The notes beneath the pieces are model-generated. The model did no database searches and was not told the origin of the DNA. It was given only the letters and a program-made list of their open reading frames with translations. From a virus (Duplodnaviria > Heunggongvirae > Uroviricota > Caudoviricetes), in IMG/VR virus record IMGVR_UViG_2864804954_000001, positions 46,193 to 110,192 of that record: 64,000 bases of DNA; one strand, 5' to 3'. How positions within the stretch are numbered: the first letter of the stretch is position 1; the number at the start of each line of letters is the position of its first letter. The position numbers were made by a program, and so were the translations under genes. Of the stretch, positions 1 through 64,000 are shown piece by piece.

Positions 1-18
1 TGATGCTATCTAACCGTG

Positions 19-64
19 CTTGGGCGACTTGGGTATCCAAACCGCTATCGTATATATTAATAAG
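19..64 (+). repeat. 45-bp promoter-like repeat R1 (plus orientation)
   Basis: CTTGGGCGACTTGGGTATCCAAACCGCTATCGTATATATTAATAAG. TTGGGT-16-TATATA resembles a sigma70 promoter. Confidence 0.45.
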
Positions 65-246
65 ATCATTTAAGTTTTTATTAAATAAATACGACGCGGT
101 TTGGATGTTTCGCTTCCCAAGTTCCAAGTCTGAAGGCATGGGTTGCACACCTACCTTACGGCTTACGAAGAATGCTCCATTGATGGCCATAACGAAGTTT
201 TGCGCGACTTCGTGTGCGCGTAATCCTGCGATGTCGAAATTTTCCA

Positions 247-1062
247 TTACCCTGCTCGTCCAATTTTTTTGTTAAGTGAGATGTACTGCCCCAAGTAGCG
301 GAGTGCGGTCTTTGACAGGCGCATATCCAGCGGTGCGGTCGTGCGGTAGGTCTCTTGGGTTTCGCCAATGGTTTGTGAGGTCAGTCCATTACGTCGGTAA
401 AGTGTTGACTGATCACCACCGCCGAGGATTTCTTCTGCTTCCGCGAGCTGTGCCAATTTCAACGCCTTGACGAATCGTGGCGTGAGTCTTTTGAACTCTC
501 TTGGCGGTAGCAAGCTGAGATTGCCGACAAGGTGACTTTCACCCAAGTAAGCTTGGCCGACAGTGACGTCCTCGAATCGGAAGGTGCAGATTCGCAATCG
601 CGCTTCAATCATGGCTGCGACACGTTCATCTTCGTTAGCGGCTGTCCATGCAGCTGTGCCAGGAATGGACATCGAGGTCAGGTAGGCTTCGCGCAACGTC
701 TGGAAGCTATTCAATCCCGTGATCAATCGTTCGCGTGGGACGATGATGTAAGGGAGGTCGAATGCCTGAATGTTGCCGTCTTCGAGTGTCACCTCAAATT
801 CGACGATTCTCGCTTCGTTTAAGCGCGCCAATTCCATTGTCTCGTAAGTGAGCGCGTCAAGGTCAATGGCTGCGATCTGATTCAATTCAGACGCAATGGT
901 GAGGGTTGTTTGGGTAGTGTCGAACGACGTACTCGCTTGAATCTCGGTCGAGTTATCATCCACGATGCGATATGTGGCCGAGGTGACTGACAGCGGGTTT
1001 CCATCGCTGTCAGTAAAGCTCACAGCCAGTTGAACTGGGGTTCCTGCGAGGTAAGTGTTCAT
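247..1062 (-). CDS. hypothetical virion structural protein (271 aa), last gene of head block
   Basis: Long minus-strand ORF immediately downstream of the capsid genes. Its start overlaps the stop of the upstream gene (ATGA-type). No recognisable catalytic motif. Confidence 0.45.
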   Translation of the reverse strand: MNTYLAGTPVQLAVSFTDSDGNPLSVTSATYRIVDDNSTEIQASTSFDTTQTTLTIASELNQIAAIDLDALTYETMELARLNEARIVEFEVTLEDGNIQAFDLPYIIVPRERLITGLNSFQTLREAYLTSMSIPGTAAWTAANEDERVAAMIEARLRICTFRFEDVTVGQAYLGESHLVGNLSLLPPREFKRLTPRFVKALKLAQLAEAEEILGGGDQSTLYRRNGLTSQTIGETQETYRTTAPLDMRLSKTALRYLGQYISLNKKIGRAG

Positions 1063-1610
1063 TATTCGGCTTCACCCGCAACTTCTAGGATGCGATCAAT
1101 TAAGTCGTTAATTGAGCCAGCTTTTACACCGACCTGAGTGCCAATTTCGCGTAGACCTGTTAGGCCACTTTCGTCCACAACCGCTTCCAGTTGAGCGCGT
1201 GTGTATTTCACATCCACATTAGTAGCAGAATTATCAACCACGCGATCGCCAACAGCGGCAGTAGGTTGAGCATTTGCCACAACATTTACCCCCTCCGCTT
1301 TGAATTGAGCGTGGGCGACCACCGTAGTCACATCAATTGCCTGCGCTGCGTTTTGGACGCCCACGACTGCCGCTAAGTGATCAAGGCGAGCTTCTTGCAG
1401 GCCAGTTGGTGCAGGCGTTTGTAAGTTGGCTGCGTACACATCGCCGATGTTGGCATGTGAACCATCTTCCCAAATGGCGCCAATTGTTCCCGCGATTCGC
1501 ATCCCATCTACAGGCAGTACATCGTTAATCGATAGACCATCTTGGAAGTAGATCACTCCCATTTGACCCGTGTAGTTCTCAAAGCCTGAGCCTGTTAATC
1601 GTAATTTCAT
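1062..1610 (-). CDS. hypothetical structural protein (182 aa), Ala/Val/Gly-rich
   Basis: ORF directly after the MCP terminator. RBS AAGGA 8 nt upstream of the ATG. Composition typical of a decoration/fibre-like protein. Confidence 0.5.
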   Translation of the reverse strand: MKLRLTGSGFENYTGQMGVIYFQDGLSINDVLPVDGMRIAGTIGAIWEDGSHANIGDVYAANLQTPAPTGLQEARLDHLAAVVGVQNAAQAIDVTTVVAHAQFKAEGVNVVANAQPTAAVGDRVVDNSATNVDVKYTRAQLEAVVDESGLTGLREIGTQVGVKAGSINDLIDRILEVAGEAE

Positions 1611-1650
1611 GTTTTACATCCTTGTTTCAGCCGTTCTTTGGCTGTGAAGT

Positions 1651-1675
1651 ATGATAAGTCAGCGGTGACTTTATT
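1651..1675. promoter_or_regulatory. palindromic element PAL (inverted-flank variant)
   Basis: GATAAGTCAGCGGTGACTTTAT, 40 nt upstream of gene 1062-1610. Confidence 0.45.
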
Positions 1676-1831
1676 ACAACGCAAAACATTGAAAGCCATC
1701 GCCATATTCCCTGTGTAAATCTTGGTTCTTCCGACCAGTCTGGGACTGAGCAGATTGTGAAGAACAAACTTGCCTTCGTTTAAGCGTTCGCCTTTGTATC
1801 GTTTGGTTTTCATCACTTTCCTTGAGACGTA

Positions 1832-1864
1832 AAAAAAGAGGAAGCATTGCGCTTCCCCTTTCTA
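1832..1864 (-). terminator. intrinsic terminator after major capsid gene
   Basis: Hairpin GGAAGC-attgc-GCTTCC flanked by an A-run and T-run (bidirectional), 25 nt downstream of the MCP stop. Confidence 0.5.
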
Positions 1865-1889
1865 AATCTGACCAACTAAAGGCAGTTTA

Positions 1890-2792
1890 TTAGATGTTTA
1901 CCACACCTTTTAAACGCGCCAAAGAGCGGGTTGATTTCAATGCTAAACCGCAGTACCACTTCAAGCGGATACGGGTCGCATCTTTGTTCTGAACCGTACC
2001 GATGTTTTCAACAACGATACCCGCAGAACTGCCGCCGTAGATACCATGCAAGCCATCAGCTTCGTTCAAGCGTACTGCGTACACTGAACAAGTTTTGGTT
2101 GCAGTGCCTTGCACTTCATTCGCTGCCAAAAACTCGTTCATGATGATAGGGATACCATTATGAGTAAGCATCGGACGACCGAAGTTTTCAAGCTGTTGCA
2201 TTACCGCATCAGTGCCGTAAGTTGCGCGAAGCAATGAACGGAATGCGCGGATTGTGCCGCGACGCATTACTAATACGTCTGCACCCAATGGAATCAAGTC
2301 AACCAACTCGTCGAGCTTGGCAAGTGTCAATGCACCACCATTTTCGCCCATGTCAATTGTCTGTTCGGCAGTAACCAACTTCGCAATACCATCGAACGAT
2401 TTAGGAGTCGTTGCGGTATCACCAGTGGCTAAAGTTTGATGGAATTGACGCGCTACACCTTTCGCTTTTTTGGCAATCTGAATCGCCATTTGGTCGTTAG
2501 TGTCGCCCATCGTTGAATCGAGGAACTTATCGATGTCCACATCGCCAGCTAAGATGCGAAGTTTCGCAACTTGTTCTGTGAACGTAGACGCACTTTCTTG
2601 GATTTGTTCGTTCGGATCAATCCAGTCTGCTGCGGCTAACGTATCTTCGCGGTTATACAAGTAAGCCTTCGAGTTCACTTGCATGAACGGTAAGATGGCA
2701 AACAAGTCATCACGGTCGATGATTTCGTCGATCACGCCTGCTTCAAGCGTGTTATTACTGAGTTTCTCGGCTTCTTCGCGTAAAAGTGGCAT
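1890..2792 (-). CDS. major capsid protein (300 aa)
   Basis: Position after portal and scaffold. Strong SD AAGGAGAGG. Followed by a terminator. Size and composition of an HK97/T7-fold MCP. Confidence 0.6.
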   Translation of the reverse strand: MPLLREEAEKLSNNTLEAGVIDEIIDRDDLFAILPFMQVNSKAYLYNREDTLAAADWIDPNEQIQESASTFTEQVAKLRILAGDVDIDKFLDSTMGDTNDQMAIQIAKKAKGVARQFHQTLATGDTATTPKSFDGIAKLVTAEQTIDMGENGGALTLAKLDELVDLIPLGADVLVMRRGTIRAFRSLLRATYGTDAVMQQLENFGRPMLTHNGIPIIMNEFLAANEVQGTATKTCSVYAVRLNEADGLHGIYGGSSAGIVVENIGTVQNKDATRIRLKWYCGLALKSTRSLARLKGVVNI

Positions 2793-2890
2793 CCTTGCCT
2801 CTCCTTGTGCTTTATTTGATTGAGTTAATTCGGGTCTAACTCGCTCTAGTCACCGACAGAACAAATCCTACCATCCTTGGTAGGACTTGT

Positions 2891-2914
2891 AAAGTCACCG
2901 CTGACTTACTTTTA
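2891..2914. promoter_or_regulatory. palindromic element PAL
   Basis: AAAGTCACCGCTGACTTACTTTTA, about 100 nt upstream of MCP. Confidence 0.5.
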
Positions 2915-2922
2915 TAAGGAAG

Positions 2923-3801
2923 TTAGGCTTTTTGTTTCAATAGAGCGTTTAAGCCCGCTTGAATCTTTTCCTGACCTGTAAGGGCTTTCGGTGGGGTGTT
3001 GAGGTTTTGACCTTTAGGTGTCGAGATAGAACCTGCACCTTGTTTAACTTTGGATTTGATCAAGTGATCTTTTTCAGGGTCGGCTTCGATGATCTTGCGC
3101 ATTGCTTCATCAAAACTTACCGTTTGACCGTAGGCGTCTACGATCGCTGTGCGGTTTGCTTCGCCACGCGGCTTGTCATAGCCAACTACTTTTCCATCTT
3201 CAATTTCGAAGTGTTCGCCGTACAATGCGCGGGCTTTGGCAGGTGGCAACACCAACTCACCAGTAACAAACTCAGATTGGCTAAATTGAGTGCCAACCGT
3301 TAAGTCGCTGATGCGTTGTTCAGACGCGCCTTTTGCACCTTTAAGGTCTGCAATTTCCTGCTGCAGCTTGGCAACTTCCGCTTTGTGTTGATCTGCCATG
3401 CTTTGCTTCACGCGTTCGTATTCGCCACGATCTTCAAGAGCTTTAACTTCGGCAGCTTTTTTGTCAGCCAACACTTGACGGACTTCAGCTAAGTCCAAGT
3501 CACCGATGCTTTCACGTAATGCTGCTTCTGCTTCTTTTGCTTTTTTCGCAGCTTCCTTGTGCTTCATTACGTCTTTAAGCAATGCCGCTTCTTTGTCGGT
3601 CAACGAACCTTCTGCTTTTGGTGGAGCTGTCGCAGGGTTTGCTTCGCCACCTTCTGCACCTGAGCCAGTGCCAGCGTTTTCTTCAGCGCCCTCTGCAGGA
3701 GTTGGAGCTTGACCACCAGCGCCACCTAAATCACCACCCTCACCATCGGCAGGGTTAGATAGGTGTCCACCATTCGTTAAAAGTTGCATCCATAAAGGCA
3801 T
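2923..3801 (-). CDS. scaffolding protein (292 aa)
   Basis: Gly/Ala-rich N-terminus then a long charged coiled-coil (KEAAKKAKEAEAALRE...). Located between portal and MCP. Confidence 0.55.
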   Translation of the reverse strand: MPLWMQLLTNGGHLSNPADGEGGDLGGAGGQAPTPAEGAEENAGTGSGAEGGEANPATAPPKAEGSLTDKEAALLKDVMKHKEAAKKAKEAEAALRESIGDLDLAEVRQVLADKKAAEVKALEDRGEYERVKQSMADQHKAEVAKLQQEIADLKGAKGASEQRISDLTVGTQFSQSEFVTGELVLPPAKARALYGEHFEIEDGKVVGYDKPRGEANRTAIVDAYGQTVSFDEAMRKIIEADPEKDHLIKSKVKQGAGSISTPKGQNLNTPPKALTGQEKIQAGLNALLKQKA

Positions 3802-3841
3802 ATTCAGTTCCTTGCTATTCTCTTAGCTGTTGAGCCGACGA

Positions 3842-5539
3842 TCACTTGTCGGCTGTATTTTTGGTTACTTGACCTTGGCGTTTGTTTTTGACTGCCTTGG
3901 CTTCAGTGTTTCCTTGTGGGTCTTTCGCTTTCGCGTCAGTTTGGGCGGCGCCTGGATTGGTTGACGTTGTGTTCGTCAGCTTCCCTGCGTTGTTGTTGTC
4001 AGTTAGACGGTTGGCAAGCTCAATCGGATCTACAGGCCATTCTTTTAACTCACTGACCATCTTCGCTTTCAGGTCTTTGGCGAGTTGTGGGAACAACTTG
4101 TCGATGATTGATTCCATTTGATGACGACGAATCGTTTCAGGCGCATCAATCAGCATCAGACGTGCCGCGATGTCGAACTCGTCATATAAGCCGCGTGTGT
4201 CGAAGTTGTCAGGGTAAGAAATGAACTCATTTGCCCCTTCTTCTTTTTCGCCATGCCACTTGAGGACAAGTCGAGAAATCTGTTCTTCAACCCACTCTAG
4301 GGAATCCGACTTCGCACAGAGCAATGCGTTTACTCGCTCGAAATCGTATGCCTTCGCAACACCGCTTGAGTTATCAATACCCACCGCGTTGTCTTGCTTG
4401 GTGCGCTCCCCTGCTAAACCTACCGTGTGATAAATTTCACCCACGATCTTGTTTACAGCGGTAATGATGAGATCAGCCTGCTTCACGTCTGGAGAGAGGA
4501 AGAATGGCGTTCCACCTTCTCCGTCATACAAGAAGATACGGCTAGTACCCATCTCGATGAGCTTGGCGTGCGTGTCGTCGCCTGGCAGTACATTCTGCGC
4601 AGGCATCGCCAACTGACTGAATGTTTGATCTTGAATGATGGCATCCAAGTTTGAGAGGTAGTTAGCTACCGCTCGGTCGAGGTACGCAATGTCGTCGATC
4701 ATCGCGGGCGCCTCATATTCTTCATCGCCAATCATGTGATCGGCCAGAATTACAGGCACTTCACCTAAGCCGTGATTGTCACTGCCGATTTTGACGATCT
4801 GTGTCTTCTTGGTTGTGCCAATACGCTTTTCTTCGTACAGCGTCCAATCTAACTTCGTCCAAAGGCGATAACGATGGATGGGTTCACCTGTCGAACCAAA
4901 CGGATCTGAATCGTCTCGTCCAATTTCGTGAATCAACACCCACTGAAGGCGTCCTTCGTCGTCAAATGAGTAATCAAGCAACTGTTGTGGCCCAACAATG
5001 TAGGCATAGGCTTTCATGCCTGCCTTCTTCTCATCAGCCCGAGTTTTCACCTCCAACCCATCTTTAGGCTGGCTCATGTCCACCACAATGCCTACGCGTC
5101 CGTACTGTGAGGTTCGCTTGCTCACTTGACGCATAAAGTCATCAATGGTTAGACCGTTGCGTGTTGCTCGTTTCCAAAATCCTTGCAATGCTTCAGGCGA
5201 ATCTTTGACGTTGCGCGTGATGGACTGCTTGAATAGGTACTTGTTGATGAGGTCTACAACTTCGCGGGTATGGTTGAAGCGGTAGGCGCGTTTTAAACGA
5301 TCGCCATACTCTTTGTCGCCTTCCTTGATGTAGCGGAAGACATTTGTTTCAAACCACTCGCGACCGCCCTCATAGGTTGCTTGCATGAAGTTCCAGTGAG
5401 GGAGTTGTTGCTTGTACTTCGGGTGACGTCGCTCAACGAATTTGCGTAAACGCTTCTGCTCATCCCCACCGACTGTACTGCCACTTCCTGTCGCAGTTAC
5501 GGGGTTGATGACTTGCGTTTCTCCTTGCTTTAATGGCAT
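3842..5539 (-). CDS. portal protein (565 aa)
   Basis: Size and position directly downstream of TerL. Basic, unstructured C-terminus. Confidence 0.65.
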   Translation of the reverse strand: MPLKQGETQVINPVTATGSGSTVGGDEQKRLRKFVERRHPKYKQQLPHWNFMQATYEGGREWFETNVFRYIKEGDKEYGDRLKRAYRFNHTREVVDLINKYLFKQSITRNVKDSPEALQGFWKRATRNGLTIDDFMRQVSKRTSQYGRVGIVVDMSQPKDGLEVKTRADEKKAGMKAYAYIVGPQQLLDYSFDDEGRLQWVLIHEIGRDDSDPFGSTGEPIHRYRLWTKLDWTLYEEKRIGTTKKTQIVKIGSDNHGLGEVPVILADHMIGDEEYEAPAMIDDIAYLDRAVANYLSNLDAIIQDQTFSQLAMPAQNVLPGDDTHAKLIEMGTSRIFLYDGEGGTPFFLSPDVKQADLIITAVNKIVGEIYHTVGLAGERTKQDNAVGIDNSSGVAKAYDFERVNALLCAKSDSLEWVEEQISRLVLKWHGEKEEGANEFISYPDNFDTRGLYDEFDIAARLMLIDAPETIRRHQMESIIDKLFPQLAKDLKAKMVSELKEWPVDPIELANRLTDNNNAGKLTNTTSTNPGAAQTDAKAKDPQGNTEAKAVKNKRQGQVTKNTADK

Positions 5540-5555
5540 GGTCGTCCTTGATTTA

Positions 5556-5580
5556 GTAAGTCACGGGTGACTTACTTTTT
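5556..5580. promoter_or_regulatory. palindromic element PAL (perfect 9-bp arms)
   Basis: GTAAGTCAC-GG-GTGACTTAC-TTTTT between terL stop and portal start, 18 nt from the portal ATG. Confidence 0.5.
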
Positions 5581-5585
5581 CTAGT

Positions 5586-6830
5586 CTAAATGGAAATACC
5601 ACCAATTTCAAGTTTGCGAACAGGAAATTCCAACTCGATGCAATATCCCGCTGCATCGGCTGAGTGTTCTACGCCTGCGTCTTTATCGACGTCGCGACTT
5701 CCTGGCTTGTAGATGGTCTGCTCGAATGAGTTAATGAGGTGCTTGCAGGATTCGTCGATGCGCAAACGGATTTTGCCGTCCGCTGATCTAAGCATCCTGT
5801 TCACCGCATTGACGCGGTCGGCAATTGGTGGGTGCTTTTTGCGGTTCTTGATTCGGACAAAGCCCTTCTCCCGCATGATGTCCAAGTCGGTCTCACCCCT
5901 TGCGTGTTGACGCTGACCACTCGCAGGGTCAGGATAGATCACGACTTGTCGTTGGTATTTCCACAGCTTCTCGTCCAACGCATCGCAGATTTCCTGCGTG
6001 TTTGAACCGTACTGCACGATCTCATCAACCGCCCAAACTTCACCATTCGGCTGAGGTTGGAAAATGACGGTACTCATTGGGTCAATGTTGAAGTCCATCC
6101 CCACCCAAATTGGCAGAGCTGGATTGAACTTGTATTTCCCGACGTGTTCGTCACGGTCAAAGGCGTAGTACACACGTCCACTCATTGTCTCGAACGAAGC
6201 AAGGAACTCCTGCTTGAACGATTTGTCGTCCATATCGGCTTTCGCTGCTGCGATCTCCGACAATGGAATGAACGGTGAGGTGATGGTTGGAAACTGCCAT
6301 GACTCCCATTGGCCTGTCCGCAGCTTGTGTGGGTCTTTGCCTTGTTTGTAAACAGAGTAAAGACAGTTGTAAGCCTTCGGTGTCCCAATGAAGATGGCGT
6401 GACCACCAGTGTCGGCAAGCGTCGGTCGCAATACTTTGGTCCAAGTGTCTTCGTCCATGTCTTGATATTCATCAAGTACAAGGAAGTTGATACCTACACC
6501 ACGTAAGGAATCGGCTTTATCCGCACCTTTGAGTTCGATGCGCGAACCATTAACCAAACGAACGGTTAAGTTCGATTCATTGATCTTGGCAATCCAGGCA
6601 CGGGGAATTGCGTCGAGTAACGCAAGCCACATGATCTGCTTTGCCATTTTGTAGGTTGGCGCAACGTACCAAATCAACTGCTTTGGCTTTTGCGCTTTAG
6701 AGATCATCAGCACTTTGGAGAGCTGCGTCTTGCCCCAACGACGACCCGCTACGACACAGCGAAAACGAGCCTTCGATTGGTACACTTCCATTTGCTTAGG
6801 GTGTAATGCGAGCTTTTCCTTTAGTCCCAT
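5586..6830 (-). CDS. terL: terminase large subunit (414 aa)
   Basis: Walker A VVAGRRWGKT near the N-terminus and a Walker B-like LVLDE. C-terminal nuclease-like acidic residues. Confidence 0.8.
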   Translation of the reverse strand: MGLKEKLALHPKQMEVYQSKARFRCVVAGRRWGKTQLSKVLMISKAQKPKQLIWYVAPTYKMAKQIMWLALLDAIPRAWIAKINESNLTVRLVNGSRIELKGADKADSLRGVGINFLVLDEYQDMDEDTWTKVLRPTLADTGGHAIFIGTPKAYNCLYSVYKQGKDPHKLRTGQWESWQFPTITSPFIPLSEIAAAKADMDDKSFKQEFLASFETMSGRVYYAFDRDEHVGKYKFNPALPIWVGMDFNIDPMSTVIFQPQPNGEVWAVDEIVQYGSNTQEICDALDEKLWKYQRQVVIYPDPASGQRQHARGETDLDIMREKGFVRIKNRKKHPPIADRVNAVNRMLRSADGKIRLRIDESCKHLINSFEQTIYKPGSRDVDKDAGVEHSADAAGYCIELEFPVRKLEIGGISI

Positions 6831-6840
6831 TAATTACACT

Positions 6841-7443
6841 TTATGCAGTTGGTTGAGGGTCTTGGACTGCTTCGCCTTCTGGCATTTCAACCAACTCCTC
6901 TTGGAAGTCGTTGAAATCTCGGTTGCGTAAGTCCTCGATTTGATCTGCGGTCAATTCTTCGATCACCAGTGCTGGCAATTCGTTGGTATCGACTGCATCA
7001 GGTCGGTCAAGACCTAAGATCGCCCACCGCTCTTGACGAGCTTTTGAGATAACATTGACGGCAGCTTCAATTGCCTTAAGGTTGGATTGAGCAACGGACA
7101 GTGGCGAACCATCCTTCTTGCATTTCGAGAGTTCTTCCCACGCTAGGCGCGCAAGATGAGCGGACATCTTGTAATGCTCATCTTTCGTTTCCTTAATGCG
7201 CTGCGCGTAAATGGCTGCGTCTGCTGATGCTGCGTCCGTAACTTGTTCGGCAATCCGTTTCCGATGTTCTTCTGCTCTTGACCCGCGAACCACGCCACGT
7301 TTTTTCATGTGGAGTGATACTGCGGTGGGTGACACATCAAGCTTTTTGGCGATCTCGTCCCGTGTAGCTTCGCCTAATTCCCATAGGGCTTCCGCTTCAG
7401 CCCACTGTTTAGGCTTCGGCAGGGTTTTCTTTTCGGTAGTCAT
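6841..7443 (-). CDS. terS: terminase small subunit (200 aa)
   Basis: HTH (DEIAKKLDVSPTAVSLHMKKRG) at the N-terminus. Immediately upstream of terL. Acidic C-terminus. Confidence 0.55.
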   Translation of the reverse strand: MTTEKKTLPKPKQWAEAEALWELGEATRDEIAKKLDVSPTAVSLHMKKRGVVRGSRAEEHRKRIAEQVTDAASADAAIYAQRIKETKDEHYKMSAHLARLAWEELSKCKKDGSPLSVAQSNLKAIEAAVNVISKARQERWAILGLDRPDAVDTNELPALVIEELTADQIEDLRNRDFNDFQEELVEMPEGEAVQDPQPTA

Positions 7444-7543
7444 TCGCGTTCCATGCTTGAATGAAAAGGGGCGTGTGAGGTACTTCCATGTACTACACCG
7501 CCCCGTTGTTCAAGCGAGGATACTTTGAGCATCCTTTAAAGTC

Positions 7544-7568
7544 AAGTCACCGCTGACTTACTTTTATG
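7544..7568. promoter_or_regulatory. palindromic element PAL
   Basis: CAAGTCACCGCTGACTTACTTTTAT upstream of terS. Overlaps TTGACT -35-like hexamer. Confidence 0.5.
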
Positions 7569-7956
7569 TGTGGTATGCCAAGACGTACCATAGCGCACAA
7601 GACAGAGCCAGTGCTTCGGTATCGAATGGGATTGTCAGATGATGCTCATCGTTGAATACAAACGAAGCGATGAACATTGGTGAGTATTCTTCCCCACGTT
7701 TACGCTTCACAAAATCAATCGACGGGAAAATAAGAGGGTCTAGCCCGATGCGTTGCAGTTCAGGCATTGTGGCGTCAATATCACCACAGTAATCAGGAGC
7801 AATTGAGCAGCCGAACTGTTCGCTTCGTACCGCCTGATCGTCGAGCATGTGAGTGTTAAAACCGAGGAGGTAATCAATTTCTGAATTGGCTTGTGCGCCT
7901 GGGGAGAAGTCGTCCCCGATGATTAGAACTTCGTGTTCCGTAGTTGACTTGGGCAT
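7564..7956 (-). CDS. hypothetical protein (130 aa)
   Basis: ORF with RBS GCAAGG. Preceded by the 45-bp promoter-like repeat R2 and palindromic element. Confidence 0.45.
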   Translation of the reverse strand: MPKSTTEHEVLIIGDDFSPGAQANSEIDYLLGFNTHMLDDQAVRSEQFGCSIAPDYCGDIDATMPELQRIGLDPLIFPSIDFVKRKRGEEYSPMFIASFVFNDEHHLTIPFDTEALALSCALWYVLAYHT

Positions 7957-7983
7957 CCTTGCCGCTCCCGTGTATTAGTAATT

Positions 7984-8008
7984 AAGTAAGTCACGGATGA
8001 CTATATTA
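7984..8008. promoter_or_regulatory. palindromic element PAL
   Basis: TAAGTAAGTCACGGATGACTATATT, between repeat R2 and the gene 7956 start. Confidence 0.45.
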
Positions 8009-8050
8009 ATATATACGATAGCGGTAGGGATACCCAAGTTCACCCAAGTT
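8001..8050 (-). repeat. 45-bp promoter-like repeat R2 (minus orientation) upstream of gene 7564-7956
   Basis: Minus: CTTGGGTGAACTTGGGTATCCCTACCGCTATCGTATATATTAATATAG. Confidence 0.45.
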
Positions 8051-8061
8051 GCGGAGGATGG

Positions 8062-8337
8062 TTATTCGGCAACCGTTTTCGGTGTGTGCCACTCAACGTA
8101 TTTCTTACCAAGTTCGGTGGTGTCGAATAACACCTTACGGCGCTGTTCGCGTACGTCCGTTCCAACTTTGGCAATCAGTTTTTTACCGACCATACTGCGG
8201 ACAACAAATTGCATCGAAGGTTTGTTGGTTGGGTAAGACTGAGCCGCGATGATCTGATCGAGATCCACCAGTGTTCCATCTGCGTTTTTACCGTCGATGG
8301 TTTTGAGCAGTTCCATTTGTTTAGAAGTTAAGAGCAT
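8062..8337 (-). CDS. hypothetical protein (91 aa), possibly winged-helix
   Basis: Small basic ORF overlapping the upstream gene by 17 nt. Confidence 0.4.
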   Translation of the reverse strand: MLLTSKQMELLKTIDGKNADGTLVDLDQIIAAQSYPTNKPSMQFVVRSMVGKKLIAKVGTDVREQRRKVLFDTTELGKKYVEWHTPKTVAE

Positions 8338-9259
8338 TCAGCTTCTCCATGTTCAGCGGTTCGTCGGTGCGTTGATTGTCGAATGCCAACAACGGTAATC
8401 GCTCAGGCATGATCAACTCACGTCCTTCGAGCATTGCAGCCTTGACATCAGGGTTTTCATACATGCCGTACATTGGGCTTGCGAACACCAGTTGTTGTGT
8501 GGATTTGATCAGCATTTCCACCGAGAGTCCTTCCACGCGACTTGTGCCATTCATGCGGTTGTTCCCGGACTTCTCCATTGAGCTGTACTGGTAATAAAAC
8601 TTGCGCATTTCCGCGATGCACTTTTCACGCACCGCTTTGGGCATACCTTCCAGTTCACGCTTCACTCCGACGAAGTCACTTGGATGCGCTTCAAACCAAC
8701 TGCGGAAGAATTTCAATCCGCGCTCATAGTTGGTTGCACGTTTTGGCTGAGAGAATTGAATCCCTGCTTTTTGTGCGAATGGATTGAATTTGCTCATAGA
8801 GCTTTGGAACTCAATCAAACGGCAGCCAGTCATGCGCATCATGAGATTCTGTGCGCGGTAGGCAATCCCTGCCCCTCGGTACATGGTATCGACGACAAGA
8901 CGGCTGTTGGTGCACACATTGTCATTAATCCAGTTGGCGCGGTATTGATTCATCAGACGAGAGTCTTTGCCGCCGCTTGAGTTGGGACGTAGATGCTTGA
9001 ACAGGTCATTTCGTCCACCAAGCAGCATTTTGGGTACCGTCATCACTCCGACACCGATGGTCTTGCCGTGCAGCACCACTCGCCAACGTCGAGGGCCAAT
9101 CCCTTCACTTTTGCCTTTGTAGTGGAGTTCGTTGAGTAGTAACCAGTCCTCTTTTGTTCCTGGCTCGATGTAAATATCATCCAGTAGCGATAGGCGGTGG
9201 TTTTTAGGGACGTCGTGACGCTGAATTAAAACTTGCGGGGTGTCTTTGATTACTTTCAT
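8321..9259 (-). CDS. hypothetical protein with GNAT-like motif (312 aa)
   Basis: Motif TMYRGAGIAYRA resembles GNAT motif A (R/QxxGxG/A) after a beta-strand-like VVLHGKTIGVGVM. Confidence 0.4.
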   Translation of the reverse strand: MKVIKDTPQVLIQRHDVPKNHRLSLLDDIYIEPGTKEDWLLLNELHYKGKSEGIGPRRWRVVLHGKTIGVGVMTVPKMLLGGRNDLFKHLRPNSSGGKDSRLMNQYRANWINDNVCTNSRLVVDTMYRGAGIAYRAQNLMMRMTGCRLIEFQSSMSKFNPFAQKAGIQFSQPKRATNYERGLKFFRSWFEAHPSDFVGVKRELEGMPKAVREKCIAEMRKFYYQYSSMEKSGNNRMNGTSRVEGLSVEMLIKSTQQLVFASPMYGMYENPDVKAAMLEGRELIMPERLPLLAFDNQRTDEPLNMEKLNALNF

Positions 9260-9272
9260 GTTTCCTTCTCCT

Positions 9273-9297
9273 AAAAAAAGGGCTTTCGCCCTTTCTT
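9273..9297 (-). terminator. intrinsic terminator
   Basis: AAAAAAA-GGGC-tttc-GCCC-TTTCTT hairpin, bidirectional, downstream of thioredoxin gene. Confidence 0.5.
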
Positions 9298-9595
9298 ATA
9301 GTCCCCACTCAATCAGCTTGGCTTCTACTGAGGCGGTAGAGAGCTGCCCTGCAAAGCGGGAAAGTTCTTCTCCACCTTCGTCAACCAACATTGTGACAGG
9401 CACAGCACGAATTCCATGCCGTTCAAAGCGAGGGCGATTATCATCAGCCAGCTCCACGATTTCTAATTCAAAGCCGCGTAATTCTGCTTGAGCGGCCAGT
9501 TCAGGTTTAAGGCGTTTACATGGTCCACAAGTGGGAGAGGTAAACACCACGACTTTATTCGGCATTTTTGTATCCTTCAGGAGCTTTAATATCAA
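9296..9595 (-). CDS. thioredoxin-like protein (99 aa)
   Basis: CxxC active site in FTSPTCGPCKRLKPEL. Thioredoxin-fold length. Confidence 0.65.
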   Translation of the reverse strand: MILKLLKDTKMPNKVVVFTSPTCGPCKRLKPELAAQAELRGFELEIVELADDNRPRFERHGIRAVPVTMLVDEGGEELSRFAGQLSTASVEAKLIEWGL

Positions 9596-10211
9596 TCTTC
9601 TCGCGGAAGCGTTTGTCGATAGTCACGGTAGGCGCAAGGTCTTTCACCATGTCGCTATGTGTAGTGGCAACCAGTACAGTCGCACCCACGCTACGTGCCA
9701 CCTTCTGAAGATTGAAGGCAATTACTTTGGCGGTGGTTCGGTCGAGTACCGCTAAGAACTCGTCGGCAATCCAGACTTGCGCACCTGATTCAATTAACTT
9801 GGCAAGACGGAAACGGTAACGCTGACCATCCGACAATTCACTTGGCTTGCGAATGAACAGGTATGCGTCGTTTAAGCCTGCAACTGAAAGCAGTGTGAGC
9901 GCTTCCTTCGTGCTTGTTCCAATTTGGTCGATTAGAGGCGCATCGAGCAGTTCAACCTTGTCGATGTCGGCAACGGTTTTCCCTTCTGCCGTCATTAAGG
10001 TTGATAACTCACGCAGAACAGTGGACTTACCCGAGCCTGATTGACCCGTGATATACACCACATCACCTTCGCGAATCTCGATGCCTAGGTTATCGAACAC
10101 CACGAACTCTTTATCGTCCAACCCAAGTCCGAAGGCTTCCGCAATCTCCAAGACGCGCTTTGAGCGTTCAACTTCCGTGTTGTAACGCTTGTCAACTGTG
10201 TAGATCGGCAT
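9555..10211 (-). CDS. stand-alone ABC-type ATPase (218 aa)
   Basis: Walker A GQSGSGKST; ABC signature-like LSDGQRYRFRLA; Walker B WIADEFLAVLD; H-loop TTHSD. No transmembrane partner. Confidence 0.6.
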   Translation of the reverse strand: MPIYTVDKRYNTEVERSKRVLEIAEAFGLGLDDKEFVVFDNLGIEIREGDVVYITGQSGSGKSTVLRELSTLMTAEGKTVADIDKVELLDAPLIDQIGTSTKEALTLLSVAGLNDAYLFIRKPSELSDGQRYRFRLAKLIESGAQVWIADEFLAVLDRTTAKVIAFNLQKVARSVGATVLVATTHSDMVKDLAPTVTIDKRFREKIDIKAPEGYKNAE

Positions 10212-10861
10212 TATGCGGCTTCCATAATCTGTTTGATGTAACCCACAAAGGCTTGCGCGCCTTCTGCACCTGTCTCCGCTTCTGCTACTGCCAAAAAGCG
10301 TCGAATGGTACGTTCATCTTTGATGGCGATCTCTTTGAAGCCGAGCACCTTGTCGATACGCACGACGGCATTGTCGGTTTCTTCGATCATTTCACTGGTT
10401 TCTTCGGAGTGCTTTTCAGCTTCCGCGCTAATGTCCATCACAATCGCGTCAAGGTCGAACGTACCCAAGTCGGCAAACATGAAGTCAATTTCTTTCTTGT
10501 CGAAAATGCCGTCCATGTCAAAGTCAAGGGTTGATAACTCTTGTTGAAGAATGTCGGCATCAATGTCACCTACGGCAACGCGGTTGTCGGCAAGGCGCGA
10601 AGCTCGCGCTTGTTCTTCCGTAAGGTCATCACGCACCCATACTGGAACACTGGTAATACCTAAGTGAATCGCTGCAAGGCGACGACCATGCCCTTTGATG
10701 ACAACATGGTCTTTGTCTACGACAATTGGTTGGTCCCAACCAAACTCCGAGATTGACTTAGCAATCTTTTCGATTTGTTTTTTGTCGTGAACTTTGGCAT
10801 TCAGCTCGTATGGCTTGATGTCGTCAATGTCGAGGTAGACCACAGGAACTTTGATTGTCAT
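10211..10861 (-). CDS. ParB-like nuclease domain protein (216 aa)
   Basis: ParB N-terminal domain motif KGHGRRLAA and upstream DIDDIKPYELNAKVH. Acidic C-terminal half. Confidence 0.6.
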   Translation of the reverse strand: MTIKVPVVYLDIDDIKPYELNAKVHDKKQIEKIAKSISEFGWDQPIVVDKDHVVIKGHGRRLAAIHLGITSVPVWVRDDLTEEQARASRLADNRVAVGDIDADILQQELSTLDFDMDGIFDKKEIDFMFADLGTFDLDAIVMDISAEAEKHSEETSEMIEETDNAVVRIDKVLGFKEIAIKDERTIRRFLAVAEAETGAEGAQAFVGYIKQIMEAA

Positions 10862-11175
10862 TAGTCGATCTCCAACTCACCCATAGAACCTAAACCTACA
10901 GGTTGATAGTCAGGGTGATCAGGAGAGAGTGGCTTTTGTGATTGATCGCCTAATGTCAGTACCGCAACACGTTCCAGTGTCACCTCGCGATAATCGCGCA
11001 CCACGTCAAGTTCGTCATGAAGTAACTGTTCTTCGCGCTCGCTGATGCCGCCTGCTTTGATGATAGATTGAAGTAAGGCAACTTCGTCGGCCAGTTTGTT
11101 TGCTCGGTCGATGAGCTTTAGAACCAAAGCTGCTTTTTCTTTTGGAATTTCAACTTCCGCTGTTTGTTGTGTCAT
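10861..11175 (-). CDS. hypothetical protein (104 aa)
   Basis: ORF in ATGA overlap with both neighbours. Confidence 0.45.
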   Translation of the reverse strand: MTQQTAEVEIPKEKAALVLKLIDRANKLADEVALLQSIIKAGGISEREEQLLHDELDVVRDYREVTLERVAVLTLGDQSQKPLSPDHPDYQPVGLGSMGELEID

Positions 11176-11178
11176 TGC

Positions 11179-11820
11179 TTAATCCTTTAGCAATAGGTGT
11201 ACGAGTGCATCGCCTGCGTTGGTCATACTGTCCGAATCGTCGAAACCTTGAACCTTAATGGTCTTTTCGATGATTTGAGTTACCGCATCTACGTCCTTGA
11301 GCGGCACTTTGAATCGCATAACTTGGTGAGTTTGCACAGCTTTTTCATTGGGCAAATCATCTTCATCTTCAGGCAATGCCAAAGAGTCTAGTTCTTCCAA
11401 CGCTATACTTGAGTTAGTAAAGACCGAATCTAAATCCTCAATCGAAAGTGGCATTACAGCGATCAAGTCTTTGTAGTCACCAAGCGATTCGAGAATTTCG
11501 GCCAACTTGAAGGAATCGTCTTCACCAAAGCGACCGTTATCGACCAAGCTAATTTCTTTTGCTTTGCGATCATCAAGGATGCCGAGGTTTACGATTGGAA
11601 TCGAAGTTAAGCCAAGACGTTGTGCGATTTCAGCGCGGTGTTCACCGCCAATAATTTGAAGCGTCCCATCCAAGAGTTCGCGAACAATTACAGGCTTGAA
11701 CATGCCATAACGCTTGATGCTTTCTTCGAGTTTTGCATCGTTGTCGGGAGACACGATGTTGGAGTTCCAGGGGTTAGGAACGAGTGAGTCAGGATGTACC
11801 TGAGTGGTTTGGTATGTCAT
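11179..11820 (-). CDS. ParB-like domain protein (213 aa)
   Basis: ParB N-domain motif GGEHRAEIAQRLGLTSIPIV and PNPWNSN. Second ParB-like paralog. Confidence 0.55.
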   Translation of the reverse strand: MTYQTTQVHPDSLVPNPWNSNIVSPDNDAKLEESIKRYGMFKPVIVRELLDGTLQIIGGEHRAEIAQRLGLTSIPIVNLGILDDRKAKEISLVDNGRFGEDDSFKLAEILESLGDYKDLIAVMPLSIEDLDSVFTNSSIALEELDSLALPEDEDDLPNEKAVQTHQVMRFKVPLKDVDAVTQIIEKTIKVQGFDDSDSMTNAGDALVHLLLKD

Positions 11821-11833
11821 TCCTTATATCTAG

Positions 11834-11858
11834 TAAAGTAAGTCACGGGTGACTATAC
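11834..11858. promoter_or_regulatory. palindromic element PAL in divergent intergenic region
   Basis: TAAAGTAAGTCACGGGTGACTATAC. 14 nt from the minus-strand ATG, 42 nt from the plus-strand helicase ATG. Confidence 0.5.
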
Positions 11859-11899
11859 TTTGCCACAATCAAACATAATTTGCAAAGGACAAACACACA

Positions 11900-13621
11900 A
11901 TGACAGAAGTAGTAACCATTGCTTACAACGCAATTAATGCGAAATTGCACAACCCATCGGTAGATGCAAAACTCGCGGTTCAAGCCGTGCTGTCATACAA
12001 GGTCGATGGGTCAGAGCATTCACTGGCTTACAAACAACATAAATGGGACGGTCGTTCATCATTCTTTGAGTACAAGACCGCATCATTCCCAGCGGGTTTC
12101 GTTCACTACGTCGCTGCCAATTTGCGCAAGAAAGGTTTTGAGGTTCGCTTGGCGCGTAAACCAATGCCTGAACCTTTGGGTCCTGAACGTCCAGAAGTTG
12201 ACGCATTCGGCTATGTGGAGAAATACGACTATCAGCCACAGACTGTTGATCGCTTGGTGAAGTACGGCCAGATGATCGCTCAGGTCGCCACAGGTGGTGG
12301 TAAGAGCCGCATTGCACGTATGGCATTCCTTCGCATTGGTCGCCCTACCCTATTCCTTACTACACGCTCAATCCTGATGTACCAAATGAAGGATACTTTC
12401 GAGAAGGACTTGGGCGTGCCGTGTTCGGTGTTTGGTGACGGTCAGTTTGGTGAGACCAACGCTGCAGGACAAACCTCAGTGAAGCGCATGTCGGTTGGCA
12501 TGGTGCAGACCTTCTCGTCAAAACTTGAAGTGCCATCATTCGAGGTGGAGTTTCAAGTGCTTTACGAGGCGGTTACCAAAAAGTTTGAGGCTGAAGCAAA
12601 GGGTTTAACGTCGGAACTGAAGAAAGACGGCTTGCCACAGACCATCATCAAGAAGCGCATCGAGCAGCTTGCCGCCAAACAGCAGGCAGCCCTTAAAAAG
12701 AATGCACCCGCAATGAAGGCAAAAGCTGAGGCGAAGGTCAAAGAGAAAGAGACTGAACGCCAAAAGACCATCAAGCTACTTTCCATGTTTGAGTTTGTGA
12801 TCTTGGAAGAAGCACACGAAGCGTCAGGCAATTCGTACTATGACATTCTGCGTCACTGTGTTAATGCCAATTACCGTCTTGCTTTAACTGCTACACCGTT
12901 CATGAAGGACAGCGAAGAAAGCAATATGCGCTTAATGGCATGTAGCGGTTCAATCGGTATTAAGGTTACAGAGAAGATGTTGATTGATCGTGGCATTCTC
13001 GCAACGCCTTACTTCAAGATTGTCCAACTGCAGCGTAAGCCTGAGAAATTGATGCGTGGCACATCTTGGCAGTCTGCGTACCGCATTGGCGTGAAGGAGA
13101 ATGAAGAACGTAACCTGTCGCTTGTGGCTGAGGTCAAACGCGGTCAGAAGTATGGCTTAACTGCAATGGTGTTGGTGCAACATACGGCTCACGGTGAGCA
13201 TGTTGTGGAACAGTTGAACAAGCATGGTGTCCGTGCTGAGTTTATCTCGGGCGATTCTACACAGCCCGAACGCAAACGTGCCTTACAGCGTTTAGCCGAT
13301 GGTGAGACTGATGCGCTTGTGGGTACCACAATCCTTGATGTAGGTGTGGACGTTCCCGCAGTCGGCATGGTGATTCTTGCAGGTGGCGGCAAAGCAGAGG
13401 TTGCCATGCGTCAGCGTATTGGTCGTGGTCTGCGTGCCAAGAAGACTGGTCCAAACGTAGCATTCGTGGTTGACTTCTCCGATCACTGGAACAGTCATAC
13501 CGACGGTCATGCCAAGCAGCGTCTTGAGATCATCCAGTCTACGCCAGGATTTGCAGAGAACATCGTCCGTGATTTTGACTTCAAATCTTTAGGCTTCAGC
13601 GAAGTGGCAAAAGCTGCATAA
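11900..13621 (+). CDS. SF2 DNA helicase, UvsW/type III restriction-res-like (573 aa)
   Basis: Walker A TGGGKSRIA, DEAH-like box ILEEAHEASG, motif III TATPF, C-terminal helicase domain (FISGDS, GTTILDVGVDVP, RQRIGRGLR). Only sizeable plus-strand gene. Confidence 0.7.
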   Translation: MTEVVTIAYNAINAKLHNPSVDAKLAVQAVLSYKVDGSEHSLAYKQHKWDGRSSFFEYKTASFPAGFVHYVAANLRKKGFEVRLARKPMPEPLGPERPEVDAFGYVEKYDYQPQTVDRLVKYGQMIAQVATGGGKSRIARMAFLRIGRPTLFLTTRSILMYQMKDTFEKDLGVPCSVFGDGQFGETNAAGQTSVKRMSVGMVQTFSSKLEVPSFEVEFQVLYEAVTKKFEAEAKGLTSELKKDGLPQTIIKKRIEQLAAKQQAALKKNAPAMKAKAEAKVKEKETERQKTIKLLSMFEFVILEEAHEASGNSYYDILRHCVNANYRLALTATPFMKDSEESNMRLMACSGSIGIKVTEKMLIDRGILATPYFKIVQLQRKPEKLMRGTSWQSAYRIGVKENEERNLSLVAEVKRGQKYGLTAMVLVQHTAHGEHVVEQLNKHGVRAEFISGDSTQPERKRALQRLADGETDALVGTTILDVGVDVPAVGMVILAGGGKAEVAMRQRIGRGLRAKKTGPNVAFVVDFSDHWNSHTDGHAKQRLEIIQSTPGFAENIVRDFDFKSLGFSEVAKAA

Positions 13622-13697
13622 TTATTTGAGGCGATGTAGTCAATACTGCATCGCCTGCTATATAATGATTGCATCAATATATTATTAGAGATTTACA

Positions 13698-14003
13698 ATG
13701 AATGACAAGTTTGTGCCGCTAGAGGCAAGCGAGTTCTATCGCAACAAAGGCTTAAAGCGCGTTTCGGTCACTTTGACTGATGGCACAATTGCCTTTCTTG
13801 AGGACAAGCGTCAAGAGTTCAGCGCAATCAAGACCACCAAGCAAGGTGATGTTGTGGATGCGCTAGTTGCCACTTATCTTGACAACCCACAGTTTGCAGC
13901 TGCCGTAGACGAAACCTTACGCAACATCCTTGATCAGAAGGTGATGCAGAAGATGGGTCGCAAAGAAGGTTGGCGCAAAGACAAGTCGGATGACTCGAAG
14001 TAA
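13698..14003 (+). CDS. hypothetical protein (101 aa)
   Basis: Plus-strand ORF downstream of the helicase, followed by a terminator. Confidence 0.45.
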   Translation: MNDKFVPLEASEFYRNKGLKRVSVTLTDGTIAFLEDKRQEFSAIKTTKQGDVVDALVATYLDNPQFAAAVDETLRNILDQKVMQKMGRKEGWRKDKSDDSK

Positions 14004-14019
14004 CCCTCTCAGATCACAC

Positions 14020-14047
14020 AGAACGCTCCATGTGAGCGTTTTTTTAC
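14020..14047 (+). terminator. intrinsic terminator of plus-strand island
   Basis: AACGCTC-catgt-GAGCGTT followed by TTTTTTT. Confidence 0.6.
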
Positions 14048-14257
14048 GCTTATAGTTTGCTAGACAGTGCTTTGCTGTAACGTGTGAAATTGCGCAGCTC
14101 AGAGCCATATACGACGTTTTGCGATCTTACACGTACAGTCAGAGGCTTGCGTAAAGTTGATTTTGATGTATGATGAACCCAAACGAGTGTAGTGACTTGT
14201 TTGACCTGTAAAAGCTCAGTCGGAAACGATTGGGCTTTTGCTTTTTTCTGTATGCTA

Positions 14258-14342
14258 ATTTTCCCAAATACCCACCCCTCTTTTTCCTCCCATCCTCCCA
14301 AGTTCCCAAATTGGTAACTCCCCAAATTCCAATCTTCCCAAG
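14258..14342. repeat. strand-biased C-rich tract with CCCAA(G/A)TT units
   Basis: TTCCCAAATACCCACCCCTCTTTTTCCTCCCATCCTCCCAAGTTCCCAAATTGG...CCCCAAATTCCAATCTTCCCAAGG. Related CCCAAGTT units occur in R1-R3. Confidence 0.4.
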
Positions 14343-14642
14343 GCTGAACGCGTGCCGCATCTTGCCCTGTGCCGATGTTTGGCGATCTGTCGTTGGAAGT
14401 ATAAGGACAAGGTATCCACCACCCCATCCTGGAAATATAAGGAGGTCGTCGGAGGTCGGAGATTGAGGAAGGCTATGCACACGAAGGTTCGCGAAATTCC
14501 TAAGACTTCGCTTGTATATTATTTGATCAATTGATTCAGGTCTTGCTTAGTGTGTCGCGTCGCGTCGCGTGTTGCATCATCACTACATAGAAAAAAGCAT
14601 AGTGCTTTATACACTATGCTCTATATTGCGTTGTAATGCGTT

Positions 14643-15287
14643 TTAAGCTGCTGCTACTGCGTCGTCGTTGATGTTTAGCATGTTTAAGAAAATCTCACTG
14701 TGAGCGCTATCTTTGAAGCTTATAGCGTCGTCTTTTTTACCTTTTTCAACATGACACACATCGAGAAGCATTAACATCATGCGCGTGCTGCTGCTTTGCG
14801 TTTCAGCGGTTGACGGTGCAGTATTTTTATAGACTTTGATTTGTTTCAATTCGTCTAGTTTGAAGCTGTCTGTATTTTCGTTGACAATGTTAGCAGACAA
14901 GCAGCGCTCACACTCAAAGACAGTCAATGACTTATTAACTAGCAAATTGCGAACAATTGAGAACGTGTAACCGTCTAGTTTACGCGCGTTATTTTGCGCT
15001 ACTGCTGTCAATAGTTGACGAATTTTAGTGATCACTTTTACAGCAACGAATTTTTCGCTGTCTTTGTCGTTGATCGCAAAGTTTACTAAATCGTCGAGTT
15101 TTAAACCTTTTTTGATGCACAAGTCGATCATAGCTAAACCGCTTGCAGACGCGAAAGATTTAAGGTCGGTGCGCAATGTTTTGCATTCTTTACCTGTTAT
15201 ACCTTCGTGTAACGGTAAACGTATTTCGATCGCTTCAACGATAGCTTTTTGTAGTTTAGTTGCTTTTGCAGACGCTTTAGTAGTCAT
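14643..15287 (-). CDS. hypothetical early protein (214 aa)
   Basis: ORF preceded by promoter copy A (TTGCAT-16-TATTAT) and the conserved leader. Confidence 0.5.
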   Translation of the reverse strand: MTTKASAKATKLQKAIVEAIEIRLPLHEGITGKECKTLRTDLKSFASASGLAMIDLCIKKGLKLDDLVNFAINDKDSEKFVAVKVITKIRQLLTAVAQNNARKLDGYTFSIVRNLLVNKSLTVFECERCLSANIVNENTDSFKLDELKQIKVYKNTAPSTAETQSSSTRMMLMLLDVCHVEKGKKDDAISFKDSAHSEIFLNMLNINDDAVAAA

Positions 15288-15348
15288 GATGTATATACCT
15301 TATGTAGTGAGTGTTTAACCGTTTATCGAACCGTGTTTTGTGTTCTTC

Positions 15349-15390
15349 GTTTCGATAAAGCTATAATAGCAGATTTAAGTATTGATGCAA
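15349..15390 (-). promoter_or_regulatory. sigma70-like early promoter plus conserved leader (copy A)
   Basis: Minus strand reads TTGCAT-16 nt-TATTAT-AGCTTTATCGAAACGAAGAACAC. About 90 percent identical to copy B over roughly 100 bp. Confidence 0.55.
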
Positions 15391-15427
15391 CACTTATTTT
15401 ATAAATATTGCATCAAGTGTTCATTAT

Positions 15428-15817
15428 TTAAGCGGTTGCTTTAAGTGCTTTTTTCGCTGCTTTTTCGCGCTGCTTTTCTTCGTGCGCTGCAATCTCAGCA
15501 AAGAACAAGCGCAATAAGTCATGTTGTGAAATATTTAAGATTTTTTCAGCGTCGAACAAATTAAAACGGTACTCATCGAGCGAAGATACAACTCTCGCGA
15601 CAAAGGTTAAAAAATCACCTTCTGTTAATTCAGTCTTGACAAGCGCAAGCGTTGCAATTGTCTTTTTCAAGTTTTTAGCAATTACCTTTTTGCTTGTTTC
15701 GTCTTCAATTGAAAATTGAACCTCAAAGTGCTGTTTTGACGTGTACACGTCAAAAGTTATTTGAACAAGCGGTGTAGCGGTTGAAGCGATAAATTTCTGT
15801 TTTGCTAAAATTTGCAT
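15428..15817 (-). CDS. hypothetical early protein (129 aa)
   Basis: ORF preceded by promoter copy B. Confidence 0.5.
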   Translation of the reverse strand: MQILAKQKFIASTATPLVQITFDVYTSKQHFEVQFSIEDETSKKVIAKNLKKTIATLALVKTELTEGDFLTFVARVVSSLDEYRFNLFDAEKILNISQHDLLRLFFAEIAAHEEKQREKAAKKALKATA

Positions 15818-15870
15818 TTTTAAAACCTTATGTAGTGAGTTTGACCATCGAACCGCGTTTTGTGCATCTC

Positions 15871-15912
15871 GTTTCGATAAAGCTATAATAACAGATTTAA
15901 GTATTGATGCAA
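15871..15912 (-). promoter_or_regulatory. sigma70-like early promoter plus conserved leader (copy B)
   Basis: TTGCAT-16-TATTAT-AGCTTTATCGAAACGAGATGCAC on minus strand. Confidence 0.55.
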
Positions 15913-16184
15913 CATATAATTTTAATTATTTTTTGTTTGATCACTGATTATTCAATCAATTTTATTTGCAAAAATAACTATTGATTCAATATTTAAACTA
16001 TGTTACTCGCACGCACGCGCTCATTTATATGCAGTCAAAACTATACCGCTTGAATGCTGGAAATTTCGGGGTGGGAAATGGCTGTTTTTTGATGATTTTT
16101 TGACCGCACCTGACCGACGCACCAAGGACGCACCAAGGCGATTTCCAGGTCGGAGGTGGAGACTAATGGCGATGGCTCGTTAGG

Positions 16185-16290
16185 GGCAGGCGCTTTAGGA
16201 AAAATGTCAGCCCGCCCAAGGACTTTGAAGGCGCATGTTGGTGCAGGCGCTTTTAGGAAATAGTCAGCTCGCCCAAGGGTTTCTCGTTAG
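16185..16290. repeat. tandem 46-bp direct repeats
   Basis: GCAGGCGCTTTAGGAAAAATGTCAGCCCGCCCAAGGACTTTGAAGG and GCAGGCGCTTTTAGGAAATAGTCAGCTCGCCCAAGGGTTTCTCG. A third diverged copy lies at 18535-18580. Confidence 0.5.
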
Positions 16291-16425
16291 CTCAGGCTAT
16301 TGGTTTGATGGCTGCTATTGGTGCACGCTGGTCATGACAGGCAACACACTTCCCTGCTGCGCCCTTGGTTGATGCGTGTATTAAGAGTGACCGCCCAATG
16401 CGAGCGGTCAGTTGTCGTTTAGTCT

Positions 16426-16902
16426 TTAGTGCAAGTCGCTGTATGCTGCACAAGATTTGTCAGCGTAAACAATTACACATTTGTCCAAGTGAATTTCGAT
16501 TTCTTCTGTTGACTTCACATAATGAAGCACACGAGCTTGATCTTCTTCATCTCCTTCAGTGTAACAGTCTGCGCTTGCGTCGTTAATTTCTGCGACCGCT
16601 GTGTACATCGCTTGGTGCTGTTCATGCGTTAGGTGGTCAAGGCAAATTGTACTGAAATACTCGTAGTAATCATTTACACGCAAACCGTCATGGTAAATGA
16701 AGTCTGGTGTCATTGGCGCTGCACCTTTAGGCTGCTGTTCAGGGTGTGAAGCATAACGAAATACTTGATTGTCATTTTCTGCACCGCTACCGCACAAAGG
16801 AGATACGTTGCGCTTGCATAGAGAGATCACACAAGGACGCGAGAAACCCATTACCATTGCGTCGTATCCATGTTCTGCTATGCGGTATGCTGTAACTTTC
16901 AT
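16426..16902 (-). CDS. hypothetical early protein (158 aa)
   Basis: ORF preceded by CATAATAACTCTATCGAAACGAACAAC leader at 16927-16950. Confidence 0.45.
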   Translation of the reverse strand: MKVTAYRIAEHGYDAMVMGFSRPCVISLCKRNVSPLCGSGAENDNQVFRYASHPEQQPKGAAPMTPDFIYHDGLRVNDYYEYFSTICLDHLTHEQHQAMYTAVAEINDASADCYTEGDEEDQARVLHYVKSTEEIEIHLDKCVIVYADKSCAAYSDLH

Positions 16903-16926
16903 TTCGTTTAACTCTATGTGTTGTTC

Positions 16927-16960
16927 GTTTCGATAGAGTTATTATGAGTGTCGTTCTAAG
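16927..16960 (-). promoter_or_regulatory. early promoter/leader, TCGAAAC family
   Basis: Minus: CTCATAATAACTCTATCGAAACGAACAACAC, no SD before the ATG. Confidence 0.45.
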
Positions 16961-16994
16961 GCTTACTACACTAGGCGTAGGGTAGATGCAGATA

Positions 16995-17135
16995 GGTGAC
17001 AATGTTGCCTGCGAAAGCCTGATCTAGCCTTGGATCGGCCTGTGCCTGCCTTTGCCTGTGGCCGCCTGAATGTGCCTCGGAAAGTTTTGGGTGTGCCTGA
17101 GCCTGTAAATGCCTGCATGAGCCTGTAAATGCCGT
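16995..17135. repeat. GCCTG pentamer cluster and 15-bp direct repeat
   Basis: At least 10 GCCTG/GTGCCTG units. GAGCCTGTAAATGCC occurs twice (17099, 17119). Confidence 0.45.
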
Positions 17136-17160
17136 GGTATCTCTATAGAGAAGAACCGCA

Positions 17161-17439
17161 CTAGGCGGCCTTTCTTAACTTACGATCTGCAAAGTCCATT
17201 AGCTTTTTAGTGAATTGCAGATACTTGGCGCGGTCTTTCCCAATCAGCTCGTATGGGAAAGGCGCACCGCTCTCAATGAGTATGATCTTCTTTCTATGCT
17301 CGCATATATCAAGCACAGGCATAAAGTGACCGATCTCTCTTGTACGTGCGCCAAGATCGAGTACAGCAACTTTGAACGAATGACCTTTTAGGCGCGCTGC
17401 TATTAGCACTTGACCGTTTTTAATTAAGCGTAATTTCAT
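17161..17439 (-). CDS. hypothetical early protein (92 aa)
   Basis: True start MKLRL. Upstream ORF extension translates the leader as SIETN. Confidence 0.45.
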   Translation of the reverse strand: MKLRLIKNGQVLIAARLKGHSFKVAVLDLGARTREIGHFMPVLDICEHRKKIILIESGAPFPYELIGKDRAKYLQFTKKLMDFADRKLRKAA

Positions 17440-17462
17440 TTCTTTGTACCGTGTGTCGTTTG

Positions 17463-17520
17463 TTTCGATAGATGTATTGTGACGCACGATGTATGGACAT
17501 GAAGTGTTTGGAGTGCGAAT
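17463..17520 (-). promoter_or_regulatory. early promoter/leader, TCGAAAC family, with upstream GATGTATGGAC box
   Basis: Minus: ACTCCAAACACTTCATGTCCATACATCG-TGCGTCACAATACATCTATCGAAACAAACGAC. Confidence 0.45.
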
Positions 17521-17550
17521 TTGTGGCCTTGCCTGTGAGTGCCTTGGTTT

Positions 17551-17592
17551 TATTATATAAAGCCGCTCTATAGATAGAGCGGCTTTGTTTCT
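17551..17592 (-). terminator. intrinsic terminator (12-bp perfect stem)
   Basis: AAAGCCGCTCTA-taga-TAGAGCGGCTTT flanked by A/T runs. Confidence 0.6.
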
Positions 17593-17933
17593 TAACTGTG
17601 CAACTTGAGCAGTGAGTTATCTAATACCATTTTGGACACAAACTCGCGAGCGTCTGTCGCTTCGTAGAAGTTATGCGATCGGACGAGCTTCAATTCGTCG
17701 TATGTTAGTGCGTCAACGCATGAAATGTTGCTAATGTCACAATGACCGCTTGTATACTCGTTGATCTCGAAAATCAGCGCTTCATCACTGCTATAGACCG
17801 CAATGTCATAAATCAGATTGGACGCTTGCAGTACGATAAAATTACCATCTTCGACGTTGCAGTCTTGTTTTATGCTTTCAAGTTCTGCGATTTCGTCAGC
17901 GGTAGCGATTTGATTATTGATAAGTGTTTGCAT
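17592..17933 (-). CDS. hypothetical early protein (113 aa)
   Basis: True start MQTLINN. ORF-track N-terminal extension is leader read-through (LIETTN). Confidence 0.45.
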   Translation of the reverse strand: MQTLINNQIATADEIAELESIKQDCNVEDGNFIVLQASNLIYDIAVYSSDEALIFEINEYTSGHCDISNISCVDALTYDELKLVRSHNFYEATDAREFVSKMVLDNSLLKLHS

Positions 17934-17955
17934 AGCTCTCTTTAGAGTGTTTGTT

Positions 17956-18012
17956 GTTTCGATAAGTGAATTATGAAGCGCGATGTATGGACTTGAAGTG
18001 TTTGGAGTACGC
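17956..18012 (-). promoter_or_regulatory. early promoter/leader, TCGAAAC family with upstream GATGTATGGAC box
   Basis: Minus: ...GTCCATACATCGCGCTTCATAATTCACTTATCGAAACAACAAACAC. Confidence 0.45.
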
Positions 18013-18081
18013 TTGTTCAGCATTGCCCAAGGACGGTAGAGAGAATGGAAAGAGCCACCGCAATGATGGCTCTGTGTGGAG

Positions 18082-18312
18082 TTAGCAGGTGTGCCATTCA
18101 CCTACTATGTCCAGATCATGCACGCCAACCGCCATGCACTGCCCTGTCGGCTTCCAGATGTTGAAAGCTCTTGGGTGAAGTTTGCCGCGAAACATTTTCC
18201 ATACCAACCCTTTAACAGAGAAAGTGCCACGACCCTTCGCCTCATGCACAGTCACTCGACTGCCATTGCGTGTACGGTATTCGCCAGGTTTTGTTATTTC
18301 AAAATTTTCCAT
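18082..18312 (-). CDS. hypothetical early protein (76 aa)
   Basis: ORF with leader TATCATGACTCTATCGAAACGCACAACGAGAG directly upstream. Confidence 0.4.
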   Translation of the reverse strand: MENFEITKPGEYRTRNGSRVTVHEAKGRGTFSVKGLVWKMFRGKLHPRAFNIWKPTGQCMAVGVHDLDIVGEWHTC

Positions 18313-18319
18313 TGTTAAA

Positions 18320-19815
18320 CTCTCGTTGTGCGTTTCGATAGAGTCATGATAGACCGCAGACGGTGGGTTTCAACGCTTGGCTCAGGCAGTTTTGCATTTG
18401 TCCTCTCTCTACCGTAATAACAGCCCAAGGACGCGCCTTTGTCGCCAGTCTTCACCAAGGGGACGCCGTGGACGATCGGTGGAAATAAAAAAGCCAGCTC
18501 CGAAATTAATCTGGAACTGGCTCTTGGTTGTGTGTAGGTGCTTTAGGAAATATTCAGCTTGGAAAAAGGATTTTGAAGTTTAAAATTTTTCCTTAATTTT
18601 AATCTTTAAATTTAATCCTCCTTTCCATCGTGAAAACCTTGGAGAAGGAAACTGCCCCCCCTTACCCCCCGTGGCTTTAAATGGCTCATTTTTGGGAGAG
18701 TAAGGAGGAAGGCAATTTCTCTTGTCCTTGGCTAACACGAAGAAAGGAGGATTACTCTTTCCACATTTGCTAAACCTCGACCCAAGCAAACCGCACCCCT
18801 ATCGAAAGCAATACGTCCTGACGATTACCCAGTCAGAAACTAATCTAGGGCGAATGATAAGTCAGTGGTGACTATTTGGCAATATAAGTTTTGGGATTGG
18901 CGGTGGATTTTTAACAAGGCAATTCATAGGCTCGCATTCGCTCGCTCTCCTACAGTCCTCTCTACAGTATTCTTACCTACATACATCTCTCCTATGTTCC
19001 TCTATGTATTCCTCTCTACCGTACTACCTACATACATACTCTCTACGTTATTACTCCATGTGTGAATCCTCTCTACCGTAGTTATTGTCTTCCTTCTCTC
19101 TACCGTGGTTGTTCTCTTTATTGTTGGTTTTCTGCTTTGTGTTTAATAAGGTCTTTTTGATAGGTGTATGGAAAATTTTGGAGCTGTTCTGATTTGGGTG
19201 AATTAAGATTCTTTTTTGTGTAGGCGTATGGGTAACTTGGGAGACTTGGGGATTTGTCTCTCTACCGTAATATATAAATATATTCTTCCTGTTATTTATA
19301 TTTATTGCGGTGTGAACTTGGGAGTTTATGGAAATATGGGAATATGGGAATATTCCTTACCATATTTCTAGCCTGCGAGCCTGACGTTTTTATTTGCCTG
19401 AGTGCCTGCGGTTTTATTGTGCCTAGTATTTATTAATTCTCTCTCATTTGCGTTCTAAGCGTGTTTAGTTTGTTTGTGCTGTCGTTTATCGTTTTCTTTC
19501 TTAAAGTGTCTCTATGAGCGAATTAGAGCGGTTTTATCGCATGTTTTATATCTTTGTTTGACGGTTAAGTCGAATACTCTCCTGCGTTAAGTTAGATGAA
19601 AGGATTTATTAAATGATTGATGCAAGTATTAAATGTTTTCTTTAGGATTATCAATGGCTTATTATGTGTTTTGCCTTGGGAATATTTATGTACAAAAAAT
19701 AAGCGATCTAGGTGGTCTAAATCGCTTATTACATCATTGTGATGGAGTCTCTATTATCTCAGTGTGATCTTGGAAATCAGTCTGTTTAAACTTGTGCTTT
19801 GTCTTGTTCATACAA
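18320..19815. repeat. 1.5 kb non-coding region with iteron-like repeats
   Basis: No credible ORF. Contains CTCTCTACCGT(A/G) at least five times, TACCTACATACAT twice, the 46-bp GCAGGCGCTTTAGGAAA-type repeat, GCCTG clusters, TTGGGAG/TATGGGAATATGGGAAT tandem units and an AT-rich core. Confidence 0.5.
18856..18875. promoter_or_regulatory. palindromic element PAL (inverted-flank variant)
   Basis: GATAAGTCAGTGGTGACTAT in the iteron region. Confidence 0.4.
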
Positions 19816-20178
19816 TTAGCTCCAACCGTATGCTGTTTGTCCATTGCTAAAGTGCGATGTCATCGCGTCCAAGTTGACATACATATCTTGCGAAACTTCG
19901 TAAAGGTCTCCTGACGGTTCAAAGTCATTAATGTCGCTTAGGATTACACCGATTGCGTCGATTAAGTTGCAGTCCAATGCACTTAGGTCATGCGATGAAT
20001 GGACGCAAAAGTTTGAATCATCACACACAGAAGGAGAGATCGGACGCGAGAATGGAGTAACTTCGTTGTTGTAGATATGTAGGACGATGTCACCGCTTAA
20101 ACCAACCTTTTCAGATTCGGTTGACTTTAGGAGTGCGAAGCCCGTCGAACCGATGCGCGATATTTGCAAAGTTTTCAT
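19816..20178 (-). CDS. hypothetical early protein (120 aa)
   Basis: Leader GCATAATACATTTATCGAAACAAACAACGG, no SD. Confidence 0.45.
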   Translation of the reverse strand: MKTLQISRIGSTGFALLKSTESEKVGLSGDIVLHIYNNEVTPFSRPISPSVCDDSNFCVHSSHDLSALDCNLIDAIGVILSDINDFEPSGDLYEVSQDMYVNLDAMTSHFSNGQTAYGWS

Positions 20179-20198
20179 AAGGTTTTATAACCGTTGTT

Positions 20199-20225
20199 TG
20201 TTTCGATAAATGTATTATGCGTTAC
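20199..20225 (-). promoter_or_regulatory. early promoter/leader, TCGAAAC family
   Basis: CATAATAC-ATTTATCGAAACAAACAAC on minus strand, 21 nt before the ATG. Confidence 0.45.
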
Positions 20226-20298
20226 GGTAGAAGGATATGAAGCGTCTGGAGTACGGTAGTTTGACTGAGCCCTAACTTCACCAAGGAGAGTGACTAAC

Positions 20299-20327
20299 AA
20301 AAAGAAACCGCCTATTACAGCGGTTCT
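20299..20327 (-). terminator. intrinsic terminator
   Basis: Minus: AACCGC-tgtaatag-GCGGTT then TTCTTTTT. Confidence 0.5.
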
Positions 20328-20335
20328 TGGTGATC

Positions 20336-20704
20336 TTAGGTGTTTTCACCGTTCAGGACGCGTGTCACATTGAGGTCGCAATCAATTTTGACGGCTTCAA
20401 GCAGGGAGATGTCGTAGGACAGGTGGCTATAACAATTTGGAGCAACAACGGCATCAGAAAGCATGATGCAATGCTCAAGTAGATCATTGGCGGTAAAACC
20501 GTGAATAGGGCGATCTAGGACAAGCACAAGGTCATAATCAGCATGGTGCGCTTGGGTGACAGGGTTCAGCGTTTCAGGTTTACCGAAACCGTAGGTGAAG
20601 TGCGTCAGGAAGTGCGCATTGATTACTTCTTCACCTTTGGTGATTTTGAATTTGAAGATGTCGCTGTCTATGTGGAAGTCATCGGCGCGTTCTATGATTA
20701 ACAT
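20336..20704 (-). CDS. hypothetical early protein (about 122 aa)
   Basis: True start MLIIERADD. Upstream part of the ORF-track entry translates the leader (SIETNNEQNE). Start coordinate uncertain by 1-2 nt. Confidence 0.45.
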   Translation of the reverse strand: MLIIERADDFHIDSDIFKFKITKGEEVINAHFLTHFTYGFGKPETLNPVTQAHHADYDLVLVLDRPIHGFTANDLLEHCIMLSDAVVAPNCYSHLSYDISLLEAVKIDCDLNVTRVLNGENT

Positions 20705-20721
20705 TTCGTTTTGCTCGTTGT

Positions 20722-20750
20722 TTGTTTCGATAGAGTTATGATAGACCGCT
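20722..20750 (-). promoter_or_regulatory. early promoter/leader, TCGAAAC family
   Basis: Minus: GCGGTCTATCATAACTCTATCGAAACAAACAACGAGC. Same architecture as the 18332 copy. Confidence 0.45.
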
Positions 20751-20786
20751 AATGATGGAACACTAGCGGTTTTGAAGGACAGATGA

Positions 20787-21155
20787 TTAAGCGTCCGCTT
20801 CCTCAATCAATTTCAATTCCATCTTCATAAAGCCATCATCTTCCACTGTGACAATGGTGACGTGATTTTTGGTGCACGTTTGCGAGTGAATGCCTAGAAG
20901 CATGTTATGCACCGACGATTTGAAGGCGTTATACAGGCGAATGCCCATTTCAGAATCTTGGTCGCAGGCGCGCATTACGGTTTCAAAGTCCGCAAACTCG
21001 CTGTGAATGTCGAAGTTGCGTCCTTCTTCGTCCAATAGAGCGATACAGGAGAAGTGAAACTCCACCGATTCGTCACCAAGAATACGAGCGTCGAACTCTA
21101 CTCCTTCAGTTGCGCCAGTGTGACCGTAGTGCGCGCCAACATTCATAACTTTCAT
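20787..21155 (-). CDS. hypothetical early protein (122 aa)
   Basis: True start MKVMNVG. ISKQTT in the ORF track is the translated leader. Confidence 0.45.
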   Translation of the reverse strand: MKVMNVGAHYGHTGATEGVEFDARILGDESVEFHFSCIALLDEEGRNFDIHSEFADFETVMRACDQDSEMGIRLYNAFKSSVHNMLLGIHSQTCTKNHVTIVTVEDDGFMKMELKLIEEADA

Positions 21156-21174
21156 TTTTAAAAATCTCGTTGTT

Positions 21175-21200
21175 TGTTTCGATATGTGTATCTTGACCGC
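21175..21200 (-). promoter_or_regulatory. early leader, TCGAAAC family
   Basis: Minus: GATACACATATCGAAACAAACAACGAG, 20 nt before the ATG. Confidence 0.4.
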
Positions 21201-21235
21201 TTCACTATGGAAATGAAGCGGTTTTGATGGGCAGA

Positions 21236-21766
21236 TCAATAGGCGGCATATACTTTGTCATTGATCACGTAATAGCTTTCTTGGAGCGTGTCGCGACCGT
21301 AGGCTTCGTAATCGAAGTAATGCTGGATTTCGTCTGGAATTTCCAAGTTGCCTAACTCTTGGATGAGGTAGTATCCAAAGTCCTCATTGCCTTTAAAGTC
21401 CGTGCGAAAGTGATCGTCGTGCCATTTGCGCACATCGTCCCAATCTGAATAGCGACCTTTGACGATGGCTGCATACTGCTCGACAAGCTCCATTTCGCTG
21501 CTGTCGCAGTCTTCGATCATGGCGATGATTTTACTTAGACTGTCAAAAGCCCTGACTTCAATCTCAACGTCGGAAATGGAATCAACAAGGGCCCAAAATT
21601 CAAACTCCACATTGCGTGTTATTTCCTTGAGATCGTCCATGTCATCAAAGTTGATATTGAGACCGAATTGGTGCGTGAAGGAAAACGCCTCTATTTGATA
21701 GCGTTTGCTGCTGTCTGAGCAAAGGTTGGCGAACTGCTCTCTTGATATTTCAGTTGCAAAAGTCAT
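21236..21766 (-). CDS. hypothetical early protein (176 aa)
   Basis: True start MTFATEI. FIETNN is the translated leader. Confidence 0.45.
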   Translation of the reverse strand: MTFATEISREQFANLCSDSSKRYQIEAFSFTHQFGLNINFDDMDDLKEITRNVEFEFWALVDSISDVEIEVRAFDSLSKIIAMIEDCDSSEMELVEQYAAIVKGRYSDWDDVRKWHDDHFRTDFKGNEDFGYYLIQELGNLEIPDEIQHYFDYEAYGRDTLQESYYVINDKVYAAY

Positions 21767-21786
21767 TTTGTCTTTACCGTTGTTCG

Positions 21787-21834
21787 TTTCGATAAAGCAA
21801 TAATAAACCGCTAGTAGAGGACTACTAGCGGTTC
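21787..21834 (-). promoter_or_regulatory. terminator hairpin fused to next early promoter
   Basis: Minus: ACCGCTAGTAG-tcct-CTACTAGCGGT then TTTATTATT, whose TATTAT serves as the -10 for TGCTTTATCGAAACGAACAACGG. Confidence 0.55.
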
Positions 21835-21848
21835 TGTAGGGCGGTTCA

Positions 21849-22085
21849 TCACTTACCCTTCGTTGCGACCAACATAGCAATGGAAGTTACTGGATAACCG
21901 CCTATCGGTACGCCATACAAGCCTGCTTTCTTGCTGCGATTGTTCAACTCAGCGCGTAGGAGCGTGTTGTCACGACATAGGTTGTGCGCGGTGTTTTGTG
22001 CATCCAAGATCGCACGCTCATTGGAGCGAATCAGACGGAGTATCTCCTGCTCTGACAAAGTTTTAGCCTGAATAGCTACGTTCAT
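21849..22085 (-). CDS. hypothetical protein (78 aa)
   Basis: Start chosen at MNVAIQ to give an ATGA overlap with the upstream ORF. Confidence 0.35.
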   Translation of the reverse strand: MNVAIQAKTLSEQEILRLIRSNERAILDAQNTAHNLCRDNTLLRAELNNRSKKAGLYGVPIGGYPVTSIAMLVATKGK

Positions 22086-22297
22086 TTCAAAGATTCCTGT
22101 AATAGCGTTGGGACACAGTTGTCCAATTCTTCCCAAGTTTTCGCAAAACGGACTTTTAATTTGTCCTTATAGTCCCATAAGCGAAGTCGGTACTGTTCTA
22201 TTCCGCCAAAGATGACTTTGTGTATTTCGTACTCAAAGTGTCCATGTGGTCCATTGCCCATTGAGAGCATTATTGTTTCAAGCTGCTTTTCAGCCAT
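22082..22297 (-). CDS. hypothetical protein (71 aa)
   Basis: Small ORF in the operon. Confidence 0.35.
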   Translation of the reverse strand: MAEKQLETIMLSMGNGPHGHFEYEIHKVIFGGIEQYRLRLWDYKDKLKVRFAKTWEELDNCVPTLLQESLK

Positions 22298-22345
22298 ATA
22301 AACTCCAAAGTGTCGGTTTTGGCCTGACCGACAACAGGTGTGGAG

Positions 22346-22720
22346 CTACTCAATGGTTAAGCACTCAAGAGCCTTCTTTAGCTCGTCGTTGCCATACTCC
22401 GATTGTTGGTTGATTGTCGATTCGACGTCGCCCAGCTGCTCCACCAGTTGAAGCAATTCGTCTTTGTTTCTGCCACGCAAGCGATTGGCGATCGTGCGGA
22501 TCTCAGCGCGTATCGACGTCAGGAAATCTTCTTCAGGAAAACAGCCTTTCGCCTCTTTTACATAAACTTTGGCACTTTCGATCTGCAAGTCATTCTCGTC
22601 CTCATGCCGAATGATTAGAGCCTCAATCGTTTTTTCGCATAACGTACCATTTAGGCGAAATTCCTCTCGCGGTGTCATGGACGAAAAGTAGATATGACCG
22701 CCGTTCATTATTAGCTCCAC
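22346..22720 (-). CDS. hypothetical protein (124 aa)
   Basis: ORF overlapping the upstream gene by 10 nt. Confidence 0.45.
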   Translation of the reverse strand: MELIMNGGHIYFSSMTPREEFRLNGTLCEKTIEALIIRHEDENDLQIESAKVYVKEAKGCFPEEDFLTSIRAEIRTIANRLRGRNKDELLQLVEQLGDVESTINQQSEYGNDELKKALECLTIE

Positions 22721-22968
22721 TTACTTGCAATGAATGGAGCAGCAGCGGCAGCAATGGCATCGCCAATCGGTAAATCAGCCATTTGTTTTAACTCGCTGAG
22801 GAAGTTTGCCATGTCTTCGCCTTGCATCAAGATGTCTTTAAACACTTGGTCACGATCAACGATGCAGACGTTGTTTTTCGCCTTAGAGAAACGCACGCCA
22901 ACATTAGGGCGAGCGGCTGTCTCAATAAGAGAAGGGGCTATTTGGTGCAAATCGTGTGAAATTTTCAT
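22711..22968 (-). CDS. hypothetical protein (85 aa)
   Basis: First gene after a sigma70-like promoter. Confidence 0.4.
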   Translation of the reverse strand: MKISHDLHQIAPSLIETAARPNVGVRFSKAKNNVCIVDRDQVFKDILMQGEDMANFLSELKQMADLPIGDAIAAAAAPFIASKWS

Positions 22969-22993
22969 GTCTAAAACCTTTTTAGCTGTACGT

Positions 22994-23041
22994 CGTTTCG
23001 TTCGACAAGCTAATAATATTCAGACGTGATAGGGTTGACAA
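22994..23041 (-). promoter_or_regulatory. sigma70-like promoter with TCGAACGAAAC leader
   Basis: Minus: TTGTCA-17 nt-TATTAT-TAGCTTGTCGAACGAAACGACG. The palindromic element at 23041-23060 abuts the -35. Confidence 0.55.
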
Positions 23042-23060
23042 TAGTCACCGCTGACTTATC
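23041..23060. promoter_or_regulatory. palindromic element PAL abutting -35
   Basis: ATAGTCACCGCTGACTTATC immediately upstream of TTGTCA -35. Confidence 0.45.
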
Positions 23061-23261
23061 CTAGTATATCGCACACATTGCCTGTTCCATAGTCCTAACT
23101 CGTCATTTCGCGTATATGCGCGTTTAACCGTTCGACATATAAACACTCAAGAAAGCTTTTAAAATCGCTATACGCGCAAATTAGCGGCAGGAAATCAGCA
23201 CTAATTCATCAACTTAACTGTGAATTTTCATACTGCTGTGCGCCTTGGAAATTATCGTACG

Positions 23262-23288
23262 AAAAAAAGAGGGGCTTTCACCCCTCCT
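23262..23288 (-). terminator. intrinsic terminator
   Basis: Minus: GAGGGG-tgaaag-CCCCTC then TTTTTTT. Confidence 0.5.
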
Positions 23289-23289
23289 G

Positions 23290-23625
23290 TCACCATGCTA
23301 TCTGACCGTAGTCTTGCGATGGCTTAGGTGATGCTGTGTAACGCTTTTCTGGCGATTTTGAAACACCGTCCATGTTCAAGCATTCAGGTGACACTCTCCA
23401 CTTAGAGCGAATGTTGGCAACTTCCACACAGCTGACGGTCTTTCCATTGATTCGCTGTACAACAACCTCCACGCGTCTGCCATCGTTAGACGCGATAAAC
23501 CATCCTGTGCGCCCTGGAAGAATCGAATAGTCGTAGCGGTTGGCGAGTTCTTTTTCTGTTTCTTCCTTCAGTTTGAATAGTTGCTCGTCAGTCAGGCGTT
23601 TTAATATTTCAGTGTTCATTTCCAA
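23290..23625 (-). CDS. hypothetical protein (111 aa) with C-terminal ...DYGQIAW tail
   Basis: RBS AAGGA. Shares the C-terminal YGxxAW motif with seven other proteins. Confidence 0.45.
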   Translation of the reverse strand: MEMNTEILKRLTDEQLFKLKEETEKELANRYDYSILPGRTGWFIASNDGRRVEVVVQRINGKTVSCVEVANIRSKWRVSPECLNMDGVSKSPEKRYTASPKPSQDYGQIAW

Positions 23626-23640
23626 GTCCTTAATTTCGGT

Positions 23641-23669
23641 AAAAAAAACTAGGGCGATTTCTCGCCCTG
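23641..23669 (-). terminator. intrinsic terminator
   Basis: Minus: AGGGCGA-gaaa-TCGCCCT then TTTTTTTT. Confidence 0.55.
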
Positions 23670-23681
23670 TCGTTCGATTAT

Positions 23682-24671
23682 TTATGCTGCGTCTTTCTTA
23701 GAAAGCTCAGGGAAATACTGGTCGCGTAGTCGCGCCAAGATGGTCGATTCTTCATTTGGCACTAAGCGACCGCCTTCTTCTTTTGCAATCTTGAGCAAAG
23801 GAAGCATTTGCATCATTTGACCTGCTTGGGCGCGAGCTGTACCGATCGAGTAAGGCTTCGCAAGGAGGTCTTTCACTAGGTTGCTGTCGCGGCCACCTGA
23901 GATATAACCGTCAGTAAGGAGCAGTTTGAATGTGCGGTACATGACTTCATTCCAACGACCGTTCTGTTTGAACATCGTAAACAGGATCACTACCTTTTCA
24001 GCCACCTTCTTCTGCACCGTTTCACCGTTTGTTGTCAACGTAGGCTGTGCGTTGAGTAAGCGCAGGAACTTTTGCTGCTTCTCTTTCAGTTCTTCTTCTG
24101 GAAGATCGACGTCACCGAACTCAAGGACGATCTCGCTTGTGTCACCGCCAAGTCGGTCAAGCAGCACAGCAGAACGCTTGGAGTTTTGATACGTCGTGCG
24201 GTACGTTGTTGGTGCTTTCTCTTTCTTCTGTTTTTCAGGCTTTTCTTCTGCTTTCGGTTCTTCAACCGTTGGTGCAACTTCTTCGGTCGCAAGTGTCAAA
24301 GCGGACGCATCAAGCTCTGCTTCATCAAACATTGCGTTTAGGATTTCGTCGTCGCTTGGCTCAGTTTCGGCTGTAGCTGGCTTTTCTTCTGCGTCAAGCA
24401 GCAAGTCAAGGTCAAGTTCAGGCTCAGGTTCAGGCGTCGCTTCTTTCTTCTCAGCTTTAACAGGCTTTTCTTTTGTCTTCTTAGGTTTAGCTTCAACGAC
24501 AGGCGCTGCTTCTGCTTGTTCTACTTCATCGAGCAGCAAGCTAAGGTCGATTTCATCGGAAGCAACCGCAACAGCTTCAACGGCAGGCTCAAGAACAACG
24601 CCGTCTATTTCAGCAAAAAGATCGTCTAGGTTGATTTCGTCATTTTGAGCGATAGTGTTTTGAGTATTCAT
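23682..24671 (-). CDS. acidic low-complexity protein (329 aa)
   Basis: True start MNTQNT after the TCGAAACGAGATACAC leader. Glu/Pro/Lys-rich repeats. Confidence 0.45.
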   Translation of the reverse strand: MNTQNTIAQNDEINLDDLFAEIDGVVLEPAVEAVAVASDEIDLSLLLDEVEQAEAAPVVEAKPKKTKEKPVKAEKKEATPEPEPELDLDLLLDAEEKPATAETEPSDDEILNAMFDEAELDASALTLATEEVAPTVEEPKAEEKPEKQKKEKAPTTYRTTYQNSKRSAVLLDRLGGDTSEIVLEFGDVDLPEEELKEKQQKFLRLLNAQPTLTTNGETVQKKVAEKVVILFTMFKQNGRWNEVMYRTFKLLLTDGYISGGRDSNLVKDLLAKPYSIGTARAQAGQMMQMLPLLKIAKEEGGRLVPNEESTILARLRDQYFPELSKKDAA

Positions 24672-24712
24672 ATTTTGCACCTTATGCGTTGTGAGATGAT
24701 TTTGTGTATCTC

Positions 24713-24770
24713 GTTTCGATAAGTGCATTATGAGCGACGATGTATGGATTAGAAGTGCTTTTGATGGATA
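24713..24770 (-). promoter_or_regulatory. early promoter/leader, TCGAAAC family with GATGTATGGA box
   Basis: Minus: CATACATCGTCGCTCATAATGCACTTATCGAAACGAGATACAC. Confidence 0.45.
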
Positions 24771-24815
24771 GATGAAGTTATTATTTCTTTTATTTTCAAC
24801 AAATTAAGCCAACAC

Positions 24816-25010
24816 TCACTTATGAGTGTTGGACGCATGAAATATCTTTATAGCAATAAGAAAACACGCAATGGAGGTCAACAGGGGACACAAGGCAAAA
24901 AGTGGATTCAGATCATCTGACTGGAGCATGTGAGTGAATACGCCCTGAAAGACGCATCCAATCACAACAAAAGCAATGCTCCATTTTACATTGAGATAGG
25001 GCTTTACCAT
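24816..25010 (-). CDS. small membrane protein (64 aa, 2 TM)
   Basis: Two hydrophobic helices (AFVVIGCVFQGVF, LCPLLTSIACFLIAI). Confidence 0.35.
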   Translation of the reverse strand: MVKPYLNVKWSIAFVVIGCVFQGVFTHMLQSDDLNPLFALCPLLTSIACFLIAIKIFHASNTHK

Positions 25011-25435
25011 GCGGTGAAACCGTAATCCTGAGAAGGTGCGCTTGGTGGCGGTGGTGGGGGAGGTGGCGCTAACTGATTGCCAGTCTCAACCATTTCGCCA
25101 GTATCAAGATCAATATAGGATTCGGTCCAACTCAGCAAAAAATCCTCATAGAACGCATTGGCTTTCTTAATGTTAGAAAAGACTTTACCGAACTCCATTG
25201 ATTCACACCATTCTTGCTTGTTAGGCATGAAGTCGTACTGCTTGGCAACGAACAGCGGATAAGCACTTGGGAAACTAGCGTCAGCATTCTCAATTTTACC
25301 GACCCATTCAATCACCAGTTTGACCTTGTCATTCTGGAACTGATTTACAATGCGATATTCGTCATTGGCGATATGGTCGTTGTAAACGCCCTCTGATATT
25401 TCATCGCCATCTTTGTCAAAGTATTTGGTTACCAT
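25004..25435 (-). CDS. hypothetical protein (143 aa) with poly-Pro and C-terminal ...DYGFTAW
   Basis: PPPPPPPPSAPSQDYGFTAW tail. Same C-terminal motif family. Confidence 0.45.
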   Translation of the reverse strand: MVTKYFDKDGDEISEGVYNDHIANDEYRIVNQFQNDKVKLVIEWVGKIENADASFPSAYPLFVAKQYDFMPNKQEWCESMEFGKVFSNIKKANAFYEDFLLSWTESYIDLDTGEMVETGNQLAPPPPPPPPSAPSQDYGFTAW

Positions 25436-25806
25436 TTGGGGAATCCTCTTTCATCGTTCTCGACAAGCAAAGGCTTGTCTCTGTAACGATGTCCTTTTAG
25501 TGATGCTCTGTGTGTTGGCACTTCGTCGAACTCTTTCGCCATTTCAAAGAACACAATGGCTTCACGGCGATCTTGGAAGCACCAACGGTATGCGTATGGC
25601 GTGATCGGTGTCACATCCATACAGACCGACGTCGTGAACATCAATTCGAGTATTCCGATCACTTCGCCAGTCTCTAGCTTACGCCATGCAATAAATCTGT
25701 TTTCAACAAGGAAATCGTCGATCTCCTTGTTTGTCCAATCTTCAAAACTTAGTCTGTTTTTCATTTGCGCCATATCTCTTGCGGTTACATTGCAATAATA
25801 TCGCAT
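25429..25806 (-). CDS. hypothetical protein (125 aa)
   Basis: ORF overlapping the downstream gene by 7 nt. Confidence 0.45.
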   Translation of the reverse strand: MRYYCNVTARDMAQMKNRLSFEDWTNKEIDDFLVENRFIAWRKLETGEVIGILELMFTTSVCMDVTPITPYAYRWCFQDRREAIVFFEMAKEFDEVPTHRASLKGHRYRDKPLLVENDERGFPKW

Positions 25807-25850
25807 AGAGAGTGGGTGAGAAGTAACTTGCTAGGCTACTTCTCAGGCGG

Positions 25851-26099
25851 TTACTTGTCGCGACCGTTCCATTTAGCCGAAGTCATTTTGCCCAAGTAGA
25901 CAATGTTCTCGATTACAAATGACGGTTGGATGTGTCCGAGCTTTTCTGCCTGCATTAAGCAAAACTTCTCCAAATCCTCAATGTCTTTGTATGTAAATTG
26001 ACGAGACTTGGGCCTGCTAAATGATCGGTAGCTTTTCGTTTCGCCTCGACTTACGCTATTCACCTTGTAAACAACGATAAACCAATGCTGACGACGCAT
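25851..26099 (-). CDS. hypothetical protein (about 82 aa)
   Basis: Start moved to MRRQHW. The ORF-track N-terminus is the alternate frame of the Ser-rich tail of the upstream gene. Confidence 0.3.
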   Translation of the reverse strand: MRRQHWFIVVYKVNSVSRGETKSYRSFSRPKSRQFTYKDIEDLEKFCLMQAEKLGHIQPSFVIENIVYLGKMTSAKWNGRDK

Positions 26100-26127
26100 G
26101 TGCAACTTCCACCATGCCTTCAACTTA

Positions 26128-26646
26128 TCAATCACTCCAACTGCTCCCTGAATCAGAACTGCCCCAACCGCTATCAGAAGAACTCCAACCACTGTCAGAA
26201 CTCAATGATGACGAGCCTAGACTTGAACTGCCTAGCGAACTAAAGCTGTCATCGGAAGTCTGTGCCGGAACCGACGAGGAACGGTAGAAGTCCTCTTTCG
26301 GTTCGCTTGTCACATCTACTGGAGCAGGCTCGAGTTTTGGCGTTTCTGCTTGTTTAGGCTCGTCGCGATCTCCGAAGTTTTCAGCTGCTTCCAATAGATC
26401 ATTCAAAGCCATCGCTGCAAGCACGCCATCAGAAAAGCCTAACCCGCTCGATTGAGTAGGCGCTTCGCCTTGAACTTTGTAGGATTCAAGTGGCATTGTG
26501 TGCTGACGGAAGTTTGGCATTCTGCCAAACCCCTGGCCATATTGCGCACCAACCATGCGACTTACTTGGTGATGCTTACTCACGCAAGCGTCACGATCTT
26601 TCTTTGTCCAGTGTCGCTTAAAGCAATATTCGCATTTAAACAGCAT
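26128..26646 (-). CDS. zinc-finger protein with Ser/Gly/Trp-rich repeat tail (172 aa)
   Basis: CEYCFKRHWTKKDRDACVSKHH zinc-binding-like N-terminus. C-terminal SSLGSSSLGSSSLSSDSGWSSSDSGWGSSDSGSSWSD. TAATG overlap with the upstream gene. Confidence 0.45.
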   Translation of the reverse strand: MLFKCEYCFKRHWTKKDRDACVSKHHQVSRMVGAQYGQGFGRMPNFRQHTMPLESYKVQGEAPTQSSGLGFSDGVLAAMALNDLLEAAENFGDRDEPKQAETPKLEPAPVDVTSEPKEDFYRSSSVPAQTSDDSFSSLGSSSLGSSSLSSDSGWSSSDSGWGSSDSGSSWSD

Positions 26647-26885
26647 TATTCGCGCTCCAAAAGATGAACCTGACAAAGCATGAACTGATTGATGCTTGGC
26701 TTGTCTACGCGAATATCCCAAACTTCACTGTTGATGCCTGTACCGTGACCACCGACGCATTTAGCGTCAGTGATTGTTAAAGTTTTGGCGTCTTCAAATT
26801 CCTGCTCAGAAGTGAGGTGCATTGATTCATAACCTTTAGGCGAAAGTTTGACTTTCATACCTGCATACGGTTGGCGAGTTAGCAT
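26646..26885 (-). CDS. hypothetical protein (79 aa)
   Basis: ORF in an overlapping operon. Confidence 0.4.
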   Translation of the reverse strand: MLTRQPYAGMKVKLSPKGYESMHLTSEQEFEDAKTLTITDAKCVGGHGTGINSEVWDIRVDKPSINQFMLCQVHLLERE

Positions 26886-27487
26886 GTTGCCTCCTGATAC
26901 TGATCGAGCAGATCCTCCGCGTATTCGCTTTCGCCATAGAAAGCCTCTACAGCTTCACAGTAAGTACCTGCGCGATCTTCTTCCTCTGCTTTGATGACGC
27001 TCAAGTATTTGTCTCCACCTTCAAGCGGCTTCATCCAAAGGTAGCTGTGTGCACCAAAGTTCCCTTCAGCTTCTTCAAGGAAGATATGCTTGACGTTGCA
27101 CTGCAGGCGGTTAGCGATCTGCTTTAATAGCTTTTCTCCCGCAGGGCCCCAAGCAGTGCTGAATCGAACCTCAAACATGCCTGAAAGCTCACAGCAATAA
27201 TCTTCCTTGTGACTGGCAAAATCAGATTCATGGGCGTTGTGTGTCGTTCCCCAATTTGTCTCCAACCACTTGCGCTGCATAACTTCAGGCATCACTGGCA
27301 TACGCAAGATGCGATCAAAATCAACACGGCATTCAATAGGCTCTGCAAGGAAGTGATGAGGACCTAAAAAATGCACTAGACGCTTCTTGCGGGTAAACTT
27401 CCGCATAAAAGCCTTTTTGTGCGCAAGAGGAATAATGATTGAGTTTTGGCACCAGTTAGGCATCTTCAAGCTCCTTTTTACAATCAA
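26879..27487 (-). CDS. hypothetical protein (202 aa)
   Basis: ORF, Cys/His-containing. Confidence 0.45.
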   Translation of the reverse strand: MIVKRSLKMPNWCQNSIIIPLAHKKAFMRKFTRKKRLVHFLGPHHFLAEPIECRVDFDRILRMPVMPEVMQRKWLETNWGTTHNAHESDFASHKEDYCCELSGMFEVRFSTAWGPAGEKLLKQIANRLQCNVKHIFLEEAEGNFGAHSYLWMKPLEGGDKYLSVIKAEEEDRAGTYCEAVEAFYGESEYAEDLLDQYQEATC

Positions 27488-27650
27488 TTACCGCCTGCTT
27501 TAAAAGCTCAAGAGAGCAGGGCTCACAAAAGTCCACGCACATTTTTAAAAGCGACATTGCACTTTTGGCTGCAGGCGTTGACATCTTCATCATGTACTGT
27601 GCGACGTCTTTATTAATTCCTGCCGCCTGTTCAATTTGAGATTGATTCAT
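27456..27650 (-). CDS. hypothetical protein (64 aa)
   Basis: Small ORF overlapping its neighbours. Confidence 0.35.
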   Translation of the reverse strand: MNQSQIEQAAGINKDVAQYMMKMSTPAAKSAMSLLKMCVDFCEPCSLELLKQAVIDCKKELEDA

Positions 27651-27883
27651 TCGTCTTCTCCTGCAGTCTTGCTGTAAAACTCCAAAAGCGCACAGTGGTA
27701 CTTTGCTGCCGCCTGTTCATTGACAATGCAATACTCTGAATAAGCATCACACGCGGGTCCACCTTCGTATGAATTTTCCATGTCAACTTTGACGCCTAAA
27801 CTTTCAGGTGTAGGCGCGCCCTTTTCAAGCGCACGTTCGTCAAGTCGAAAGTAGGAAGCGTTTTGCTGAATGTTGATATTCAT
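27647..27883 (-). CDS. hypothetical protein (78 aa)
   Basis: Small ORF in ATGA overlap. Confidence 0.35.
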   Translation of the reverse strand: MNINIQQNASYFRLDERALEKGAPTPESLGVKVDMENSYEGGPACDAYSEYCIVNEQAAAKYHCALLEFYSKTAGEDE

Positions 27884-29214
27884 GCTAATTCCTCCTCATC
27901 TTCTTCGCAGGCGACGTCATAGTGGTACACCGCTTCGATTACTTCGCCTTTGTCGTTGGTGCGGTAATACAGTGGAGCAGAGCCGTCACCGTGCGCTGTG
28001 TGCGAGTTACAGCCATGCTCAAACGTGCCACCTTCTTCTTTTTCAGGATTGTTGGCATTGCGGTATGAATCGCCACCTGATGACAGTGCGCATAGCTCAA
28101 AGTAGGCTTTGCGGTCGTCGCGATCTGTGTCGCCACCGTACTCGTTCTGATACCAACCTTCATCAAAGAAGCCCGCCTGACCTGAATCGACACCCACATC
28201 GAATTTGTTGTTTTCAATCCATACACCCTGATCGAAGGTGGTAAACTCAGGCACAGATTCATGCTTGACGTGCAGGAAGTGTGTGCGCTGTGGTTTACCG
28301 CTGTCAAACAGCTGTTGCGTGTACTCCACCGATTTTTTGAGCGCCTGCACGCAGACTGGATTTGACATGGTGAAATATACTTGGTCATGCGCTTCGTTGG
28401 CCGTACCTTCTGGAACACGCATACGCATTAATGCCATTGTTAGATGATGCCCATCACTCGAACGAGCGCGGTCAAGAATATGCGAGTATTTTTCAACAAG
28501 GACGTAATTGACTAGCTTCTCTAGGCAGTTCTGCGCGTAATCTTCCTCTTTCCACCAACTTCTGTGAGTGTTCAGCGGGGCAAATTTAGGCACTAAGGCT
28601 TCAATGATTGGCATAACTTCGGACGGATACCCGATTGACTTCCACGAAACGTAAATAGAGCGTCCATTCGCCTTCTCATACGCCTTAATTGCGTCGTAAA
28701 TTTGGACGTACTTTGCGTATTCGCCGTATTCAGTCATTGGCTCAAGAATTTCTATGGCCATCTTTTTCACAGCGATTAATTCAAGCAACTCGCCTTCGTC
28801 GTAACGATCACGGAAGAAACCGATTCGCGCTTGGTACTGACCATTGGCAGCAGGCATAGAGCCTTTGCACCACGTATCGTTGCTGTAGCATGGGTCGGTA
28901 AAGCGGATCGCGCCCGACTTAACTGTGAACACACCAAGATCGCGAACAGAACGTGTTGGCGAAGCGGCATTGATGCTCACGTAAGGAATCAACGACATTA
29001 CTTCAGTTACAGTTTGAGTGGCATCATCAAAAACAATCCAACCGTTTGCGAAGATGCCCCATTCAAATTTTTCGTTGGCAAGGTCTTCACCAACTTCGGG
29101 TGGAACAACAGAGAACCCAGTCTCACCGCGAACATATTCGAGAAAGGCGGGTATCGTTTTGTCTTTTTCGTGGCTCTTGCGCAAATCAGCAAGAACGCTT
29201 ACAAACTTCTTCAT
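27880..29214 (-). CDS. large hypothetical protein (444 aa)
   Basis: True start MKKFVSV with RBS AGAGG. The upstream 67 codons of the ORF-track entry translate the promoter/leader (IIIDLSKQ = ATTATCATTGACTTATCGAAACAAG). Confidence 0.5.
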   Translation of the reverse strand: MKKFVSVLADLRKSHEKDKTIPAFLEYVRGETGFSVVPPEVGEDLANEKFEWGIFANGWIVFDDATQTVTEVMSLIPYVSINAASPTRSVRDLGVFTVKSGAIRFTDPCYSNDTWCKGSMPAANGQYQARIGFFRDRYDEGELLELIAVKKMAIEILEPMTEYGEYAKYVQIYDAIKAYEKANGRSIYVSWKSIGYPSEVMPIIEALVPKFAPLNTHRSWWKEEDYAQNCLEKLVNYVLVEKYSHILDRARSSDGHHLTMALMRMRVPEGTANEAHDQVYFTMSNPVCVQALKKSVEYTQQLFDSGKPQRTHFLHVKHESVPEFTTFDQGVWIENNKFDVGVDSGQAGFFDEGWYQNEYGGDTDRDDRKAYFELCALSSGGDSYRNANNPEKEEGGTFEHGCNSHTAHGDGSAPLYYRTNDKGEVIEAVYHYDVACEEDEEELA

Positions 29215-29243
29215 GGGTTTAACCTCTTTGGTCAGTGTGACTT

Positions 29244-29270
29244 GTTTCGATAAGTCAATGATAATGCGTA
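29244..29270 (-). promoter_or_regulatory. early promoter/leader, TCGAAAC flanked by TGACTTA/AAGTCAC half-sites
   Basis: Minus: CATTATCATTGACTTATCGAAACAAGTCACACTG. The leader motif sits inside a palindrome resembling the intergenic palindromic element. Confidence 0.45.
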
Positions 29271-29284
29271 AACTTTGGAAAGGT

Positions 29285-30007
29285 TTAGGCAGATTGAGCT
29301 TCTGCTTTAAGCGCCCTAACATCAGCAGCGGTAAGCGTGGTGACTGGTCTAAACGTGTAATGTGCGTTGTAGATACGGTCGTCACCGATTGGGTCTGAGA
29401 ATACGAAAGTGCCATCTGCTCGTTGCATCATGTTTGCGCCATGCAGATCGACAAATGCGCGGTCGTAATCCTGCATGAACTGCGCAAGTTCATCTAAGGC
29501 GTCGATGATGGTTGGGTTGTCGTGCTGATAGAACGCGTTGTCGCGTAGGTGGTGCGCGATGTCTTTTGCTCTTGAGCGATAGTCAGGAACTTGTGACCGC
29601 TTGTCACCTTCGCGCCAATCTTTTGCAATACGACGAGACAAGGTGGCATTGCGCGTACCTTGAGGAATTTTATGCAATCTCTCAATCTCATAAAGATAGA
29701 TTGGCACTTGCAGCTCGATAGGATTTGTCAGCTTCGTGCGTGTCACGTTTTTTGATGTCGTGAACGTGCCAACGCGACCGAAGTTGCGAATGACATTTGC
29801 GAAGTGATGGCTGTCAGGTCGGTAAAGCGCGTCTGTATGGAACAGATAGCTTGCTTCATCAATGCTTAATTTTAAGACTGTGTTTTCGTTGTCGGATTCA
29901 AAGACGCCTGAATACTGGCCGCTACCGATAAGTTTACGACCTGCGAGGGCAGGATGATTCTTTCTGATCTCTTTAACGAGAGGGTCAGTTAATGTGAAAA
30001 TTTTCAC
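29285..30007 (-). CDS. putative protein kinase-like protein (240 aa)
   Basis: Gly-rich loop LIGSGQYSGVF followed by a VLKL lysine. Later HGANMMQRADGTFVFSDPIGD resembles the catalytic/Mg-binding segment of kinase-fold enzymes. Confidence 0.4.
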   Translation of the reverse strand: MKIFTLTDPLVKEIRKNHPALAGRKLIGSGQYSGVFESDNENTVLKLSIDEASYLFHTDALYRPDSHHFANVIRNFGRVGTFTTSKNVTRTKLTNPIELQVPIYLYEIERLHKIPQGTRNATLSRRIAKDWREGDKRSQVPDYRSRAKDIAHHLRDNAFYQHDNPTIIDALDELAQFMQDYDRAFVDLHGANMMQRADGTFVFSDPIGDDRIYNAHYTFRPVTTLTAADVRALKAEAQSA

Positions 30008-30113
30008 GGTGTACCTTTATTTGCTTTCGTTTCAATTGTGCTATTAAACAATGCGAATTGTGGAAAGTGTTGATTTTGTTGATATTGCCGAGCAGGGCAT
30101 AAAACAACAGGCA

Positions 30114-30143
30114 ATAAAAAACGGGCAAGTTTCCCTGCCCGTT
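30114..30143 (-). terminator. intrinsic terminator
   Basis: Minus: ACGGGCAG-ggaaact-TGCCCGT then TTTTT. Confidence 0.5.
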
Positions 30144-30259
30144 CCTCGACTGGAGTTGTAGCCTAAAGTTCACTTGCGGAAAACTTTAGCTCGAAACGCA
30201 CAACGCACCAACCAAAAAGGTAAGGTCAAAATAGCTCTTATACTTTGACCTGTCAAGGA

Positions 30260-30553
30260 TTACGCTTGTGGATTTTGATAAAAGTAACGGAAATACTCAT
30301 CCAAACCAGGCGCTCTATCCAACCTTTCCAATTCTCTGTCGGCTTGTTGAGCCTTCGCCAAACCCCAACGATGTAGGCAGTAACACAGTCCTGCGATAAC
30401 AAGGCAAGGAAAAAAGAAAATCCCCAGTACGCCAAAAATCATTACGGATAATAAAGATTGTCTGGCTTTTTCTTCGTACCACACCTTTTCTTCGGCAAGG
30501 TGTAATGCGCGTTCGCAAAGCTCATCCATCTCTTTAGTGCGTTCTAGTTCCAT
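30260..30553 (-). CDS. membrane protein (97 aa, 1-2 TM)
   Basis: Hydrophobic core LLSVMIFGVLGIFFFPCLVIAGLCYCL between charged helices. Confidence 0.4.
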   Translation of the reverse strand: MELERTKEMDELCERALHLAEEKVWYEEKARQSLLSVMIFGVLGIFFFPCLVIAGLCYCLHRWGLAKAQQADRELERLDRAPGLDEYFRYFYQNPQA

Positions 30554-30576
30554 TTTTTCCCCATGCAGAGGGCTTA

Positions 30577-30924
30577 TTAACCCTCTTTAGCTTCTTCCGT
30601 TACCGCTGTAGTTGATGCAAGTTCAGCTTGCATAGCGTCCAAACGGGTCAGGCTCGTAATGACAAAATTATCTTCACGAATATCATAGTTCTGGCAGAGC
30701 AACTTTTTAAGGGATTGATAGTGATCATGGGTCAAAATTACACCATCCAAACCCACTATGCCGTCAAACCATGTTGTTTGGCCATCTTGACCCACTCGAA
30801 ACGCTGCAAAGTGATAGCTTACAGGCGATAGCGGCGGTGCAGAGTCAGTTCGAGCTTCTTTCTTTGGAAAGTTCAAAACATTATCTTCAGGCTCAACTTT
30901 CGCCGCTGTTTGTCCTTTTGACAA
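30577..30924 (-). CDS. hypothetical protein (115 aa)
   Basis: ORF upstream of dnaQ-like gene. Confidence 0.4.
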   Translation of the reverse strand: MSKGQTAAKVEPEDNVLNFPKKEARTDSAPPLSPVSYHFAAFRVGQDGQTTWFDGIVGLDGVILTHDHYQSLKKLLCQNYDIREDNFVITSLTRLDAMQAELASTTAVTEEAKEG

Positions 30925-30936
30925 TTCTAAATCCTT

Positions 30937-31479
30937 TTAACTGATTGGTAATTTGTAGAAGCCGCGATCAATGCCCTTAAACAGACATTCGGCGAGGACT
31001 TCGGTGTCATAGTCGGCAGCATGGGCTGCTGTCGGGTCATAATCGACGCCCAATGCAAAGCAGAGTTCACCAAGCTTAGGTGATTTACCGTTGAAGGTTG
31101 CCCAACGACCATTGTCCATCGTACAGAAGGAGTTCACTAGCGGCACGGTCTTGCCAACGCGTAGCATTTCTCCTGCGATGAATGGCGCATCGAACGCGAG
31201 ATTATGTGCAATGAGGCACTTTGAACCTGAAATGATTCGATGCACTTCATCTGCGACATCCTCCCACTTGGGGCAACCCATCAGCATTTCATAGCTAATA
31301 CCATGAACCGCTTGTGCAGCAGGGTCGATAGGGCGATCGGGGTCGATACGTTGCACATATCGGTTTACGAGGCTTCGGGTGTCAAGGTCATACGTGAGTA
31401 GGGCAATCTCGATGATCTTGTCACCTTTTTCCTGACTTAGACCTGTAGTTTCTGTATCTGCGCATGTGATAAGTGTCAT
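30937..31479 (-). CDS. dnaQ: DnaQ-like 3'-5' exonuclease, DEDDh (180 aa)
   Basis: Exo I DTETTG, Exo II CLIAHNLAFDAPF, Exo III HAADYDTEVLAECL. Confidence 0.7.
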   Translation of the reverse strand: MTLITCADTETTGLSQEKGDKIIEIALLTYDLDTRSLVNRYVQRIDPDRPIDPAAQAVHGISYEMLMGCPKWEDVADEVHRIISGSKCLIAHNLAFDAPFIAGEMLRVGKTVPLVNSFCTMDNGRWATFNGKSPKLGELCFALGVDYDPTAAHAADYDTEVLAECLFKGIDRGFYKLPIS

Positions 31480-31571
31480 GCTGTTCTCCTAACGCCTTAT
31501 TGATGTGATCACTAATTGCTTAATGATCACATTGTAAAACGTCAATCTAGGGGTTGATGTTCTACAGCTGG

Positions 31572-32405
31572 CTACTTCACATTAACCAACGGTGATGCAC
31601 TTCCGTTGCCCAAAAAGACTGTATGAGTGCCTTCTTTTGCAAATGATGCTTCGGCTTCAATTTCCATTTTCCGCACTAGCATTGGCGTAAGTGACTGAGC
31701 AATTACATGGTTGGCTTCAGCGTCGGCGCGCGCCTTGATCAAGCGTACTTCCGCCTGAGCTTCCGCTAACTGCTTCTGACCTTCTGCGCGTTGGGTTTCA
31801 AACTGCACCTGAGCTGCTTGGCGAATCGAATCCTCCAATTTGCTGTCGGTCGTCAATGTGCGCACTGTGGCACCAGGAATAACGAACACACCAGGCATTT
31901 CTTTATTCAAGGACTTCTGTAGCTCACTGGTGACGTCGGCAGCAATTTCATCACGATGTTTGTGAATCTCCGCTGAATCATACTTGGCAGCAGCTTTGAA
32001 GATCGCTTCCAGTGCATGACGCTTCACGTAGCGCTCACCTACAACCTGATCACCGTCGGCATTTTCCGACAAGTCACCCGCCAATTTAGACAGCGTATCT
32101 GCCACCATGTTTGGCTGAATCATGTAGCGGATGTCGATGTCCACATTTTGCATAGTCACGTTGTCTTGCGTTTTAGGATGCAAGTTTTCGAGTGGCACAG
32201 TCGTTTCGCGGACACTTACCACTTTCAGGTCACGTGTGATGGTTTGATATGGACCAGGCGGCAGTTCATCCATTTTCATTTTGCCAAGCACCGATTCCAC
32301 ACCGACATGACCTGTTTCAACCTTGGTACAACCAGTGAAGGCCAATGCCATACCGATCGTTAAGATTCCTAATAATTTTTTCACTTTAAGTCCCTGTAAG
32401 TGCAT
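31572..32405 (-). CDS. SPFH/band-7 (prohibitin/HflKC-like) lipoprotein (277 aa)
   Basis: Lipobox LAFTGC after the signal peptide. Band-7 core followed by an Ala/Glu-rich coiled-coil (QFETQRAEGQKQLAEAQAEVRLIKARADAEA). Confidence 0.6.
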   Translation of the reverse strand: MHLQGLKVKKLLGILTIGMALAFTGCTKVETGHVGVESVLGKMKMDELPPGPYQTITRDLKVVSVRETTVPLENLHPKTQDNVTMQNVDIDIRYMIQPNMVADTLSKLAGDLSENADGDQVVGERYVKRHALEAIFKAAAKYDSAEIHKHRDEIAADVTSELQKSLNKEMPGVFVIPGATVRTLTTDSKLEDSIRQAAQVQFETQRAEGQKQLAEAQAEVRLIKARADAEANHVIAQSLTPMLVRKMEIEAEASFAKEGTHTVFLGNGSASPLVNVK

Positions 32406-32568
32406 AAGTGAGGATTGCAGTAAAGATCACTACAATCAGGATGATTTGAATTGCATACTTGCGGATAAAGGCAAACACTGGTGTACGAACCTGTTTCGAG
32501 CTAAGTCCGACGACCAGTGCCGCAATTACAGCAAGCACAAATCCCCATTTAATGAGAGCGGCAATCAC
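32386..32568 (-). CDS. small 2-TM membrane protein (60 aa)
   Basis: Two hydrophobic helices. Overlaps the SPFH gene start. Possible NfeD-like partner. Confidence 0.4.
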   Translation of the reverse strand: MIAALIKWGFVLAVIAALVVGLSSKQVRTPVFAFIRKYAIQIILIVVIFTAILTYALTGT

Positions 32569-32810
32569 TTTTTCTTGCGACCGCCCTGATGTTTAACTTT
32601 CGAGCTTTCGATAATCTTCACCAAGACATCCGTGTTTTGCTCCACAAACAATTTGAAGTTTGCTTCTGCCTGTTCGTCAGTGAAGTAATCTTCACCAAAC
32701 GCTTTCTTCCACGCTTCTTGGAAGTTGATACCTTCTTGGTGAATCACGAAATCGTCGTAATTCTTAAACAGTTTGCCGTCACTGGCTTCATGAACACGCA
32801 CTAATGGCAT
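32565..32810 (-). CDS. hypothetical protein (81 aa)
   Basis: ORF in ATGA overlap. Confidence 0.4.
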   Translation of the reverse strand: MPLVRVHEASDGKLFKNYDDFVIHQEGINFQEAWKKAFGEDYFTDEQAEANFKLFVEQNTDVLVKIIESSKVKHQGGRKKK

Positions 32811-32870
32811 GAGTAAATCCTTTTTGGTTGGGCGGTGACAGGTTTCGAGACTGCCACCGACGTTGTTTGT

Positions 32871-33590
32871 TTAAGCCGCTTTTAAGCCTAGATCACCAAG
32901 AGCTTGAATGGTTGCTTCTTTCACTTTGATGTGAATGGCACCTTCAAGACCCACTCGCAACAAGTCTTTCGCTGCATCCAATTGATCAGGCTCGTAACCC
33001 ATCAGAACTAAACCAAGCAATGAAGTGAGTGCTTCAAATTTGTCTTCAGGGGCAACAGTGGCTAATGCGGCTGCTGAATTGATAACTGAAATTTCGTAGT
33101 TGCGTGGGTCTTGCGCATGATCGGGGAACAGGATGTCGGCAAATTTATGACCAGAAGTTACGATGTCTTCCAATGTAGCGAATGGCTTGATTTTGATGTT
33201 GTGCGTGTTTTCAACCACCAAAGTTTTTTCGTCTTTGCCGTGAGCTGCGATTTTTGCTTGGTCTTGAGCGAGAAGCTTCTCTGCAATGTCCACTGCTAAT
33301 TTGGCAGCCACCACCACAGGTTTGTTTTCGTAGGCAGGCTTATTGCGAAGTTGAAGTTCAAAAATGGCGCGACGCACTAATTTGTCGGCTTCAACTGGAG
33401 TTAGCGACTTGTCACGTGTGAAGCCCGCAAGTGCGGCAATAAAAATTGCTGCTTCGCGATTAATGGCAGGGTGTAACTTTAAATCGCCAGTCTCAGTACG
33501 AGCAGGCTGTGTACTTGGGTCGGTAGCTTTCGATGCACGTTGACACATAATGGAAACCTTTTTGGTTGGTGCGACGCCCACATCGAGCAT
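32871..33590 (-). CDS. hypothetical protein (239 aa)
   Basis: ORF preceded by the palindromic element at 33605-33628. Confidence 0.45.
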   Translation of the reverse strand: MLDVGVAPTKKVSIMCQRASKATDPSTQPARTETGDLKLHPAINREAAIFIAALAGFTRDKSLTPVEADKLVRRAIFELQLRNKPAYENKPVVVAAKLAVDIAEKLLAQDQAKIAAHGKDEKTLVVENTHNIKIKPFATLEDIVTSGHKFADILFPDHAQDPRNYEISVINSAAALATVAPEDKFEALTSLLGLVLMGYEPDQLDAAKDLLRVGLEGAIHIKVKEATIQALGDLGLKAA

Positions 33591-33604
33591 CGCTACGTCG
33601 CCAT

Positions 33605-33628
33605 TATAGTCACCGCTGACTTACTTTT
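33605..33628. promoter_or_regulatory. palindromic element PAL
   Basis: TATAGTCACCGCTGACTTACTTTT, 15 nt upstream of the 33590 start. Confidence 0.5.
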
Positions 33629-33651
33629 TACGAATAGATGACATTGAATGG

Positions 33652-34419
33652 CTAAGGTTTAGCCAAATGATGATTATTCAGGATAATATCTAACTGTTTG
33701 GCGTCTAATGGCGAATCCGCTCGAAATACGTCAAGTCCAATTTGACGCAACTTATGCTCAACGCTGGCTTCAATTTCGATTTGCGCGTCATGTACCGCCT
33801 TATCAATGGTTTCCTCCGCACACTCCAATGCAAAGTGTAGGTTGTTCGGCAGCTTGCCAACATTACGCTTTGCGACGTCCAGTAGCGGTTCAAGTAGCGT
33901 TGTGATGTCTTTCTTGCTCACGGACTTCTGAGATTTGATTTCATCCACCTTCTCCGCGAGTTTCTGCAACGAGAGTTCTGCCAAGCGAATCGCTTTCTTG
34001 GCGTCATTGCGGATTTCACTCTTAATCAAGTCCGTCTTTGTTTCAATCGGCTCGATATTGGGCATCCGCGTTGTGGTCTTTTCAAACTCAGCGGGAGCAT
34101 ACTGGATGGTACATGGCGTACCTTCACCTTTACCGCTCGACTGAATCATAGAAACAAACTGCGCATGGCTCATCGCCACCTGAATGATCGACTGACGCTT
34201 GCCGTGAACCCAGTCAGTATTTAAACCACGCTGTAGGTATGCGCTTGAAATTTCCAACTGAATGTAATCGCGGTGCGATACGTCAGAGCCAAACAGAACT
34301 CGATCGCCTTGCGGATTAGACAGGCGAACTACACCGAATGCAGGATGTCTGTGAACTGCATAATCGCCGTCTTGCTCTACCGTTGGTCGTTGAGGTTTAA
34401 CCGCCCTTGTATGTGACAT
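33652..34419 (-). CDS. hypothetical protein (255 aa)
   Basis: ORF with no recognisable motif. Confidence 0.45.
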   Translation of the reverse strand: MSHTRAVKPQRPTVEQDGDYAVHRHPAFGVVRLSNPQGDRVLFGSDVSHRDYIQLEISSAYLQRGLNTDWVHGKRQSIIQVAMSHAQFVSMIQSSGKGEGTPCTIQYAPAEFEKTTTRMPNIEPIETKTDLIKSEIRNDAKKAIRLAELSLQKLAEKVDEIKSQKSVSKKDITTLLEPLLDVAKRNVGKLPNNLHFALECAEETIDKAVHDAQIEIEASVEHKLRQIGLDVFRADSPLDAKQLDIILNNHHLAKP

Positions 34420-34616
34420 GCCTTTAGTCTCTTATATACCGTGATTGAATTGTGACGCATGATGCTTGGAAAACATGACGTCAAAAGATTTAGCCAAAAG
34501 AAATCCCAAGTACCGCGAAGTGACTTGGGAAGACTTGGGGTCCGCGAGTGCTATCGTATATTTATATAAACCGCTATTAACTAATTTATATTTAATACGA
34601 TCGCGGGTTGGGAAAA

Positions 34617-35273
34617 CTACTGTCGGACTGAGGTGGCAAACTCCACACCACCAAGAGTACGAAGCTCACGGGCTTTACCAGCGTTCTTGCGTTCCAGTGA
34701 CCGCTTAATGCCAAGCTCGCAGGCTTTGATACGCATGTTGATGTCCAACATTGCGCGTGGAATGTAGAAGTGCGGAACAATCAGTCGCTCGTCTGAGAAA
34801 GTACCCAAGTAAATCAGGTTCAATTTCTCCATCAAAGCTAGAACAGATTTCGCTGACGTTTCACTTGATGTTAGGGGTACGCCTGGTTGCAACAGAACGA
34901 GCGATGTAAAGCGTTCGTTTGTCAAGTTGACGCAATCGGTCACGTACTGAGTTAGGCGCGCACTCTGCGCATCTGAGAGGTCATCCGTAACCGCTAACAT
35001 TGCATAGCCAATCAAGTCCAACGGTGTGCGATCACACACCGCGTCCAGACCTTTGATTGAGGAGTAAATCTCATCAAAACGTCGGAGCAAATGTTCTTGA
35101 ATGTCCATGCGGGTGTCAAAGTCATACGACTGGTTTGAAGAATCGTACCCAAGTTCCTTTTGAAGTGTGCCGATCTCCATTTTAACTAGAGTAGCACCTG
35201 ACTTTTTCGCATAGGCTTCCGCAAGTGTTGTTTTACCCGTGCGGTGTGCGCCTACTAACCCTAACATGATCAT
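34617..35273 (-). CDS. P-loop kinase, possibly dNMP kinase (218 aa)
   Basis: P-loop LVGAHRTGKTT at residues 6-16, like the T4 gp1/thymidylate-kinase arrangement. Confidence 0.45.
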   Translation of the reverse strand: MIMLGLVGAHRTGKTTLAEAYAKKSGATLVKMEIGTLQKELGYDSSNQSYDFDTRMDIQEHLLRRFDEIYSSIKGLDAVCDRTPLDLIGYAMLAVTDDLSDAQSARLTQYVTDCVNLTNERFTSLVLLQPGVPLTSSETSAKSVLALMEKLNLIYLGTFSDERLIVPHFYIPRAMLDINMRIKACELGIKRSLERKNAGKARELRTLGGVEFATSVRQ

Positions 35274-35653
35274 TAGCTGCGTAATTCCTGTTTGTCGGCA
35301 CGCACCTGAGCTTGAGCGTTCGAGTAAGTGCCTTGACTGTAGCGTTTGCCCAACTTTGCAATGTTGGCTTGAATTGTTTGTTCGCGAGTAATTCCTGTCA
35401 TCTGACGGATACGCTCCATGAAGAACTCAAGATCACCCAATTCTTCAATGACGTTTTCCATGTCAATCGGTTTGCGGTAGATGGTCACTCTTTTGATGGC
35501 GTCCAAAAGTTCACCCGCTTCGCCCGATACACCCATTGCCATGTGAGTTAATTCCGCATCTGCAGGAGTTAATTCACGGACGATCACTTCGCCTGGCTTA
35601 GATAGGGCTGCGACCATGTCAGAAAATACGATTGGTGATGTTGCTGCGTTCAT
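35273..35653 (-). CDS. MazG-like nucleotide pyrophosphohydrolase (126 aa)
   Basis: EAGELLDAIKR ... EELGDLEFF MazG helix pair. Confidence 0.55.
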   Translation of the reverse strand: MNAATSPIVFSDMVAALSKPGEVIVRELTPADAELTHMAMGVSGEAGELLDAIKRVTIYRKPIDMENVIEELGDLEFFMERIRQMTGITREQTIQANIAKLGKRYSQGTYSNAQAQVRADKQELRS

Positions 35654-35934
35654 TGGCTAAGTTCCTTCTTTAAGTCAGACAATGTTTGAGTTTTCGGCTT
35701 TTGGATTAAGTTCTTAATCGATTCTGCTATGTGTCGCGCTGCTTCTTCTTCTGCTTCTGCTTCGCTTTGCTTTGCGAGAGCTTTTTGCACTTTAAGCGCG
35801 TGTTTTGCTTGTTCGTCGCGTTGTTGTCGTGCGACTTCTTCAAGCTGCTTTACTTGCTTGTTAAAGTTGACCATCACGCTTGCGACACTCGCTGGGCTAA
35901 ACAAGGACTTAATGAAAACGAATAACTTGTTCAT
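35650..35934 (-). CDS. hypothetical coiled-coil protein (94 aa)
   Basis: ORF with an N-terminal hydrophobic stretch, rest charged helix. Confidence 0.4.
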   Translation of the reverse strand: MNKLFVFIKSLFSPASVASVMVNFNKQVKQLEEVARQQRDEQAKHALKVQKALAKQSEAEAEEEAARHIAESIKNLIQKPKTQTLSDLKKELSQ

Positions 35935-35991
35935 CGTCTGACTCCGAGGGAGCGGCTTGCTCCCTATATGTTAGTGAGGTTAGAGGTAGTT

Positions 35992-36867
35992 TTAGTAAAA
36001 TTTGGATTCAATTAACTTACGATGCTGTACCCAACCCGAGAAGTTTCCGTGTTGATGCGGGTTGCGGTACTGTTTGCCAGTCATAAGTTTGGTGAACCAA
36101 TTGGCTTGAACGTCAGGTGTTGCCTGATGCTCAAATGGCGATGCGTGCAACGGGCGCGCACCTACGAGTTGCTCGCAGAGAGCCAAGTCTTTTTGTACGT
36201 CTGGCGCTTGACCGTCATGGCGCAAGTAGGACACACGACAACAACGAGCTGCCGACACCTGCAACAAAAGGTCGGTTGGATAGAGTTCACGTTCTTCATC
36301 CGTAATGTATGGAAGATGCCATTCACCAGGCTGCAGGAGCAACGGTAGGCTGTGGTCCATACATTCGCGCATCGCAATGGCTAATTCGCGAATTTCAGGC
36401 TGTGCATCTTCGTGATCGCGCAATTCAAACCAGTTGCCGTATTCAGTGGCAGTCAACACCACCGAGATATATTGAAATGGTTCAAGAATGCGGTTAGCGA
36501 CTTGCTTGTGCAGGCCAATTCCTACCATCTGCTCCGCAATGTCTGCTGCCATATCTGCTGCAAGTTTCCACTGCTCGATTGCTTCGTCACGTAAGGTTGG
36601 CTCAAGCTCAACTTTGGCTTGCATACCTGATTGGTTTTTACCCCAATGACAAGGCATAGCAGGCTCGTTGCGTACTTGCTCCAACATGCGAACCACTGGA
36701 ATTGCGCGAGAGGATGAAGCGTTGCGGCTAAATACACGGTGCGTCATCAACTCACTGTGAATGAAGCGCGGATAACGCAGTTGGAACGTGGTAATGCGCT
36801 GACCTGATGGACTGATCGAGTCTGCAAGAATAGTTGCTTCAACTTTAAACGTCATGATTATTCCCAC
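35992..36867 (-). CDS. thyX: flavin-dependent thymidylate synthase ThyX (291 aa)
   Basis: ThyX motif RHRVFSRNASSSRAIP and second RHxxxS-type repeat. Confidence 0.75.
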   Translation of the reverse strand: MGIIMTFKVEATILADSISPSGQRITTFQLRYPRFIHSELMTHRVFSRNASSSRAIPVVRMLEQVRNEPAMPCHWGKNQSGMQAKVELEPTLRDEAIEQWKLAADMAADIAEQMVGIGLHKQVANRILEPFQYISVVLTATEYGNWFELRDHEDAQPEIRELAIAMRECMDHSLPLLLQPGEWHLPYITDEERELYPTDLLLQVSAARCCRVSYLRHDGQAPDVQKDLALCEQLVGARPLHASPFEHQATPDVQANWFTKLMTGKQYRNPHQHGNFSGWVQHRKLIESKFY

Positions 36868-37874
36868 TCCAACGCGCCAGTTTGGTACGCGTCCACTTTT
36901 GTTTCAAAGAAGTTCTTTTCCACACCGTTAGGCGCAGAGAAGCGCTCAACCCACTCGTAAGGGTTGGTGACGTTGCCGTAAGGCAAGAATGGCGCGTCGA
37001 TGTAATCGGCACGTTTGTTGCCCAATGTTTTGATGTAGTTTTCAAGCATGTCGTCGGTAGCACCAAAGACACCGCCACTGAAAATGTATTTCGCCCATGA
37101 AACTTCCAACTGAACTGATTCATGGAAGATTTGATAAGCGTCACGCCAAAACGCATCGTCGAACACTTCAGGATTTTCAATACGCATGGTGTTAAGCATG
37201 TGCATGAATAGAGTTAAGTGGTTTTGCTCCTCATCACGCTGGATGAAGCGAATCATGTCGGCAGAACCGAGCATCTTTCCTTGACGCGCCAATAGGTAGA
37301 ACACCAAGAAGCCCGAGAAGAAGTACACGCCTTCAAGTAGAATGTTTGACACCAATGCCAACGCGAAGCCACGCGCCGTAAATTCTTCAGCACCAAGCAC
37401 CTTGGATTGTTCAAGAATGAACTCATTCTTTTTCGCCAAAATCCCGTCACGCTCGAAGGTCATGTAAATGCTCATCGGGTCAAGGGAGATGGCTTCAATC
37501 ATTTGCGAGTAAGAGTCAACGTGTAACGCTTCCTCGAATGCTTGACGCGACAGACACATTTCAACTTCTGGAGAAGTGACATGCGCTGCAATATTCATGT
37601 TGATGTTGTGAAATTGGATACCATCCAAGTTCGACAAGAAAGCGAGAGCTTTGTCGTAGGCATTGCGCTCTGCTTCTGTGAGATTTTCGCGATAGCAGAT
37701 TACATCGTCCGCTAAGTTGACCTCGCCAGGCGTCCAAGTGTTTGCAAGCATCAGCTTCCAAACGTCACGCGCCCACTTGTGTTTCATAGGCGAGATCGCC
37801 ATGAGGTCATCGCGTGGGCCAAGGATTAAACGTCGGTCGTTTACTCGCTTGGCATAATTAGTTTGTTTGTCCAT
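36858..37874 (-). CDS. nrdB: ribonucleotide reductase small subunit NrdB (338 aa)
   Basis: Di-iron ligand helices (EALHVDSY, EEQNHLTLF, LLEGVYFFSGF). Start set at MDKQTNY with RBS AAAGGA. The ORF-track extension to 37949 crosses a terminator hairpin. Confidence 0.75.
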   Translation of the reverse strand: MDKQTNYAKRVNDRRLILGPRDDLMAISPMKHKWARDVWKLMLANTWTPGEVNLADDVICYRENLTEAERNAYDKALAFLSNLDGIQFHNINMNIAAHVTSPEVEMCLSRQAFEEALHVDSYSQMIEAISLDPMSIYMTFERDGILAKKNEFILEQSKVLGAEEFTARGFALALVSNILLEGVYFFSGFLVFYLLARQGKMLGSADMIRFIQRDEEQNHLTLFMHMLNTMRIENPEVFDDAFWRDAYQIFHESVQLEVSWAKYIFSGGVFGATDDMLENYIKTLGNKRADYIDAPFLPYGNVTNPYEWVERFSAPNGVEKNFFETKVDAYQTGALEWE

Positions 37875-37894
37875 AAAATCCTTTTCCTTAGAAC

Positions 37895-37932
37895 AATAAA
37901 AAAGTGGTGGAGCGTTCGTTCTCCCCACCACT
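37895..37932 (-). terminator. strong hairpin plus U6 in the nrdB leader (terminator/attenuator)
   Basis: Minus: GUGGUGGGG-agaacgaacg-CUCCACCAC then UUUUUUAUU, 20 nt upstream of the nrdB ATG. Confidence 0.55.
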
Positions 37933-37952
37933 TCCTCGTTCTCTCTCACAGT

Positions 37953-37976
37953 ATAGTCACCGCTGACTTACTTTTA
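37953..37976. promoter_or_regulatory. palindromic element PAL upstream of nrdB leader hairpin
   Basis: TATAGTCACCGCTGACTTACTTTT. Confidence 0.5.
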
Positions 37977-38115
37977 AGGAAGGACTTTAACTGTTTGGAC
38001 GATTTGTAGCCATGTTGAAAGATTGGATTAATAAATGAGCGACTTGATTTTTATTATTACGTGTTCTATATTTACTTGGAGAGCTAAAGCAGCTGTCACT
38101 GCTCTAGCCATGTTC

Positions 38116-38211
38116 TTAGTACGCTGATTGAGAAATCAACAACACCAAGAGCATGATAACGATGATCATTAGGGTGCGCATCGTCAATCCTCCAAGTTCA
38201 ATGGGTAACAT
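38116..38211 (-). CDS. possible small hydrophobic peptide (31 aa)
   Basis: MLPIELGGLTMRTLMIIVIMLLVLLISQSAY. Below the ORF-track cutoff. Confidence 0.2.
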   Translation of the reverse strand: MLPIELGGLTMRTLMIIVIMLLVLLISQSAY

Positions 38212-38281
38212 CTAGCTGTTACGTGCCACCGAACGCCGAATTGCGTTCGGCATAAGCATGATACAGTAAAAACAAAGGCTT

Positions 38282-38674
38282 CTATTTAGAAGCCTTTGTT
38301 TTGTCTAAAGATTGCCGATACTTTCTTCGTGGTCGCATCTTCACCTGGCGCGTATGCAAGTAAGCATAAGGCGGGGTATTTTTGCTATTCACTTTCAAGC
38401 TGTCATTCAAGCCGCTTGCTACCCAATCCACAAATTTTCGATTACTTACACGTAGGCGGGGTTCTTCATTTTTAATGATTGCAATCTGCCCAACTAAAAG
38501 TCCCAACAAGTGATTGACCGACCTTGTAACTGCGAATGATCGATTGTATTTAGCCCACTGAGCCACAATTATTGAATCCGTCATTTCGAGCTTTGGTTTG
38601 CTGCAGGCGACTCTTATCGCGTTAAACACCAAGCGAAGGCGGGCTTTGATTTCCTTTTTAATCTTTTTGATCAT
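38282..38674 (-). CDS. hypothetical basic protein (130 aa)
   Basis: ORF preceded by TATAAT-AGCAACTCGAAACGAC promoter/leader. Confidence 0.4.
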   Translation of the reverse strand: MIKKIKKEIKARLRLVFNAIRVACSKPKLEMTDSIIVAQWAKYNRSFAVTRSVNHLLGLLVGQIAIIKNEEPRLRVSNRKFVDWVASGLNDSLKVNSKNTPPYAYLHTRQVKMRPRRKYRQSLDKTKASK

Positions 38675-38776
38675 TTCTTGCCCCGACGTAGAGCGTCCTG
38701 AACTTCTTGTGGTAGGTTTTTAAATTCGTCGTTGGTTAAGATCATGTCTTGATTCCTTTTCAGTTAAGCGTTAGTC

Positions 38777-38800
38777 GTTTCGAGTTGCTATTATATCAAA
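38777..38800 (-). promoter_or_regulatory. promoter/leader, TCGAAAC family
   Basis: Minus: GATATAATAGCAACTCGAAACGACTAACG. -10 TATAAT. Confidence 0.45.
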
Positions 38801-39371
38801 CTAAGTCACGGGTGACTTTTAAAGTTTTGGACGAATGTGCAATTATTTTCAAATGTCCAAATAAGTGATTCACAACCAAACCGATCTCAGATAGAGAATA
38901 TTCGTCCAAGTCTTTCTCAAGGCGCGTGCCTTCTCCGATCATGTTGACCAACTTCAGCCCTGCTTCATCATTGTCGCCAATTGCAAACAGGCGGTAGGGT
39001 AGCGCTTTAAACCATGAGCGCATCTGTTTTGGATTGTTGCACAGGACAGCAATGGCATTGTGACCCAAGCGATGTAAGGCTGCCGCCTTAAAGATTCCCT
39101 CCACTACAAAACAAACGGGCTTTGATGGATTGAGCAATTCAAGCCCCCATACTGCCACCTGACCATCTGTTCGATAAGTATAGTAACGCGCTTCATCTTT
39201 GAAGTTGATGCGCTTGTTATCGCTGTTAGGGTTGTACTGCTGATAACCAGTGAACTGACCTGACAAGTTGTTCAAATACACCGTAAGGAGCTGATTTTCG
39301 TCATCTAGCACAATATTGTGATAGAGATTAGGATCGAAATGTCTTTCGATTAGGTGTTGGCGCAAGTTCAT
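38796..39371 (-). CDS. Toprim-domain protein, primase-like (191 aa)
   Basis: CFVVEGIFKAAAL ... LFAIGDNDEAGLK: Toprim Glu plus DxD. Confidence 0.45.
   Translation of the reverse strand: MNLRQHLIERHFDPNLYHNIVLDDENQLLTVYLNNLSGQFTGYQQYNPNSDNKRINFKDEARYYTYRTDGQVAVWGLELLNPSKPVCFVVEGIFKAAALHRLGHNAIAVLCNNPKQMRSWFKALPYRLFAIGDNDEAGLKLVNMIGEGTRLEKDLDEYSLSEIGLVVNHLFGHLKIIAHSSKTLKVTRDLV
38801..38820. promoter_or_regulatory. palindromic element PAL
   Basis: CTAAGTCACGGGTGACTTTT overlapping the stop of the Toprim gene. Directly upstream of TATAAT. Confidence 0.45.
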
Positions 39372-39508
39372 TGTTTAGGCTCACATTTGTAAATCTTGTC
39401 CACGTAGTAAAATCCACCAACGCGCTCACATTCTTTTCCTATGGTCCACACAGAAGCATCCCAAAAGAAAATCCCACCAACGACAATGCCGAGAAAGAAA
39501 TGTTTCAT
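39368..39508 (-). CDS. possible small membrane peptide (46 aa)
   Basis: MKHFFLGIVVGGIFFW... with ATGA overlaps to both neighbours. Not in the ORF track (<60 aa). Confidence 0.3.
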   Translation of the reverse strand: MKHFFLGIVVGGIFFWDASVWTIGKECERVGGFYYVDKIYKCEPKQ

Positions 39509-40014
39509 GCTGCGTTCCGTAATGTGTATGTGCGATCGGTTAAATGTTTAGGCTTCTTGTAGCGCTCGTTGTAGCAAGGCTTGCATAGTGACTCCAATCG
39601 AGTCTCGCTCTTTCGACTACGGCCATAAAAGAACTCTTTGGTTGCCGGGTGATAGTCGTCGCACCCTTTGCAATACTTGTGGCGCTCACCGTCAATAAAT
39701 TCATACAGCGGCTTTTTGCGCGTTCTGTCCTGTCTTGCTGAGAAGCGGTAAAAGTGATGAATCGCAGAGTGATGGACGCAAATTACCTCCTCACCTTTGA
39801 AAATGCCGAAGCCGTATGAGACATGCCAATCCTGATGCAGCATGAGTCCACCTTTCTTCTGCAAGGCGTAACCAAGTGATTTAGCAAGTGTGTAGTAATC
39901 TTCAAGATCAATTACATCCTTTACGCGCTGAAGTTCTACAAGTCGCTCTGTGGTGTCATAGGCTTCTACTTCTTCTGCGGTCGCCTGTACGCATGTTGTA
40001 ATAAGTTCGATCAC
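39505..40014 (-). CDS. Cys/His-rich protein, possible HNH-type nuclease (169 aa)
   Basis: HHSAIHHF and CKGCDDYHP ... CKPCYNERY zinc-ribbon-like pairs. Confidence 0.4.
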   Translation of the reverse strand: MIELITTCVQATAEEVEAYDTTERLVELQRVKDVIDLEDYYTLAKSLGYALQKKGGLMLHQDWHVSYGFGIFKGEEVICVHHSAIHHFYRFSARQDRTRKKPLYEFIDGERHKYCKGCDDYHPATKEFFYGRSRKSETRLESLCKPCYNERYKKPKHLTDRTYTLRNAA

Positions 40015-40901
40015 GCTAAACGCCCCAATTCTTTTAATTTTCTATTCTTGGCTTTCTCCCGATCACTTTCCGCTTGCGACCGACATGGCTTGCACTTTGA
40101 AACAGGCTTACCATTGCGCATAGTCCAGTATTGTGCAGTCATAGGAAAATACTTTTTACATTCAAAACAACATTGACTTTGTGAGCCATCTTCGTTGGTG
40201 ACAATCTTCTCAAGACCTAACTTTTTCTCGAATCTCCTTATGACCACATTTGCTCTGCTCTCTAGCTTTGACACTACTTTCAGGTTGGAAATATCAACGT
40301 TCCCACTGTCGCCATCAATAAAGCAAACCTCACTATTGTCATCTACAGGGGAAATGAACGCATTTGCAACAATGCGAGACAAAGTCCTATTTTCTTGATT
40401 GGAATCTCTACGAAGATTAATCATGAAGTTGATGGATTTGTTAAACTTCCTGTTTGTTTCACTCAGATGAGGAGGTACAAGATACTCTTGCCTGATGTAC
40501 TCAATGCCTCCAGCGTTTCTTCTAGCTTTAAGTCGCTTTACCCTGCTGAAGTTTGAAACCATGTACTCGTCGAAGCCCTCAATTTTTCTCCAAACTTCAC
40601 CTTCAATGTTTTCAATTGGCGGGAACTTGTCTGGATAGACAGCTTGCATCAAGGCGTTTATGGCGACAATTGCAGGCTTCTCACGACCGCGACAAAGTGA
40701 CACTTTGTTCAGGGAGTCAATTTTGTTTCCATGTCTGTTCTTGCCGCCAACAGCTTTCAACTGTTTCCCTCTCACGTATCTACGAACGGCATTTGACATA
40801 ACGATCTCTCGCGGCAGTGAGAATACAGCGCCATCTTCACGCAATTCGTAAAGCCCCTCAAAACCAGGAACTTTGCGACGTTCCAATTTAATTTCGCTCA
40901 T
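40011..40901 (-). CDS. NUMOD4/HNH_3-type homing endonuclease (296 aa)
   Basis: N-terminal PGFEGLYELREDGAVFS (NUMOD4 signature). C-terminal CCFECKKYF...CKPCR zinc finger. Located between nrdB and nrdA. Confidence 0.6.
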   Translation of the reverse strand: MSEIKLERRKVPGFEGLYELREDGAVFSLPREIVMSNAVRRYVRGKQLKAVGGKNRHGNKIDSLNKVSLCRGREKPAIVAINALMQAVYPDKFPPIENIEGEVWRKIEGFDEYMVSNFSRVKRLKARRNAGGIEYIRQEYLVPPHLSETNRKFNKSINFMINLRRDSNQENRTLSRIVANAFISPVDDNSEVCFIDGDSGNVDISNLKVVSKLESRANVVIRRFEKKLGLEKIVTNEDGSQSQCCFECKKYFPMTAQYWTMRNGKPVSKCKPCRSQAESDREKAKNRKLKELGRLA

Positions 40902-41104
40902 GCTAAACGCTCCAACAATTGCTCATAAGAAATGTTGCCCAGCGAGTTCACCGCTTGGCGTACCGTAAAACCGTCGCCATTTAAGCGTCTCGCGAACGTA
41001 GAGCGATTTGCTCCACATAGCTTCGCGATTGCATAGGCGGTAAGAGAATGCGCTCCTACGTCAAATAAGCGCGGTTTTAGAGGGGGTTGCGATTCACGAA
41101 TCAT
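40898..41104 (-). CDS. small HTH protein (68 aa)
   Basis: LTAYAIAKLCGANRSTFARRLNG helix-turn-helix. Confidence 0.4.
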   Translation of the reverse strand: MIRESQPPLKPRLFDVGAHSLTAYAIAKLCGANRSTFARRLNGDGFTVRQAVNSLGNISYEQLLERLA

Positions 41105-41460
41105 GCTCGGTTCTCCAACATAGAGATTAGGTCGCTAACTGTGTACTTCGAGCCAACCATTCTTAGGGTGCGCTCAAGTGAAAATTTCTGCACACGTAAG
41201 CGATAATCAACACGACGGTTGGTTACGCCTATTAGTTTTGCTATTTGTCCAGAGGTAAGCTTGTGAGAGCCAACTGCAAATCTAGCAACAGGCGTTGTGC
41301 GGTTGCTTTCTTTGAGATACTGAACCGCCTCATCAACGGTCATATTCTTTTTAGTAACCAAGTTAAAAAGGGTTGAAAGGTTTGTTTCCGCAAGTAGAGC
41401 GAGGTAATACAAAGAGCCAGTGTGACCATTCCAGCTGTGAATATGTTTTGATGTAGCCAT
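41101..41460 (-). CDS. HTH protein (119 aa)
   Basis: LTSGQIAKLIGVTNRRVDYRLR helix-turn-helix. Confidence 0.4.
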   Translation of the reverse strand: MATSKHIHSWNGHTGSLYYLALLAETNLSTLFNLVTKKNMTVDEAVQYLKESNRTTPVARFAVGSHKLTSGQIAKLIGVTNRRVDYRLRVQKFSLERTLRMVGSKYTVSDLISMLENRA

Positions 41461-41499
41461 AAAAAAATAACGCTATCTGTTTCGAGATAGCGTCATTTT
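41461..41499 (-). terminator. hairpin with UCGAAAC loop, A/T flanked
   Basis: ACGCTATC-tgtttcga-GATAGCGT flanked by AAAAAAA and CATTTTAT. Confidence 0.45.
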
Positions 41500-41520
41500 A
41501 TGAAGTTGATCTAGGCTTGT

Positions 41521-41542
41521 AAAGTCACGGGTGACTTACTTC
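41521..41542. promoter_or_regulatory. palindromic element PAL
   Basis: AAAGTCACGGGTGACTTACTTC between nrdA stop and the HTH gene. Confidence 0.45.
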
Positions 41543-41696
41543 AACTTTTTACCCTTGCGTAAGAAGCAACAGCCCATGCACTTCGGTTGAAGTGTTACCC
41601 CATCACGTTTCAAGTAAAAGAACTTGTCATTGGCAGGGTAGTAGGTATCACAGCACTTGCAGAGCTTGCGTCCGTCAACATACAAAGCCTTAGCTG

Positions 41697-44036
41697 TCAT
41701 TGGCAGCTCTCACAATCAGGGTTGTCGATTGAACACATATTCAACTCCTGATTCATGATGTCGGTGTTCGGCGAAGTGGTCGCAACTGGCTGTGTTTTCA
41801 CCACTTTGCTTGCTTCCTGCGATTCGTTGCGTAAGTAGTAAGTTGTTTTCAAGCATAGTACCCATGCAAGTGTGTACCAACCTGCCAACTGACTACCTTT
41901 GACGCCACGTTTAGCGAACAGGTTGGTTGACTGTGATTGATCAATCCACTTCTGACGAACAGCGGCAGCGCGGATAATCCAAGTTTGATCAATGTCATAC
42001 GCAGACTTCACTAAATGCGCAGCAGGATAAGCCAATGAAGGGTCAATCCAGTCGAACGGTCCACTGAGGTTAGACTTCACACATTCAAGCTCGTATGGTG
42101 GCTCGATACATGCAGTCGTACCAAGAATGTTGGAGATCGTTGCGGTCGGTGCAATCGCCATTACGTTTGAGTTGCGCATACCCTGACGCTTCACTTTTTC
42201 ACGGAGCGCATCCCAATCTAAGCGAGTTTCTGGAGCAGTCTGCCATTCGTGTTTAGGGCGAGACTTCAACAGTTCCGCATAGGTATCAATTGGCATGATG
42301 CCCTTAGACCAGTCAGAACCTTTAAATGATGGGTACGCGCCACGTTCTGCAGCCAAGTCGCTTGATGCTTCAATCGCGAAGTAAGCAATTTTTTCAAACA
42401 AGACATCCTGTTCAAGCAATGCCGCTTCTGAATCAAAAGCAATGCCACGCTGAATGAGGTATTCAGCCAAGCCCATCACACCGAGACCAACAGGGCGGTG
42501 ACGTTGGTTAGATGCTTTGGCGCGTGATGACGGATAGAAGTTAATGTCGATCACGTTGTCCAACATGCGCACACCAGTACGGATAATCCGACGTAGGTGT
42601 TCGTCATTCTTCACCATGCTAAGGTTGATTGAGCCTAAGTTGCACACCGCTGTTTCGTCATCAGACGTGTTTAGGGTGATTTCGGTACAAAGGTTCGAGC
42701 TGTGAACAACCCCTGCGTGGCGCTGCGGAGAACGCAAATTACATGCGTCTTTGAATGTCACCCAAGGGTGGCCAGTCTCAAACAGTGAGGTGATGATCTT
42801 CTTCCACACTTGCATGATTGGCATTTGATGACGGTATTTGCCTTCACGCTCCAACTGCTCATAGCGATCTTCAAACTCTTTGCCGTAGAGTTCGTGCAAT
42901 TCAGGGTATTCGTTTGGTGAGAAGAACGACCACATTGCATCAGGCGTTTCGATCACGCGACGCATAAACAAGTCACACGTCCATGCTGCAGGGAAGATGT
43001 CATGCGCACGGAGACGTTCGTCACCTGAGTTCTTCTTCAATTCGCAGAATGCCCAAAAGTCGGGGTGCCAAGTTTCCATGTAAGGTGCGAATGAGCCTTT
43101 ACGTTTACCGCCCTGATTCACCGCAACAGCTGTATCGTTGTAAACCTTCAAGTAAGGCACTGTGCCGCTTGATTTACCTTGTGTGCCGCGAATGATGTCA
43201 CCTGACGAACGTACACGCGTCCAGTCTGTACCAATACCACCAGCGTATTTAGATAAACGCGCACATTCTTCGATTGTTCCATAGATCGACGCATAGCGGT
43301 TTTCATCATCTTCCGATGATAATCTGTCTGCCATTGTATTCAGGTAGCAAGACGAAAGCTGTTGGTGTAGACCCGCTGAGTTGAATAGCGTCGGTGTCGA
43401 AGCCAAGTAGTCGTGATAACTAAACTGCAAATAGAACTCAATGGCTTTGTTTGTGCGATCTTCGGGCTTTTCGCCGAGCGCAAGACCCATTGCCACACGC
43501 ATGAAGAAGTGTTGTGGCGCTTCAATGATTTTGCCTGACTCTTTCACACCCACTTCCAAGCGTGAGCGTACAAAGTAGCGGTCAGTCAGAATGGTGATGC
43601 CGAGGTATTCAAACAGAAGATCGTTCGCAGGGACGATAACCGCATCTAGCGCCTCAAGGTCGAAGTGTTCAAGTAATTCAGGAGTAAGAACCTGATCTGC
43701 AACACCACGTTCAATGTAGGTGCGTAACGGCGCATAGCCGAAACCTGTGTGACCCAATTCAGCATTTACTTTGCTGTAGATGTCCAGTAACGCAAGGCGT
43801 GCAGCCGCTTTGCTTGCATCCATGCAGCTACGCTTAATAAGTTTGGCCGCAGACTGCACCAATGAAAGCTGAATTTCAGAAGTAGGCATATTCGGTCGAA
43901 TCAACATTACCGTGCCATCTTTGATAATGTTCGGGTCAACGTCTAAGCCTTGAGTTGCCCAATCGACTGCTTTGTCGATCTTGCTTGCGTCAAAGGGTTG
44001 GGTTGTTCCGTCGCGTTTTACAACCATCGTGGTCAT
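41697..44036 (-). CDS. nrdA: ribonucleotide reductase large subunit NrdA, class Ia (779 aa)
   Basis: ATP-cone at the N-terminus (VVKRDGTTQPFDASKI). Catalytic NLCTEI, C-terminal CESC pair. Confidence 0.85.
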   Translation of the reverse strand: MTTMVVKRDGTTQPFDASKIDKAVDWATQGLDVDPNIIKDGTVMLIRPNMPTSEIQLSLVQSAAKLIKRSCMDASKAAARLALLDIYSKVNAELGHTGFGYAPLRTYIERGVADQVLTPELLEHFDLEALDAVIVPANDLLFEYLGITILTDRYFVRSRLEVGVKESGKIIEAPQHFFMRVAMGLALGEKPEDRTNKAIEFYLQFSYHDYLASTPTLFNSAGLHQQLSSCYLNTMADRLSSEDDENRYASIYGTIEECARLSKYAGGIGTDWTRVRSSGDIIRGTQGKSSGTVPYLKVYNDTAVAVNQGGKRKGSFAPYMETWHPDFWAFCELKKNSGDERLRAHDIFPAAWTCDLFMRRVIETPDAMWSFFSPNEYPELHELYGKEFEDRYEQLEREGKYRHQMPIMQVWKKIITSLFETGHPWVTFKDACNLRSPQRHAGVVHSSNLCTEITLNTSDDETAVCNLGSINLSMVKNDEHLRRIIRTGVRMLDNVIDINFYPSSRAKASNQRHRPVGLGVMGLAEYLIQRGIAFDSEAALLEQDVLFEKIAYFAIEASSDLAAERGAYPSFKGSDWSKGIMPIDTYAELLKSRPKHEWQTAPETRLDWDALREKVKRQGMRNSNVMAIAPTATISNILGTTACIEPPYELECVKSNLSGPFDWIDPSLAYPAAHLVKSAYDIDQTWIIRAAAVRQKWIDQSQSTNLFAKRGVKGSQLAGWYTLAWVLCLKTTYYLRNESQEASKVVKTQPVATTSPNTDIMNQELNMCSIDNPDCESCQ

Positions 44037-44064
44037 ATATTCTGTCCTTAGTTTTTGGGGTGGC

Positions 44065-44090
44065 TATAGTAAGTCACCTATGACTTACTA
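44065..44090. promoter_or_regulatory. palindromic element PAL upstream of nrdA
   Basis: TATAGTAAGTCACCTATGACTTACTA, 30 nt upstream of the nrdA ATG. Confidence 0.45.
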
Positions 44091-44103
44091 TAAAGAGTTT
44101 TTT

Positions 44104-44562
44104 TTAAGTCCAGTCAAAACCTTGTGGTGGTTTGGTGACTGGCGTTGCTGTGAGCGGCTCAGGCTCGGATTTAGGTTCAGAAGTGAATGTCTTTGCATAG
44201 TCTGAAACTTCCCCTGTTGTGAAGAAGTCTTCCTTGCGGTAGTGGCCAACAAATTCGCCCAGCTTATCCAAGAGGTCACGCGTAGAGGGTTCGCTGCGCG
44301 CTCCGCCTGCTACATGCTTCATGTGACGCGCACGTAAAGATGAAAGGTCAATACCAGTGCCGCCTGGCGTAGATGCTGCAATCAGTCTTTCTTTGGCAAT
44401 CTTGCTCACATAATCTTGCGCCCACTTGTGCGATGCCTCATCGGCAAGTTGCGCTCTGAGCATTTCTTCCGCGCTAAATGCAGGAAACTTAACTTCGTAA
44501 GTAGGCTTTTTGCCGCTGTTAAACCAGTCAGTTAAAGCTTTGCTATCAATCGCCATCACCAA
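44104..44562 (-). CDS. hypothetical protein (152 aa)
   Basis: ORF in ATGA-type overlap. Ends ...PPQGFDWT. Confidence 0.45.
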   Translation of the reverse strand: MVMAIDSKALTDWFNSGKKPTYEVKFPAFSAEEMLRAQLADEASHKWAQDYVSKIAKERLIAASTPGGTGIDLSSLRARHMKHVAGGARSEPSTRDLLDKLGEFVGHYRKEDFFTTGEVSDYAKTFTSEPKSEPEPLTATPVTKPPQGFDWT

Positions 44563-45380
44563 GCCACCTGTCCGTATCGTTCCGAGATCATTTCTGGCGA
44601 CTGCTGATTTAAGAGAATTTCGAGTGAATCTTCAATGTCGGCTTTTTCTTTGGCTGCTGCCAGTGCAAGCTCTACCTCGCGCTTCTGTTTGGCAATGAGT
44701 TCGCGCTCTCTTTGTAGTTCCATTTCTTTTTGTGCGTCTTTGGCTTTCTTGCGCATACGTTCCTCTCTTTCTTCGCTTTCCTTTCTCATTCGTTCTGCTT
44801 CGGACAATCCATTCACACGGATAGTGCCCCTCTGTTCACGCTTAGGGGTTGATGATGCAATTGAGATTCGCTTTTCGGAGATGCATGACTCCGCTGTGAT
44901 CATTCCAAAATGATCTACTGCACTTGAAACGTAACCCCTGTTGACTGATTCCACTTCAACATCAAGGTTGATGTAGAGTTCATTTTGGCGTTCTAGCTTT
45001 TCTGCATTTTCTACGAACTCCTCACGCGCTTGATCGCAACCGCCACGATTACAGCGGAGCGAAATGCCGAATTTATGCTTACGGTTAAGGTTGTCTTGAT
45101 AGCTGCTTGATTCACACATGCGGTTGGAACAGCCAATGCACGTCGTAGGAAAGCCGCCGCTCATGTGCAACTGCTTTCCAATTTCGTGCTTGAAGACATC
45201 TCCAATGGTCTGCATGGTTTGGTCATACATACGAGAAACGCTGATGTTACGCGAATCAAGGTAATGTTTTGCATCCATTGGGTCGATGAGCATCACCGCC
45301 TGGATCAAATCGCCATTCAAAAATCTGACAGTGTTAAGTTGGGATTCTGCGGGTGAAAAACCAGTCACTTTATTGTCCAT
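44556..45380 (-). CDS. hypothetical protein (274 aa) with C-terminal ...ERYGQVAW
   Basis: Cys cluster CIGCSNRMCESS...CNRGGCDQ, charged coiled-coil, then the shared C-terminal tail. Confidence 0.45.
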   Translation of the reverse strand: MDNKVTGFSPAESQLNTVRFLNGDLIQAVMLIDPMDAKHYLDSRNISVSRMYDQTMQTIGDVFKHEIGKQLHMSGGFPTTCIGCSNRMCESSSYQDNLNRKHKFGISLRCNRGGCDQAREEFVENAEKLERQNELYINLDVEVESVNRGYVSSAVDHFGMITAESCISEKRISIASSTPKREQRGTIRVNGLSEAERMRKESEEREERMRKKAKDAQKEMELQRERELIAKQKREVELALAAAKEKADIEDSLEILLNQQSPEMISERYGQVAW

Positions 45381-45408
45381 AAAAAAAGGCTAGAAAATAT
45401 CTAGCCTA
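45381..45408 (-). terminator. intrinsic terminator
   Basis: Minus: AGGCTAG-atattt-TCTAGCC then TTTTTTT. Confidence 0.5.
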
Positions 45409-45410
45409 AT

Positions 45411-45433
45411 TATAGTCACCGCTGACTTACTTT
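45411..45433. promoter_or_regulatory. palindromic element PAL
   Basis: TATAGTCACCGCTGACTTACTTT upstream of gene 44556-45380. Confidence 0.5.
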
Positions 45434-45441
45434 CTACCTAA

Positions 45442-46080
45442 TCAATGGAGCAACTGTCCATTTTTTAGCTGCTCAGCATATTCAGCAAAGGCCTCTGTGC
45501 GAATCCCTGCGCGAATAATAAAGCAAGCATCGGCTAAGTGTTCGTTGTCGTTGATGATCGGATATTCCTTCTGATCTTTACGCTTGGTCTTTGCGCGTAA
45601 CCAAGGTGCGTCAGGGAATAGTTTTGTCGCTGCCTCAATCATTTCATGCTTGGTTGCTGTAATGTCGCTACAGCCCGCCAGTTTCGCTGCTGAGGGCGAG
45701 ACTTCAATCAAGGGCTTGGGACACGTCCCAAGCAGCCCCAAGCTCACACCGTATGACGTCATAGCGCGACTTGATTGTGAACCGATGGGAATCTCTGCAA
45801 TGACGATGTCTGCATCTTTTACCGCCTCATGAAAGGCTGCGCTGAGAATTTTGGCACGACGTAGATCGTCAGAGCCAACCGAGACACCTTTCGGCAGCTC
45901 CCGCACCTTCGTCACTTTGCCTTCACGCGACTTCTTCAGGCGTTCGACTTTGCCGTCTTCTGTCTGTGCCAATTTAAGATCGTAGACTTCGTAATTTTCG
46001 GGGTTGTCCAAATCTACCATTGCTATCGCAAGTCCCATATTTGAAAGCGCAGGGTCGCAACCGACCACTTTGATTTTCAT
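45442..46080 (-). CDS. RuvC-like Holliday junction resolvase (212 aa)
   Basis: N-terminal KIKVVGCDPALSNMGLAI (RuvC D7 region) and C-terminal NEHLADACFI (catalytic D/H region). Confidence 0.5.
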   Translation of the reverse strand: MKIKVVGCDPALSNMGLAIAMVDLDNPENYEVYDLKLAQTEDGKVERLKKSREGKVTKVRELPKGVSVGSDDLRRAKILSAAFHEAVKDADIVIAEIPIGSQSSRAMTSYGVSLGLLGTCPKPLIEVSPSAAKLAGCSDITATKHEMIEAATKLFPDAPWLRAKTKRKDQKEYPIINDNEHLADACFIIRAGIRTEAFAEYAEQLKNGQLLH

Positions 46081-46182
46081 GTGTTGTTTCCTTTTTGGTT
46101 GGACGGTCGTTTCGAGTGACCGTGTTGGGAGTTGGGAGTGCCGTTCGCTACCGTAATATTTATAAGTAATTCTAGTAAGAAT

Positions 46183-46220
46183 CTATATTAAATATACGAT
46201 AGCTATGGCGGTTCCCAAGT
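46183..46220 (-). repeat. promoter-like repeat R3 (minus orientation) upstream of ruvC-like operon
   Basis: Minus: CTTGGGAACCGCCATAGCTATCGTATATTTAATATAG. Confidence 0.4.
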
Positions 46221-46222
46221 GA

Positions 46223-46795
46223 TTACCAAGAACCTTCCTGAGTGTAGGCTTTGCTGTCACCTGTGCGCTTGATCTGACGTTGGCGGTCGCGCTCTGCGTA
46301 TTCGCGTTGCAGATTCACCACGTTGTTGTTAATGTCATCCATTGCGGTAAGGAAATACTTGGTCAGCACCGCTTTAAATTCGCTGCCGAACATATCAACC
46401 GCCTTGTCGAATGGAACAATCAAGTAACCGACATCACGGACGATCGCGGTAGGCTTAAATAGAATATTCACCATCGACTTTGAGCGTTGTACGTCCGACA
46501 GCTCGAAGCCGTAAAAGTTAAACACTTCACCCGCAAGAAAGTGTCTGGCACTTGGTACTCCGTTGCCGTTAAGTTGCACTACCTGATTGCCTGATTCAAG
46601 CAAGGTGAAGATCGGCAAGACGTTTGGGTCTCGAAGTTTGTTCTTCAGCACCTCATCGTTGAGTTCATCAATGGCGCAGGCCATTAAATCCTCATAACGC
46701 TCCCGAAATTCGGCACGATCAGCATCAGCTTCCTTTTCGTCTTGCTCTGCTTCGTTGACAACCTCTGCCAACAGTTCGAGTTCAAGTTCATTCAT
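46223..46795 (-). CDS. hypothetical acidic protein (190 aa)
   Basis: ORF with no recognisable motif. Confidence 0.45.
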   Translation of the reverse strand: MNELELELLAEVVNEAEQDEKEADADRAEFRERYEDLMACAIDELNDEVLKNKLRDPNVLPIFTLLESGNQVVQLNGNGVPSARHFLAGEVFNFYGFELSDVQRSKSMVNILFKPTAIVRDVGYLIVPFDKAVDMFGSEFKAVLTKYFLTAMDDINNNVVNLQREYAERDRQRQIKRTGDSKAYTQEGSW

Positions 46796-46857
46796 GTTTC
46801 AATTTTCCCTTTGATTTAACGCGCCGTGTCATCAAGGTATGCAATCGCATACGCTAG

Positions 46858-46902
46858 ACAACAAAAAACGCTAGAAACGCAAATCATGCGAATCTAGCGT
46901 GC
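46858..46902 (-). terminator. intrinsic terminator after sbcC-like gene
   Basis: Minus: ACGCTAGA-...-TCTAGCGT then TTTTTTGTTG. Confidence 0.45.
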
Positions 46903-46908
46903 GTCCTA

Positions 46909-46936
46909 ATTGCTATTTTAGTGACTTACTTTGTAG
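46909..46936. promoter_or_regulatory. degenerate PAL half-site
   Basis: TAGTGACTTACTTTG...TATCACCGCT. Only the right arm is conserved. Confidence 0.3.
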
Positions 46937-48863
46937 TATCACCGCTCACGACGGATTGACCGCCTTTTTTCTGCACAACAATGACTTGGTCGATGTAGTC
47001 TCGGAGTTCATTGTGAGAAATCACCAGGACTGTGCCACGCTCACGCGCTTTACGTTCCAACACACCCATCAATCGCTCGATGCCTGCTTCATCAAGAGCG
47101 TCGTCAATTTCATCACCAATGAACAATTGAATCGGCTTTGTTGCGCGTGATGCCACCAAGTCTTGCAGTGCCAATGCGGTTGCAAGGCGCACCTTACGCT
47201 TTTCACCGCCTGACAACCCTGCGAAGCTGTCAGAGCCACAATCGTTCGTGACCGCAATGGAGAACTTCTCTTTCAACTCACCTTTGGCAGTCGTTGTCAG
47301 TGTGGTCCACGTTGCGTGAATGTTGCCATCAGATAGCGCACCCAAGTAGTCGCGTGTACGATCATTCAAAAATGGCGTCACAGTATCAAGGATGTGCGCA
47401 CGGACACCACCCTGACCATACACGCCCACCGCTGCGGTATGCAGATCAACAAGCTCATTGGCTTTTTCAAACATAGCTTCAAGTTCAGTGTGCTTCGTCT
47501 TTAAGGCGTCAAGTGTCTCTTGGATTTTCTTCACTGAATCGGTGAATGGGTTTGCTTCATTGTAAAGTTCGTTCGCAACCTTCTTGATGCCTTCGATGTT
47601 GCTCTTGTGCATGTCAATTTTGGTTTTTACACCTTCCAATGAGCTGAGTGCATTCTCAATGGTACGCACTTTGTTGGTGAGTTCGATAACATCTACCGTC
47701 GGAGCGTCTTTAGCAATCTGCTCCAACTCTTTTGCTTCCGCTAACTTAGCATCAGCGGTCGCTTTCAACTGCTTGGCTTCTGCTGCGCTGCTTTCTGCTG
47801 CTGTACGCTTTGCGGTTCGCGCTGCTTCAATGTCATGATCACAAATCGTTTTGCCGCATTCTTTACAGCCTGTACCAACAAGCGATGTGATGGTTTTGAT
47901 CTCTGCAACTTGACCGCGAACCGAGCTAAGCTTGTGGTCGTAGTCTCGCTGCAGGAGTTGTGCTTCGTGATTGGCTTTCTTCCAAGCGTCGCTCTTGTCT
48001 TGAGCTGCTTTGTTGGTGTCTTTTGCGGAAGCGATTGCTGCCTCCAAACGCGATTTTCCACCAAGCAGGGCAGACTCGTCGAATTTGGCTTTGTGATCTT
48101 CTGCCGCCTTGATCGCTTCCTGTTCATGGAGTACGCCAGCAAGTTTGGCTTTAACGCGGTCGCGCTTGGTTTCATCGAACTCTTTCTCTTTTTGTTGTGT
48201 ATCTTCGAGGTTTTTTGATGTGAGGTGAATGCGGTCGATCGCCAATTGCAATGCGCTTTTGATTTCGTCCGCTTTGAGTTTTTCAGTCTTCAGTTTGGCT
48301 CTTGCGATCTCATGTGCCTTCTCAAGCATCTGAACACCCGCAGCCTCCTCAATGAGTACCTTTAAGAATTTGTCGGTCATTGCAGGCAAGTCCGGCATCT
48401 TCTCCTGACCCGCATAGATGGATGACGTGAACACATCATAAGAACAACCCAAGATCGTGTTGACAACCTCTTGCGTTTCCTTGTCTGTGCCTTTCGTCAA
48501 CGACGTTTCGACCGTGCCCATTGAATCGAGTTTGTCAACAAGCAATGCGTTCTTGTTGGTGCTATGTTTGCGGTGACGCGTCACGCGGTAGACCGCGCCA
48601 TCATCTTCAATCAATACTTGACCGATACACTCTTTTTTGGCTGTGCGGTTGACGACTGCGTCACCTGTAATGCCACGCGCTGTGACGCCATGCAGCACCC
48701 AACACAAACCATCGACGATAGAGGACTTGCCCGCACCGTTTGATTTAGCGGAGCTGTCTTGTTCGTTCTCGCCTTGAATCAGGATGAGCCCTCGATCAGC
48801 CAAGTCAATTGCGGCCTTGCCGATGGTAAGGAAGTTTTGTAAATCAAGTTCTAAAAATCGCAT
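46926..48863 (-). CDS. SbcC/Rad50-like ATPase, T4 gp46-like (645 aa)
   Basis: Walker A NGAGKSSI, long coiled-coil with a CxxC zinc hook (GCKECGKTIC), signature LSGGEKRKVRLA, Walker B LFIGDEIDDALD. Confidence 0.75.
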   Translation of the reverse strand: MRFLELDLQNFLTIGKAAIDLADRGLILIQGENEQDSSAKSNGAGKSSIVDGLCWVLHGVTARGITGDAVVNRTAKKECIGQVLIEDDGAVYRVTRHRKHSTNKNALLVDKLDSMGTVETSLTKGTDKETQEVVNTILGCSYDVFTSSIYAGQEKMPDLPAMTDKFLKVLIEEAAGVQMLEKAHEIARAKLKTEKLKADEIKSALQLAIDRIHLTSKNLEDTQQKEKEFDETKRDRVKAKLAGVLHEQEAIKAAEDHKAKFDESALLGGKSRLEAAIASAKDTNKAAQDKSDAWKKANHEAQLLQRDYDHKLSSVRGQVAEIKTITSLVGTGCKECGKTICDHDIEAARTAKRTAAESSAAEAKQLKATADAKLAEAKELEQIAKDAPTVDVIELTNKVRTIENALSSLEGVKTKIDMHKSNIEGIKKVANELYNEANPFTDSVKKIQETLDALKTKHTELEAMFEKANELVDLHTAAVGVYGQGGVRAHILDTVTPFLNDRTRDYLGALSDGNIHATWTTLTTTAKGELKEKFSIAVTNDCGSDSFAGLSGGEKRKVRLATALALQDLVASRATKPIQLFIGDEIDDALDEAGIERLMGVLERKARERGTVLVISHNELRDYIDQVIVVQKKGGQSVVSGDTTK

Positions 48864-48873
48864 GTCTTACTCC

Positions 48874-49047
48874 TTACGCGAACAGGTTGGCGGCGATGAC
48901 GATGAATGAAAGCACCAATAACACTTCGTCTGCATACTTACGACGAAAAATCTTGAACAACAGCGGACGGCCAGGGATTGCCTGCACGCTGAGAACTAAC
49001 GCAATGGCAAGGAGAATGTTTGATGCGATAAGTGCGTAAAAGGTCAT
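48874..49047 (-). CDS. possible small 2-TM membrane protein (57 aa)
   Basis: MTFYALIASNILLAIALVLSV...VLLVLSFIVIAANLFA. ATGA overlap with the sbcD-like stop. Confidence 0.3.
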   Translation of the reverse strand: MTFYALIASNILLAIALVLSVQAIPGRPLLFKIFRRKYADEVLLVLSFIVIAANLFA

Positions 49048-50129
49048 TCTGCTGACTCCATACGTGCTTCTGCCAAGATTGTGGCGCACAATTTGTTTAG
49101 TGCCACTTTGTCTACTGCAGGGGATTTGTTGACAAATTCTGTGACAGATTCTTCGATACTGGCACCCGCCTTCACAGTGGAGCTTGAGCGTGATGCTTCG
49201 ATCACAACTTTGGTGGTGATGATCATCACACCCTTTGCGCCACAATCGGTTAAGAACTTACGGACACGCTCAACGTCTGCGGTCTTTGCTGAGTTGATCT
49301 TGGCGCGAACATACGCACCATCAACCGCTGCCTTGATTTCAACCTCGTCCATATCGCCGTCGATTTCGACAAAGTCTGGCGCATGTGACTTGTGCCACTT
49401 CACACCCGCATCAGAGACAATTAAGAAGCCTGCTTTTGATTTCAGGTCAGACCATGTTTGATGTGTGGACGCGCCGACTGAATAAACGCCGTTGCCAAAA
49501 TCTTTGTGGTGGTGGTAGTGACCGCTGAATACATACTTGAAGCCATAGTCTGACAAGTCTTTGTCTGTCATGCCGTGCGCAGGCAGACCCGCAATTACAC
49601 CATCAACAGGCGCATGAATCATTAAAGCCCAATCGTTGTGACGGTCACTGTACATGCTGCCATTGATGTCATCGACCGCTTTTGCAATGGCTGCTTTGAG
49701 CGTTGCGACATCCTGAATCCAGGGAATCATTACAACGCGGTCATCGCCAAAGAATGTTGTCTCATTTACGATTTCACACCCGATACCTTCAAGTGCGGTA
49801 ATTGCAGAAGATACGCGCTGCGCGTCACGCCCTTCTAAGTCATGGTTGCCCGCCAAAATGCGAACCTTCAAACCAAGCTCTTTAATAATGCGACTGTAGA
49901 CGTCGAGCGTTGGATTTAATACTGACGGTGCAATGTTACCGCGAACGTGAAATAGATCGCCTGTGTGATACATCGTGCTGCCGCCTTGCGCTTTAATTTC
50001 ACAAGCAAGACGCCACTTTTCGTCGAGAATCGTTTGAAGGCGGTTATTAACACCTGAAGGTAGTATGGTTGAGAAGGCGTGCCAGTTATGGCAGTGAGTA
50101 TCTGACTGAATACCGTAAGGTAGTTTCAT
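49044..50129 (-). CDS. SbcD/Mre11-like nuclease, T4 gp47-like (361 aa)
   Basis: Phosphoesterase motifs QSDTHCH, GDLFH, LAGNHD, FSGHYHHH. Confidence 0.75.
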   Translation of the reverse strand: MKLPYGIQSDTHCHNWHAFSTILPSGVNNRLQTILDEKWRLACEIKAQGGSTMYHTGDLFHVRGNIAPSVLNPTLDVYSRIIKELGLKVRILAGNHDLEGRDAQRVSSAITALEGIGCEIVNETTFFGDDRVVMIPWIQDVATLKAAIAKAVDDINGSMYSDRHNDWALMIHAPVDGVIAGLPAHGMTDKDLSDYGFKYVFSGHYHHHKDFGNGVYSVGASTHQTWSDLKSKAGFLIVSDAGVKWHKSHAPDFVEIDGDMDEVEIKAAVDGAYVRAKINSAKTADVERVRKFLTDCGAKGVMIITTKVVIEASRSSSTVKAGASIEESVTEFVNKSPAVDKVALNKLCATILAEARMESAE

Positions 50130-50185
50130 ATTCGTTCCAGTTAGTTGTTCAATTGTTTGTGCGTTTCGAGCGTATTATATAACAA

Positions 50186-50210
50186 GTTAAGTCACCCATA
50201 ACTTACTTAT
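50186..50210. promoter_or_regulatory. palindromic element PAL upstream of sbcD-like gene
   Basis: GTTAAGTCACCCATAACTTACTTAT followed (minus sense) by TATAAT-ACGCTCGAAACGCAC. Confidence 0.45.
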
Positions 50211-50620
50211 TCTGGGTAGTTTTTAGGTTTGTAGTACACATGCCCACCGACACGACCAAGTGATGTAAAATCATGTCGCCATTTCGGACGTGTGGATGGG
50301 GTGTGGAAGTTGCTCACATTGCGGTACTTCGTAGGTACATCAAGTGAGCCGCCCAGTGCCTTGCGAGCGATCATTTGGCATTCCTCCCACGTGTCTTGTT
50401 CTTGCGGTTTTCCTGCAGGACGTAATGTTCTGCCGACAACTAAGTGCTTTGTCCAACTGAACTGCGAGGGTCTCATAACTTCGGCACAGACATTGCTATT
50501 GTTGTCTCTTGCGCGGTTAATGGTTGTTTGTGCAATGATTTTTTTGCCTAGCTCTGGTTCACCACGTCCTTCATGGTAAATGTTCAAAGCTAGGCAGGTC
50601 AGCGCGGTTGAAAGTATCAT
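50207..50620 (-). CDS. SleB/CwlJ-type cell-wall hydrolase, putative endolysin (137 aa)
   Basis: ALNIYHEGRGEP...TINRAR...CAEVMRPSQFSW matches the Hydrolase_2 family. Start set at MILSTAL. Confidence 0.5.
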   Translation of the reverse strand: MILSTALTCLALNIYHEGRGEPELGKKIIAQTTINRARDNNSNVCAEVMRPSQFSWTKHLVVGRTLRPAGKPQEQDTWEECQMIARKALGGSLDVPTKYRNVSNFHTPSTRPKWRHDFTSLGRVGGHVYYKPKNYPE

Positions 50621-50621
50621 T

Positions 50622-50828
50622 TTAGGGTCTAACTCCTCGTTGAATCTTTCGCACAGCGTTGTGCCAATTCCTCGCTGCGTGACTGCATGACGGAGAGCCT
50701 GGGACGGGTAATGTGTACCCATTTGGTGACTTTAGAACGACATGGTTGCCACCTCGACGGTAGGACCAGCCATTTTTGATGAGGGATTGCGCTGTGCTTT
50801 GGATTGATTTGTCGTTTGATAATCGCAT
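50622..50828 (-). CDS. HicA/YcfA-like small protein (68 aa)
   Basis: LIKNGWSYRRGGNHVVLKSPNGYTLPVPG matches the HicA G(S/G)(S/N)H...P.G...VP pattern. Confidence 0.35.
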   Translation of the reverse strand: MRLSNDKSIQSTAQSLIKNGWSYRRGGNHVVLKSPNGYTLPVPGSPSCSHAARNWHNAVRKIQRGVRP

Positions 50829-50885
50829 TACATATTCTCCATATCGGTGAAAAATGAGCTTTATAGCTCTGTAATGCGATTATAT

Positions 50886-50913
50886 AAGTAAGTTACTGGT
50901 GACTTACTTTTAT
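50886..50913. promoter_or_regulatory. palindromic element PAL
   Basis: TAAGTAAGTTACTGGTGACTTACTTTTA upstream of the 50828/50620 operon. Confidence 0.45.
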
Positions 50914-50914
50914 T

Positions 50915-51301
50915 TTAACGAATTTCGAGGGCAGTTTCTAGGGCTTCGGCTGTATGTGAGGAATTGGCAACGAACAGATTGCGGTTCAAACGACGCATCG
51001 GCTCTTTGCCGGACACGTAATGAACCTCAGAAGGGGCGTTAAGGAAGTCCTGCATATTGGCGATATATGTGGTCTTTTTCTTGCCAATCTTATGCAGCAC
51101 GCCAATCTGTGTGCATCCTGCCGCTTCTGCTTGGCGAATGGTTGCTGTCGGCAATGTCCAAGCGTTGTGCTTGTGATCGAGAGCGCGTGTCTTTTCGCCA
51201 CCGATATGTTCAAGGTAAAGCTTGCGGCCATCCCCAAAGTCGTAATAGCGACCCTTGAATTTGCCGTTTACCGTTCTGTCTGTGCGTTTAATCACTACCA
51301 T
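50915..51301 (-). CDS. hypothetical protein (128 aa)
   Basis: ORF. First gene of the cluster after the palindromic element at 50886-50913. Confidence 0.45.
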   Translation of the reverse strand: MVVIKRTDRTVNGKFKGRYYDFGDGRKLYLEHIGGEKTRALDHKHNAWTLPTATIRQAEAAGCTQIGVLHKIGKKKTTYIANMQDFLNAPSEVHYVSGKEPMRRLNRNLFVANSSHTAEALETALEIR

Positions 51302-51711
51302 GCTCCAAATGCTTTGTTGTTTCTCATTTTGTTGACCGTTCCAAGATCAACCTGAACTGTCATTAATCCTCTAGTGAACTGTGCGACAAGCTGTGGTGAA
51401 GGCTGATAGGTGAGAAATAGCTCCTCGACCTGTTCGGCAATTGCTACAAATGACGTCTCAAAGGTGCAGCTTTCGGTATGCTCAATCAAACCCCAACCTT
51501 GTTTCTTTAGGCTGTTCACTTTCATCATGGCAGCGTAATGCAGCGAGCCATTAATGAGCGATTGTGAGTTGTTGATCGCCAAGCTGCTGACAATGCAAAA
51601 CCAAGACGAGTTGCTGTGGATGTTGTAGACCAATACAACGATGCACCCGACATCATTCTTAGACAGCTTCCACACATAAAGTCTCAAGTCTGAATCTGGA
51701 ATCACGACCAT
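51295..51711 (-). CDS. tandem-array protein 1 with C-terminal ...NKAFGAW (138 aa)
   Basis: Shares the C-terminal tail and the conserved junction TTTGGAGCATGGTCATGA with its neighbours. Confidence 0.5.
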   Translation of the reverse strand: MVVIPDSDLRLYVWKLSKNDVGCIVVLVYNIHSNSSWFCIVSSLAINNSQSLINGSLHYAAMMKVNSLKKQGWGLIEHTESCTFETSFVAIAEQVEELFLTYQPSPQLVAQFTRGLMTVQVDLGTVNKMRNNKAFGAW

Positions 51712-52166
51712 GCTCCAAACGCTTTGTAGTTCTTCACGCCTAAGACAACTGGGTCGAACGGCATTTCCATGAGTTTGAAATACTCAATGATCGTAAACTC
51801 GTCCATGATTGCCTTTAGGTGCGTAAACAATTGGGTCTGATCGACAACGGTGTTGAAGTCATACGCTGTGCGGACATCATCCTGTGCGCCAGGGTGAAGA
51901 ACAATCTCCCATCCGTAGCGACCATGCTGCCGTTTGTACTGCTCAAACTCCCGATAAACCAAACCTTCGCCCGACTTAACGAGCTTCGGTGGCTCTTGTC
52001 TGTCTTTTGGTTGATCCAGTCTGACGATGATGCTGAACGGATTTCTTTTGTGGGATTGGTTGGCAACAATACAGATTAACTGCATCTGTTCTTCATCGTT
52101 GGAGGTACTTTTGAAGGTTGCTGTTGCCATTGTCAGAACGCGAAAGTTATCATCACTCATGACCAT
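51702..52166 (-). CDS. tandem-array protein 2 with C-terminal ...NYKAFGAWS (154 aa)
   Basis: Same tail and junction. Confidence 0.5.
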   Translation of the reverse strand: MVMSDDNFRVLTMATATFKSTSNDEEQMQLICIVANQSHKRNPFSIIVRLDQPKDRQEPPKLVKSGEGLVYREFEQYKRQHGRYGWEIVLHPGAQDDVRTAYDFNTVVDQTQLFTHLKAIMDEFTIIEYFKLMEMPFDPVVLGVKNYKAFGAWS

Positions 52167-52588
52167 GCTCCAAAATTACCGTATCGCTCGCTTGGATCTT
52201 CCTTTAGATCAAGTTCCTGTGAACCTGTAACAGCCTGAACAAGTGTATGAATGACAATCTCGTCATTCGTGCCAATACGGATGAGGTCAATCAAAGCGTC
52301 CAAGCCTTTTTGTTTGCTGACGTCTTGGTTGTACGTGCTATTGCGGTAAATCGAATCGTAGCCGCTATCTCTGATCGCCTCACAGAAGTCTTCAAGACCT
52401 TCAAGGCTTGGGCTTTCATAAGTGACGTGGCTTTTCAGATTAATCTTTTCGATCTCTTTGCCGTTGTCTCGCAAGGCGAATACCTGACGACGTTTAATCT
52501 CAGGCGTATTAATAACGAGGATGCTGATGCGGTCGTCCAGTGTTTTGTTTTTGTATTCACTGATGAATCCCGATACGATCATGACCAT
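52157..52588 (-). CDS. tandem-array protein 3 with C-terminal ...RYGNFGAWS (143 aa)
   Basis: Same tail and junction. Confidence 0.5.
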   Translation of the reverse strand: MVMIVSGFISEYKNKTLDDRISILVINTPEIKRRQVFALRDNGKEIEKINLKSHVTYESPSLEGLEDFCEAIRDSGYDSIYRNSTYNQDVSKQKGLDALIDLIRIGTNDEIVIHTLVQAVTGSQELDLKEDPSERYGNFGAWS

Positions 52589-53037
52589 GCTCCAAAGTTA
52601 GCGTAAGTTTCTTGTTCCAGTGTCAACTTTGCCTCGCGCACTTCTTCTGCCATAGCGATAGACTTGTTGATGTTTTCAATAAACAGGCGAAGTTGATCTT
52701 CTTTGTAAATTGCGGAACGAATATGGTTAGCAATGTCGAGATTGGCTTCATCTGTACCGTCGCAGTCGATAGTGACTTCTACTAAAGGGTCTCCTGTAGT
52801 TACCCAGCCCTTTTTTGCATAGTCATCCCAAAGCTCGTTGTGCTTTTCGGCCGAGTCACTCAGGCTCTCAAACGTATGGATTTTGGCTACTTCAGCACCA
52901 AAACATTCAGCCATCAAAAAGATGCCAAGCACCTGATTGTCGAAGCAGACAAGGTGTCTTGCAGGAACGGTCGATTCAAGAATGAACTCGGACACAATTA
53001 CGTCAAAATGATGTCGTTTCATTACCAAGCCGCCCAT
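52579..53037 (-). CDS. tandem-array protein 4 with C-terminal ...TYANFGAWS (152 aa)
   Basis: Same tail and junction. Confidence 0.5.
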   Translation of the reverse strand: MGGLVMKRHHFDVIVSEFILESTVPARHLVCFDNQVLGIFLMAECFGAEVAKIHTFESLSDSAEKHNELWDDYAKKGWVTTGDPLVEVTIDCDGTDEANLDIANHIRSAIYKEDQLRLFIENINKSIAMAEEVREAKLTLEQETYANFGAWS

Positions 53038-53525
53038 GTGTCTTTGTAGCGTAATTCGCGTTCTTTGGCTGCCAACTCAGCTTGTATGCGTTCGAGTTCT
53101 TCGCGTTGTCGTCTTTCTGTTTCGCGCTGTATCAGTATTGCGGTTCTAGCTTCTTCTTTCGCTTTCTGCTCTGCTTTGTATTGTTCAAGCTGTCTTTGCT
53201 TTTCAGCTTTCTTTTCTAGCTCTCGCAGCTTCTCAGCTTTCATTTCAGCGAGCCAAAGACTGTACTCAGCTTTCGTGAAGCGTGTCTTGTAGGTTGCGTT
53301 GTAACGCTCATTCTTGCGGAGAAAACTATCGAGGACGTGGTGCAGACTTGCACTCATTCGCGTGTGCTTGGAGCGCGGTACTTTTGGGTCTGTACCGCGT
53401 AGGTCAAGAAAGTATTCGATGGCAGTTAGATTGCCTTTTTTGATTAAGTCTATTGGCTTAAAGCCTGCGTACACGCCAGAAGCCAAAGGTTCATCTATTT
53501 CTATGAATGATGATCTTGAACTCAC
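53022..53525 (-). CDS. coiled-coil protein with C-terminal ...RYKDTWAAW (167 aa)
   Basis: Long charged helix (KAEKLRELEKKAEKQRQLEQYKAEQKAKEE) then the AW tail. Confidence 0.45.
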   Translation of the reverse strand: MSSRSSFIEIDEPLASGVYAGFKPIDLIKKGNLTAIEYFLDLRGTDPKVPRSKHTRMSASLHHVLDSFLRKNERYNATYKTRFTKAEYSLWLAEMKAEKLRELEKKAEKQRQLEQYKAEQKAKEEARTAILIQRETERRQREELERIQAELAAKERELRYKDTWAAW

Positions 53526-53875
53526 TCAATCCTCCTCAAGTAAACCACACATGCTTTCTTGCTGTGGTTTACGATATGTGGACCAAGAAACTTGGTCATA
53601 AGTTTGTAAATACGGCTAGCTGAATTACCATCTGCTCGACCAATTTCCGAGTGATTATTCGCGGCATGGTACAAACAGATTTGACCGAACGTGTCCTGTT
53701 CGACGCTGATAACTTCTGCTTTTGCGAAAATCATTTTATCTTTTGAGTTTTGGAGATAGACGTGATCGCCACACTGGAGCAACTTTGTCCACTTAACACC
53801 CATGCGAATCGTATTAAATTCGCCATCGAAACCTTCAAGCGGTGGCACGAAGTCCAACACATAACCTTGAATCAT
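53522..53875 (-). CDS. hypothetical protein, possible ASCH/PUA-like fold (117 aa)
   Basis: ORF in ATGA overlap. Beta-rich small domain. Weak call. Confidence 0.35.
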   Translation of the reverse strand: MIQGYVLDFVPPLEGFDGEFNTIRMGVKWTKLLQCGDHVYLQNSKDKMIFAKAEVISVEQDTFGQICLYHAANNHSEIGRADGNSASRIYKLMTKFLGPHIVNHSKKACVVYLRRIE

Positions 53876-53882
53876 AAGAAAG

Positions 53883-53921
53883 CCCTAAACTAAAACTTGC
53901 ATTCTAGTTTAGGGCGGTTCC
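53883..53921 (-). terminator. intrinsic terminator after recA-like gene
   Basis: 11-bp perfect stem GCCCTAAACTA-...-TAGTTTAGGGC followed by TTTCTT on the minus strand. Confidence 0.55.
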
Positions 53922-53940
53922 GACTACTTTTAAGCGAAAA

Positions 53941-55023
53941 TTATGCAGCTTCTTCCTCTACTGCCTTTTCTTCACTTGGTAAGAATGCCTTCAATTGCTC
54001 TAAGCCATCCTCTTGCTCGTTCAAATGCTTCGCAAGCGCCTTCTCGTAATACTTCTTGCCGTCTGTCCACGTCACGTAAGGTTTGCTGTAGTTCACCCAA
54101 CCTTTCTTGATGGCCAAGTTGAGTGTCGATGCGACATGGTCGAAGTTGGCACAGCCGATCTCGTCGTACATCAGGCGAAGGTCACACTCTTGGAACGGTC
54201 GAGTGAGTTTGTTCTTCACGGTCTGCACTGTGATGTTTTGACCGACGAACTCTTTCTCTCCATCAGCACCTTTGTCCATGATCTTTTGACGGCCAAGCGC
54301 AAGACGAACCGAAGCGTAAAACTCCATCGCTTTACCTCCTGGGGTAGTTCGAGGATCACCAAAAGCAACGCCCGGCTTTAAGCGCATTTGGTTCAAGTAC
54401 CAAAAGGTTGCGTTTAATTCTTCGGCTTTGGCTGCAACAACTTTTAACGTCGTTGATGTCACACGTGCTAAGGCTGTCGTGTCGTTCATCGTGTACGTGT
54501 CCATTTCGCGCTCATTGCCTTTTGAATCATGCAGCATTGATTCAGGTACGGCAGACGCAATTGAATCGCCCACAACAAGAATAGGTGCATCATCAGGGAT
54601 TGCTTTTGAGCGACGGATAATCTGACATGCTCGAATGGCAGTTGCGTTACCTTCCTCCCAAGTTTTCGGTTTGATGTAAATCCAGTAAGGACGCTGCGTG
54701 TTCAAGCCAAAACCTTCTGCAAGGTTGACATCAAATGAACGCTCCCAATCAATGAAGATGGCAACGCCACCCATCTTTTGAGTTTGCACCATACACTTTG
54801 TTGCAATGGCGGTTTTACCTGTAGAGGACTCGCCGAAGGTTTCAAGCAAGCGACCGACTGGAACGCCGCCGTCGTAGCTACCTGAAATGATGCGGTTAAG
54901 TTCAGGATTACCTGTATCAATCCATTGTGTAACAGACTGCTGATCGTCGTTCTCGCCAATGCCTTTGTCGAGTGCGAGTGCCAACATTTCGAGTTTTGGG
55001 TCTAGTGGGATTGTTGTAGCCAT
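53941..55023 (-). CDS. RecA/UvsX-like recombinase (360 aa)
   Basis: Walker A GESSTGKT in a RecA-core context (LNRIISGSYDGGVPVGRLLETFGESSTGKTAIA). Walker B IFIDWE. Confidence 0.75.
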   Translation of the reverse strand: MATTIPLDPKLEMLALALDKGIGENDDQQSVTQWIDTGNPELNRIISGSYDGGVPVGRLLETFGESSTGKTAIATKCMVQTQKMGGVAIFIDWERSFDVNLAEGFGLNTQRPYWIYIKPKTWEEGNATAIRACQIIRRSKAIPDDAPILVVGDSIASAVPESMLHDSKGNEREMDTYTMNDTTALARVTSTTLKVVAAKAEELNATFWYLNQMRLKPGVAFGDPRTTPGGKAMEFYASVRLALGRQKIMDKGADGEKEFVGQNITVQTVKNKLTRPFQECDLRLMYDEIGCANFDHVASTLNLAIKKGWVNYSKPYVTWTDGKKYYEKALAKHLNEQEDGLEQLKAFLPSEEKAVEEEAA

Positions 55024-55041
55024 GTGTTGTGTCCTTTTTGT

Positions 55042-56076
55042 TTAGTGCTTGAATGGTTGTACGAAGTTGTCCAGACCTTTCAGAATGGACATGAACGCAA
55101 ACTCACCGCAGAAGTCCGCAAACTCATCACGGTTGTATGCGCCTTTTGTTAGAACAAGTTTCGATTTGTCTAACGGTTGCGGCACTAAGAGTTGCATTAG
55201 CTTGAGATTACGCCCAAACAAAATACGACCTTGACCGACGTAGGCATCTTTGTGTTTCTTTAATGCCTTCTTGTGTGCCTTCTCGTTGTCTTCCGCTGAC
55301 AGTGCAGGGTCTTCAACGTAGATGAACTGTTTCTCCCATTCCTCCTTTGTTAATTCTGAATTACCTTGCCATAATGATCGTTCAGCTTTGGTACGCGGCT
55401 CGTATGTGCCTTCGTCGCATTTCTTCCAGAAGTTTTGTACCGAACCATGCTCCGCAAGTAGCAATGGCGCTGTACCTTCACCGATACCACCTACACCGCT
55501 AATGCAGTCTGAGGTATCGCCGTGCAGGCATTTACCTTGCAAGAAGGCATACGGTGTTTTGTAGCCTGTCTTTTCAAAGAAGTTGCCTATGGTGATGATT
55601 CGAGTATCTTCACGTAGATCGCGCCACGTTACGCCTTCACGAACCAATTGCGCCCAGTCCATATCTCCTGAAATCAACAAAACCGTGTTGCCTGCGACCG
55701 ACATTAGGCGCTTTACAAACACACCCGCCAAGTCATCTGCTTCGAGATTTTTGGCGCGCATCTGTGTAATGCCTAAAAGAGTTAAGACACGTTGAATGTG
55801 CGGCTGCTGTGACTTGTAGGCTTCATGCTCTGCTTGTTGCTTGGGTGTTGAATTGCGATCGCCTTTGTAGCCTGGGTGAAGGTCATAGCGAAATTCTGCT
55901 CTACCATCCCATAGCGCAAGCATTGATGCTGCTGGATAGCTCATACGCAACTGACGCATCACTTTAATGAAGCCAAGTATTGCTTGTGTTTGCTGACCAT
56001 TAATTGAAAGTTTGGTTGCGTGATGACATGCGTAACCAATAGAGTTCGCGTCGATCAAAATAGTTAAATTGCCCAT
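55042..56076 (-). CDS. FEN/5'-3' exonuclease, RNase H-like (344 aa)
   Basis: N-terminal LTILIDANSIGYA (PIN-like) and downstream acidic clusters (LISGDMD, GVGGIGEGTA helix-3-turn-helix). Confidence 0.65.
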   Translation of the reverse strand: MGNLTILIDANSIGYACHHATKLSINGQQTQAILGFIKVMRQLRMSYPAASMLALWDGRAEFRYDLHPGYKGDRNSTPKQQAEHEAYKSQQPHIQRVLTLLGITQMRAKNLEADDLAGVFVKRLMSVAGNTVLLISGDMDWAQLVREGVTWRDLREDTRIITIGNFFEKTGYKTPYAFLQGKCLHGDTSDCISGVGGIGEGTAPLLLAEHGSVQNFWKKCDEGTYEPRTKAERSLWQGNSELTKEEWEKQFIYVEDPALSAEDNEKAHKKALKKHKDAYVGQGRILFGRNLKLMQLLVPQPLDKSKLVLTKGAYNRDEFADFCGEFAFMSILKGLDNFVQPFKH

Positions 56077-56090
56077 ACATATTCCCCTCT

Positions 56091-56119
56091 AAAGAAAAGC
56101 CACCGCAAGGGTGGCTGTT
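56091..56119 (-). terminator. intrinsic terminator after SSB-like gene
   Basis: Minus: AGCCACC-cttgc-GGTGGCT then TTTTCTTT. Confidence 0.5.
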
Positions 56120-56140
56120 CTAGTTGCGCTCAGTCAGCGA

Positions 56141-56968
56141 TTAACCCGCTGCGTCCAATTCTGCAAAGATGTCGTTAAGATCGGAATCTAACGCCACTTC
56201 TGCAACTGTTGAGCGAGAGGCTTCGGCTGCGCGAGAGGTTTCATGCACTTCGATCGCTTCTGCTGAAGGGGCAGCAATCGCTTTCGTTTCAGGAGTTGCA
56301 GCAGGCAATAAGCCAACTACACCTTTCACCGCACCGATGGCACGTTGCATGTTTTCTTCATTCTCTTGGCGAACGTATTCGTCAAGATCGTTCAGGCGAC
56401 TCAAGATTGAAGCATCAAGAGGATGCTTGTTCATTGTTGGCTGAACGCTGTATTTTGTATTCAAACCTTTACCTTCGCGGACAACCTTAATGATGATCGG
56501 CTCTTGAGGGTCGAACATTGCTGCACCCCAATCTTCCATCAGGTCAAGGATTTGACCAAAGACTGTTTTGCGAATTTCGAAGATTTGTGGATCAACTTTG
56601 TTTTCGCCATCTAAAGTGATGACGTTTAACAAGAATGATTGACCAGAGTTTGCATCTTTCAATGCCTTGATTTGCTCGTCATCAGTTACGCTTTGAGACG
56701 CTTGGCTGATTGCCTGACAAACAGGACAAGGTTTATTGAATGTCTTATCAAGACAAGGGTAAACAGCTTGCAATTCGCCTGCTGTGTTTTTGACATAGTG
56801 TTGACCAAAGTCGTGGAAGAAAATTTCTTCTTGACCTTTACGCCATCCTGGCAATAACACAATACGGTTCACGCCATCCTTTGGCTTCACCGTTTTCGCA
56901 CGTTGTTTGATTGCTTCTTGTTTAGACTTTGCCGCTGCTAAGATTTTGTCGATTGCTGCGTTACTCAT
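56141..56968 (-). CDS. gp32-like ssDNA-binding protein (275 aa)
   Basis: RIVLLPGW...FFHDFGQHYVKN...YPCLDKTFNKPCPVCQ parallels the T4 gp32 Zn-binding core (H, C, C, C). Acidic C-terminal tail. Confidence 0.5.
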   Translation of the reverse strand: MSNAAIDKILAAAKSKQEAIKQRAKTVKPKDGVNRIVLLPGWRKGQEEIFFHDFGQHYVKNTAGELQAVYPCLDKTFNKPCPVCQAISQASQSVTDDEQIKALKDANSGQSFLLNVITLDGENKVDPQIFEIRKTVFGQILDLMEDWGAAMFDPQEPIIIKVVREGKGLNTKYSVQPTMNKHPLDASILSRLNDLDEYVRQENEENMQRAIGAVKGVVGLLPAATPETKAIAAPSAEAIEVHETSRAAEASRSTVAEVALDSDLNDIFAELDAAG

Positions 56969-57069
56969 GGGTTTAATCCTTTTTGGTTTGTGTCGTTTGA
57001 CGTTTCAAGTTTTAAGTTCGAGGACTTGTTGACTAAGTGATTTCGAGTTACTTAGTCAACGATTGAAAG

Positions 57070-57094
57070 TATAGTCACGGGTGACTTACTTTTC
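57070..57094. promoter_or_regulatory. palindromic element PAL upstream of SSB-like gene
   Basis: TATAGTCACGGGTGACTTACTTTTC. Confidence 0.5.
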
Positions 57095-57113
57095 AATATA
57101 TTTTTAGCGGCAA

Positions 57114-58214
57114 TTAAGCAGCTTTACGGTTCATTGCTTCTTTGGCAGCCAACACCGCTCGCTCTGCCATTGACAGGTCTTCCGAACGACGTTGAGTGGC
57201 CGCAGGGGTAGTAGGGTCGCCCGCTGATTCACGAATACGCATTGTGCCTTTCATTTCTTCACGACGGTCTGAGCCAAGTTGAATCAACATGGCACGTCGA
57301 TCGTGCATGGCATTCACAAAACCTTTGTGCGTGTCGGCAACCGCTTGGGCGTCAATCAGCTCCAAGTATTTATCGACCCACTGTTGGTCCATGCGCACCG
57401 CATTTTCAATTGCTTTTTCGGTTGCTTTCTCTCCTTCTTTCAGGAACTTCTTGCGATAGGCGTCATACAGTCGCGCTTCGAGCGTGTTGAATTGCTGCTT
57501 GGTGCGCGACAACTGTCGTTCCGCTTCTGCATTCTTTGCAACGTAGTACGCCATCAGACCTGATTGGTCGTACATACACTCTTGCAAGGTGGCTTCGGTA
57601 ACGCGAGTTTCACGCATGAAGCCTTTTAAATCGGGCTGCAAGCTGAGTTTCGCCGCTTCTTTACGTGCTGCCGCTGATACCTTTGGAGCTTCCGCTTCAC
57701 GCGGCTTCATTTCGACTTCAGGGAGCGTTGCAACTTCCGCATCAGGCATGGTGGCTGTCACAGCTTCTTCAATCACCTCGCTGACCGCAATGTCTGCTAC
57801 TGGCGGGGCAACATTAGCAACAGGCGGTGGTTGTGTTGTTGCTGGAGCTGCTGGCTGAATATCTGAATGAACTTCCATCTTTGGTTCAAAGGCAATTTCG
57901 AGACCGACTTGTTGCTCCGCATTGAGCTTGTCTGCCTGCGTTGGCGTCATCGCTTCGAGTTCTGCAATCAATGCCGCATCTTCTAACTCAAATGGCTCGT
58001 CATCTGTAGATGGGTGAATAACTTCTGGAGTAGGCGGTGTTGAGCTGCCTGCTTGCCAGTGTTCATTTTCAGGAACGGGCGTTGCGACCGTAACAGGTTC
58101 AGGCGCGGGCGCGGGCTTTTCAATCGCCGCATCTGTATTGAATAGACTGGCATTCTGAGCTTCTAACTCAGCCATTAAGCTATTTAGATCGTCGTCGTTT
58201 ATATCAACTGTCAT
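57114..58214 (-). CDS. hypothetical protein, acidic/Pro-Ala-rich N-terminus, helical C-terminus (366 aa)
   Basis: ORF between SSB-like gene and dnaE. Possible replisome accessory protein. Confidence 0.45.
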   Translation of the reverse strand: MTVDINDDDLNSLMAELEAQNASLFNTDAAIEKPAPAPEPVTVATPVPENEHWQAGSSTPPTPEVIHPSTDDEPFELEDAALIAELEAMTPTQADKLNAEQQVGLEIAFEPKMEVHSDIQPAAPATTQPPPVANVAPPVADIAVSEVIEEAVTATMPDAEVATLPEVEMKPREAEAPKVSAAARKEAAKLSLQPDLKGFMRETRVTEATLQECMYDQSGLMAYYVAKNAEAERQLSRTKQQFNTLEARLYDAYRKKFLKEGEKATEKAIENAVRMDQQWVDKYLELIDAQAVADTHKGFVNAMHDRRAMLIQLGSDRREEMKGTMRIRESAGDPTTPAATQRRSEDLSMAERAVLAAKEAMNRKAA

Positions 58215-58325
58215 GTTGAATGTCCTTTTTGATTGCTGCTGTAGCGTGTTTCGTTGCTACATTTCTAATGTTAAGTGACGATGTCAGGAAAGCGACACGG
58301 CAGTGTCACTCCCTGAACACTCTCC

Positions 58326-61300
58326 CTATTCGAGAATTTCTGCGACCTTCTCGAAAGTTTGGACAAGACCAGTCATCTTCGACGGGTCGAAGTGGACTTG
58401 TTGTGGATTTAAGCCGCACACAATCGTTGCGTCGAGCTTAGGGTCATAGAAGGACTTACCAATCAGGTCAGCGGTGCTACCTTTGGTGCCTGGTAAGAAG
58501 TGTTTGATCGCTGCTGAACCGAGCGCAACGATAATGCTAGGCTTGATCAGTTCAACTTCTTCACTAATGAATTTCTTGCAGCCGTTAAGCTGTTCATTGC
58601 TCAAGAACTTATCTTGCTTTTTGGCTTTGACTAGCGTCGTGTAATAACCTTCATTCGCTGATAGGTCTGCTTCCTTGATTGCGTTCTTCACGTACTTAGA
58701 GGCGTCACCTTCCATCAAGCGACCTTTCTTTTCTTCCTCCCAAGTAGGGCAGTCCGTAACAACCATGAACTTGACTGTTTTGCCACAGCGCACAGTCGGA
58801 TGCGGTTGACCTTTCAGTGAGCAGCCATCGCACTTCAAGAAGTCTTGAGATAGTGAGATCAGGCGCGAACGCAAGTGTCCTTCAGTTAGATCGGTGGTGC
58901 GATCAGCCTTGACCGTGTCGATGATAAGTCCTGGCATCAACTCGATTTGGTCTTTACGTCTGTCCATGTGATTTGCAGGCAGTTCGTCACTGTCAATACT
59001 GGCGAATGCACCGACCTTGCGTAAGGCTTCGATGACCGCTGCATTGACACCTGAACCTTTAAATCCTGCTGCTTCGACCACTTCTTGAATTGAATCAAAT
59101 TTGCCTTTGACTGGACTTTCAATGTCGTAACCGTAGACAGGCGTTTTCTCTGCATTGCGCTTGTATCGGACGATGGTGATGTCTCGATGCTTCTGTCGCA
59201 TGGCAACAATCTTACGCGCTGTCGTTTCAGATACGCCTTTGACTGCACTGAATGGCGACAGAATGGTGCTGTTGTTTGGAATGGTGAACTTATCACTCGA
59301 CACGTTGATGTCAGGCGGTAACACTTCAATGCCGTACTCTCGCGCATCACGCACAAGTCCAGTGAGTTTGTCTTCACCTACGACCGACAATGAGGCAGCA
59401 AAGTATTCGGCAGGGTAGTGGACACGAATGTAGGCGCACCATACTGAGATAATCGAATACTCGACAGAGTGGCTTTTGTTGAAACCGTAACCTGCGAACG
59501 CTTCAATTTTATGGAAGATTCGACCTGCTTCGGCTGCCGCCACACCTGACTTTGTCATTGCGCCGTTTACGAATTTCTCAGCAAGTGCCGCCATCTTGGT
59601 CGCATCTTTTTTACCCATCGCTTTACGCAAGCCATCTGCTTCTGCGTTGGTGAAGCCTGCAAAGTCAACTGCGACCTTCATTACCTGTTCCTGATAGATA
59701 ATGACGCCTAGCGTGTCCTTGAGTGCGTCGGTCATGTTTGGATGATCGTACTCGACCGCCTTCAGACCTTGACGCACAGCAACGTAATCATCCATCAGAC
59801 CTGAGTCCATTGGGCCAGGGCGATACAGGGCGGTTGCTGCTGCAATATCATCAAAGGTCATTGCGCCACCCTTTGCGATGTTCTTAAGCAAGGCACGCAT
59901 ACCGTTCGATTCAAACTGGAACACGCCTGTCGTGTCACCTCTTGCGAAGGCATTCATCGTCTTAGGGTCATCAAGTGGAATCTTGAGTAGATCGAGTTCT
60001 ACGCCATGACGTTCTTTAATGTACCGCTGCGCAATGTGCAACGTGTCTAAGGTGGACAGACCGAGTAAGTCCATCTTGACCAAGCCCCACAGTTCTACAC
60101 AGCGTTTGTCCCAATTGACCACTGGAGCTTCACCACGCGTTTCGAGTACCGCACGGTTTGCAATCGGTTCGCCTGCAACGATAATCCCTGCTGCGTGTTG
60201 TCCGAATGACTTCATCGTGCCTTCGAGTTTGACGGCATGACTCCAAATTGCAGGATGGTCGAGTTTGAATTTCTCAAGCTCAGGCACAGCACTTGCTGAT
60301 TCTTCAAGTCCTACGGTTTGACCATGATCTTTCAGCACGTACTTGGTGGCGGTCAATTCAAGCGGTGATAGACCGCTAATACGCCCTGCATCGCGCAAAG
60401 CTGACGCCGACGCAAGTGTTGAGTAGTTACTGATGCCTGCGACGTGATCTGCGCCATATTTGTCAACAAGATAGTTCACCACTTTGTAACGTGCCGACGA
60501 TGCAAAGTCCAAGTCGGCATCGGGCAAGTCGAGACGTTCAGGGTTAATGAAACGCTCAAAGATTAGACCGAAACGAATTGGATCTACTTCTGTGATGCCA
60601 AGTAAATACGCGACAAGCGAACCACCAACTGAACCACGACCAGGACCCACAATCACACCGTTGTCTTTCGCCCATGCGACCAAGTCTTCAACAAGTAAGA
60701 AGTATGATTCAAAGCCCATGTTCTTGAGGACGTTGAGTTCATAGCGTAGACGGTCACGATAGACGCCTGATAGCTCTGCTGCTGAAGGCTTATGGCCAAG
60801 AACTTCAACCGAGAAGCGTTTCTTCCAACCTTCGGCACATAGGCCGCACAGGAGCTTGAACTCGTCATCGCCAAACTTAGGCAATGAAACGTCGCGCTTG
60901 TCAAAGGTATATTTCGCCTTGTCTGAAATTTCACCTAAATAGCCTAAGCCTGCTGTCCATACCGAAATGTCGCGCACACCGTTGTATTTTGCTTGGCGGT
61001 ACGCTGCTTGTTTAACACGTTCGAGGATGTCTTTTGGCTCAAAGAACGCAAAGTCCTTCACATGCTGCTTTGGTCGCCATGATTCTGACATCTGCGTATT
61101 CGTTGCAATGGCACTCATGAGGTCAAGTGTGCTTGCGTCCGCATTGTCAGCGTAGCAGAAAGGGTAGGTAACGATCGGCGCTGCGCTGAATGTGTTGATG
61201 AACTCAATTGCCTTGCTGTTCATGCGGTCAAACAATGGCGTATCGACAGGGGAGAGTTCAACATAGAAGTCGTCGCCAAAATGTCGCTGCAATTCACTTG

Positions 61301-61772
61301 CAATGGCAGTTGCATTCGGATGACTGAACAGACCGAACATATCGCCAGTCGTCACAACAACATCCTCAAGCTCTAACAGACTTTTAAGGTCAGTACGGCT
61401 GTGGTAGTAATACTGCTCTTTGGTGTTTGCTGCGGTCAGTAGTTTGAACAGGCTTTTCAGGCCAGCTTCCGACTTCACATACACTTTCGGTTGAAACATT
61501 GGATTCGCTTTTGGTGCGATACCTGATGATTTTGATGGCACGCGGTACGTTGCATCATCATACACACGAAGGCGACAACCGATGACCGGCTGAATACCTT
61601 TCGCTTTGCACTTATCTGAAAACTCCACAAGCGCGTGAACGCTCATGTCGTCAACAAGCGCGACAGACGCATAGCCTAGCTCTGCTGCTTTGTCTGCTAT
61701 CTGTCCGATCTGCAGTAGTGAACTACCAATCGAGAAGTGACTCTGGACTGATAGTGCGTGATTAATTTGCAT
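58326..61772 (-). CDS. dnaE: DNA polymerase III alpha subunit DnaE (1148 aa)
   Basis: PHP domain at the N-terminus (SVHALVEFS, histidine clusters), polymerase core (GPGRGSVGGSLVAYLLGIT, FDIDF-like acidic pair), OB/tau-binding C-terminus. Full length. Confidence 0.9.
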   Translation of the reverse strand: MQINHALSVQSHFSIGSSLLQIGQIADKAAELGYASVALVDDMSVHALVEFSDKCKAKGIQPVIGCRLRVYDDATYRVPSKSSGIAPKANPMFQPKVYVKSEAGLKSLFKLLTAANTKEQYYYHSRTDLKSLLELEDVVVTTGDMFGLFSHPNATAIASELQRHFGDDFYVELSPVDTPLFDRMNSKAIEFINTFSAAPIVTYPFCYADNADASTLDLMSAIATNTQMSESWRPKQHVKDFAFFEPKDILERVKQAAYRQAKYNGVRDISVWTAGLGYLGEISDKAKYTFDKRDVSLPKFGDDEFKLLCGLCAEGWKKRFSVEVLGHKPSAAELSGVYRDRLRYELNVLKNMGFESYFLLVEDLVAWAKDNGVIVGPGRGSVGGSLVAYLLGITEVDPIRFGLIFERFINPERLDLPDADLDFASSARYKVVNYLVDKYGADHVAGISNYSTLASASALRDAGRISGLSPLELTATKYVLKDHGQTVGLEESASAVPELEKFKLDHPAIWSHAVKLEGTMKSFGQHAAGIIVAGEPIANRAVLETRGEAPVVNWDKRCVELWGLVKMDLLGLSTLDTLHIAQRYIKERHGVELDLLKIPLDDPKTMNAFARGDTTGVFQFESNGMRALLKNIAKGGAMTFDDIAAATALYRPGPMDSGLMDDYVAVRQGLKAVEYDHPNMTDALKDTLGVIIYQEQVMKVAVDFAGFTNAEADGLRKAMGKKDATKMAALAEKFVNGAMTKSGVAAAEAGRIFHKIEAFAGYGFNKSHSVEYSIISVWCAYIRVHYPAEYFAASLSVVGEDKLTGLVRDAREYGIEVLPPDINVSSDKFTIPNNSTILSPFSAVKGVSETTARKIVAMRQKHRDITIVRYKRNAEKTPVYGYDIESPVKGKFDSIQEVVEAAGFKGSGVNAAVIEALRKVGAFASIDSDELPANHMDRRKDQIELMPGLIIDTVKADRTTDLTEGHLRSRLISLSQDFLKCDGCSLKGQPHPTVRCGKTVKFMVVTDCPTWEEEKKGRLMEGDASKYVKNAIKEADLSANEGYYTTLVKAKKQDKFLSNEQLNGCKKFISEEVELIKPSIIVALGSAAIKHFLPGTKGSTADLIGKSFYDPKLDATIVCGLNPQQVHFDPSKMTGLVQTFEKVAEILE

Positions 61773-61789
61773 GGGTTTACTCTTACTGA

Positions 61790-62482
61790 TTACTTGCTGT
61801 CATTGTCATTGAGCAATGTAGGGTTTGCGACGATTCGGGCGTCTTCCTCAATGGCAATGTCAAACATGGTGAACAACTTAATGGCGAGCGACACATGGCT
61901 TGCTGCGGTCTCGTTTGACCACTGGAGTTGTTCAGTGAATGTGACGCGTAAGCCTGCTCGATCAAAACCGCCGTCGATTAGCTTTACCAAAGCAACTGAC
62001 AGCCATTTAGGGCCCGTCTTTTCAAGTGGGTTTCCGCCAGTCTTGAGATTTGCTTTGATTTGCGCAATTAAACCCGCCTTGCACAGCTGCGTAGCGAAAG
62101 TTCGCGCCTTCACAGGTAATGCCATGATTAGGGTTTCGGTGCGCTCGTCGATCTCGTAGACGATCTTTTCCACCTTGCTTGCACGTTCGACCTGTTTCGG
62201 CATCGGACGCATTGGCTTTTCAAGGTCAGGCTTTGTTTCTTCCGCCTTCTTCTCTTTGCGTTCGTTACGCGCCTTAGCGAGTGCCTGATTGTGCTTGTGA
62301 AGCATGTCCTCTACATTCACAATGCCTTTGATGCGTTCTAAAGTGGCTGTCACTTCCTGGCCGCATTGTTTATACGCCACGCAACCTTCACAAATTTTGC
62401 TATTGCTGGCATAACATGAAGGTGCGCCAAAACATGCAGGAGCTTGTTGTGCTTCTGCGCTATCTGCGTTCGGTTTACTCAT
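61790..62482 (-). CDS. hypothetical protein with N-terminal Cys cluster (230 aa)
   Basis: CFGAPSCYASNSKICEGCVAYKQC, then a charged helical region. Confidence 0.45.
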   Translation of the reverse strand: MSKPNADSAEAQQAPACFGAPSCYASNSKICEGCVAYKQCGQEVTATLERIKGIVNVEDMLHKHNQALAKARNERKEKKAEETKPDLEKPMRPMPKQVERASKVEKIVYEIDERTETLIMALPVKARTFATQLCKAGLIAQIKANLKTGGNPLEKTGPKWLSVALVKLIDGGFDRAGLRVTFTEQLQWSNETAASHVSLAIKLFTMFDIAIEEDARIVANPTLLNDNDSK

Positions 62483-62554
62483 GATTAAATCGCTCTATTT
62501 GCGCTGTACGCGCTCAATTGACCTTTAGACGTGTATTGATACTCGCTTGATGCT

Positions 62555-63211
62555 TTACGTGTGAAATGCGTTAGCTACTGCGGTTTTAACTTCATTAACC
62601 GCATTCACAATAAACCGCTGTGCTTCTGGAGTATCAACCGTCATCTTGAGGCAGTTCGCAACGAACTTAATGTCAATCTCCACTGCATGACTTGTCTTGA
62701 GTCCATTTGCCGATGCAAACGCACATTGCGCTCGTTGGGCATAAAACTCTTGCTTGACAAAGTCAGGTGGACTCATCGAGTAATCCAATAACGTGCGAGC
62801 CATCGGGCTGAGGCTGTCGCGTAAATGATTAACCTCGCTTTGTAACTCCACTTCTTCCTCAGCCGAACTTGATTCATCAGCGAACGAATCGAACCATTCG
62901 CCTTCGCTATCTTCGCCCGTGTGGGATTGACTGCCACTGATGGTTTTCATTTCGTAGCGATAGAGGCGTTCAATTTCGTTTGTCACTGCATTGGTTGCTG
63001 CTGTCACAAAGTAGGTGGAGAACTTTGCTCTCTCTGGATCAAAGCCGTGATAGCTTTTGATAAACACTTCGCGGAGCTGGCCGTGTATTTCGTCATAATC
63101 AAAGTGATCAGCTAAGCCCGCAGCCGCAAAGCGTCGAGACGCTTTTTGGCTTGCGAAATGGATAAGTTTCTCGTTCTCTTGAAAGAATTGTTCTAAAGGT
63201 AGCTTGTCCAT
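62555..63211 (-). CDS. phage sigma factor, sigma70 family regions 2 and 4 (218 aa)
   Basis: FDPERAKFSTYFVTAATNAVTNEIER closely follows sigma70 region 2.1-2.3 (FDP..G.KFSTYA..WIR.AI). C-terminal LSPMARTLLDY region-4-like. Confidence 0.5.
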   Translation of the reverse strand: MDKLPLEQFFQENEKLIHFASQKASRRFAAAGLADHFDYDEIHGQLREVFIKSYHGFDPERAKFSTYFVTAATNAVTNEIERLYRYEMKTISGSQSHTGEDSEGEWFDSFADESSSAEEEVELQSEVNHLRDSLSPMARTLLDYSMSPPDFVKQEFYAQRAQCAFASANGLKTSHAVEIDIKFVANCLKMTVDTPEAQRFIVNAVNEVKTAVANAFHT

Positions 63212-63235
63212 TGCGGTCTCCCCTGGGAGTTCGGA

Positions 63236-64000
63236 TTAACCGAACACTCGTTGAGAGAATTTTTCCACCGCTTCTTTATCCACGCGTGATAGCTTGTTGA
63301 TGAATGACAGCTGCACACCCATTGCAAAGTTACCGCGACAGATACCGATCTGCGCCGCATTGATCATGGTACGCAGGGAAATTGTGTCGCTAATCTTCGA
63401 GCCATCGTATGCTTCACGCACAAGAGAGGCGAACTCTACAATCTTTTTGCTATCCGCTTCTGCTAAACCGCAACGCTTGTTCAGTGCTGCAATCTCCATT
63501 GCTTTAGGCATATAGTGTTTTTGAATACACATACCGAAACGGTCGAAGTTGGCAGAGTTTTGAATGTTCGTACCTTGATACAAGCCTGTCTCGTCACCTG
63601 AGCCGTTGGTGTTACCTGTCGCAACGAAGCGGAAGTTCGGATGTGGCTTAATGATACGGTTGGCTGCATCAGCTTCTTTGATCATCAAAGGTTTGCCTTC
63701 AAGTACCGCCTGATACACAGACAATACCGCTGGTGATGCGAAGTCGTATTCGTCTGCTAAGTACATCCAACCGTTCTGCATTGCCAACGCTAATGGCCCT
63801 AACTCGAATACAGTCGCGCCATCTTTCACCGTCCACATACCGACGATGTGCGATTCTTCGGTGTTGGCCGTATGCTGAATACGAACGAATGGGCGGTTAG
63901 TACGTGCCGCGACCTGTTCAAACAGTTCCGACTTGCCTGTACCTTTATGACCCCATACATACGGATTAATGTTGAGCGACAGTGCCAACATGACATTTTT
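63236..64000 (-). CDS. AAA+ ATPase, MoxR/CobS-like, 5'-truncated by window edge
   Basis: Walker A GHKGTGKSE only about 15 residues from the first Met of the ORF, so the true N-terminus probably lies beyond 64000. Walker B LADEYD. Confidence 0.5.
   Translation of the reverse strand, partial: KNVMLALSLNINPYVWGHKGTGKSELFEQVAARTNRPFVRIQHTANTEESHIVGMWTVKDGATVFELGPLALAMQNGWMYLADEYDFASPAVLSVYQAVLEGKPLMIKEADAANRIIKPHPNFRFVATGNTNGSGDETGLYQGTNIQNSANFDRFGMCIQKHYMPKAMEIAALNKRCGLAEADSKKIVEFASLVREAYDGSKISDTISLRTMINAAQIGICRGNFAMGVQLSFINKLSRVDKEAVEKFSQRVFG

Follow-up and report, generated by a model that had tools for sequence, protein, structure and literature searches.

The window analysed here, a 64,000-nucleotide stretch from a large siphovirus whose relatives include Acinetobacter phage-plasmids, carries on its minus strand a set of early genes headed by copies of a common promoter-leader cassette. 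A search of the window for TATCGAAACRAACAAC with up to two mismatches gave nine matches, all on the minus strand between 15342 and 21794, against 0.13 expected, and a search anchored on TCGAAAC gave 12 canonical copies, each upstream of an early gene start (15287, 15817, 16902, 17439, 17933, 18312, 20178, 20704, 21155, 21766, 24671 and 29214). Two degenerate copies precede genes 30007 (TTGAAAC) and 22968 (TCGAAC-GAAAC). The 14 gene starts listed in the original prediction are thus all found, although its figure of about 20 is not reached. The early-gene products are unrelated ORFans plus one ArdA, with no similarity when compared with one another, and the repetition of the cassette therefore cannot be ascribed to gene duplication. 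The cassettes are as follows.

15285-15390, minus: early cassette 1, long leader; TTGCAT, 16 nt, TGc-TATTAT (15368-15363), A(+1), TCGAAAC (15355-15349), 69-nt 5'UTR with AAGGT, ATG 15287
15815-15912, minus: early cassette 2, duplicate of cassette 1, ahead of gene 15817
16900-16962, minus: early cassette 3; GCC box, CATAAT (16946-16941), TCGAAAC (16933-16927), 32-nt 5'UTR, ATG 16902
17437-17517, minus: early cassette 4; upstream box ACTCCAAACACTTCATGTCCATACATCG, CACAAT, TCGAAAC (17468-17462), ATG 17439
17931-18011, minus: early cassette 5; upstream box ACTCCAAACACTTCATGTCCATACATCG, CATAAT, TCGAAAC (17962-17956), ATG 17933
18310-18373, minus: early cassette 6; TTGAAA, 16 nt, TATCAT, TCGAAACGCACAACG, ATG 18312
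20176-20255, minus: early cassette 7; TCC box, CATAAT, TCGAAAC (20206-20200), ATG 20178
20702-20775, minus: early cassette 8; TATCAT, TCGAAAC (20730-20724), ATG 20704
21153-21227, minus: early cassette 9; hairpin CCGCTTCA..TGAAGCGG, CAAGAT, TCGAAAC (21182-21176), ATG 21155
21764-21837, minus: early cassette 10, ahead of ardA (21236-21766); TATTAT, TCGAAAC (21792-21786)
22966-23058, minus: degenerate cassette of gene 22968; palindrome TAAGTCAGCGGTGACT, TTGTCA, 17 nt, TATTAT, leader TCGAAC-GAAACGAC, then AAAAAGGT
24669-24768, minus: early cassette 11, long leader; TCC box, CATAAT, TCGAAAC (24719-24713), AAGGTG, ATG 24671
29212-29279, minus: early cassette 12; TCC box, TATCAT, GAGGT, ATG 29214
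30005-30064, minus: degenerate cassette 13; TCC box, TTTAAT, TTGAAAC (30035-30029), AAAGGT, GTG 30007

These early promoters do form a distinct class fused to a conserved transcribed block, as had been proposed. Their order is CC at -27/-26, a -10 hexamer YAnnAT, 6 nt, A(+1)TCGAAAC and an A/C-rich tract, the +1 being predicted. In all 13 tabulated window copies the -10 hexamer lies exactly 7 nt ahead of TCGAAAC, and in each the second base is A and the last two are AT (TATTAT three times, CATAAT four times, TATCAT three times, and CACAAT, CAAGAT and TTTAAT). A good -35 is rare, being found in copies 15287 and 15817 (TTGCAT, 16-nt spacing, plus TGn), 22968 (TTGTCA, 17-nt spacing) and 18312 (TTGAAA, 16-nt spacing); generic sigma70-like matches in the early region are no more numerous than chance (22 against 25 expected). 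The CC pair is kept in 11 of the 13 window copies and in 13 of 13 copies from relatives. Host sigma70 RNA polymerase would use the conserved -10, with transcription predicted to begin at the A directly before TCGAAAC, and since most cassettes have CC in place of a -35, a second factor may be needed. Exact copies of the additional upstream box stand at 17439 and 17933, and diverged ones at 24671 and 20178. Cassettes 1 and 2 are near-identical, cassette 8 carries a hairpin (CCGCTA..TAGCGG) spanning -38 to -14 with TCC in its loop, cassette 10 has a terminator-like hairpin at 21834-21805, and cassette 12 heads an operon of about ten genes, the internal ones with canonical SDs.

The leader RNA, predicted to start with AUCGAAAC(G/A)AACAAC, is A/C-rich as described, and folding of the primary leaders predicts almost no structure (MFE 0 to -7.7). 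The IETNN seen at ORF N-termini is indeed the translation of ATCGAAACGAACAAC. A start codon 19-24 nt further on was found for eight short-leader genes and for the degenerate 30007 copy (21 nt), the distance being 29-61 nt elsewhere. The same eight genes have only marginal SDs, with a mean anti-SD duplex energy of -2.8 kcal/mol, compared with a median of -5.35 for other genes and a mean of -1.8 at random positions, and for these the term SD-less is apt. It does not hold for the four to six copies with an SD-like AAGGT or GAGGT, which is present in genes 15287, 15817, 24671, 29214, 22968 and 30007. A dedicated SD-independent initiation mode thus fails as a definition of the class, all the more so as L107, a relative of GC 0.56, has a strongly conserved SD leader, AACACAACGAAAGGTAA, behind this same promoter and TC(G)AAAC start. 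Nor are the early messages leaderless, given predicted 5'UTRs of 27-69 nt. ACA and C/A-rich translation enhancers are documented (PMC3879156), and in the eight genes the leader would stand in for a real SD in a similar manner.

An inverted copy of the early leader is held in a candidate sRNA gene.

30113-30256, minus: candidate anti-leader sRNA gene; -35 TTGACA (30256-30251), -10 TATTTT (30233-30228)
30221-30113, minus: candidate transcript of about 110 nt; predicted +1 is the A at 30221
30221-30189, minus: sRNA seed, ACCUUUUUGGUUGGUGCGUUGUGCGUUUCGAGC
30189-30163, minus: sRNA hairpin 1
30140-30123, minus: sRNA terminator, GGGCAGG-GAAA-CUUGCCC, then U6AUU to 30113

This candidate sRNA is previously undescribed, and a search against Rfam gave no family match. 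Its promoter is of the sigma70 consensus type and its terminator of the intrinsic kind. The antisense stretch is its 5' end, which is rich in G and U and complements both UCGAAACGCACAAC and the SD box of middle genes, CCAACCAAAAAGG. Across six lineages the promoter is kept as TTGACA, exactly 17 variable nt, TATTTT and then 6 nt; hairpin 1 shows a compensatory change from U-A to C-G, and the terminators use three to four different stems, each followed by a U-run. The fold z-score is -2.4 in the window and -5.1 in the A. baumannii plasmid L091. Between two relatives, L125 and L129, the segment is 93% identical, compared with 60-88% in its flanks.

The motif recurs, on the same strand, in middle-type leaders and in variant promoters.

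32808-32866, minus: middle-type leader B; hairpin CGGTGGCAG/CTGTCACCG, loop tcUCGAAAC, CCAACCAAAAAGG at 32831-32819, ATG 32810
33543-33623, minus: middle-type leader A; palindrome and TATAAT, hairpin with GCUCGA in the loop, then GCACCAACCAAAAAGGT
38740-38819, minus: variant promoter; palindrome AAGTCACCCGTGACTT, TATAAT, 6 nt, TCGAAAC (38783-38777), AACTGAAAAGGA, ATG
46078-46125, minus: middle-type leader; hairpin ACGGTC/GACCGT, loop acUCGAAAC (motif 46115-46109), CCAACCAAAAAGG at 46102-46090, ATG 46080
50127-50205, minus: variant promoter; degenerate palindrome, TATAAT, 4 nt, TCGAAACGCACAAAC (50169), ATG 50129
56966-57088, minus: middle-type leader variant; palindrome, hairpins, TTGAAAC, AAACCAAAAAGG, ATG 56968
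58212-58260, minus: middle-type leader variant; hairpin GTAGC/GCTAC, loop AACGAAACAC, CAATCAAAAAGG, ATG 58214

The further copies reported near 38674 and 50129 thus exist, at 38783 and 50169, but as variants in which TATAAT lies 6 or 4 nt from TCGAAAC. The start of the leader A gene is likely ATG 33545 rather than 33590. Tight hairpin loops hold 10 of 51 sense-strand TCGAAAC copies, compared with a 7% background, and the stem of the hairpin that displays UCGAAAC is preserved through many compensatory changes. Cassette 12 likewise places the motif inside a tight hairpin (GACTT-aTCGAAAC-AAGTC). Internal pairing (UAUCGAA with UUCGAUA) is predicted for the motif of cassettes 1 and 2, which would then not be free.

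Over translation initiation windows, predicted duplex energies with the sRNA are -25.3 for early leaders (p=6e-4) and -34.5 for middle-box leaders (p=2e-5), against -20.4 +/- 3.5 for other genes. The best duplex among all starts tested is that of the 22968 cassette (-40.8), and GCACCAACCAAAAAGGT of leader A is complementary to the sRNA 5' end at 17 of 17 positions. Pairing with early leaders is imperfect, comprising the 7-nt UCGAAAC and about six more nucleotides with one or two mismatches; only gene 18312, through TCGAAACGCACAACG, matches the sRNA at 15 of 15. In A. baumannii, five of six motif-bearing leaders rank among the top nine of 102 gene starts as predicted sRNA targets. The seed and its target box change together through three states in two orthologous targets: CCUUUUUGG with CCAAAAAGG in the window, CCUUUUCAG with CUGAAAAGG in relatives L178-L180, and CCUUUUCGG with CCGAAAAGG in L181. 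For leader B, covariation is seen both within the stem, in four orthologues, and between the box and the seed. As the sRNA gene holds an inverted leader copy, gene conversion among the repeated copies could also produce this covariation. Clean covariation of the early-leader part of the seed with early leaders was not seen across lineages.

Taken together, these data lead us to favour, with somewhat better than even confidence, a reading of the repeats as PeSL-like early promoter-leader cassettes whose leader is a shared address for a phage antisense sRNA. The original prediction that the leader is the target of a trans-acting phage regulator would then be right in substance, with the candidate at 30221-30113 (minus strand) as the regulator; the reader of the address is most likely this RNA and not the RegA- or RegB-like protein suggested. 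Judged from sequence, the candidate sRNA probably controls the early gene set jointly, and through the conserved leader it would control early and middle messages together, most likely by blocking ribosome access, either while the phage is a plasmid-prophage or as an early shut-off.

It is possible, though we consider it rather unlikely, that the block is an optimised initial transcribed sequence, serving start-site choice and fast promoter escape, coupled to an unstructured C/A-rich S1-dependent enhancer and kept uniform by cassette recombination, with the sRNA, if real, regulating only CCAACCAAAAAGG-box middle genes. The strict 7-nt spacing, a motif common to three upstream designs (-35, TGn and CC box), the unstructured leaders with weak SDs, the documented enhancers (PMC3879156), the evidence of homogenisation and indels among cassettes, the far better sRNA pairing of middle-box leaders and the lack of clean early seed covariation all agree with it. 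However, the stretch of early leaders that is complementary to the sRNA is the very block that is conserved (+2 to +16), the sRNA of A. baumannii lineage 1 is antisense to an entire early-type leader, AAAGAGAG included, with early leaders its top predicted targets, and a pure promoter element leaves unexplained the TCGAAAC in covarying hairpin loops that adjoin no promoter.

A phage or host protein that binds or cuts single-stranded UCGAAAC, whether a RegA-like repressor, a RegB-like endoribonuclease or an Hfq/ProQ-like chaperone, appears improbable. T4 offers the precedent of RegA and RegB control of messages (PMC3014915), the motif is displayed single-stranded, in loops whose stems covary or at the predicted 5' end, and relatives encode Hfq and Phage_ProQ_C_like proteins. 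Yet a Pfam comparison of the 30 early-region proteins gave no RNA-binding or RNase family, the short leaders lack GGAG, the RegB site, and the A/C-rich block, 10-20 nt upstream of AUG, is unlike RegA operators; the motif is already explained by an RNA that complements it perfectly and has a promoter and terminator to itself, and a chaperone would work alongside the sRNA rather than replace it. We find it very unlikely that the +1 to +17 block, TATCGAAAC(R)AACAAC, serves as an asymmetric DNA operator at which a phage-plasmid master repressor blocks RNA polymerase at all early promoters during plasmid carriage, in the manner of the dispersed C1 operators of P1. Such an operator would suit an asymmetric, conserved block overlapping the start sites of many dispersed promoters in a phage-plasmid family whose relatives encode HTH regulators, but not a strictly strand-specific motif that recurs, far from any -10, in tight loops whose stems covary, nor an inverted copy with its own promoter and terminator that covaries with RNA-level partners, nor the fact that the sequence after TCGAAAC varies among relatives while its composition is kept.

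The same cassette is found in Acinetobacter phage-plasmids of about 105-114 kb and in other relatives (A. baumannii plasmids L091 and L092, and L116, L117, L107 and L178-L181). The sRNA is missing from A. baumannii lineage 2, which has a single cassette; half of the L107 copies have a degenerate TCGAAAC start, and the available L107 sequence revealed no antisense leader copy. Gene 15817 and cassette 2 are missing from L116, a gene indel between two cassette copies, which resembles the behaviour of the PeSL cassettes of T4 (PMC2839356); the cassettes would serve as recombination handles for early-gene gain and loss, of which this indel is one instance.

In about half of the copies, the 6-8 nt immediately ahead of +1 show complementarity to the translation start region. 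The duplex energies of the copies with their own arms sum to -71.9, compared with -47.9 +/- 6.5 in permutations (p=0.0002). Thus, the 8 nt upstream of TCGAAAC in cassette 3 (TAACTCTA) pair with TAGAGTTA, CTTTA in cassette 10 pairs with TAAAG, and TGCACTT in cassette 11 pairs with AGGTGCA at the SD. As the arm lies upstream of +1, only read-through RNA could mask the start region, an arrangement similar to that of the T4 genes e, soc, 49 and I-TevI.

The early genes of the window are preceded by a repeated cassette, in which a -10-like hexamer is followed by a TCGAAAC-type 5' leader. The 16-mer TATCGAAACRAACAAC, with up to two mismatches allowed, is matched nine times in the window, always on the minus strand and between 15342 and 21794, against 0.13 matches expected. 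Anchoring on TCGAAAC gives 12 canonical and two degenerate copies (TTGAAAC before gene 30007 and TCGAAC-GAAAC before gene 22968, genes being named by their start coordinate), a density of 14 copies in 15.4 kb. These coincide exactly with the 14 gene starts listed in the original prediction, whose estimate of about 20 early copies was thus an overcount. Its -10 element is borne out, as a YAnnAT hexamer lies 7 nt before TCGAAAC in all 13 tabulated copies; the A preceding TCGAAAC is the seventh nucleotide past the hexamer in 13/13 and, given this standard sigma70 spacing, is the predicted +1. The good -35 described where visible is usable in 3-4 copies and poor in most, so that the class does not show sigma70 consensus at both hexamers, and consensus-type promoter matches in the region (22) stay at the chance level of shuffled sequence (25.3 expected). 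A CC at -27/-26, occurring as TCC or GCC, is kept in 11/13 window copies and 13/13 copies from relatives, and it is this conserved element that the reported upstream box includes; copies of the A. baumannii lineage additionally have a TGn extended -10.

The early proteins encoded downstream of the cassettes share no mutual similarity, which rules out tandem gene duplication as the origin of the repeats: the cassette is not a by-product of it. The sole protein with a recognisable function in a Pfam scan of 30 early-region proteins is the ArdA anti-restriction protein (21236-21766). A phage single-subunit RNA polymerase acting on an N4-type hairpin promoter was also considered and dropped, the bases between hexamer and motif being variable; no RNA polymerase match was obtained for the large ORFs (PHROGs) or for the 30 early-region proteins (Pfam). 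Hairpins span -38 to -14 in cassettes 8, 9 and 10 (before genes 20704, 21155 and 21766, the last being ardA) and in no other copy, and among these promoter hairpins only that of cassette 10 (21834-21805) has a T-run.

A palindrome, (A)AGTAAGTCA-N4-TGACT, is also repeated in the window. Counting the two strands together it has 26 matches, where 0.27 would be expected, and these correspond to the 17 sites listed here.

Palindrome sites in the window
Sites 1-6: 1655-1672, 2891-2908, 5557-5574, 7543-7560, 7987-8002, 11839-11854
Sites 7-12: 18858-18873, 23043-23058, 33608-33623, 37955-37970, 38802-38819, 41521-41538
Sites 13-17: 44070-44087, 45414-45429, 50188-50205, 50889-50906, 57073-57088

The palindrome usually overlaps or directly precedes TATAAT, TATACT or TTACTA before replication and structural genes, and probably represents a distinct class of middle or late promoter or operator. 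A variant, GTCAGTAGTGAC, is found in A. baumannii plasmids.

Nearly all genes of the window are carried by the minus strand, and in transcription order, from high to low coordinates, the modules are arranged as follows.

First: replication and nucleotide-metabolism module, with a DnaE-type polymerase (58326-61772), SbcCD, RNR and ThyX
After the replication module: small-ORFan block, 30-14.6 kb
After the small-ORFan block: helicase, plus strand
Last: terminase, portal and capsid genes

The polymerase shares only ~42% identity with its counterparts in ~110-kb siphoviruses (for example Rhizobium RHEph10 and Pseudomonas nickie). The nearest annotated relatives of the window are 105-114 kb phage-plasmids of Acinetobacter baumannii, and still closer ones, which lack annotation, are present in Acinetobacter assemblies and metagenomes; with such closest relatives, the host is very probably Acinetobacter. 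GCA_045791765.1 and ABUH793-type plasmids are examples of Acinetobacter sources of a relative. Searches of phages with the early region (megablast) and with gene 16902 (tblastn) gave no match, gene 24671 as a query found no related loci in IMG/VR, and an exact-motif scan of IMG/VR returned mostly single chance matches, the true relatives being only the loci L019, L047 and L060. Two non-coding stretches lie among the early genes. At 18033-19268, in the 1.5-kb ORF-free gap 18313-19815, there are seven copies of an iteron-like repeat, ACGGTAGAGAG (eight matches across the window versus 0.6 expected), and repeats of TCCCATAT and CCCAAGT are present as well. The stretch probably serves as an origin or partition site of the plasmid type, a reading that agrees with a phage-plasmid lifestyle; an A. 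baumannii plasmid has a comparable unannotated gap after ardA. The other stretch, of ~600 nt between genes 16902 and 15817 (15818-16425), is devoid of minus-strand ORFs, and its segment 16260-15828 is kept at 81% identity in the related locus L116.

The cassette recurs in these relatives.

A. baumannii plasmid p107.0Kbp: seven cassette copies, one before ardA
L117 (third lineage), L116 and L178-L181: same cassette architecture
L107, a GC-rich relative: same promoter architecture

In A. baumannii lineage 2 a single copy is left. In L107 (13300-20850, minus strand), at least eight early promoters show a GCC box, (C/T)ACAAT and gcagtcA, followed by TC(G/A)(A/C)AAC, and each is joined to a strongly conserved Shine-Dalgarno (SD) leader, AACACAACGAAAGGTAA. 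The cassette principle is family-wide and the leader sequence lineage-specific. Comparison of the window with L116 reveals one extra unit, made of gene 15817 and a second near-identical cassette copy, which is absent from L116.

The absence of SD sequences had been put forward as a property of the whole class. It holds as a weak SD in the eight short-leader genes (5'UTR 27-32 nt), whose anti-SD duplex energy averages -2.8 kcal/mol, compared with a median of -5.35 kcal/mol for the other window genes and a mean of -1.8 kcal/mol at random positions; an energy of -4.4 kcal/mol is reached by none of the eight and by 60% of the other genes. It fails for the two degenerate copies and for four canonical ones with long leaders, all of which contain AAGGT or GAGGT. 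These six copies speak against a dedicated SD-independent mode for the class, as does L107, where the same promoter is paired with a conserved SD leader; leaderless-like initiation does not agree with the predicted 5'UTRs of 27-69 nt, which place the start codon well inside the message. Weak SDs are thus a trait of a subset and not of the cassette class. In folding predictions the primary leaders, rich in A and C, form almost no structure (MFE 0 to -7.7 kcal/mol), which fits the behaviour of C/A-rich or ACA sequences as translation enhancers (PMC3879156). The leaders also mislead annotation. As originally proposed, the IETNN N-termini are leader sequence translated in the ORF track: mechanical calls extend through the conserved leaders (TTG/GTG-extended ORFs 20336-20806, 20787-21239 and 21236-21880), and for the gene called from 33590 the true start is more likely the ATG at 33545, after CCAACCAAAAAGGTttccatt, so ORF callers push several gene starts of this family upstream into the leader. 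Complementarity of UCGAAAC to 16S rRNA and T-loop mimicry were also considered, but UCGAAAC is not known to have a match in the E. coli 16S sequence.

In about half of the copies, an 8-nt arm located between the -10 and TCGAAAC shows complementarity to the region formed by the leader's final 20 nt and the start codon, with partner sequences that vary from copy to copy.

Masking arms and partner sequences
Copy 16902: arm TAACTCTA, partner TAGAGTTA
Copy 18312: arm GACTCT, partner AGAGTT
Copy 24671: arm TGCACTT, partner AGGTGCA
L091 (A. baumannii plasmid) 8606: arm TCATTCA, partner TGAATGA
L091 19377: arm TAGCTCTA, partner TAGAGCTA

Summed over 19 non-redundant copies, the arm duplex energy is -71.9 kcal/mol, compared with -47.9 +/- 6.5 for permuted partners (p=0.0002), and both other 8-nt windows and shuffled arms score weaker than the true arm. 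Transcripts beginning at the predicted +1 would lack the 5' arm, so that the helix is possible only in read-through RNA, in which it would mask the translation start.

TCGAAAC is also found in the loops of tight hairpins without an adjacent -10 (46115, 32848 and 41485 in the window; L091 20974 and L117 11524 in relatives). Stems of 5 bp or more flank the heptamer in 10 of 51 sense-strand copies, versus a 7% background, and in none of 11 antisense copies. In the leader of an 80-aa gene (window start 32810) and of its orthologues, the stem is kept through many compensatory changes, around an invariant nnUCGAAAC loop.

Stem of the 32810-type leader
Window: 5' arm CGGTGGCAG, 3' arm CTGTCACCG
L178: 5' arm GGCGGTAG, 3' arm CTGCCGCC
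L179: 5' arm GGCGGTCAG, 3' arm CTGACCGCC
L181: 5' arm GGGGTAGT, 3' arm ACTACCCC

Several middle genes present the TCGAAAC hairpin followed by a conserved SD box, CCAACCAAAAAGG. The location of the motif in covarying hairpin loops that have no -10 suggests that what is recognised is single-stranded UCGAAAC in RNA, and not a double-stranded DNA operator. A terminator-like hairpin at 41464-41501 (minus strand), AAAATGACGCTATC-TCGAAACA-GATAGCGTTATTTT, immediately precedes the ATG at 41460 and has TCGAAAC in its loop; it could function as a terminator, as an sRNA target, or in both roles.

A candidate partner of the leaders is encoded in the window, where one leader copy is inverted.

30256-30228: sRNA promoter, TTGACA, 17 nt, TATTTT, upstream of the inverted leader
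30189-30221, plus strand: inverted leader copy, GCTCGAAACGCACAACGCACCAACCAAAAAGGT; on the gene strand, 5'-ACCUUUUUGGUUGGUGCGUUGUGCGUUUCGAGC
30221-30113, minus strand: candidate anti-leader sRNA of ~110 nt, its seed followed by a hairpin and an intrinsic terminator, GGGCAGG-GAAA-CUUGCCC plus U6

L178, L179, L180 (from A. baumannii), L181 and L182 (from A. brisouii) have the unit in synteny, following the genes for the exonuclease, whose homologues occur on more than 100 contigs, and for a small membrane protein. Both promoter hexamers and their 17-nt spacing are invariant in six lineages, with a variable spacer sequence; a compensatory change from U-A to C-G is seen in hairpin 1, and three to four unrelated terminator stems are used across the lineages, each with a U-run after it. 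In A. baumannii lineage 1, L129 and L183, this position is taken by a unit with another type of seed; there the -35 and -10 are kept with a diverged spacer, and identity between lineages is 93% over the RNA segment, compared with 60-88% for the genes that flank it. Since RNAalifold on MAFFT alignments was uninformative (gap placement moved the helices), stems were read sequence by sequence. Lineage 2 of A. baumannii, with its cassettes reduced to one, also lacks the sRNA. No small plus-strand ORF follows the inverted leader in the window or in L091, and such an ORF was rejected as a conserved feature, a 12-codon one existing only in the plasmid pACI-b25a. Rfam gave no match at the gathering score, and only chance-level matches to unrelated families in permissive scans; nothing relevant to the motif or the sRNA sequence was found in the literature searched, the window-type sRNA pattern had zero matches in IMG/VR, and no antisense copy of the L107-type leader appeared in the 21.5 kb of L107 examined or in an IMG/VR pattern scan. 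Owing to the conservation of promoter, hairpin and terminator, we consider with good confidence that the sRNA is real and expressed.

Homologues of the sRNA also reside on non-phage Acinetobacter plasmids: pACI-b25a (L174 1500-1622), pACI-df08, pXH901 and NZ_CP018873.1. They share the seed (ACCUUUUCAGUUGGUGCGUUGUUUGUUUCGAGC), hairpin 1 and terminator of the window sRNA, and adjoin a gene for a 133-aa hypothetical protein and a resolvase. A scan of the whole of pACI-b25a found no leader matching the sRNA, which might act in trans on co-resident phage-plasmids or host genes. As for RNA chaperones, an Hfq gene is present on an A. baumannii lineage-1 plasmid (L124 1774-2313), and Phage_ProQ_C_like proteins are encoded in L182 (16168-16500, adjoining ardA) and L183 (4612-4977); the 30 scanned early-region proteins of the window include no Hfq- or ProQ-like protein, the region corresponding to the relatives' Hfq falling outside the window.

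The predicted duplexes of the sRNA with translation initiation regions average -34.5 kcal/mol for the middle-box leaders (p=2e-5) and -25.3 kcal/mol for the early leaders (p=6e-4), versus -20.4 +/- 3.5 kcal/mol for other genes. In several mRNAs a stretch at or close to the translation start is complementary to the seed, the match reaching 15/15 in the 18312 leader and 17/17 in that of the middle gene probably starting at 33545. The 5' seed and the SD boxes of two orthologous middle-type targets change together, in three states.

Seed and target box by lineage
Window: seed CCUUUUUGG, target box CCAAAAAGG
L178-L180: seed CCUUUUCAG, target box CUGAAAAGG
L181: seed CCUUUUCGG, target box CCGAAAAGG

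Gene conversion among leader copies is an alternative source of this compensatory pattern; pairing of the sRNA with the middle-type leaders is nevertheless the probable reading. Whether the early block TATCGAAAC(R)AACAAC is likewise maintained as a pairing site of this sRNA is close to an even call. In favour of this, the stretch complementary to the sRNA is the very one that is conserved, UCGAAAC does not vary, and the lineage-1 A. baumannii RNA appears to target early leaders, being antisense to the entire early-type leader, including the AAAGAGAG purine run, with five of six motif-bearing leaders among its top 9 of 102 gene starts. However, the pairing contains 1-2 internal mismatches, the motif is degenerate in L107, and the early-leader module shows no clean covariation with the seed across lineages, the own sRNA having an advantage of only 1.8 to 2.6 kcal/mol over a foreign one in pairing with the early leaders.

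If the sRNA pairs as predicted, its likely effect, by analogy with GcvB, would be occlusion of a C/A-rich enhancer or of the SD. As its promoter is of the consensus sigma70 type, it could silence leaky lytic messages during plasmid carriage or serve as an early timer. We tentatively propose, at somewhat less than even confidence, a leader-addressed regulon in this Acinetobacter phage-plasmid family, in which ~20 early and middle genes would carry a portable leader cassette and a single element-encoded G/U-rich sRNA would pair with it, so that the lytic entry programme is held or released post-transcriptionally; seed and leaders would co-evolve in each lineage, and the sRNA family, absent from Rfam, would also provide possible RNA-based immunity or exclusion on unrelated Acinetobacter plasmids. 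We found no published case in which a single sRNA of a mobile element addresses ~20 of that element's own genes via a repeated leader cassette. If correct, unrelated early and anti-defence genes, such as ardA, would be wired to one sRNA by gaining the cassette, coupling gene shuffling to regulation, and the same sRNA type on other Acinetobacter plasmids suggests RNA-based immunity between mobile elements. The family includes the ~105-114 kb phage-plasmids common in clinical A. baumannii, and the system is amenable to testing, with a defined 110-nt RNA, defined targets and natural compensatory variants.

Among known systems, the cassettes very likely represent a conserved promoter-leader of the kind of the PeSL (promoter-early stem-loops) of T4-type phages (PMC2839356, PMC4122927). 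As in PeSL, short regulatory cassettes with a sigma70-type promoter are repeated before small unrelated early ORFans in a variable region, often with a stem-loop over or beside the promoter (here the -35 region of cassettes 8-10), and gene gain or loss between two cassette copies, a signature of PeSL (PMC2839356), is seen in the 15817 unit. Unlike PeSL, whose hosts are T4-type myoviruses, the window belongs to a siphovirus phage-plasmid relative, its copies mostly have CC at -27/-26 instead of a consensus -35, conservation reaches 16 nt into the transcript, eight genes have weak SDs, and the genome encodes an antisense partner of the leader. The masking arm recalls the T4 genes e, soc, 49 and I-TevI, where the promoter lies inside an inhibitory hairpin whose 5' arm is upstream of the gene's own start site (PMC3014915), so that read-through RNA is masked and the gene's own transcript is not, as is predicted here; the T4 cases, however, involve late promoters, while here they are early and the predicted stems, of only 5-8 bp, occur in about half of the copies.

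The control suggested in the original prediction, in the manner of T4 RegB, which cuts GGAG, or RegA, which binds A+U-rich sites including the AUG (PMC3014915), shares the goal of governing many early messages post-transcriptionally through a short near-start sequence, but the candidate regulator here is an RNA. GGAG is present in none of the 12 canonical leaders, GGAG-type SDs being found in non-cassette genes, and, unlike a RegA operator, the conserved block (+1 to +16) is rich in A and C and ends up 10-50 nt ahead of the AUG. The leaders thus do not fit RegB or RegA sites, and Pfam shows no RegA/RegB homologue among the 30 early-region proteins, the remaining ~60 window ORFs being outside that scan. 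Closer in its predicted design is GcvB (PMC3879156), a trans-encoded RNA with a G/U-rich single-stranded seed, complementary to C/A-rich stretches that precede or span the SD in many mRNAs, and a Rho-independent terminator. The window sRNA has no sequence or Rfam relationship to GcvB and does not satisfy its covariance model (RF00022); it is encoded by a mobile element, and its predicted targets are the element's own genes, reached via a repeated leader cassette. The c4 RNA of P1/P7 (P1 being a phage-plasmid) and the sar RNA of P22 are small phage antisense RNAs that pair with the ribosome-binding region of lytic-pathway messages, acting on one neighbouring target (icd-ant), whereas the window sRNA, which has no sequence similarity to them, matches ~20 dispersed leaders. 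The system is thus not a member of the RegA/RegB or GcvB families or of the leaderless class, and it combines known principles: PeSL-like cassettes, a promoter within an inhibitory helix, C/A-rich enhancers, a multi-target G/U-rich sRNA and antisense immunity RNAs.

Follow-up and report, generated by a model that had tools for sequence, protein, structure and literature searches.

The gene-free gap at positions 18320-19815 of the window, as we call the whole 64,000-nt stretch of viral DNA analyzed, is a composite non-coding control region in an early/accessory gene block and not one element. Its minus strand, read from 18846 to 18484, very probably constitutes an RNA gene, and the predicted product, a hairpin RNA of ~360 nt, is previously undescribed and falls outside any described family. 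With moderate confidence we explain the gap as such a composite region, in which the hairpin RNA would act as a cis leader and the sequence upstream of it would form an array of sites for regulator or partition proteins.

The gap and the element that carries it

Judged from its sequence, the window belongs to a phage-plasmid of ~111 kb that is related to the 'AB group' of Acinetobacter phage-plasmids (Pfeifer et al. 2021, PMC7969092). A Logan contig of 110,906 bp is 100% identical to the window and also carries, on the upstream side of DnaE, genes for ParA and a tyrosine recombinase together with a repressor-like gene, and the gene order of the element is syntenic with that of circular A. baumannii plasmids of 104-114 kb. 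The size of ~110 kb, DnaE, ParA with the recombinase, the SSU5-/Nickie-like structural genes, and the gene order are common to the element and the AB group, but nucleotide identity in the conserved genes is only ~66-68%, and the GC content is 45-50% in the element against 41-42% in the Acinetobacter loci. The element also encodes gp32-like, RecA/UvsX-like, and UvsW-type helicase proteins. The gap region has zero matches by megablast against 50,697 phage records and zero by 'distant' blastn against plasmids, and the IMG/VR search with the 120-aa flanking protein revealed no relatives. An exact-pattern scan of IMG/VR with the conserved block of the RNA returned the A. baumannii lineage alone. 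In the A. baumannii records examined, the gap is either devoid of annotated genes or reached by no more than the edge of a 'hypothetical protein'.

The original prediction saw no credible coding capacity here, and the stretch is indeed non-coding. The longest open reading frames have 66-69 codons and start with GTG or TTG, and a Pfam search at E≤0.1 found nothing for the three longest of them and two shorter ones. In ten assemblies containing the flanking gene, genes called within the gap are limited to one 37-aa frame (three loci) and an 87-aa edge gene in one relative, the latter within an insertion that is absent from the window. The flanking genes encode proteins of 120 aa (upstream; 19816-20178, minus strand) and 76 aa (downstream; 18082-18312). 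Upstream, the non-coding region is bounded by the intrinsic terminator of the 120-aa gene, which a scan placed at 19698-19730 on the minus strand (14 pairs in the stem, then TTTTGTACAT); the terminator sequence is kept in five of six close relatives and has diverged in L007.

At the opposite end, a promoter scan and motif search delineated the control region of the 76-aa gene (18346-18433, minus strand). It comprises a sigma-70-type promoter, TTGAAA-16-TATCAT (18373-18346), and the shared start region TATCGAAAC. In front of this promoter stand GCCCAAGGAC (18423-18433) and one copy of the repeat CTCTCTACCGT (18405-18415). The same set of motifs, rearranged, recurs at 18025-18045 upstream of the next gene. 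Another short motif, TTTCGATA, has 13 copies in the window, seven of them within 15.3-20.3 kb.

The compositional claims made for the gap were confirmed as well. The AT-rich tract placed at 19255-19330 corresponds to a GC content of 0.32-0.33 at 19200-19349, and the strand bias takes the form of a pyrimidine-rich plus strand at 18950-19100 (GC skew of -0.55 to -0.70) and a G+T-rich one at 19100-19700. Genome termini or a packaging site were rejected, as six independent assemblies traverse the gap uninterrupted. Nearby contig ends in relatives were also dismissed as termini, since they sit in tandem repeats, repeat clusters, or a G-run and resemble assembly breaks.

The predicted hairpin RNA and its conservation

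The candidate transcription unit occupies 18484-18846 on the minus strand, with the 5' end placed from the -10 box and the 3' end at the terminator U-tract. Its promoter (18854-18882, minus strand; 10/12 in the promoter scan) consists of TTGCCA, a 17-nt spacer that contains the palindrome PAL, AGTCACCACTGACT (18860-18873), and TATCAT; the -35 box, the palindrome, and the -10 box are conserved across the lineages aligned. The window has 15 such palindromes in all, and the combination of PAL and a -10-like hexamer occurs 15 times in its intergenic regions and also upstream of rep in relatives.

Several parts can be distinguished in the RNA, all on the minus strand. A 5' hairpin, H1 (CTGAC...GTCAG, 18816-18838), was identified by folding, and its stem covaries by eye between CACTGC/GCAGTG, CACCGC/GCGGTG, CCGACG/CGTCGG, CCTGCA/TGCAGG, and CTGTAG/CTACAG. 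On its 3' side follow a conserved pyrimidine motif and a G-run, GCTTTCGATAGGGG, which read GCTTCTTTTCTGGGGG in GC-rich lineages. The core of the RNA, from 18756 to 18609, is a long hairpin domain of ~57 bp that scores 172 bits with covariance model R1. Its outer helix is formed by TAATCCTCCTTTC..CGTG and CACG..GAAAGGAGGATTA, and in its inner helix a pyrimidine tract (plus-strand positions 18694-18710) pairs with GGGGGG-TAA-GGGGGGG (plus-strand positions 18655-18670). The A+T-rich, A-rich 3' tail (18531-18608) lies largely in a second low-GC tract (0.28 at 18550-18649) and includes GGTGCTTTAGGAAA (18537-18575), a repeat also present at 16189 and 16246, from which this third copy has diverged. 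This tail is the most variable part of the RNA among close relatives, and in the GC-rich lineages its composition is A/C-rich.

The RNA ends in a predicted intrinsic terminator (18483-18523), AGCCAGTTCC...GGAGCTGGCT followed by TTTTTTATT, which was recognized by eye and by folding; the pattern scan missed it because the loop exceeds the limit of 8 set for the scan. In L008, two substitutions in the terminator both keep the pairing (C-G to U.G and U.G to U-A), and in the L023 lineage a terminator is present at the equivalent place after the RNA. No clear terminator follows the RNA in L001 and in the GC-rich lineages. Thus, the folding strand has its own promoter (18882-18854) and terminator (18523-18483), the latter in some lineages only.

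The minimum free energy of the minus strand is -139.3 kcal/mol (z = -7.96), 25 kcal/mol better than that of the opposite strand (-114.3, z = -5.47). Since many of the pairs are G.U, the structure is strand-specific, which points to RNA. An alternative pairing is possible in L001, where the 3' arm of a local hairpin can also pair with a distal segment (CGGAATG/CATTCCG versus CATTCCGATGTG/CACATCGGAATG).

Model R1, constructed from the clade of the window only, has full-length same-strand matches, in syntenic position, in at least 12 and up to 14 further lineages. The lineages possessing the RNA span a GC content of 41-59% and include clinical Acinetobacter baumannii phage-plasmids. In the reverse direction, model R2, from which the clade of the window was left out, scores 104 bits on the window (E 5e-23), and nhmmer also found homologues of the RNA at the syntenic place in many loci. 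RNAalifold applied to a plain MAFFT alignment recovered the structure only in pieces, owing to misalignment of the variable loops; this alignment was therefore replaced by one made with the covariance model.

In alignment A7, in which several rows are close relatives of one another and whose pair counts lean towards the structure of the model, to which it was fitted, compensatory changes occur in 47 of 57 pairs. Pairing is kept in 93.0% of cells, as compared with 64.9% in shuffles, none of 500 of which was as high, and 52-62% in slid controls. Further, the nucleotides that separate the two G-runs and those that interrupt the pyrimidine tract covary (TAA/TTA, AA/TT, TTT/AAA, TA/TA), and one compensatory A-U to U-A change was observed within the close clade. 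The structure is thus conserved with compensatory changes in independent lineages, and the models work across clades in both directions.

No match at the gathering score of Rfam 15 was found in the whole window, and none at E≤5 in 18300-19830; a tRNA/tmRNA search was also negative. No hairpin RNA was detected up to 9 kb from the helicase gene in the cultured relatives Nican01, BUCTxx99, RHph_N1_15, Cyrano, and JGB6, and a literature search found no paper describing the RNA. The original prediction had offered structured non-coding RNA as one reading of the gap. That reading is supported for about a quarter of the region, in its promoter-distal third, where a promoter, a covarying hairpin, a terminator, and wide conservation coincide.

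The upstream repeat array and the replication-origin question

The ~800 nt upstream of the RNA gene (18890-19697) are a fast-evolving short-repeat array that probably serves as a set of protein-binding sites. Every repeat originally listed for the gap is present, within a few bases of the position claimed for it, and non-random. The most conspicuous is CTCTCTACCGT(A/G), which forms an array at 18945-19268 on the plus strand (19258, 19096, 19069, and 19012) interleaved with two copies of TACCTACATACAT (18974 and 19025). The five exact plus-strand copies of CTCTCTACCGT (the fifth being that at 18405) agree with the initial description, but the variant copy, with one mismatch, is at 18958 and not at 18950, and an inverted exact copy at 18033 had been missed. 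Allowing at most one mismatch, the 64-kb window contains eight matches against 0.45 expected, and none of 100 shuffles reaches eight. The array differs between relatives of 95-99% identity by 12-nt slippage and patch replacement. One copy of CTCTCTACCGT stands upstream of each of two neighboring promoters, in opposite orientations; these are ordinary promoters, and the motif appears to be placed, in either orientation, as an operator would be.

Three further groups of sites follow. An inverted and tandem heptad element ATATGG/CCATAT (GAAATATGGTAAGGAATATTCCCATATTCCCATATTTCC on the minus strand) was found at 19327-19368 as inverted repeat I21 and by TRF, which reports 3.4 tandem copies of TATGGGAA at 19327-19353. 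Positions 19332-19368 are 94.6% identical over 37 nt to L177 4375-4411, located between parA and the tyrosine recombinase gene, so that the gap and a site beside the par operon have this repeat in common, as expected from the sequence of a ParA partition site. An A. baumannii relative has an equivalent duplication with its own sequence (L001 6915-6966 versus L021 26723-26774). We consider the ATATGG element a candidate partition-protein site, either a centromere or an operator. The CTTGGG units at 19236, 19245, and 19317 belong to the motif CCCAAGT, present in 29 copies across the window against 5.2 expected. Here they make up a module (19233-19322) of a doublet (19235-19250) and a single site (19316-19322) flanking the AT-rich near-palindrome ATATATTTATATATT. 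At least four CCCAAGT modules exist in the genome, with similar ones at ~7940-8055 and ~34500-34600 of the window. The doublet recurs with 100% identity at L177 6016-6033 and, inverted, at 5913-5929, both in the gap between a repressor-like and a CobT-like gene, and L023 has the same arrangement, ATATATTTATATATT included. Finally, four copies of GCCTG/CAGGC (19371, 19379, 19396, and 19404) form a cluster at 19371-19424 with a 25-nt unit repeated 2.2 times; clusters of the same kind precede other early promoters (16990-17130 and 17531), and CAGGC/AGGCA clusters occupy the equivalent position in the relatives L001, L023, and L045.

The array is not alignable between lineages, as nhmmer with the upstream array found no match outside the close clade. 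In GC-rich relatives it shrinks to only ~110 nt, and the RNA gene is kept there. In two clades, each having a sequence of its own, the array sites have paralogous copies at parA and in the repressor region. Some of the array consists of additional copies of sites that stand beside parA and in the repressor region, which suggests that regulators or partition proteins bind here. The proteins bound may be the element's own regulators or partition proteins, which would tune the region between the plasmid and the lytic state. Protein binding alone leaves the purine/pyrimidine strand asymmetry of the array unexplained. On the gene-sense (minus) strand, the CTCTCTACCGT array is a purine-rich tract, ACGGTAGAGAG, and a purine-rich block with GTAGAGA-like motifs lies upstream of the RNA gene in most lineages. 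For this tract a CsrA sponge was considered and dropped, because the GGA count is not above the expectation for purine-only sequence.

The original prediction took the repeats for iterons which, with the AT-rich tract, would mark a phage replication origin, and this part is unsupported. The core of CTCTCTACCGT has 11-14 nt, and its copies are separated by 27, 54, 57, 162, and 607 nt, far from the regular ~17-22-bp pattern of iterons; the flanking genes examined include no initiator gene adjacent to the repeats, and no DnaA box with at most one mismatch was found in the region. A GC-skew check, proposed as a means of locating the origin, gave sign changes at ~11 and ~22 kb that track gene strand and content and not a replication switch. 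A canonical Rep_3 origin was found beside rep in three related lineages of Acinetobacter phage-plasmids; it comprises five or six 22-bp TTTCGGT... iterons spaced by 22-31 bp together with an AT-rich tract and a DnaA box. The Rep_3 origin and rep of pDA33098-108 are located ~62 kb from the syntenic gap, which lies at 77.3-79.1 kb there, and none of the Rep_3 iterons of that element occurs in the gap.

One might still suppose that CTCTCTACCGT binds an initiator, either at a vegetative or plasmid origin or at a distant copy-number control array like incA of P1. Seven copies within 1.3 kb are far more than chance would produce, the core CGGTAG is common to CTCTCTACCGT and the TTTCGGTAGTTA iterons in the Rep_3 origin of the A. 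baumannii relative, an AT-rich tract adjoins, and a search for Rep_3 homologues assigned none to the contig of the window. We nevertheless regard this as very unlikely, given the short core, the irregular spacing, and the lack of an initiator gene next to the repeats. The A. baumannii relative has its Rep_3 iterons beside rep only, with none in the syntenic gap, two more Acinetobacter lineages have complete Rep_3 origins beside rep, and CTCTCTACCGT also precedes two ordinary promoters in either orientation. Evidently, a repeat-rich, AT-rich, and gene-free stretch is insufficient alone to identify an origin here.

Another kind of origin, primed by a transcript as in ColE1 RNA II or T4 oriF/oriG, could be active in the lytic state. 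In this scheme, the PAL promoter would fire on induction, the folded RNA with its G-runs would form a persistent RNA-DNA hybrid within the A+T-rich tract, either at the hairpin or past it, the 3' end of the RNA would prime the leading strand, and the upstream repeats would assemble origin-binding or partition proteins. The order of parts agrees with it: a promoter, then G6-N3-G7 at +190 to +300, then a tract with a GC content of 0.28, next to iteron-like repeats and a par-type site. The sense strand is purine-rich, and purine-rich sense strands favor stable hybrids; the element also has the genes for gp32-like, RecA/UvsX-like, and UvsW-type helicase proteins, a set that works with R-loop origins in T4. 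P1 has separate origins, oriR and oriL, and as the Rep_3 origin of the relatives would serve plasmid maintenance, there is likewise room for a separate lytic origin. Yet the G-runs are selected for RNA-RNA pairing, as their spacer covaries with the pyrimidine tract, and in GC-rich lineages the tail is A/C-rich and not an unwinding element, and the upstream array is nearly gone. Together with the DnaA box search and the local GC-skew changes that track gene content, this makes a transcript-primed origin unlikely.

In a more specific and quite improbable form, AB-type phage-plasmids would have a separate lytic origin, primed or licensed by the hairpin RNA in the manner of RNA II. The choice between the local hairpin and the long-range helix would decide whether a persistent R-loop arises at the G-run and the A-rich segment, the UvsW-type helicase would remove the R-loop, and the flanking par-like and repressor-region-like sites would silence the origin in the plasmid state. 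If true, a 110-kb phage would possess, distinct from its Rep_3 plasmid origin, a transcript-primed one with a structured RNA dedicated to it.

Possible roles of the RNA and known counterparts

Most likely, the hairpin RNA is a leader RNA of the lytic program. It would be made together with the other PAL-driven transcripts (replication, structural, rep) and would act mainly in cis, as a structured leader heading the downstream block of accessory genes, where it would govern read-through, processing, or stability of the downstream transcript. This could involve cleavage by RNase III, an action of the antitermination type, or competition of the local hairpin with the long-range helix. In the GC-rich lineages, tightly packed same-strand genes directly follow the RNA, with no new PAL promoter or T-run terminator in between. 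The cis-leader mechanism is proposed tentatively: the variable flanking genes and the strong terminator after the RNA in two lineages fit a stand-alone trans-acting RNA equally well.

Such a trans-acting RNA of the lytic program could be a decoy or binding platform for a host or phage protein (e.g., as an anti-defense RNA in the accessory block with ArdA), a regulator that depends on Hfq, or a precursor that RNase III would cleave. It would account for the separate promoter of the RNA and the strong terminator that ends it in two lineages, for its constancy while the neighboring genes vary, for its location among anti-restriction genes (ArdA and a match to the anti-restriction family phrog_2059), and for the combination of an A-rich tail with a U-tail; the presence of an own Hfq in the A. 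baumannii relative would fit as well. However, BLAST found no extended complementarity to the RNA elsewhere in the 64-kb window, in most lineages there is no terminator and reading frames follow directly, and any partner protein is putative; we consider action in trans possible but doubtful.

AB-type phage-plasmids are common in clinical Acinetobacter baumannii. What is new here is a conserved, strongly structured ~360-nt RNA in a gap of these elements, outside Rfam, and a layer of dispersed cis-elements (PAL promoters, CCCAAGT doublets, and the duplicated par-type site) that appears to wire regulation. If the RNA controls read-through into the accessory/anti-restriction block, or primes lytic replication, it would provide a handle on the plasmid-lytic switch. 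The covariance model is ready for annotating such elements.

The closest counterparts of a cis leader are the phage leader RNAs exemplified by the lambda pR'-tR' '6S' transcript with Q antitermination and by the HK022 put RNA. Like these, the region would have a phage-controlled promoter, a structured leader of a few hundred nucleotides, an intrinsic terminator, and genes beyond it, and in several lineages the RNA runs straight into the operon. In contrast to put (~65-70 nt), it combines a single ~57-bp hairpin with a 5' domain and is far larger than the known antitermination RNAs; no element of Q, N, or Nus type was identified, there is no sequence or Rfam similarity to the lambda and HK022 leaders, and read-through here is only proposed.

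The transcript-primed origins, ColE1 RNA II, T4 oriF/oriG, and mitochondrial CSB II (G6AG8), resemble the region in the sequence of promoter, folded or G-rich RNA, and A+T-rich tract downstream. The difference is that the G-runs here pair, with covariation, with the pyrimidine tract of the RNA; moreover, the AT-rich tract is not conserved in GC-rich lineages, and no analogue of the antisense RNA I was seen.

The dispersed sites can be compared with those of N15, which has four scattered centromere sites, and P1, which has many C1 operators. Similarly, the ATATGG element, the CCCAAGT doublets, and PAL recur genome-wide, including the par and immunity regions, but the sequences are unrelated, and binding here is putative. 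Finally, clustered direct repeats beside an AT-rich tract are a feature that the gap has in common with P1 oriR/incA and with Rep_3 iteron origins such as those of the Acinetobacter R3 types of Rep_3 plasmids (PMC9927589), whereas the five or six regular 22-bp iterons, the DnaA box, and the rep gene alongside that distinguish the Rep_3 origins are absent here.

Relatives of a phage-plasmid-type genome

Nearly all genes of the window lie on the minus strand, and a 110,906-bp contig from run SRR12415433 is 100% identical to it. The DnaE-type polymerase has at most 42% identity to those of cultured phages (RHEph10, nickie, SSU5, and their relatives). Ribonucleotide reductase, SbcC, terminase, and portal proteins are also encoded, and just beyond the window the contig has genes for ParA, its 142-aa partner, and a tyrosine recombinase, as well as a repressor-like gene of 135 aa. 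The closest annotated relatives are circular, non-mobilizable 104-114-kb plasmids of Acinetobacter baumannii, for example pDA33098-108, which have the gene order in common with the window. Since plasmids of this type constitute the "AB group" of phage-plasmids (PMC7969092), the window is, as judged by gene order, a phage-plasmid-type genome.

The ORF-free gap at ~18320-19815 is covered by seven assemblies, 95-100% identical to the window (one covers it partly). About 150 loci from genomes, metagenomes, and IMG/VR were collected by way of the nearby UvsW-type helicase, which served as the anchor. The order of elements in the gap is recognizable in A. baumannii (locus L001), A. geminorum (L023), and a betaproteobacterial MAG (L024), and the part alignable between lineages is the promoter-to-tail segment only. 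The helicase gene of the close relative L008 (10031-12817) encodes 928 aa versus 573 aa, and the Hom_end_hint (intein/homing endonuclease) domain in this longer version points to an intein insertion.

Layout of the gap and the PAL promoters

The repeats listed in the original prediction were all recovered, within a few bases of where they had been placed. There are eight matches to CTCTCTACCGT (0.45 expected), 29 copies of CCCAAGT (5.2 expected), and 35 copies of the palindrome AGTCAC..TGACT (5 expected), and the 8-nt and 25-nt tandem units were borne out by TRF. The claimed strand bias and lack of coding capacity also hold: composition is strongly strand-asymmetric, the longest ORF is at most 69 aa, none of five ORFs tested, the three longest among them, has a Pfam match, and the gap is essentially empty in gene calls of independent assemblies.

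In gene-sense order on the minus strand, the gap contains the terminator of a 120-aa gene (19730-19698), an A/C-rich stretch, a CAGGC cluster, an inverted and tandem ATATGG element, CCCAAGT sites around an AT-rich near-palindrome, a purine-rich array of ACGGTAGAGAG repeats, a predicted promoter TTGCCA-17-TATCAT with a palindrome as spacer (18882-18854), a conserved sequence of ~360 nt, a predicted terminator hairpin with a U-tract (18523-18483), and the sigma-70-type promoter of a 76-aa gene (18373-18346). The neighboring small genes each have a similar promoter, a common TATCGAAAC start region, and their own terminator. Clusters of GCCTG/CAGGC at 16990-17130, 17531, and 19371-19404 (10, 1, and 4 copies, respectively) each follow a terminator and precede the next early promoter. 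Of the 24 CCWWGG hexamers in the window, 15 are concentrated within 13.9-20.4 kb, and relatives have CCTAGG or CCATGG at these places.

The ~20-bp palindrome AAAAGTAAGTCAC-N3-GTGACTTAC, or PAL, which forms the promoter spacer, has 15 copies in the window (1657, 2893, 5559, 7545, 7989, 11841, 18860, 23043, 33608, 37955, 38804, 41523, 44072, 45414, and 57073). All are intergenic, directly ahead of a TATAAT-like hexamer, and are followed by replication, nucleotide metabolism, and structural genes; in two Acinetobacter relatives, PAL is also found ahead of rep. These dispersed sites look like promoters or operators of a class that is specific to the element. Because the RNA promoter has the same PAL as replication and structural genes, the RNA would be co-regulated with the main phage program. 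The small genes around it have ordinary sigma-70-type promoters.

A conserved hairpin RNA

A structured noncoding RNA or a replication origin had been proposed for the gap; the former is supported for 18484-18846, the latter is not. The predicted RNA (minus strand, 18846->18484) forms a long rod-like hairpin, recovered alike in single-sequence folds of seven lineages, with -139.3 kcal/mol (z = -7.96) in the window versus -114.3 kcal/mol (z = -5.47) for the opposite strand. Covariance model R1 (149 positions, 57 pairs), built from the window clade alone, has full-length matches at the syntenic position in L001, L032, L023 with L104-L110, L024, L132, L158, L161, L154, L164, L150, and L101/102, and the strand of the best match in each agrees with that of the window.

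Pairs were counted in an alignment of 14 diverse sequences (GC 41-59%), none of them from the clade that yielded R1. Standard pairs fill 93.0% of cells, versus 64.9 ± 1.4% in shuffles; the observed pairing is somewhat inflated by the fitting of the alignment to the model. Both sides changed in 47 of the 57 pairs (32.3 in shuffles), with double changes in 193 cells (62 in shuffles). None of 500 shuffles reached any one of these observed values, and sliding the 3' partners by 1-3 columns lowers pairing to 52-62%. A second model, made from these 14 sequences, recovers the window at 104 bits (E 5e-23) and brings in L152 and L155.

Of all single features, the inner helix is the clearest: a pyrimidine tract pairs there with the two G-runs downstream of it. 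The G-run spacer covaries with the tract interruption: TAA/TTA in the window, AA/TT in L001, TTT/AAA in L023, L161, and L150, and TA/TA in L024, L158, and L132. Many pairs are G.U, and thus the structure would be confined to the minus strand, which also has the promoter. A double change from A-U to U-A occurs within the close clade, with an intermediate in L012, and both substitutions in the L008 terminator preserve pairing. There is no match at this RNA in Rfam 15, and we found no paper describing such a hairpin; comparative evidence strongly supports the predicted RNA, which represents a new family.

The G-runs (18655-18670) are G6, G7, or G8 among near-identical relatives, and IMG/VR contig 2700989413_000006 (a 107-kb assembly of the A. 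baumannii element) breaks off right within the G-run, which is probably an artefact of sequencing or assembly. A ~46-bp repeat (GCAGGCGCTTTAGGAAA...CAGC..CCCAAGG) has two copies at 16183-16285, in the 16.0-16.4 kb noncoding gap, and one diverged copy in the RNA 3' tail (18537-18575); the tail motif ATATTTCCTAAA is common to the window and A. baumannii RNAs. A second conserved noncoding element (14391-14531, minus strand) shares 78% identity with the A. baumannii plasmid, above the identity of neighboring genes, and was found by nhmmer also in many lineages lacking the hairpin RNA. It has no stable fold (z = +1.78) and no Rfam match, and a plus-strand 19-codon ORF with a good ribosome-binding site is located at ~14476.

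A strong predicted terminator follows the RNA in the window and L023 lineages, and no clear one does in L001. In GC-rich lineages, packed same-strand ORFs come directly after it, with neither a further PAL promoter nor a T-run in between. Two folds compete, as a local hairpin can give up its 3' arm to the outer helix of the long hairpin. These folds and the terminator/downstream-ORF pattern favor a cis-acting leader. The neighboring genes vary between lineages, so that action in trans is nearly as likely as a cis-acting leader.

The repeat array and the origin question

The array upstream of the RNA is not alignable between lineages. Among close assemblies, variable columns make up ~3% of it, versus ~7% of the adjacent 76-aa gene (by our own count), and its changes include a 12-nt slippage deletion and patch replacement inside the purine array. 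The ATATGG element (19368->19332) has a counterpart of 94.6% identity elsewhere in the genome, located between parA and the recombinase gene. An equivalent duplication, in a sequence of its own, is present in the A. baumannii plasmid, where the second site lies between ParA and the integrase gene. The CCCAAGT doublet with its AT-rich core is repeated as a large inverted repeat in the 1-kb repressor-like/CobT-like gap. At least four such modules occur per genome (window ~7940-8055, ~34500-34600, and 19233-19322; 5913-6033 of L177, from the same genome outside the window), with cores bounded by CGCTATCGTAT/ATACGATAGCG-type inverted repeats, and one encloses a PAL promoter. Single CTCTCTACCGT copies lie upstream of two neighboring promoters in opposite orientations. 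Since dispersed, clade-specific, orientation-independent sites typify DNA-binding regulators and partition proteins, the simplest reading of the array is a cluster of candidate binding sites for such proteins.

The proposed phage replication origin is not supported: the repeats are short and irregular, with no DnaA boxes in the gap and no adjacent initiator gene. Some lineages with the RNA have only ~110 nt of the array left. In its layout of a promoter, a G-run RNA, and an AT-rich tail, and with gp32-, UvsX-, and UvsW-like genes in the element, the gap resembles transcript-primed origins, a reading we consider unlikely.

The Rep of pDA33098-108 is of type R3-T9 (PMC9927589). In this plasmid, a canonical Rep_3 origin immediately precedes rep, beside dnaB and ~62 kb from the syntenic gap, with five TTCGGTAGTTA iteron cores (four in tandem, one beside the rep start), a TTATCCACA box, and an AT-rich tract; the syntenic gap contains no such iterons at up to one mismatch. 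CGGTAG, common to CTCTCTACCGT and the A. baumannii iterons, speaks for a Rep-binding role of the CTCTCTACCGT repeats, a reading we consider slightly less likely than transcript priming. Two further Acinetobacter lineages have the same origin design with TTTCGGTGACTGAAAATGTC iterons. The complete Rep_3 origins of Acinetobacter relatives (13900-14420 in pDA33098-108; 1180-1460 in both L193 and L195) contain 5-6 22-bp TTTCGGT... iterons, the TTATCCACA box, and a AAATTTAAATTT-rich tract, and sit between lysis genes and rep, with Hfq and DnaB genes after rep. Compared with these origins, the repeats of the window are shorter and their spacing is irregular.
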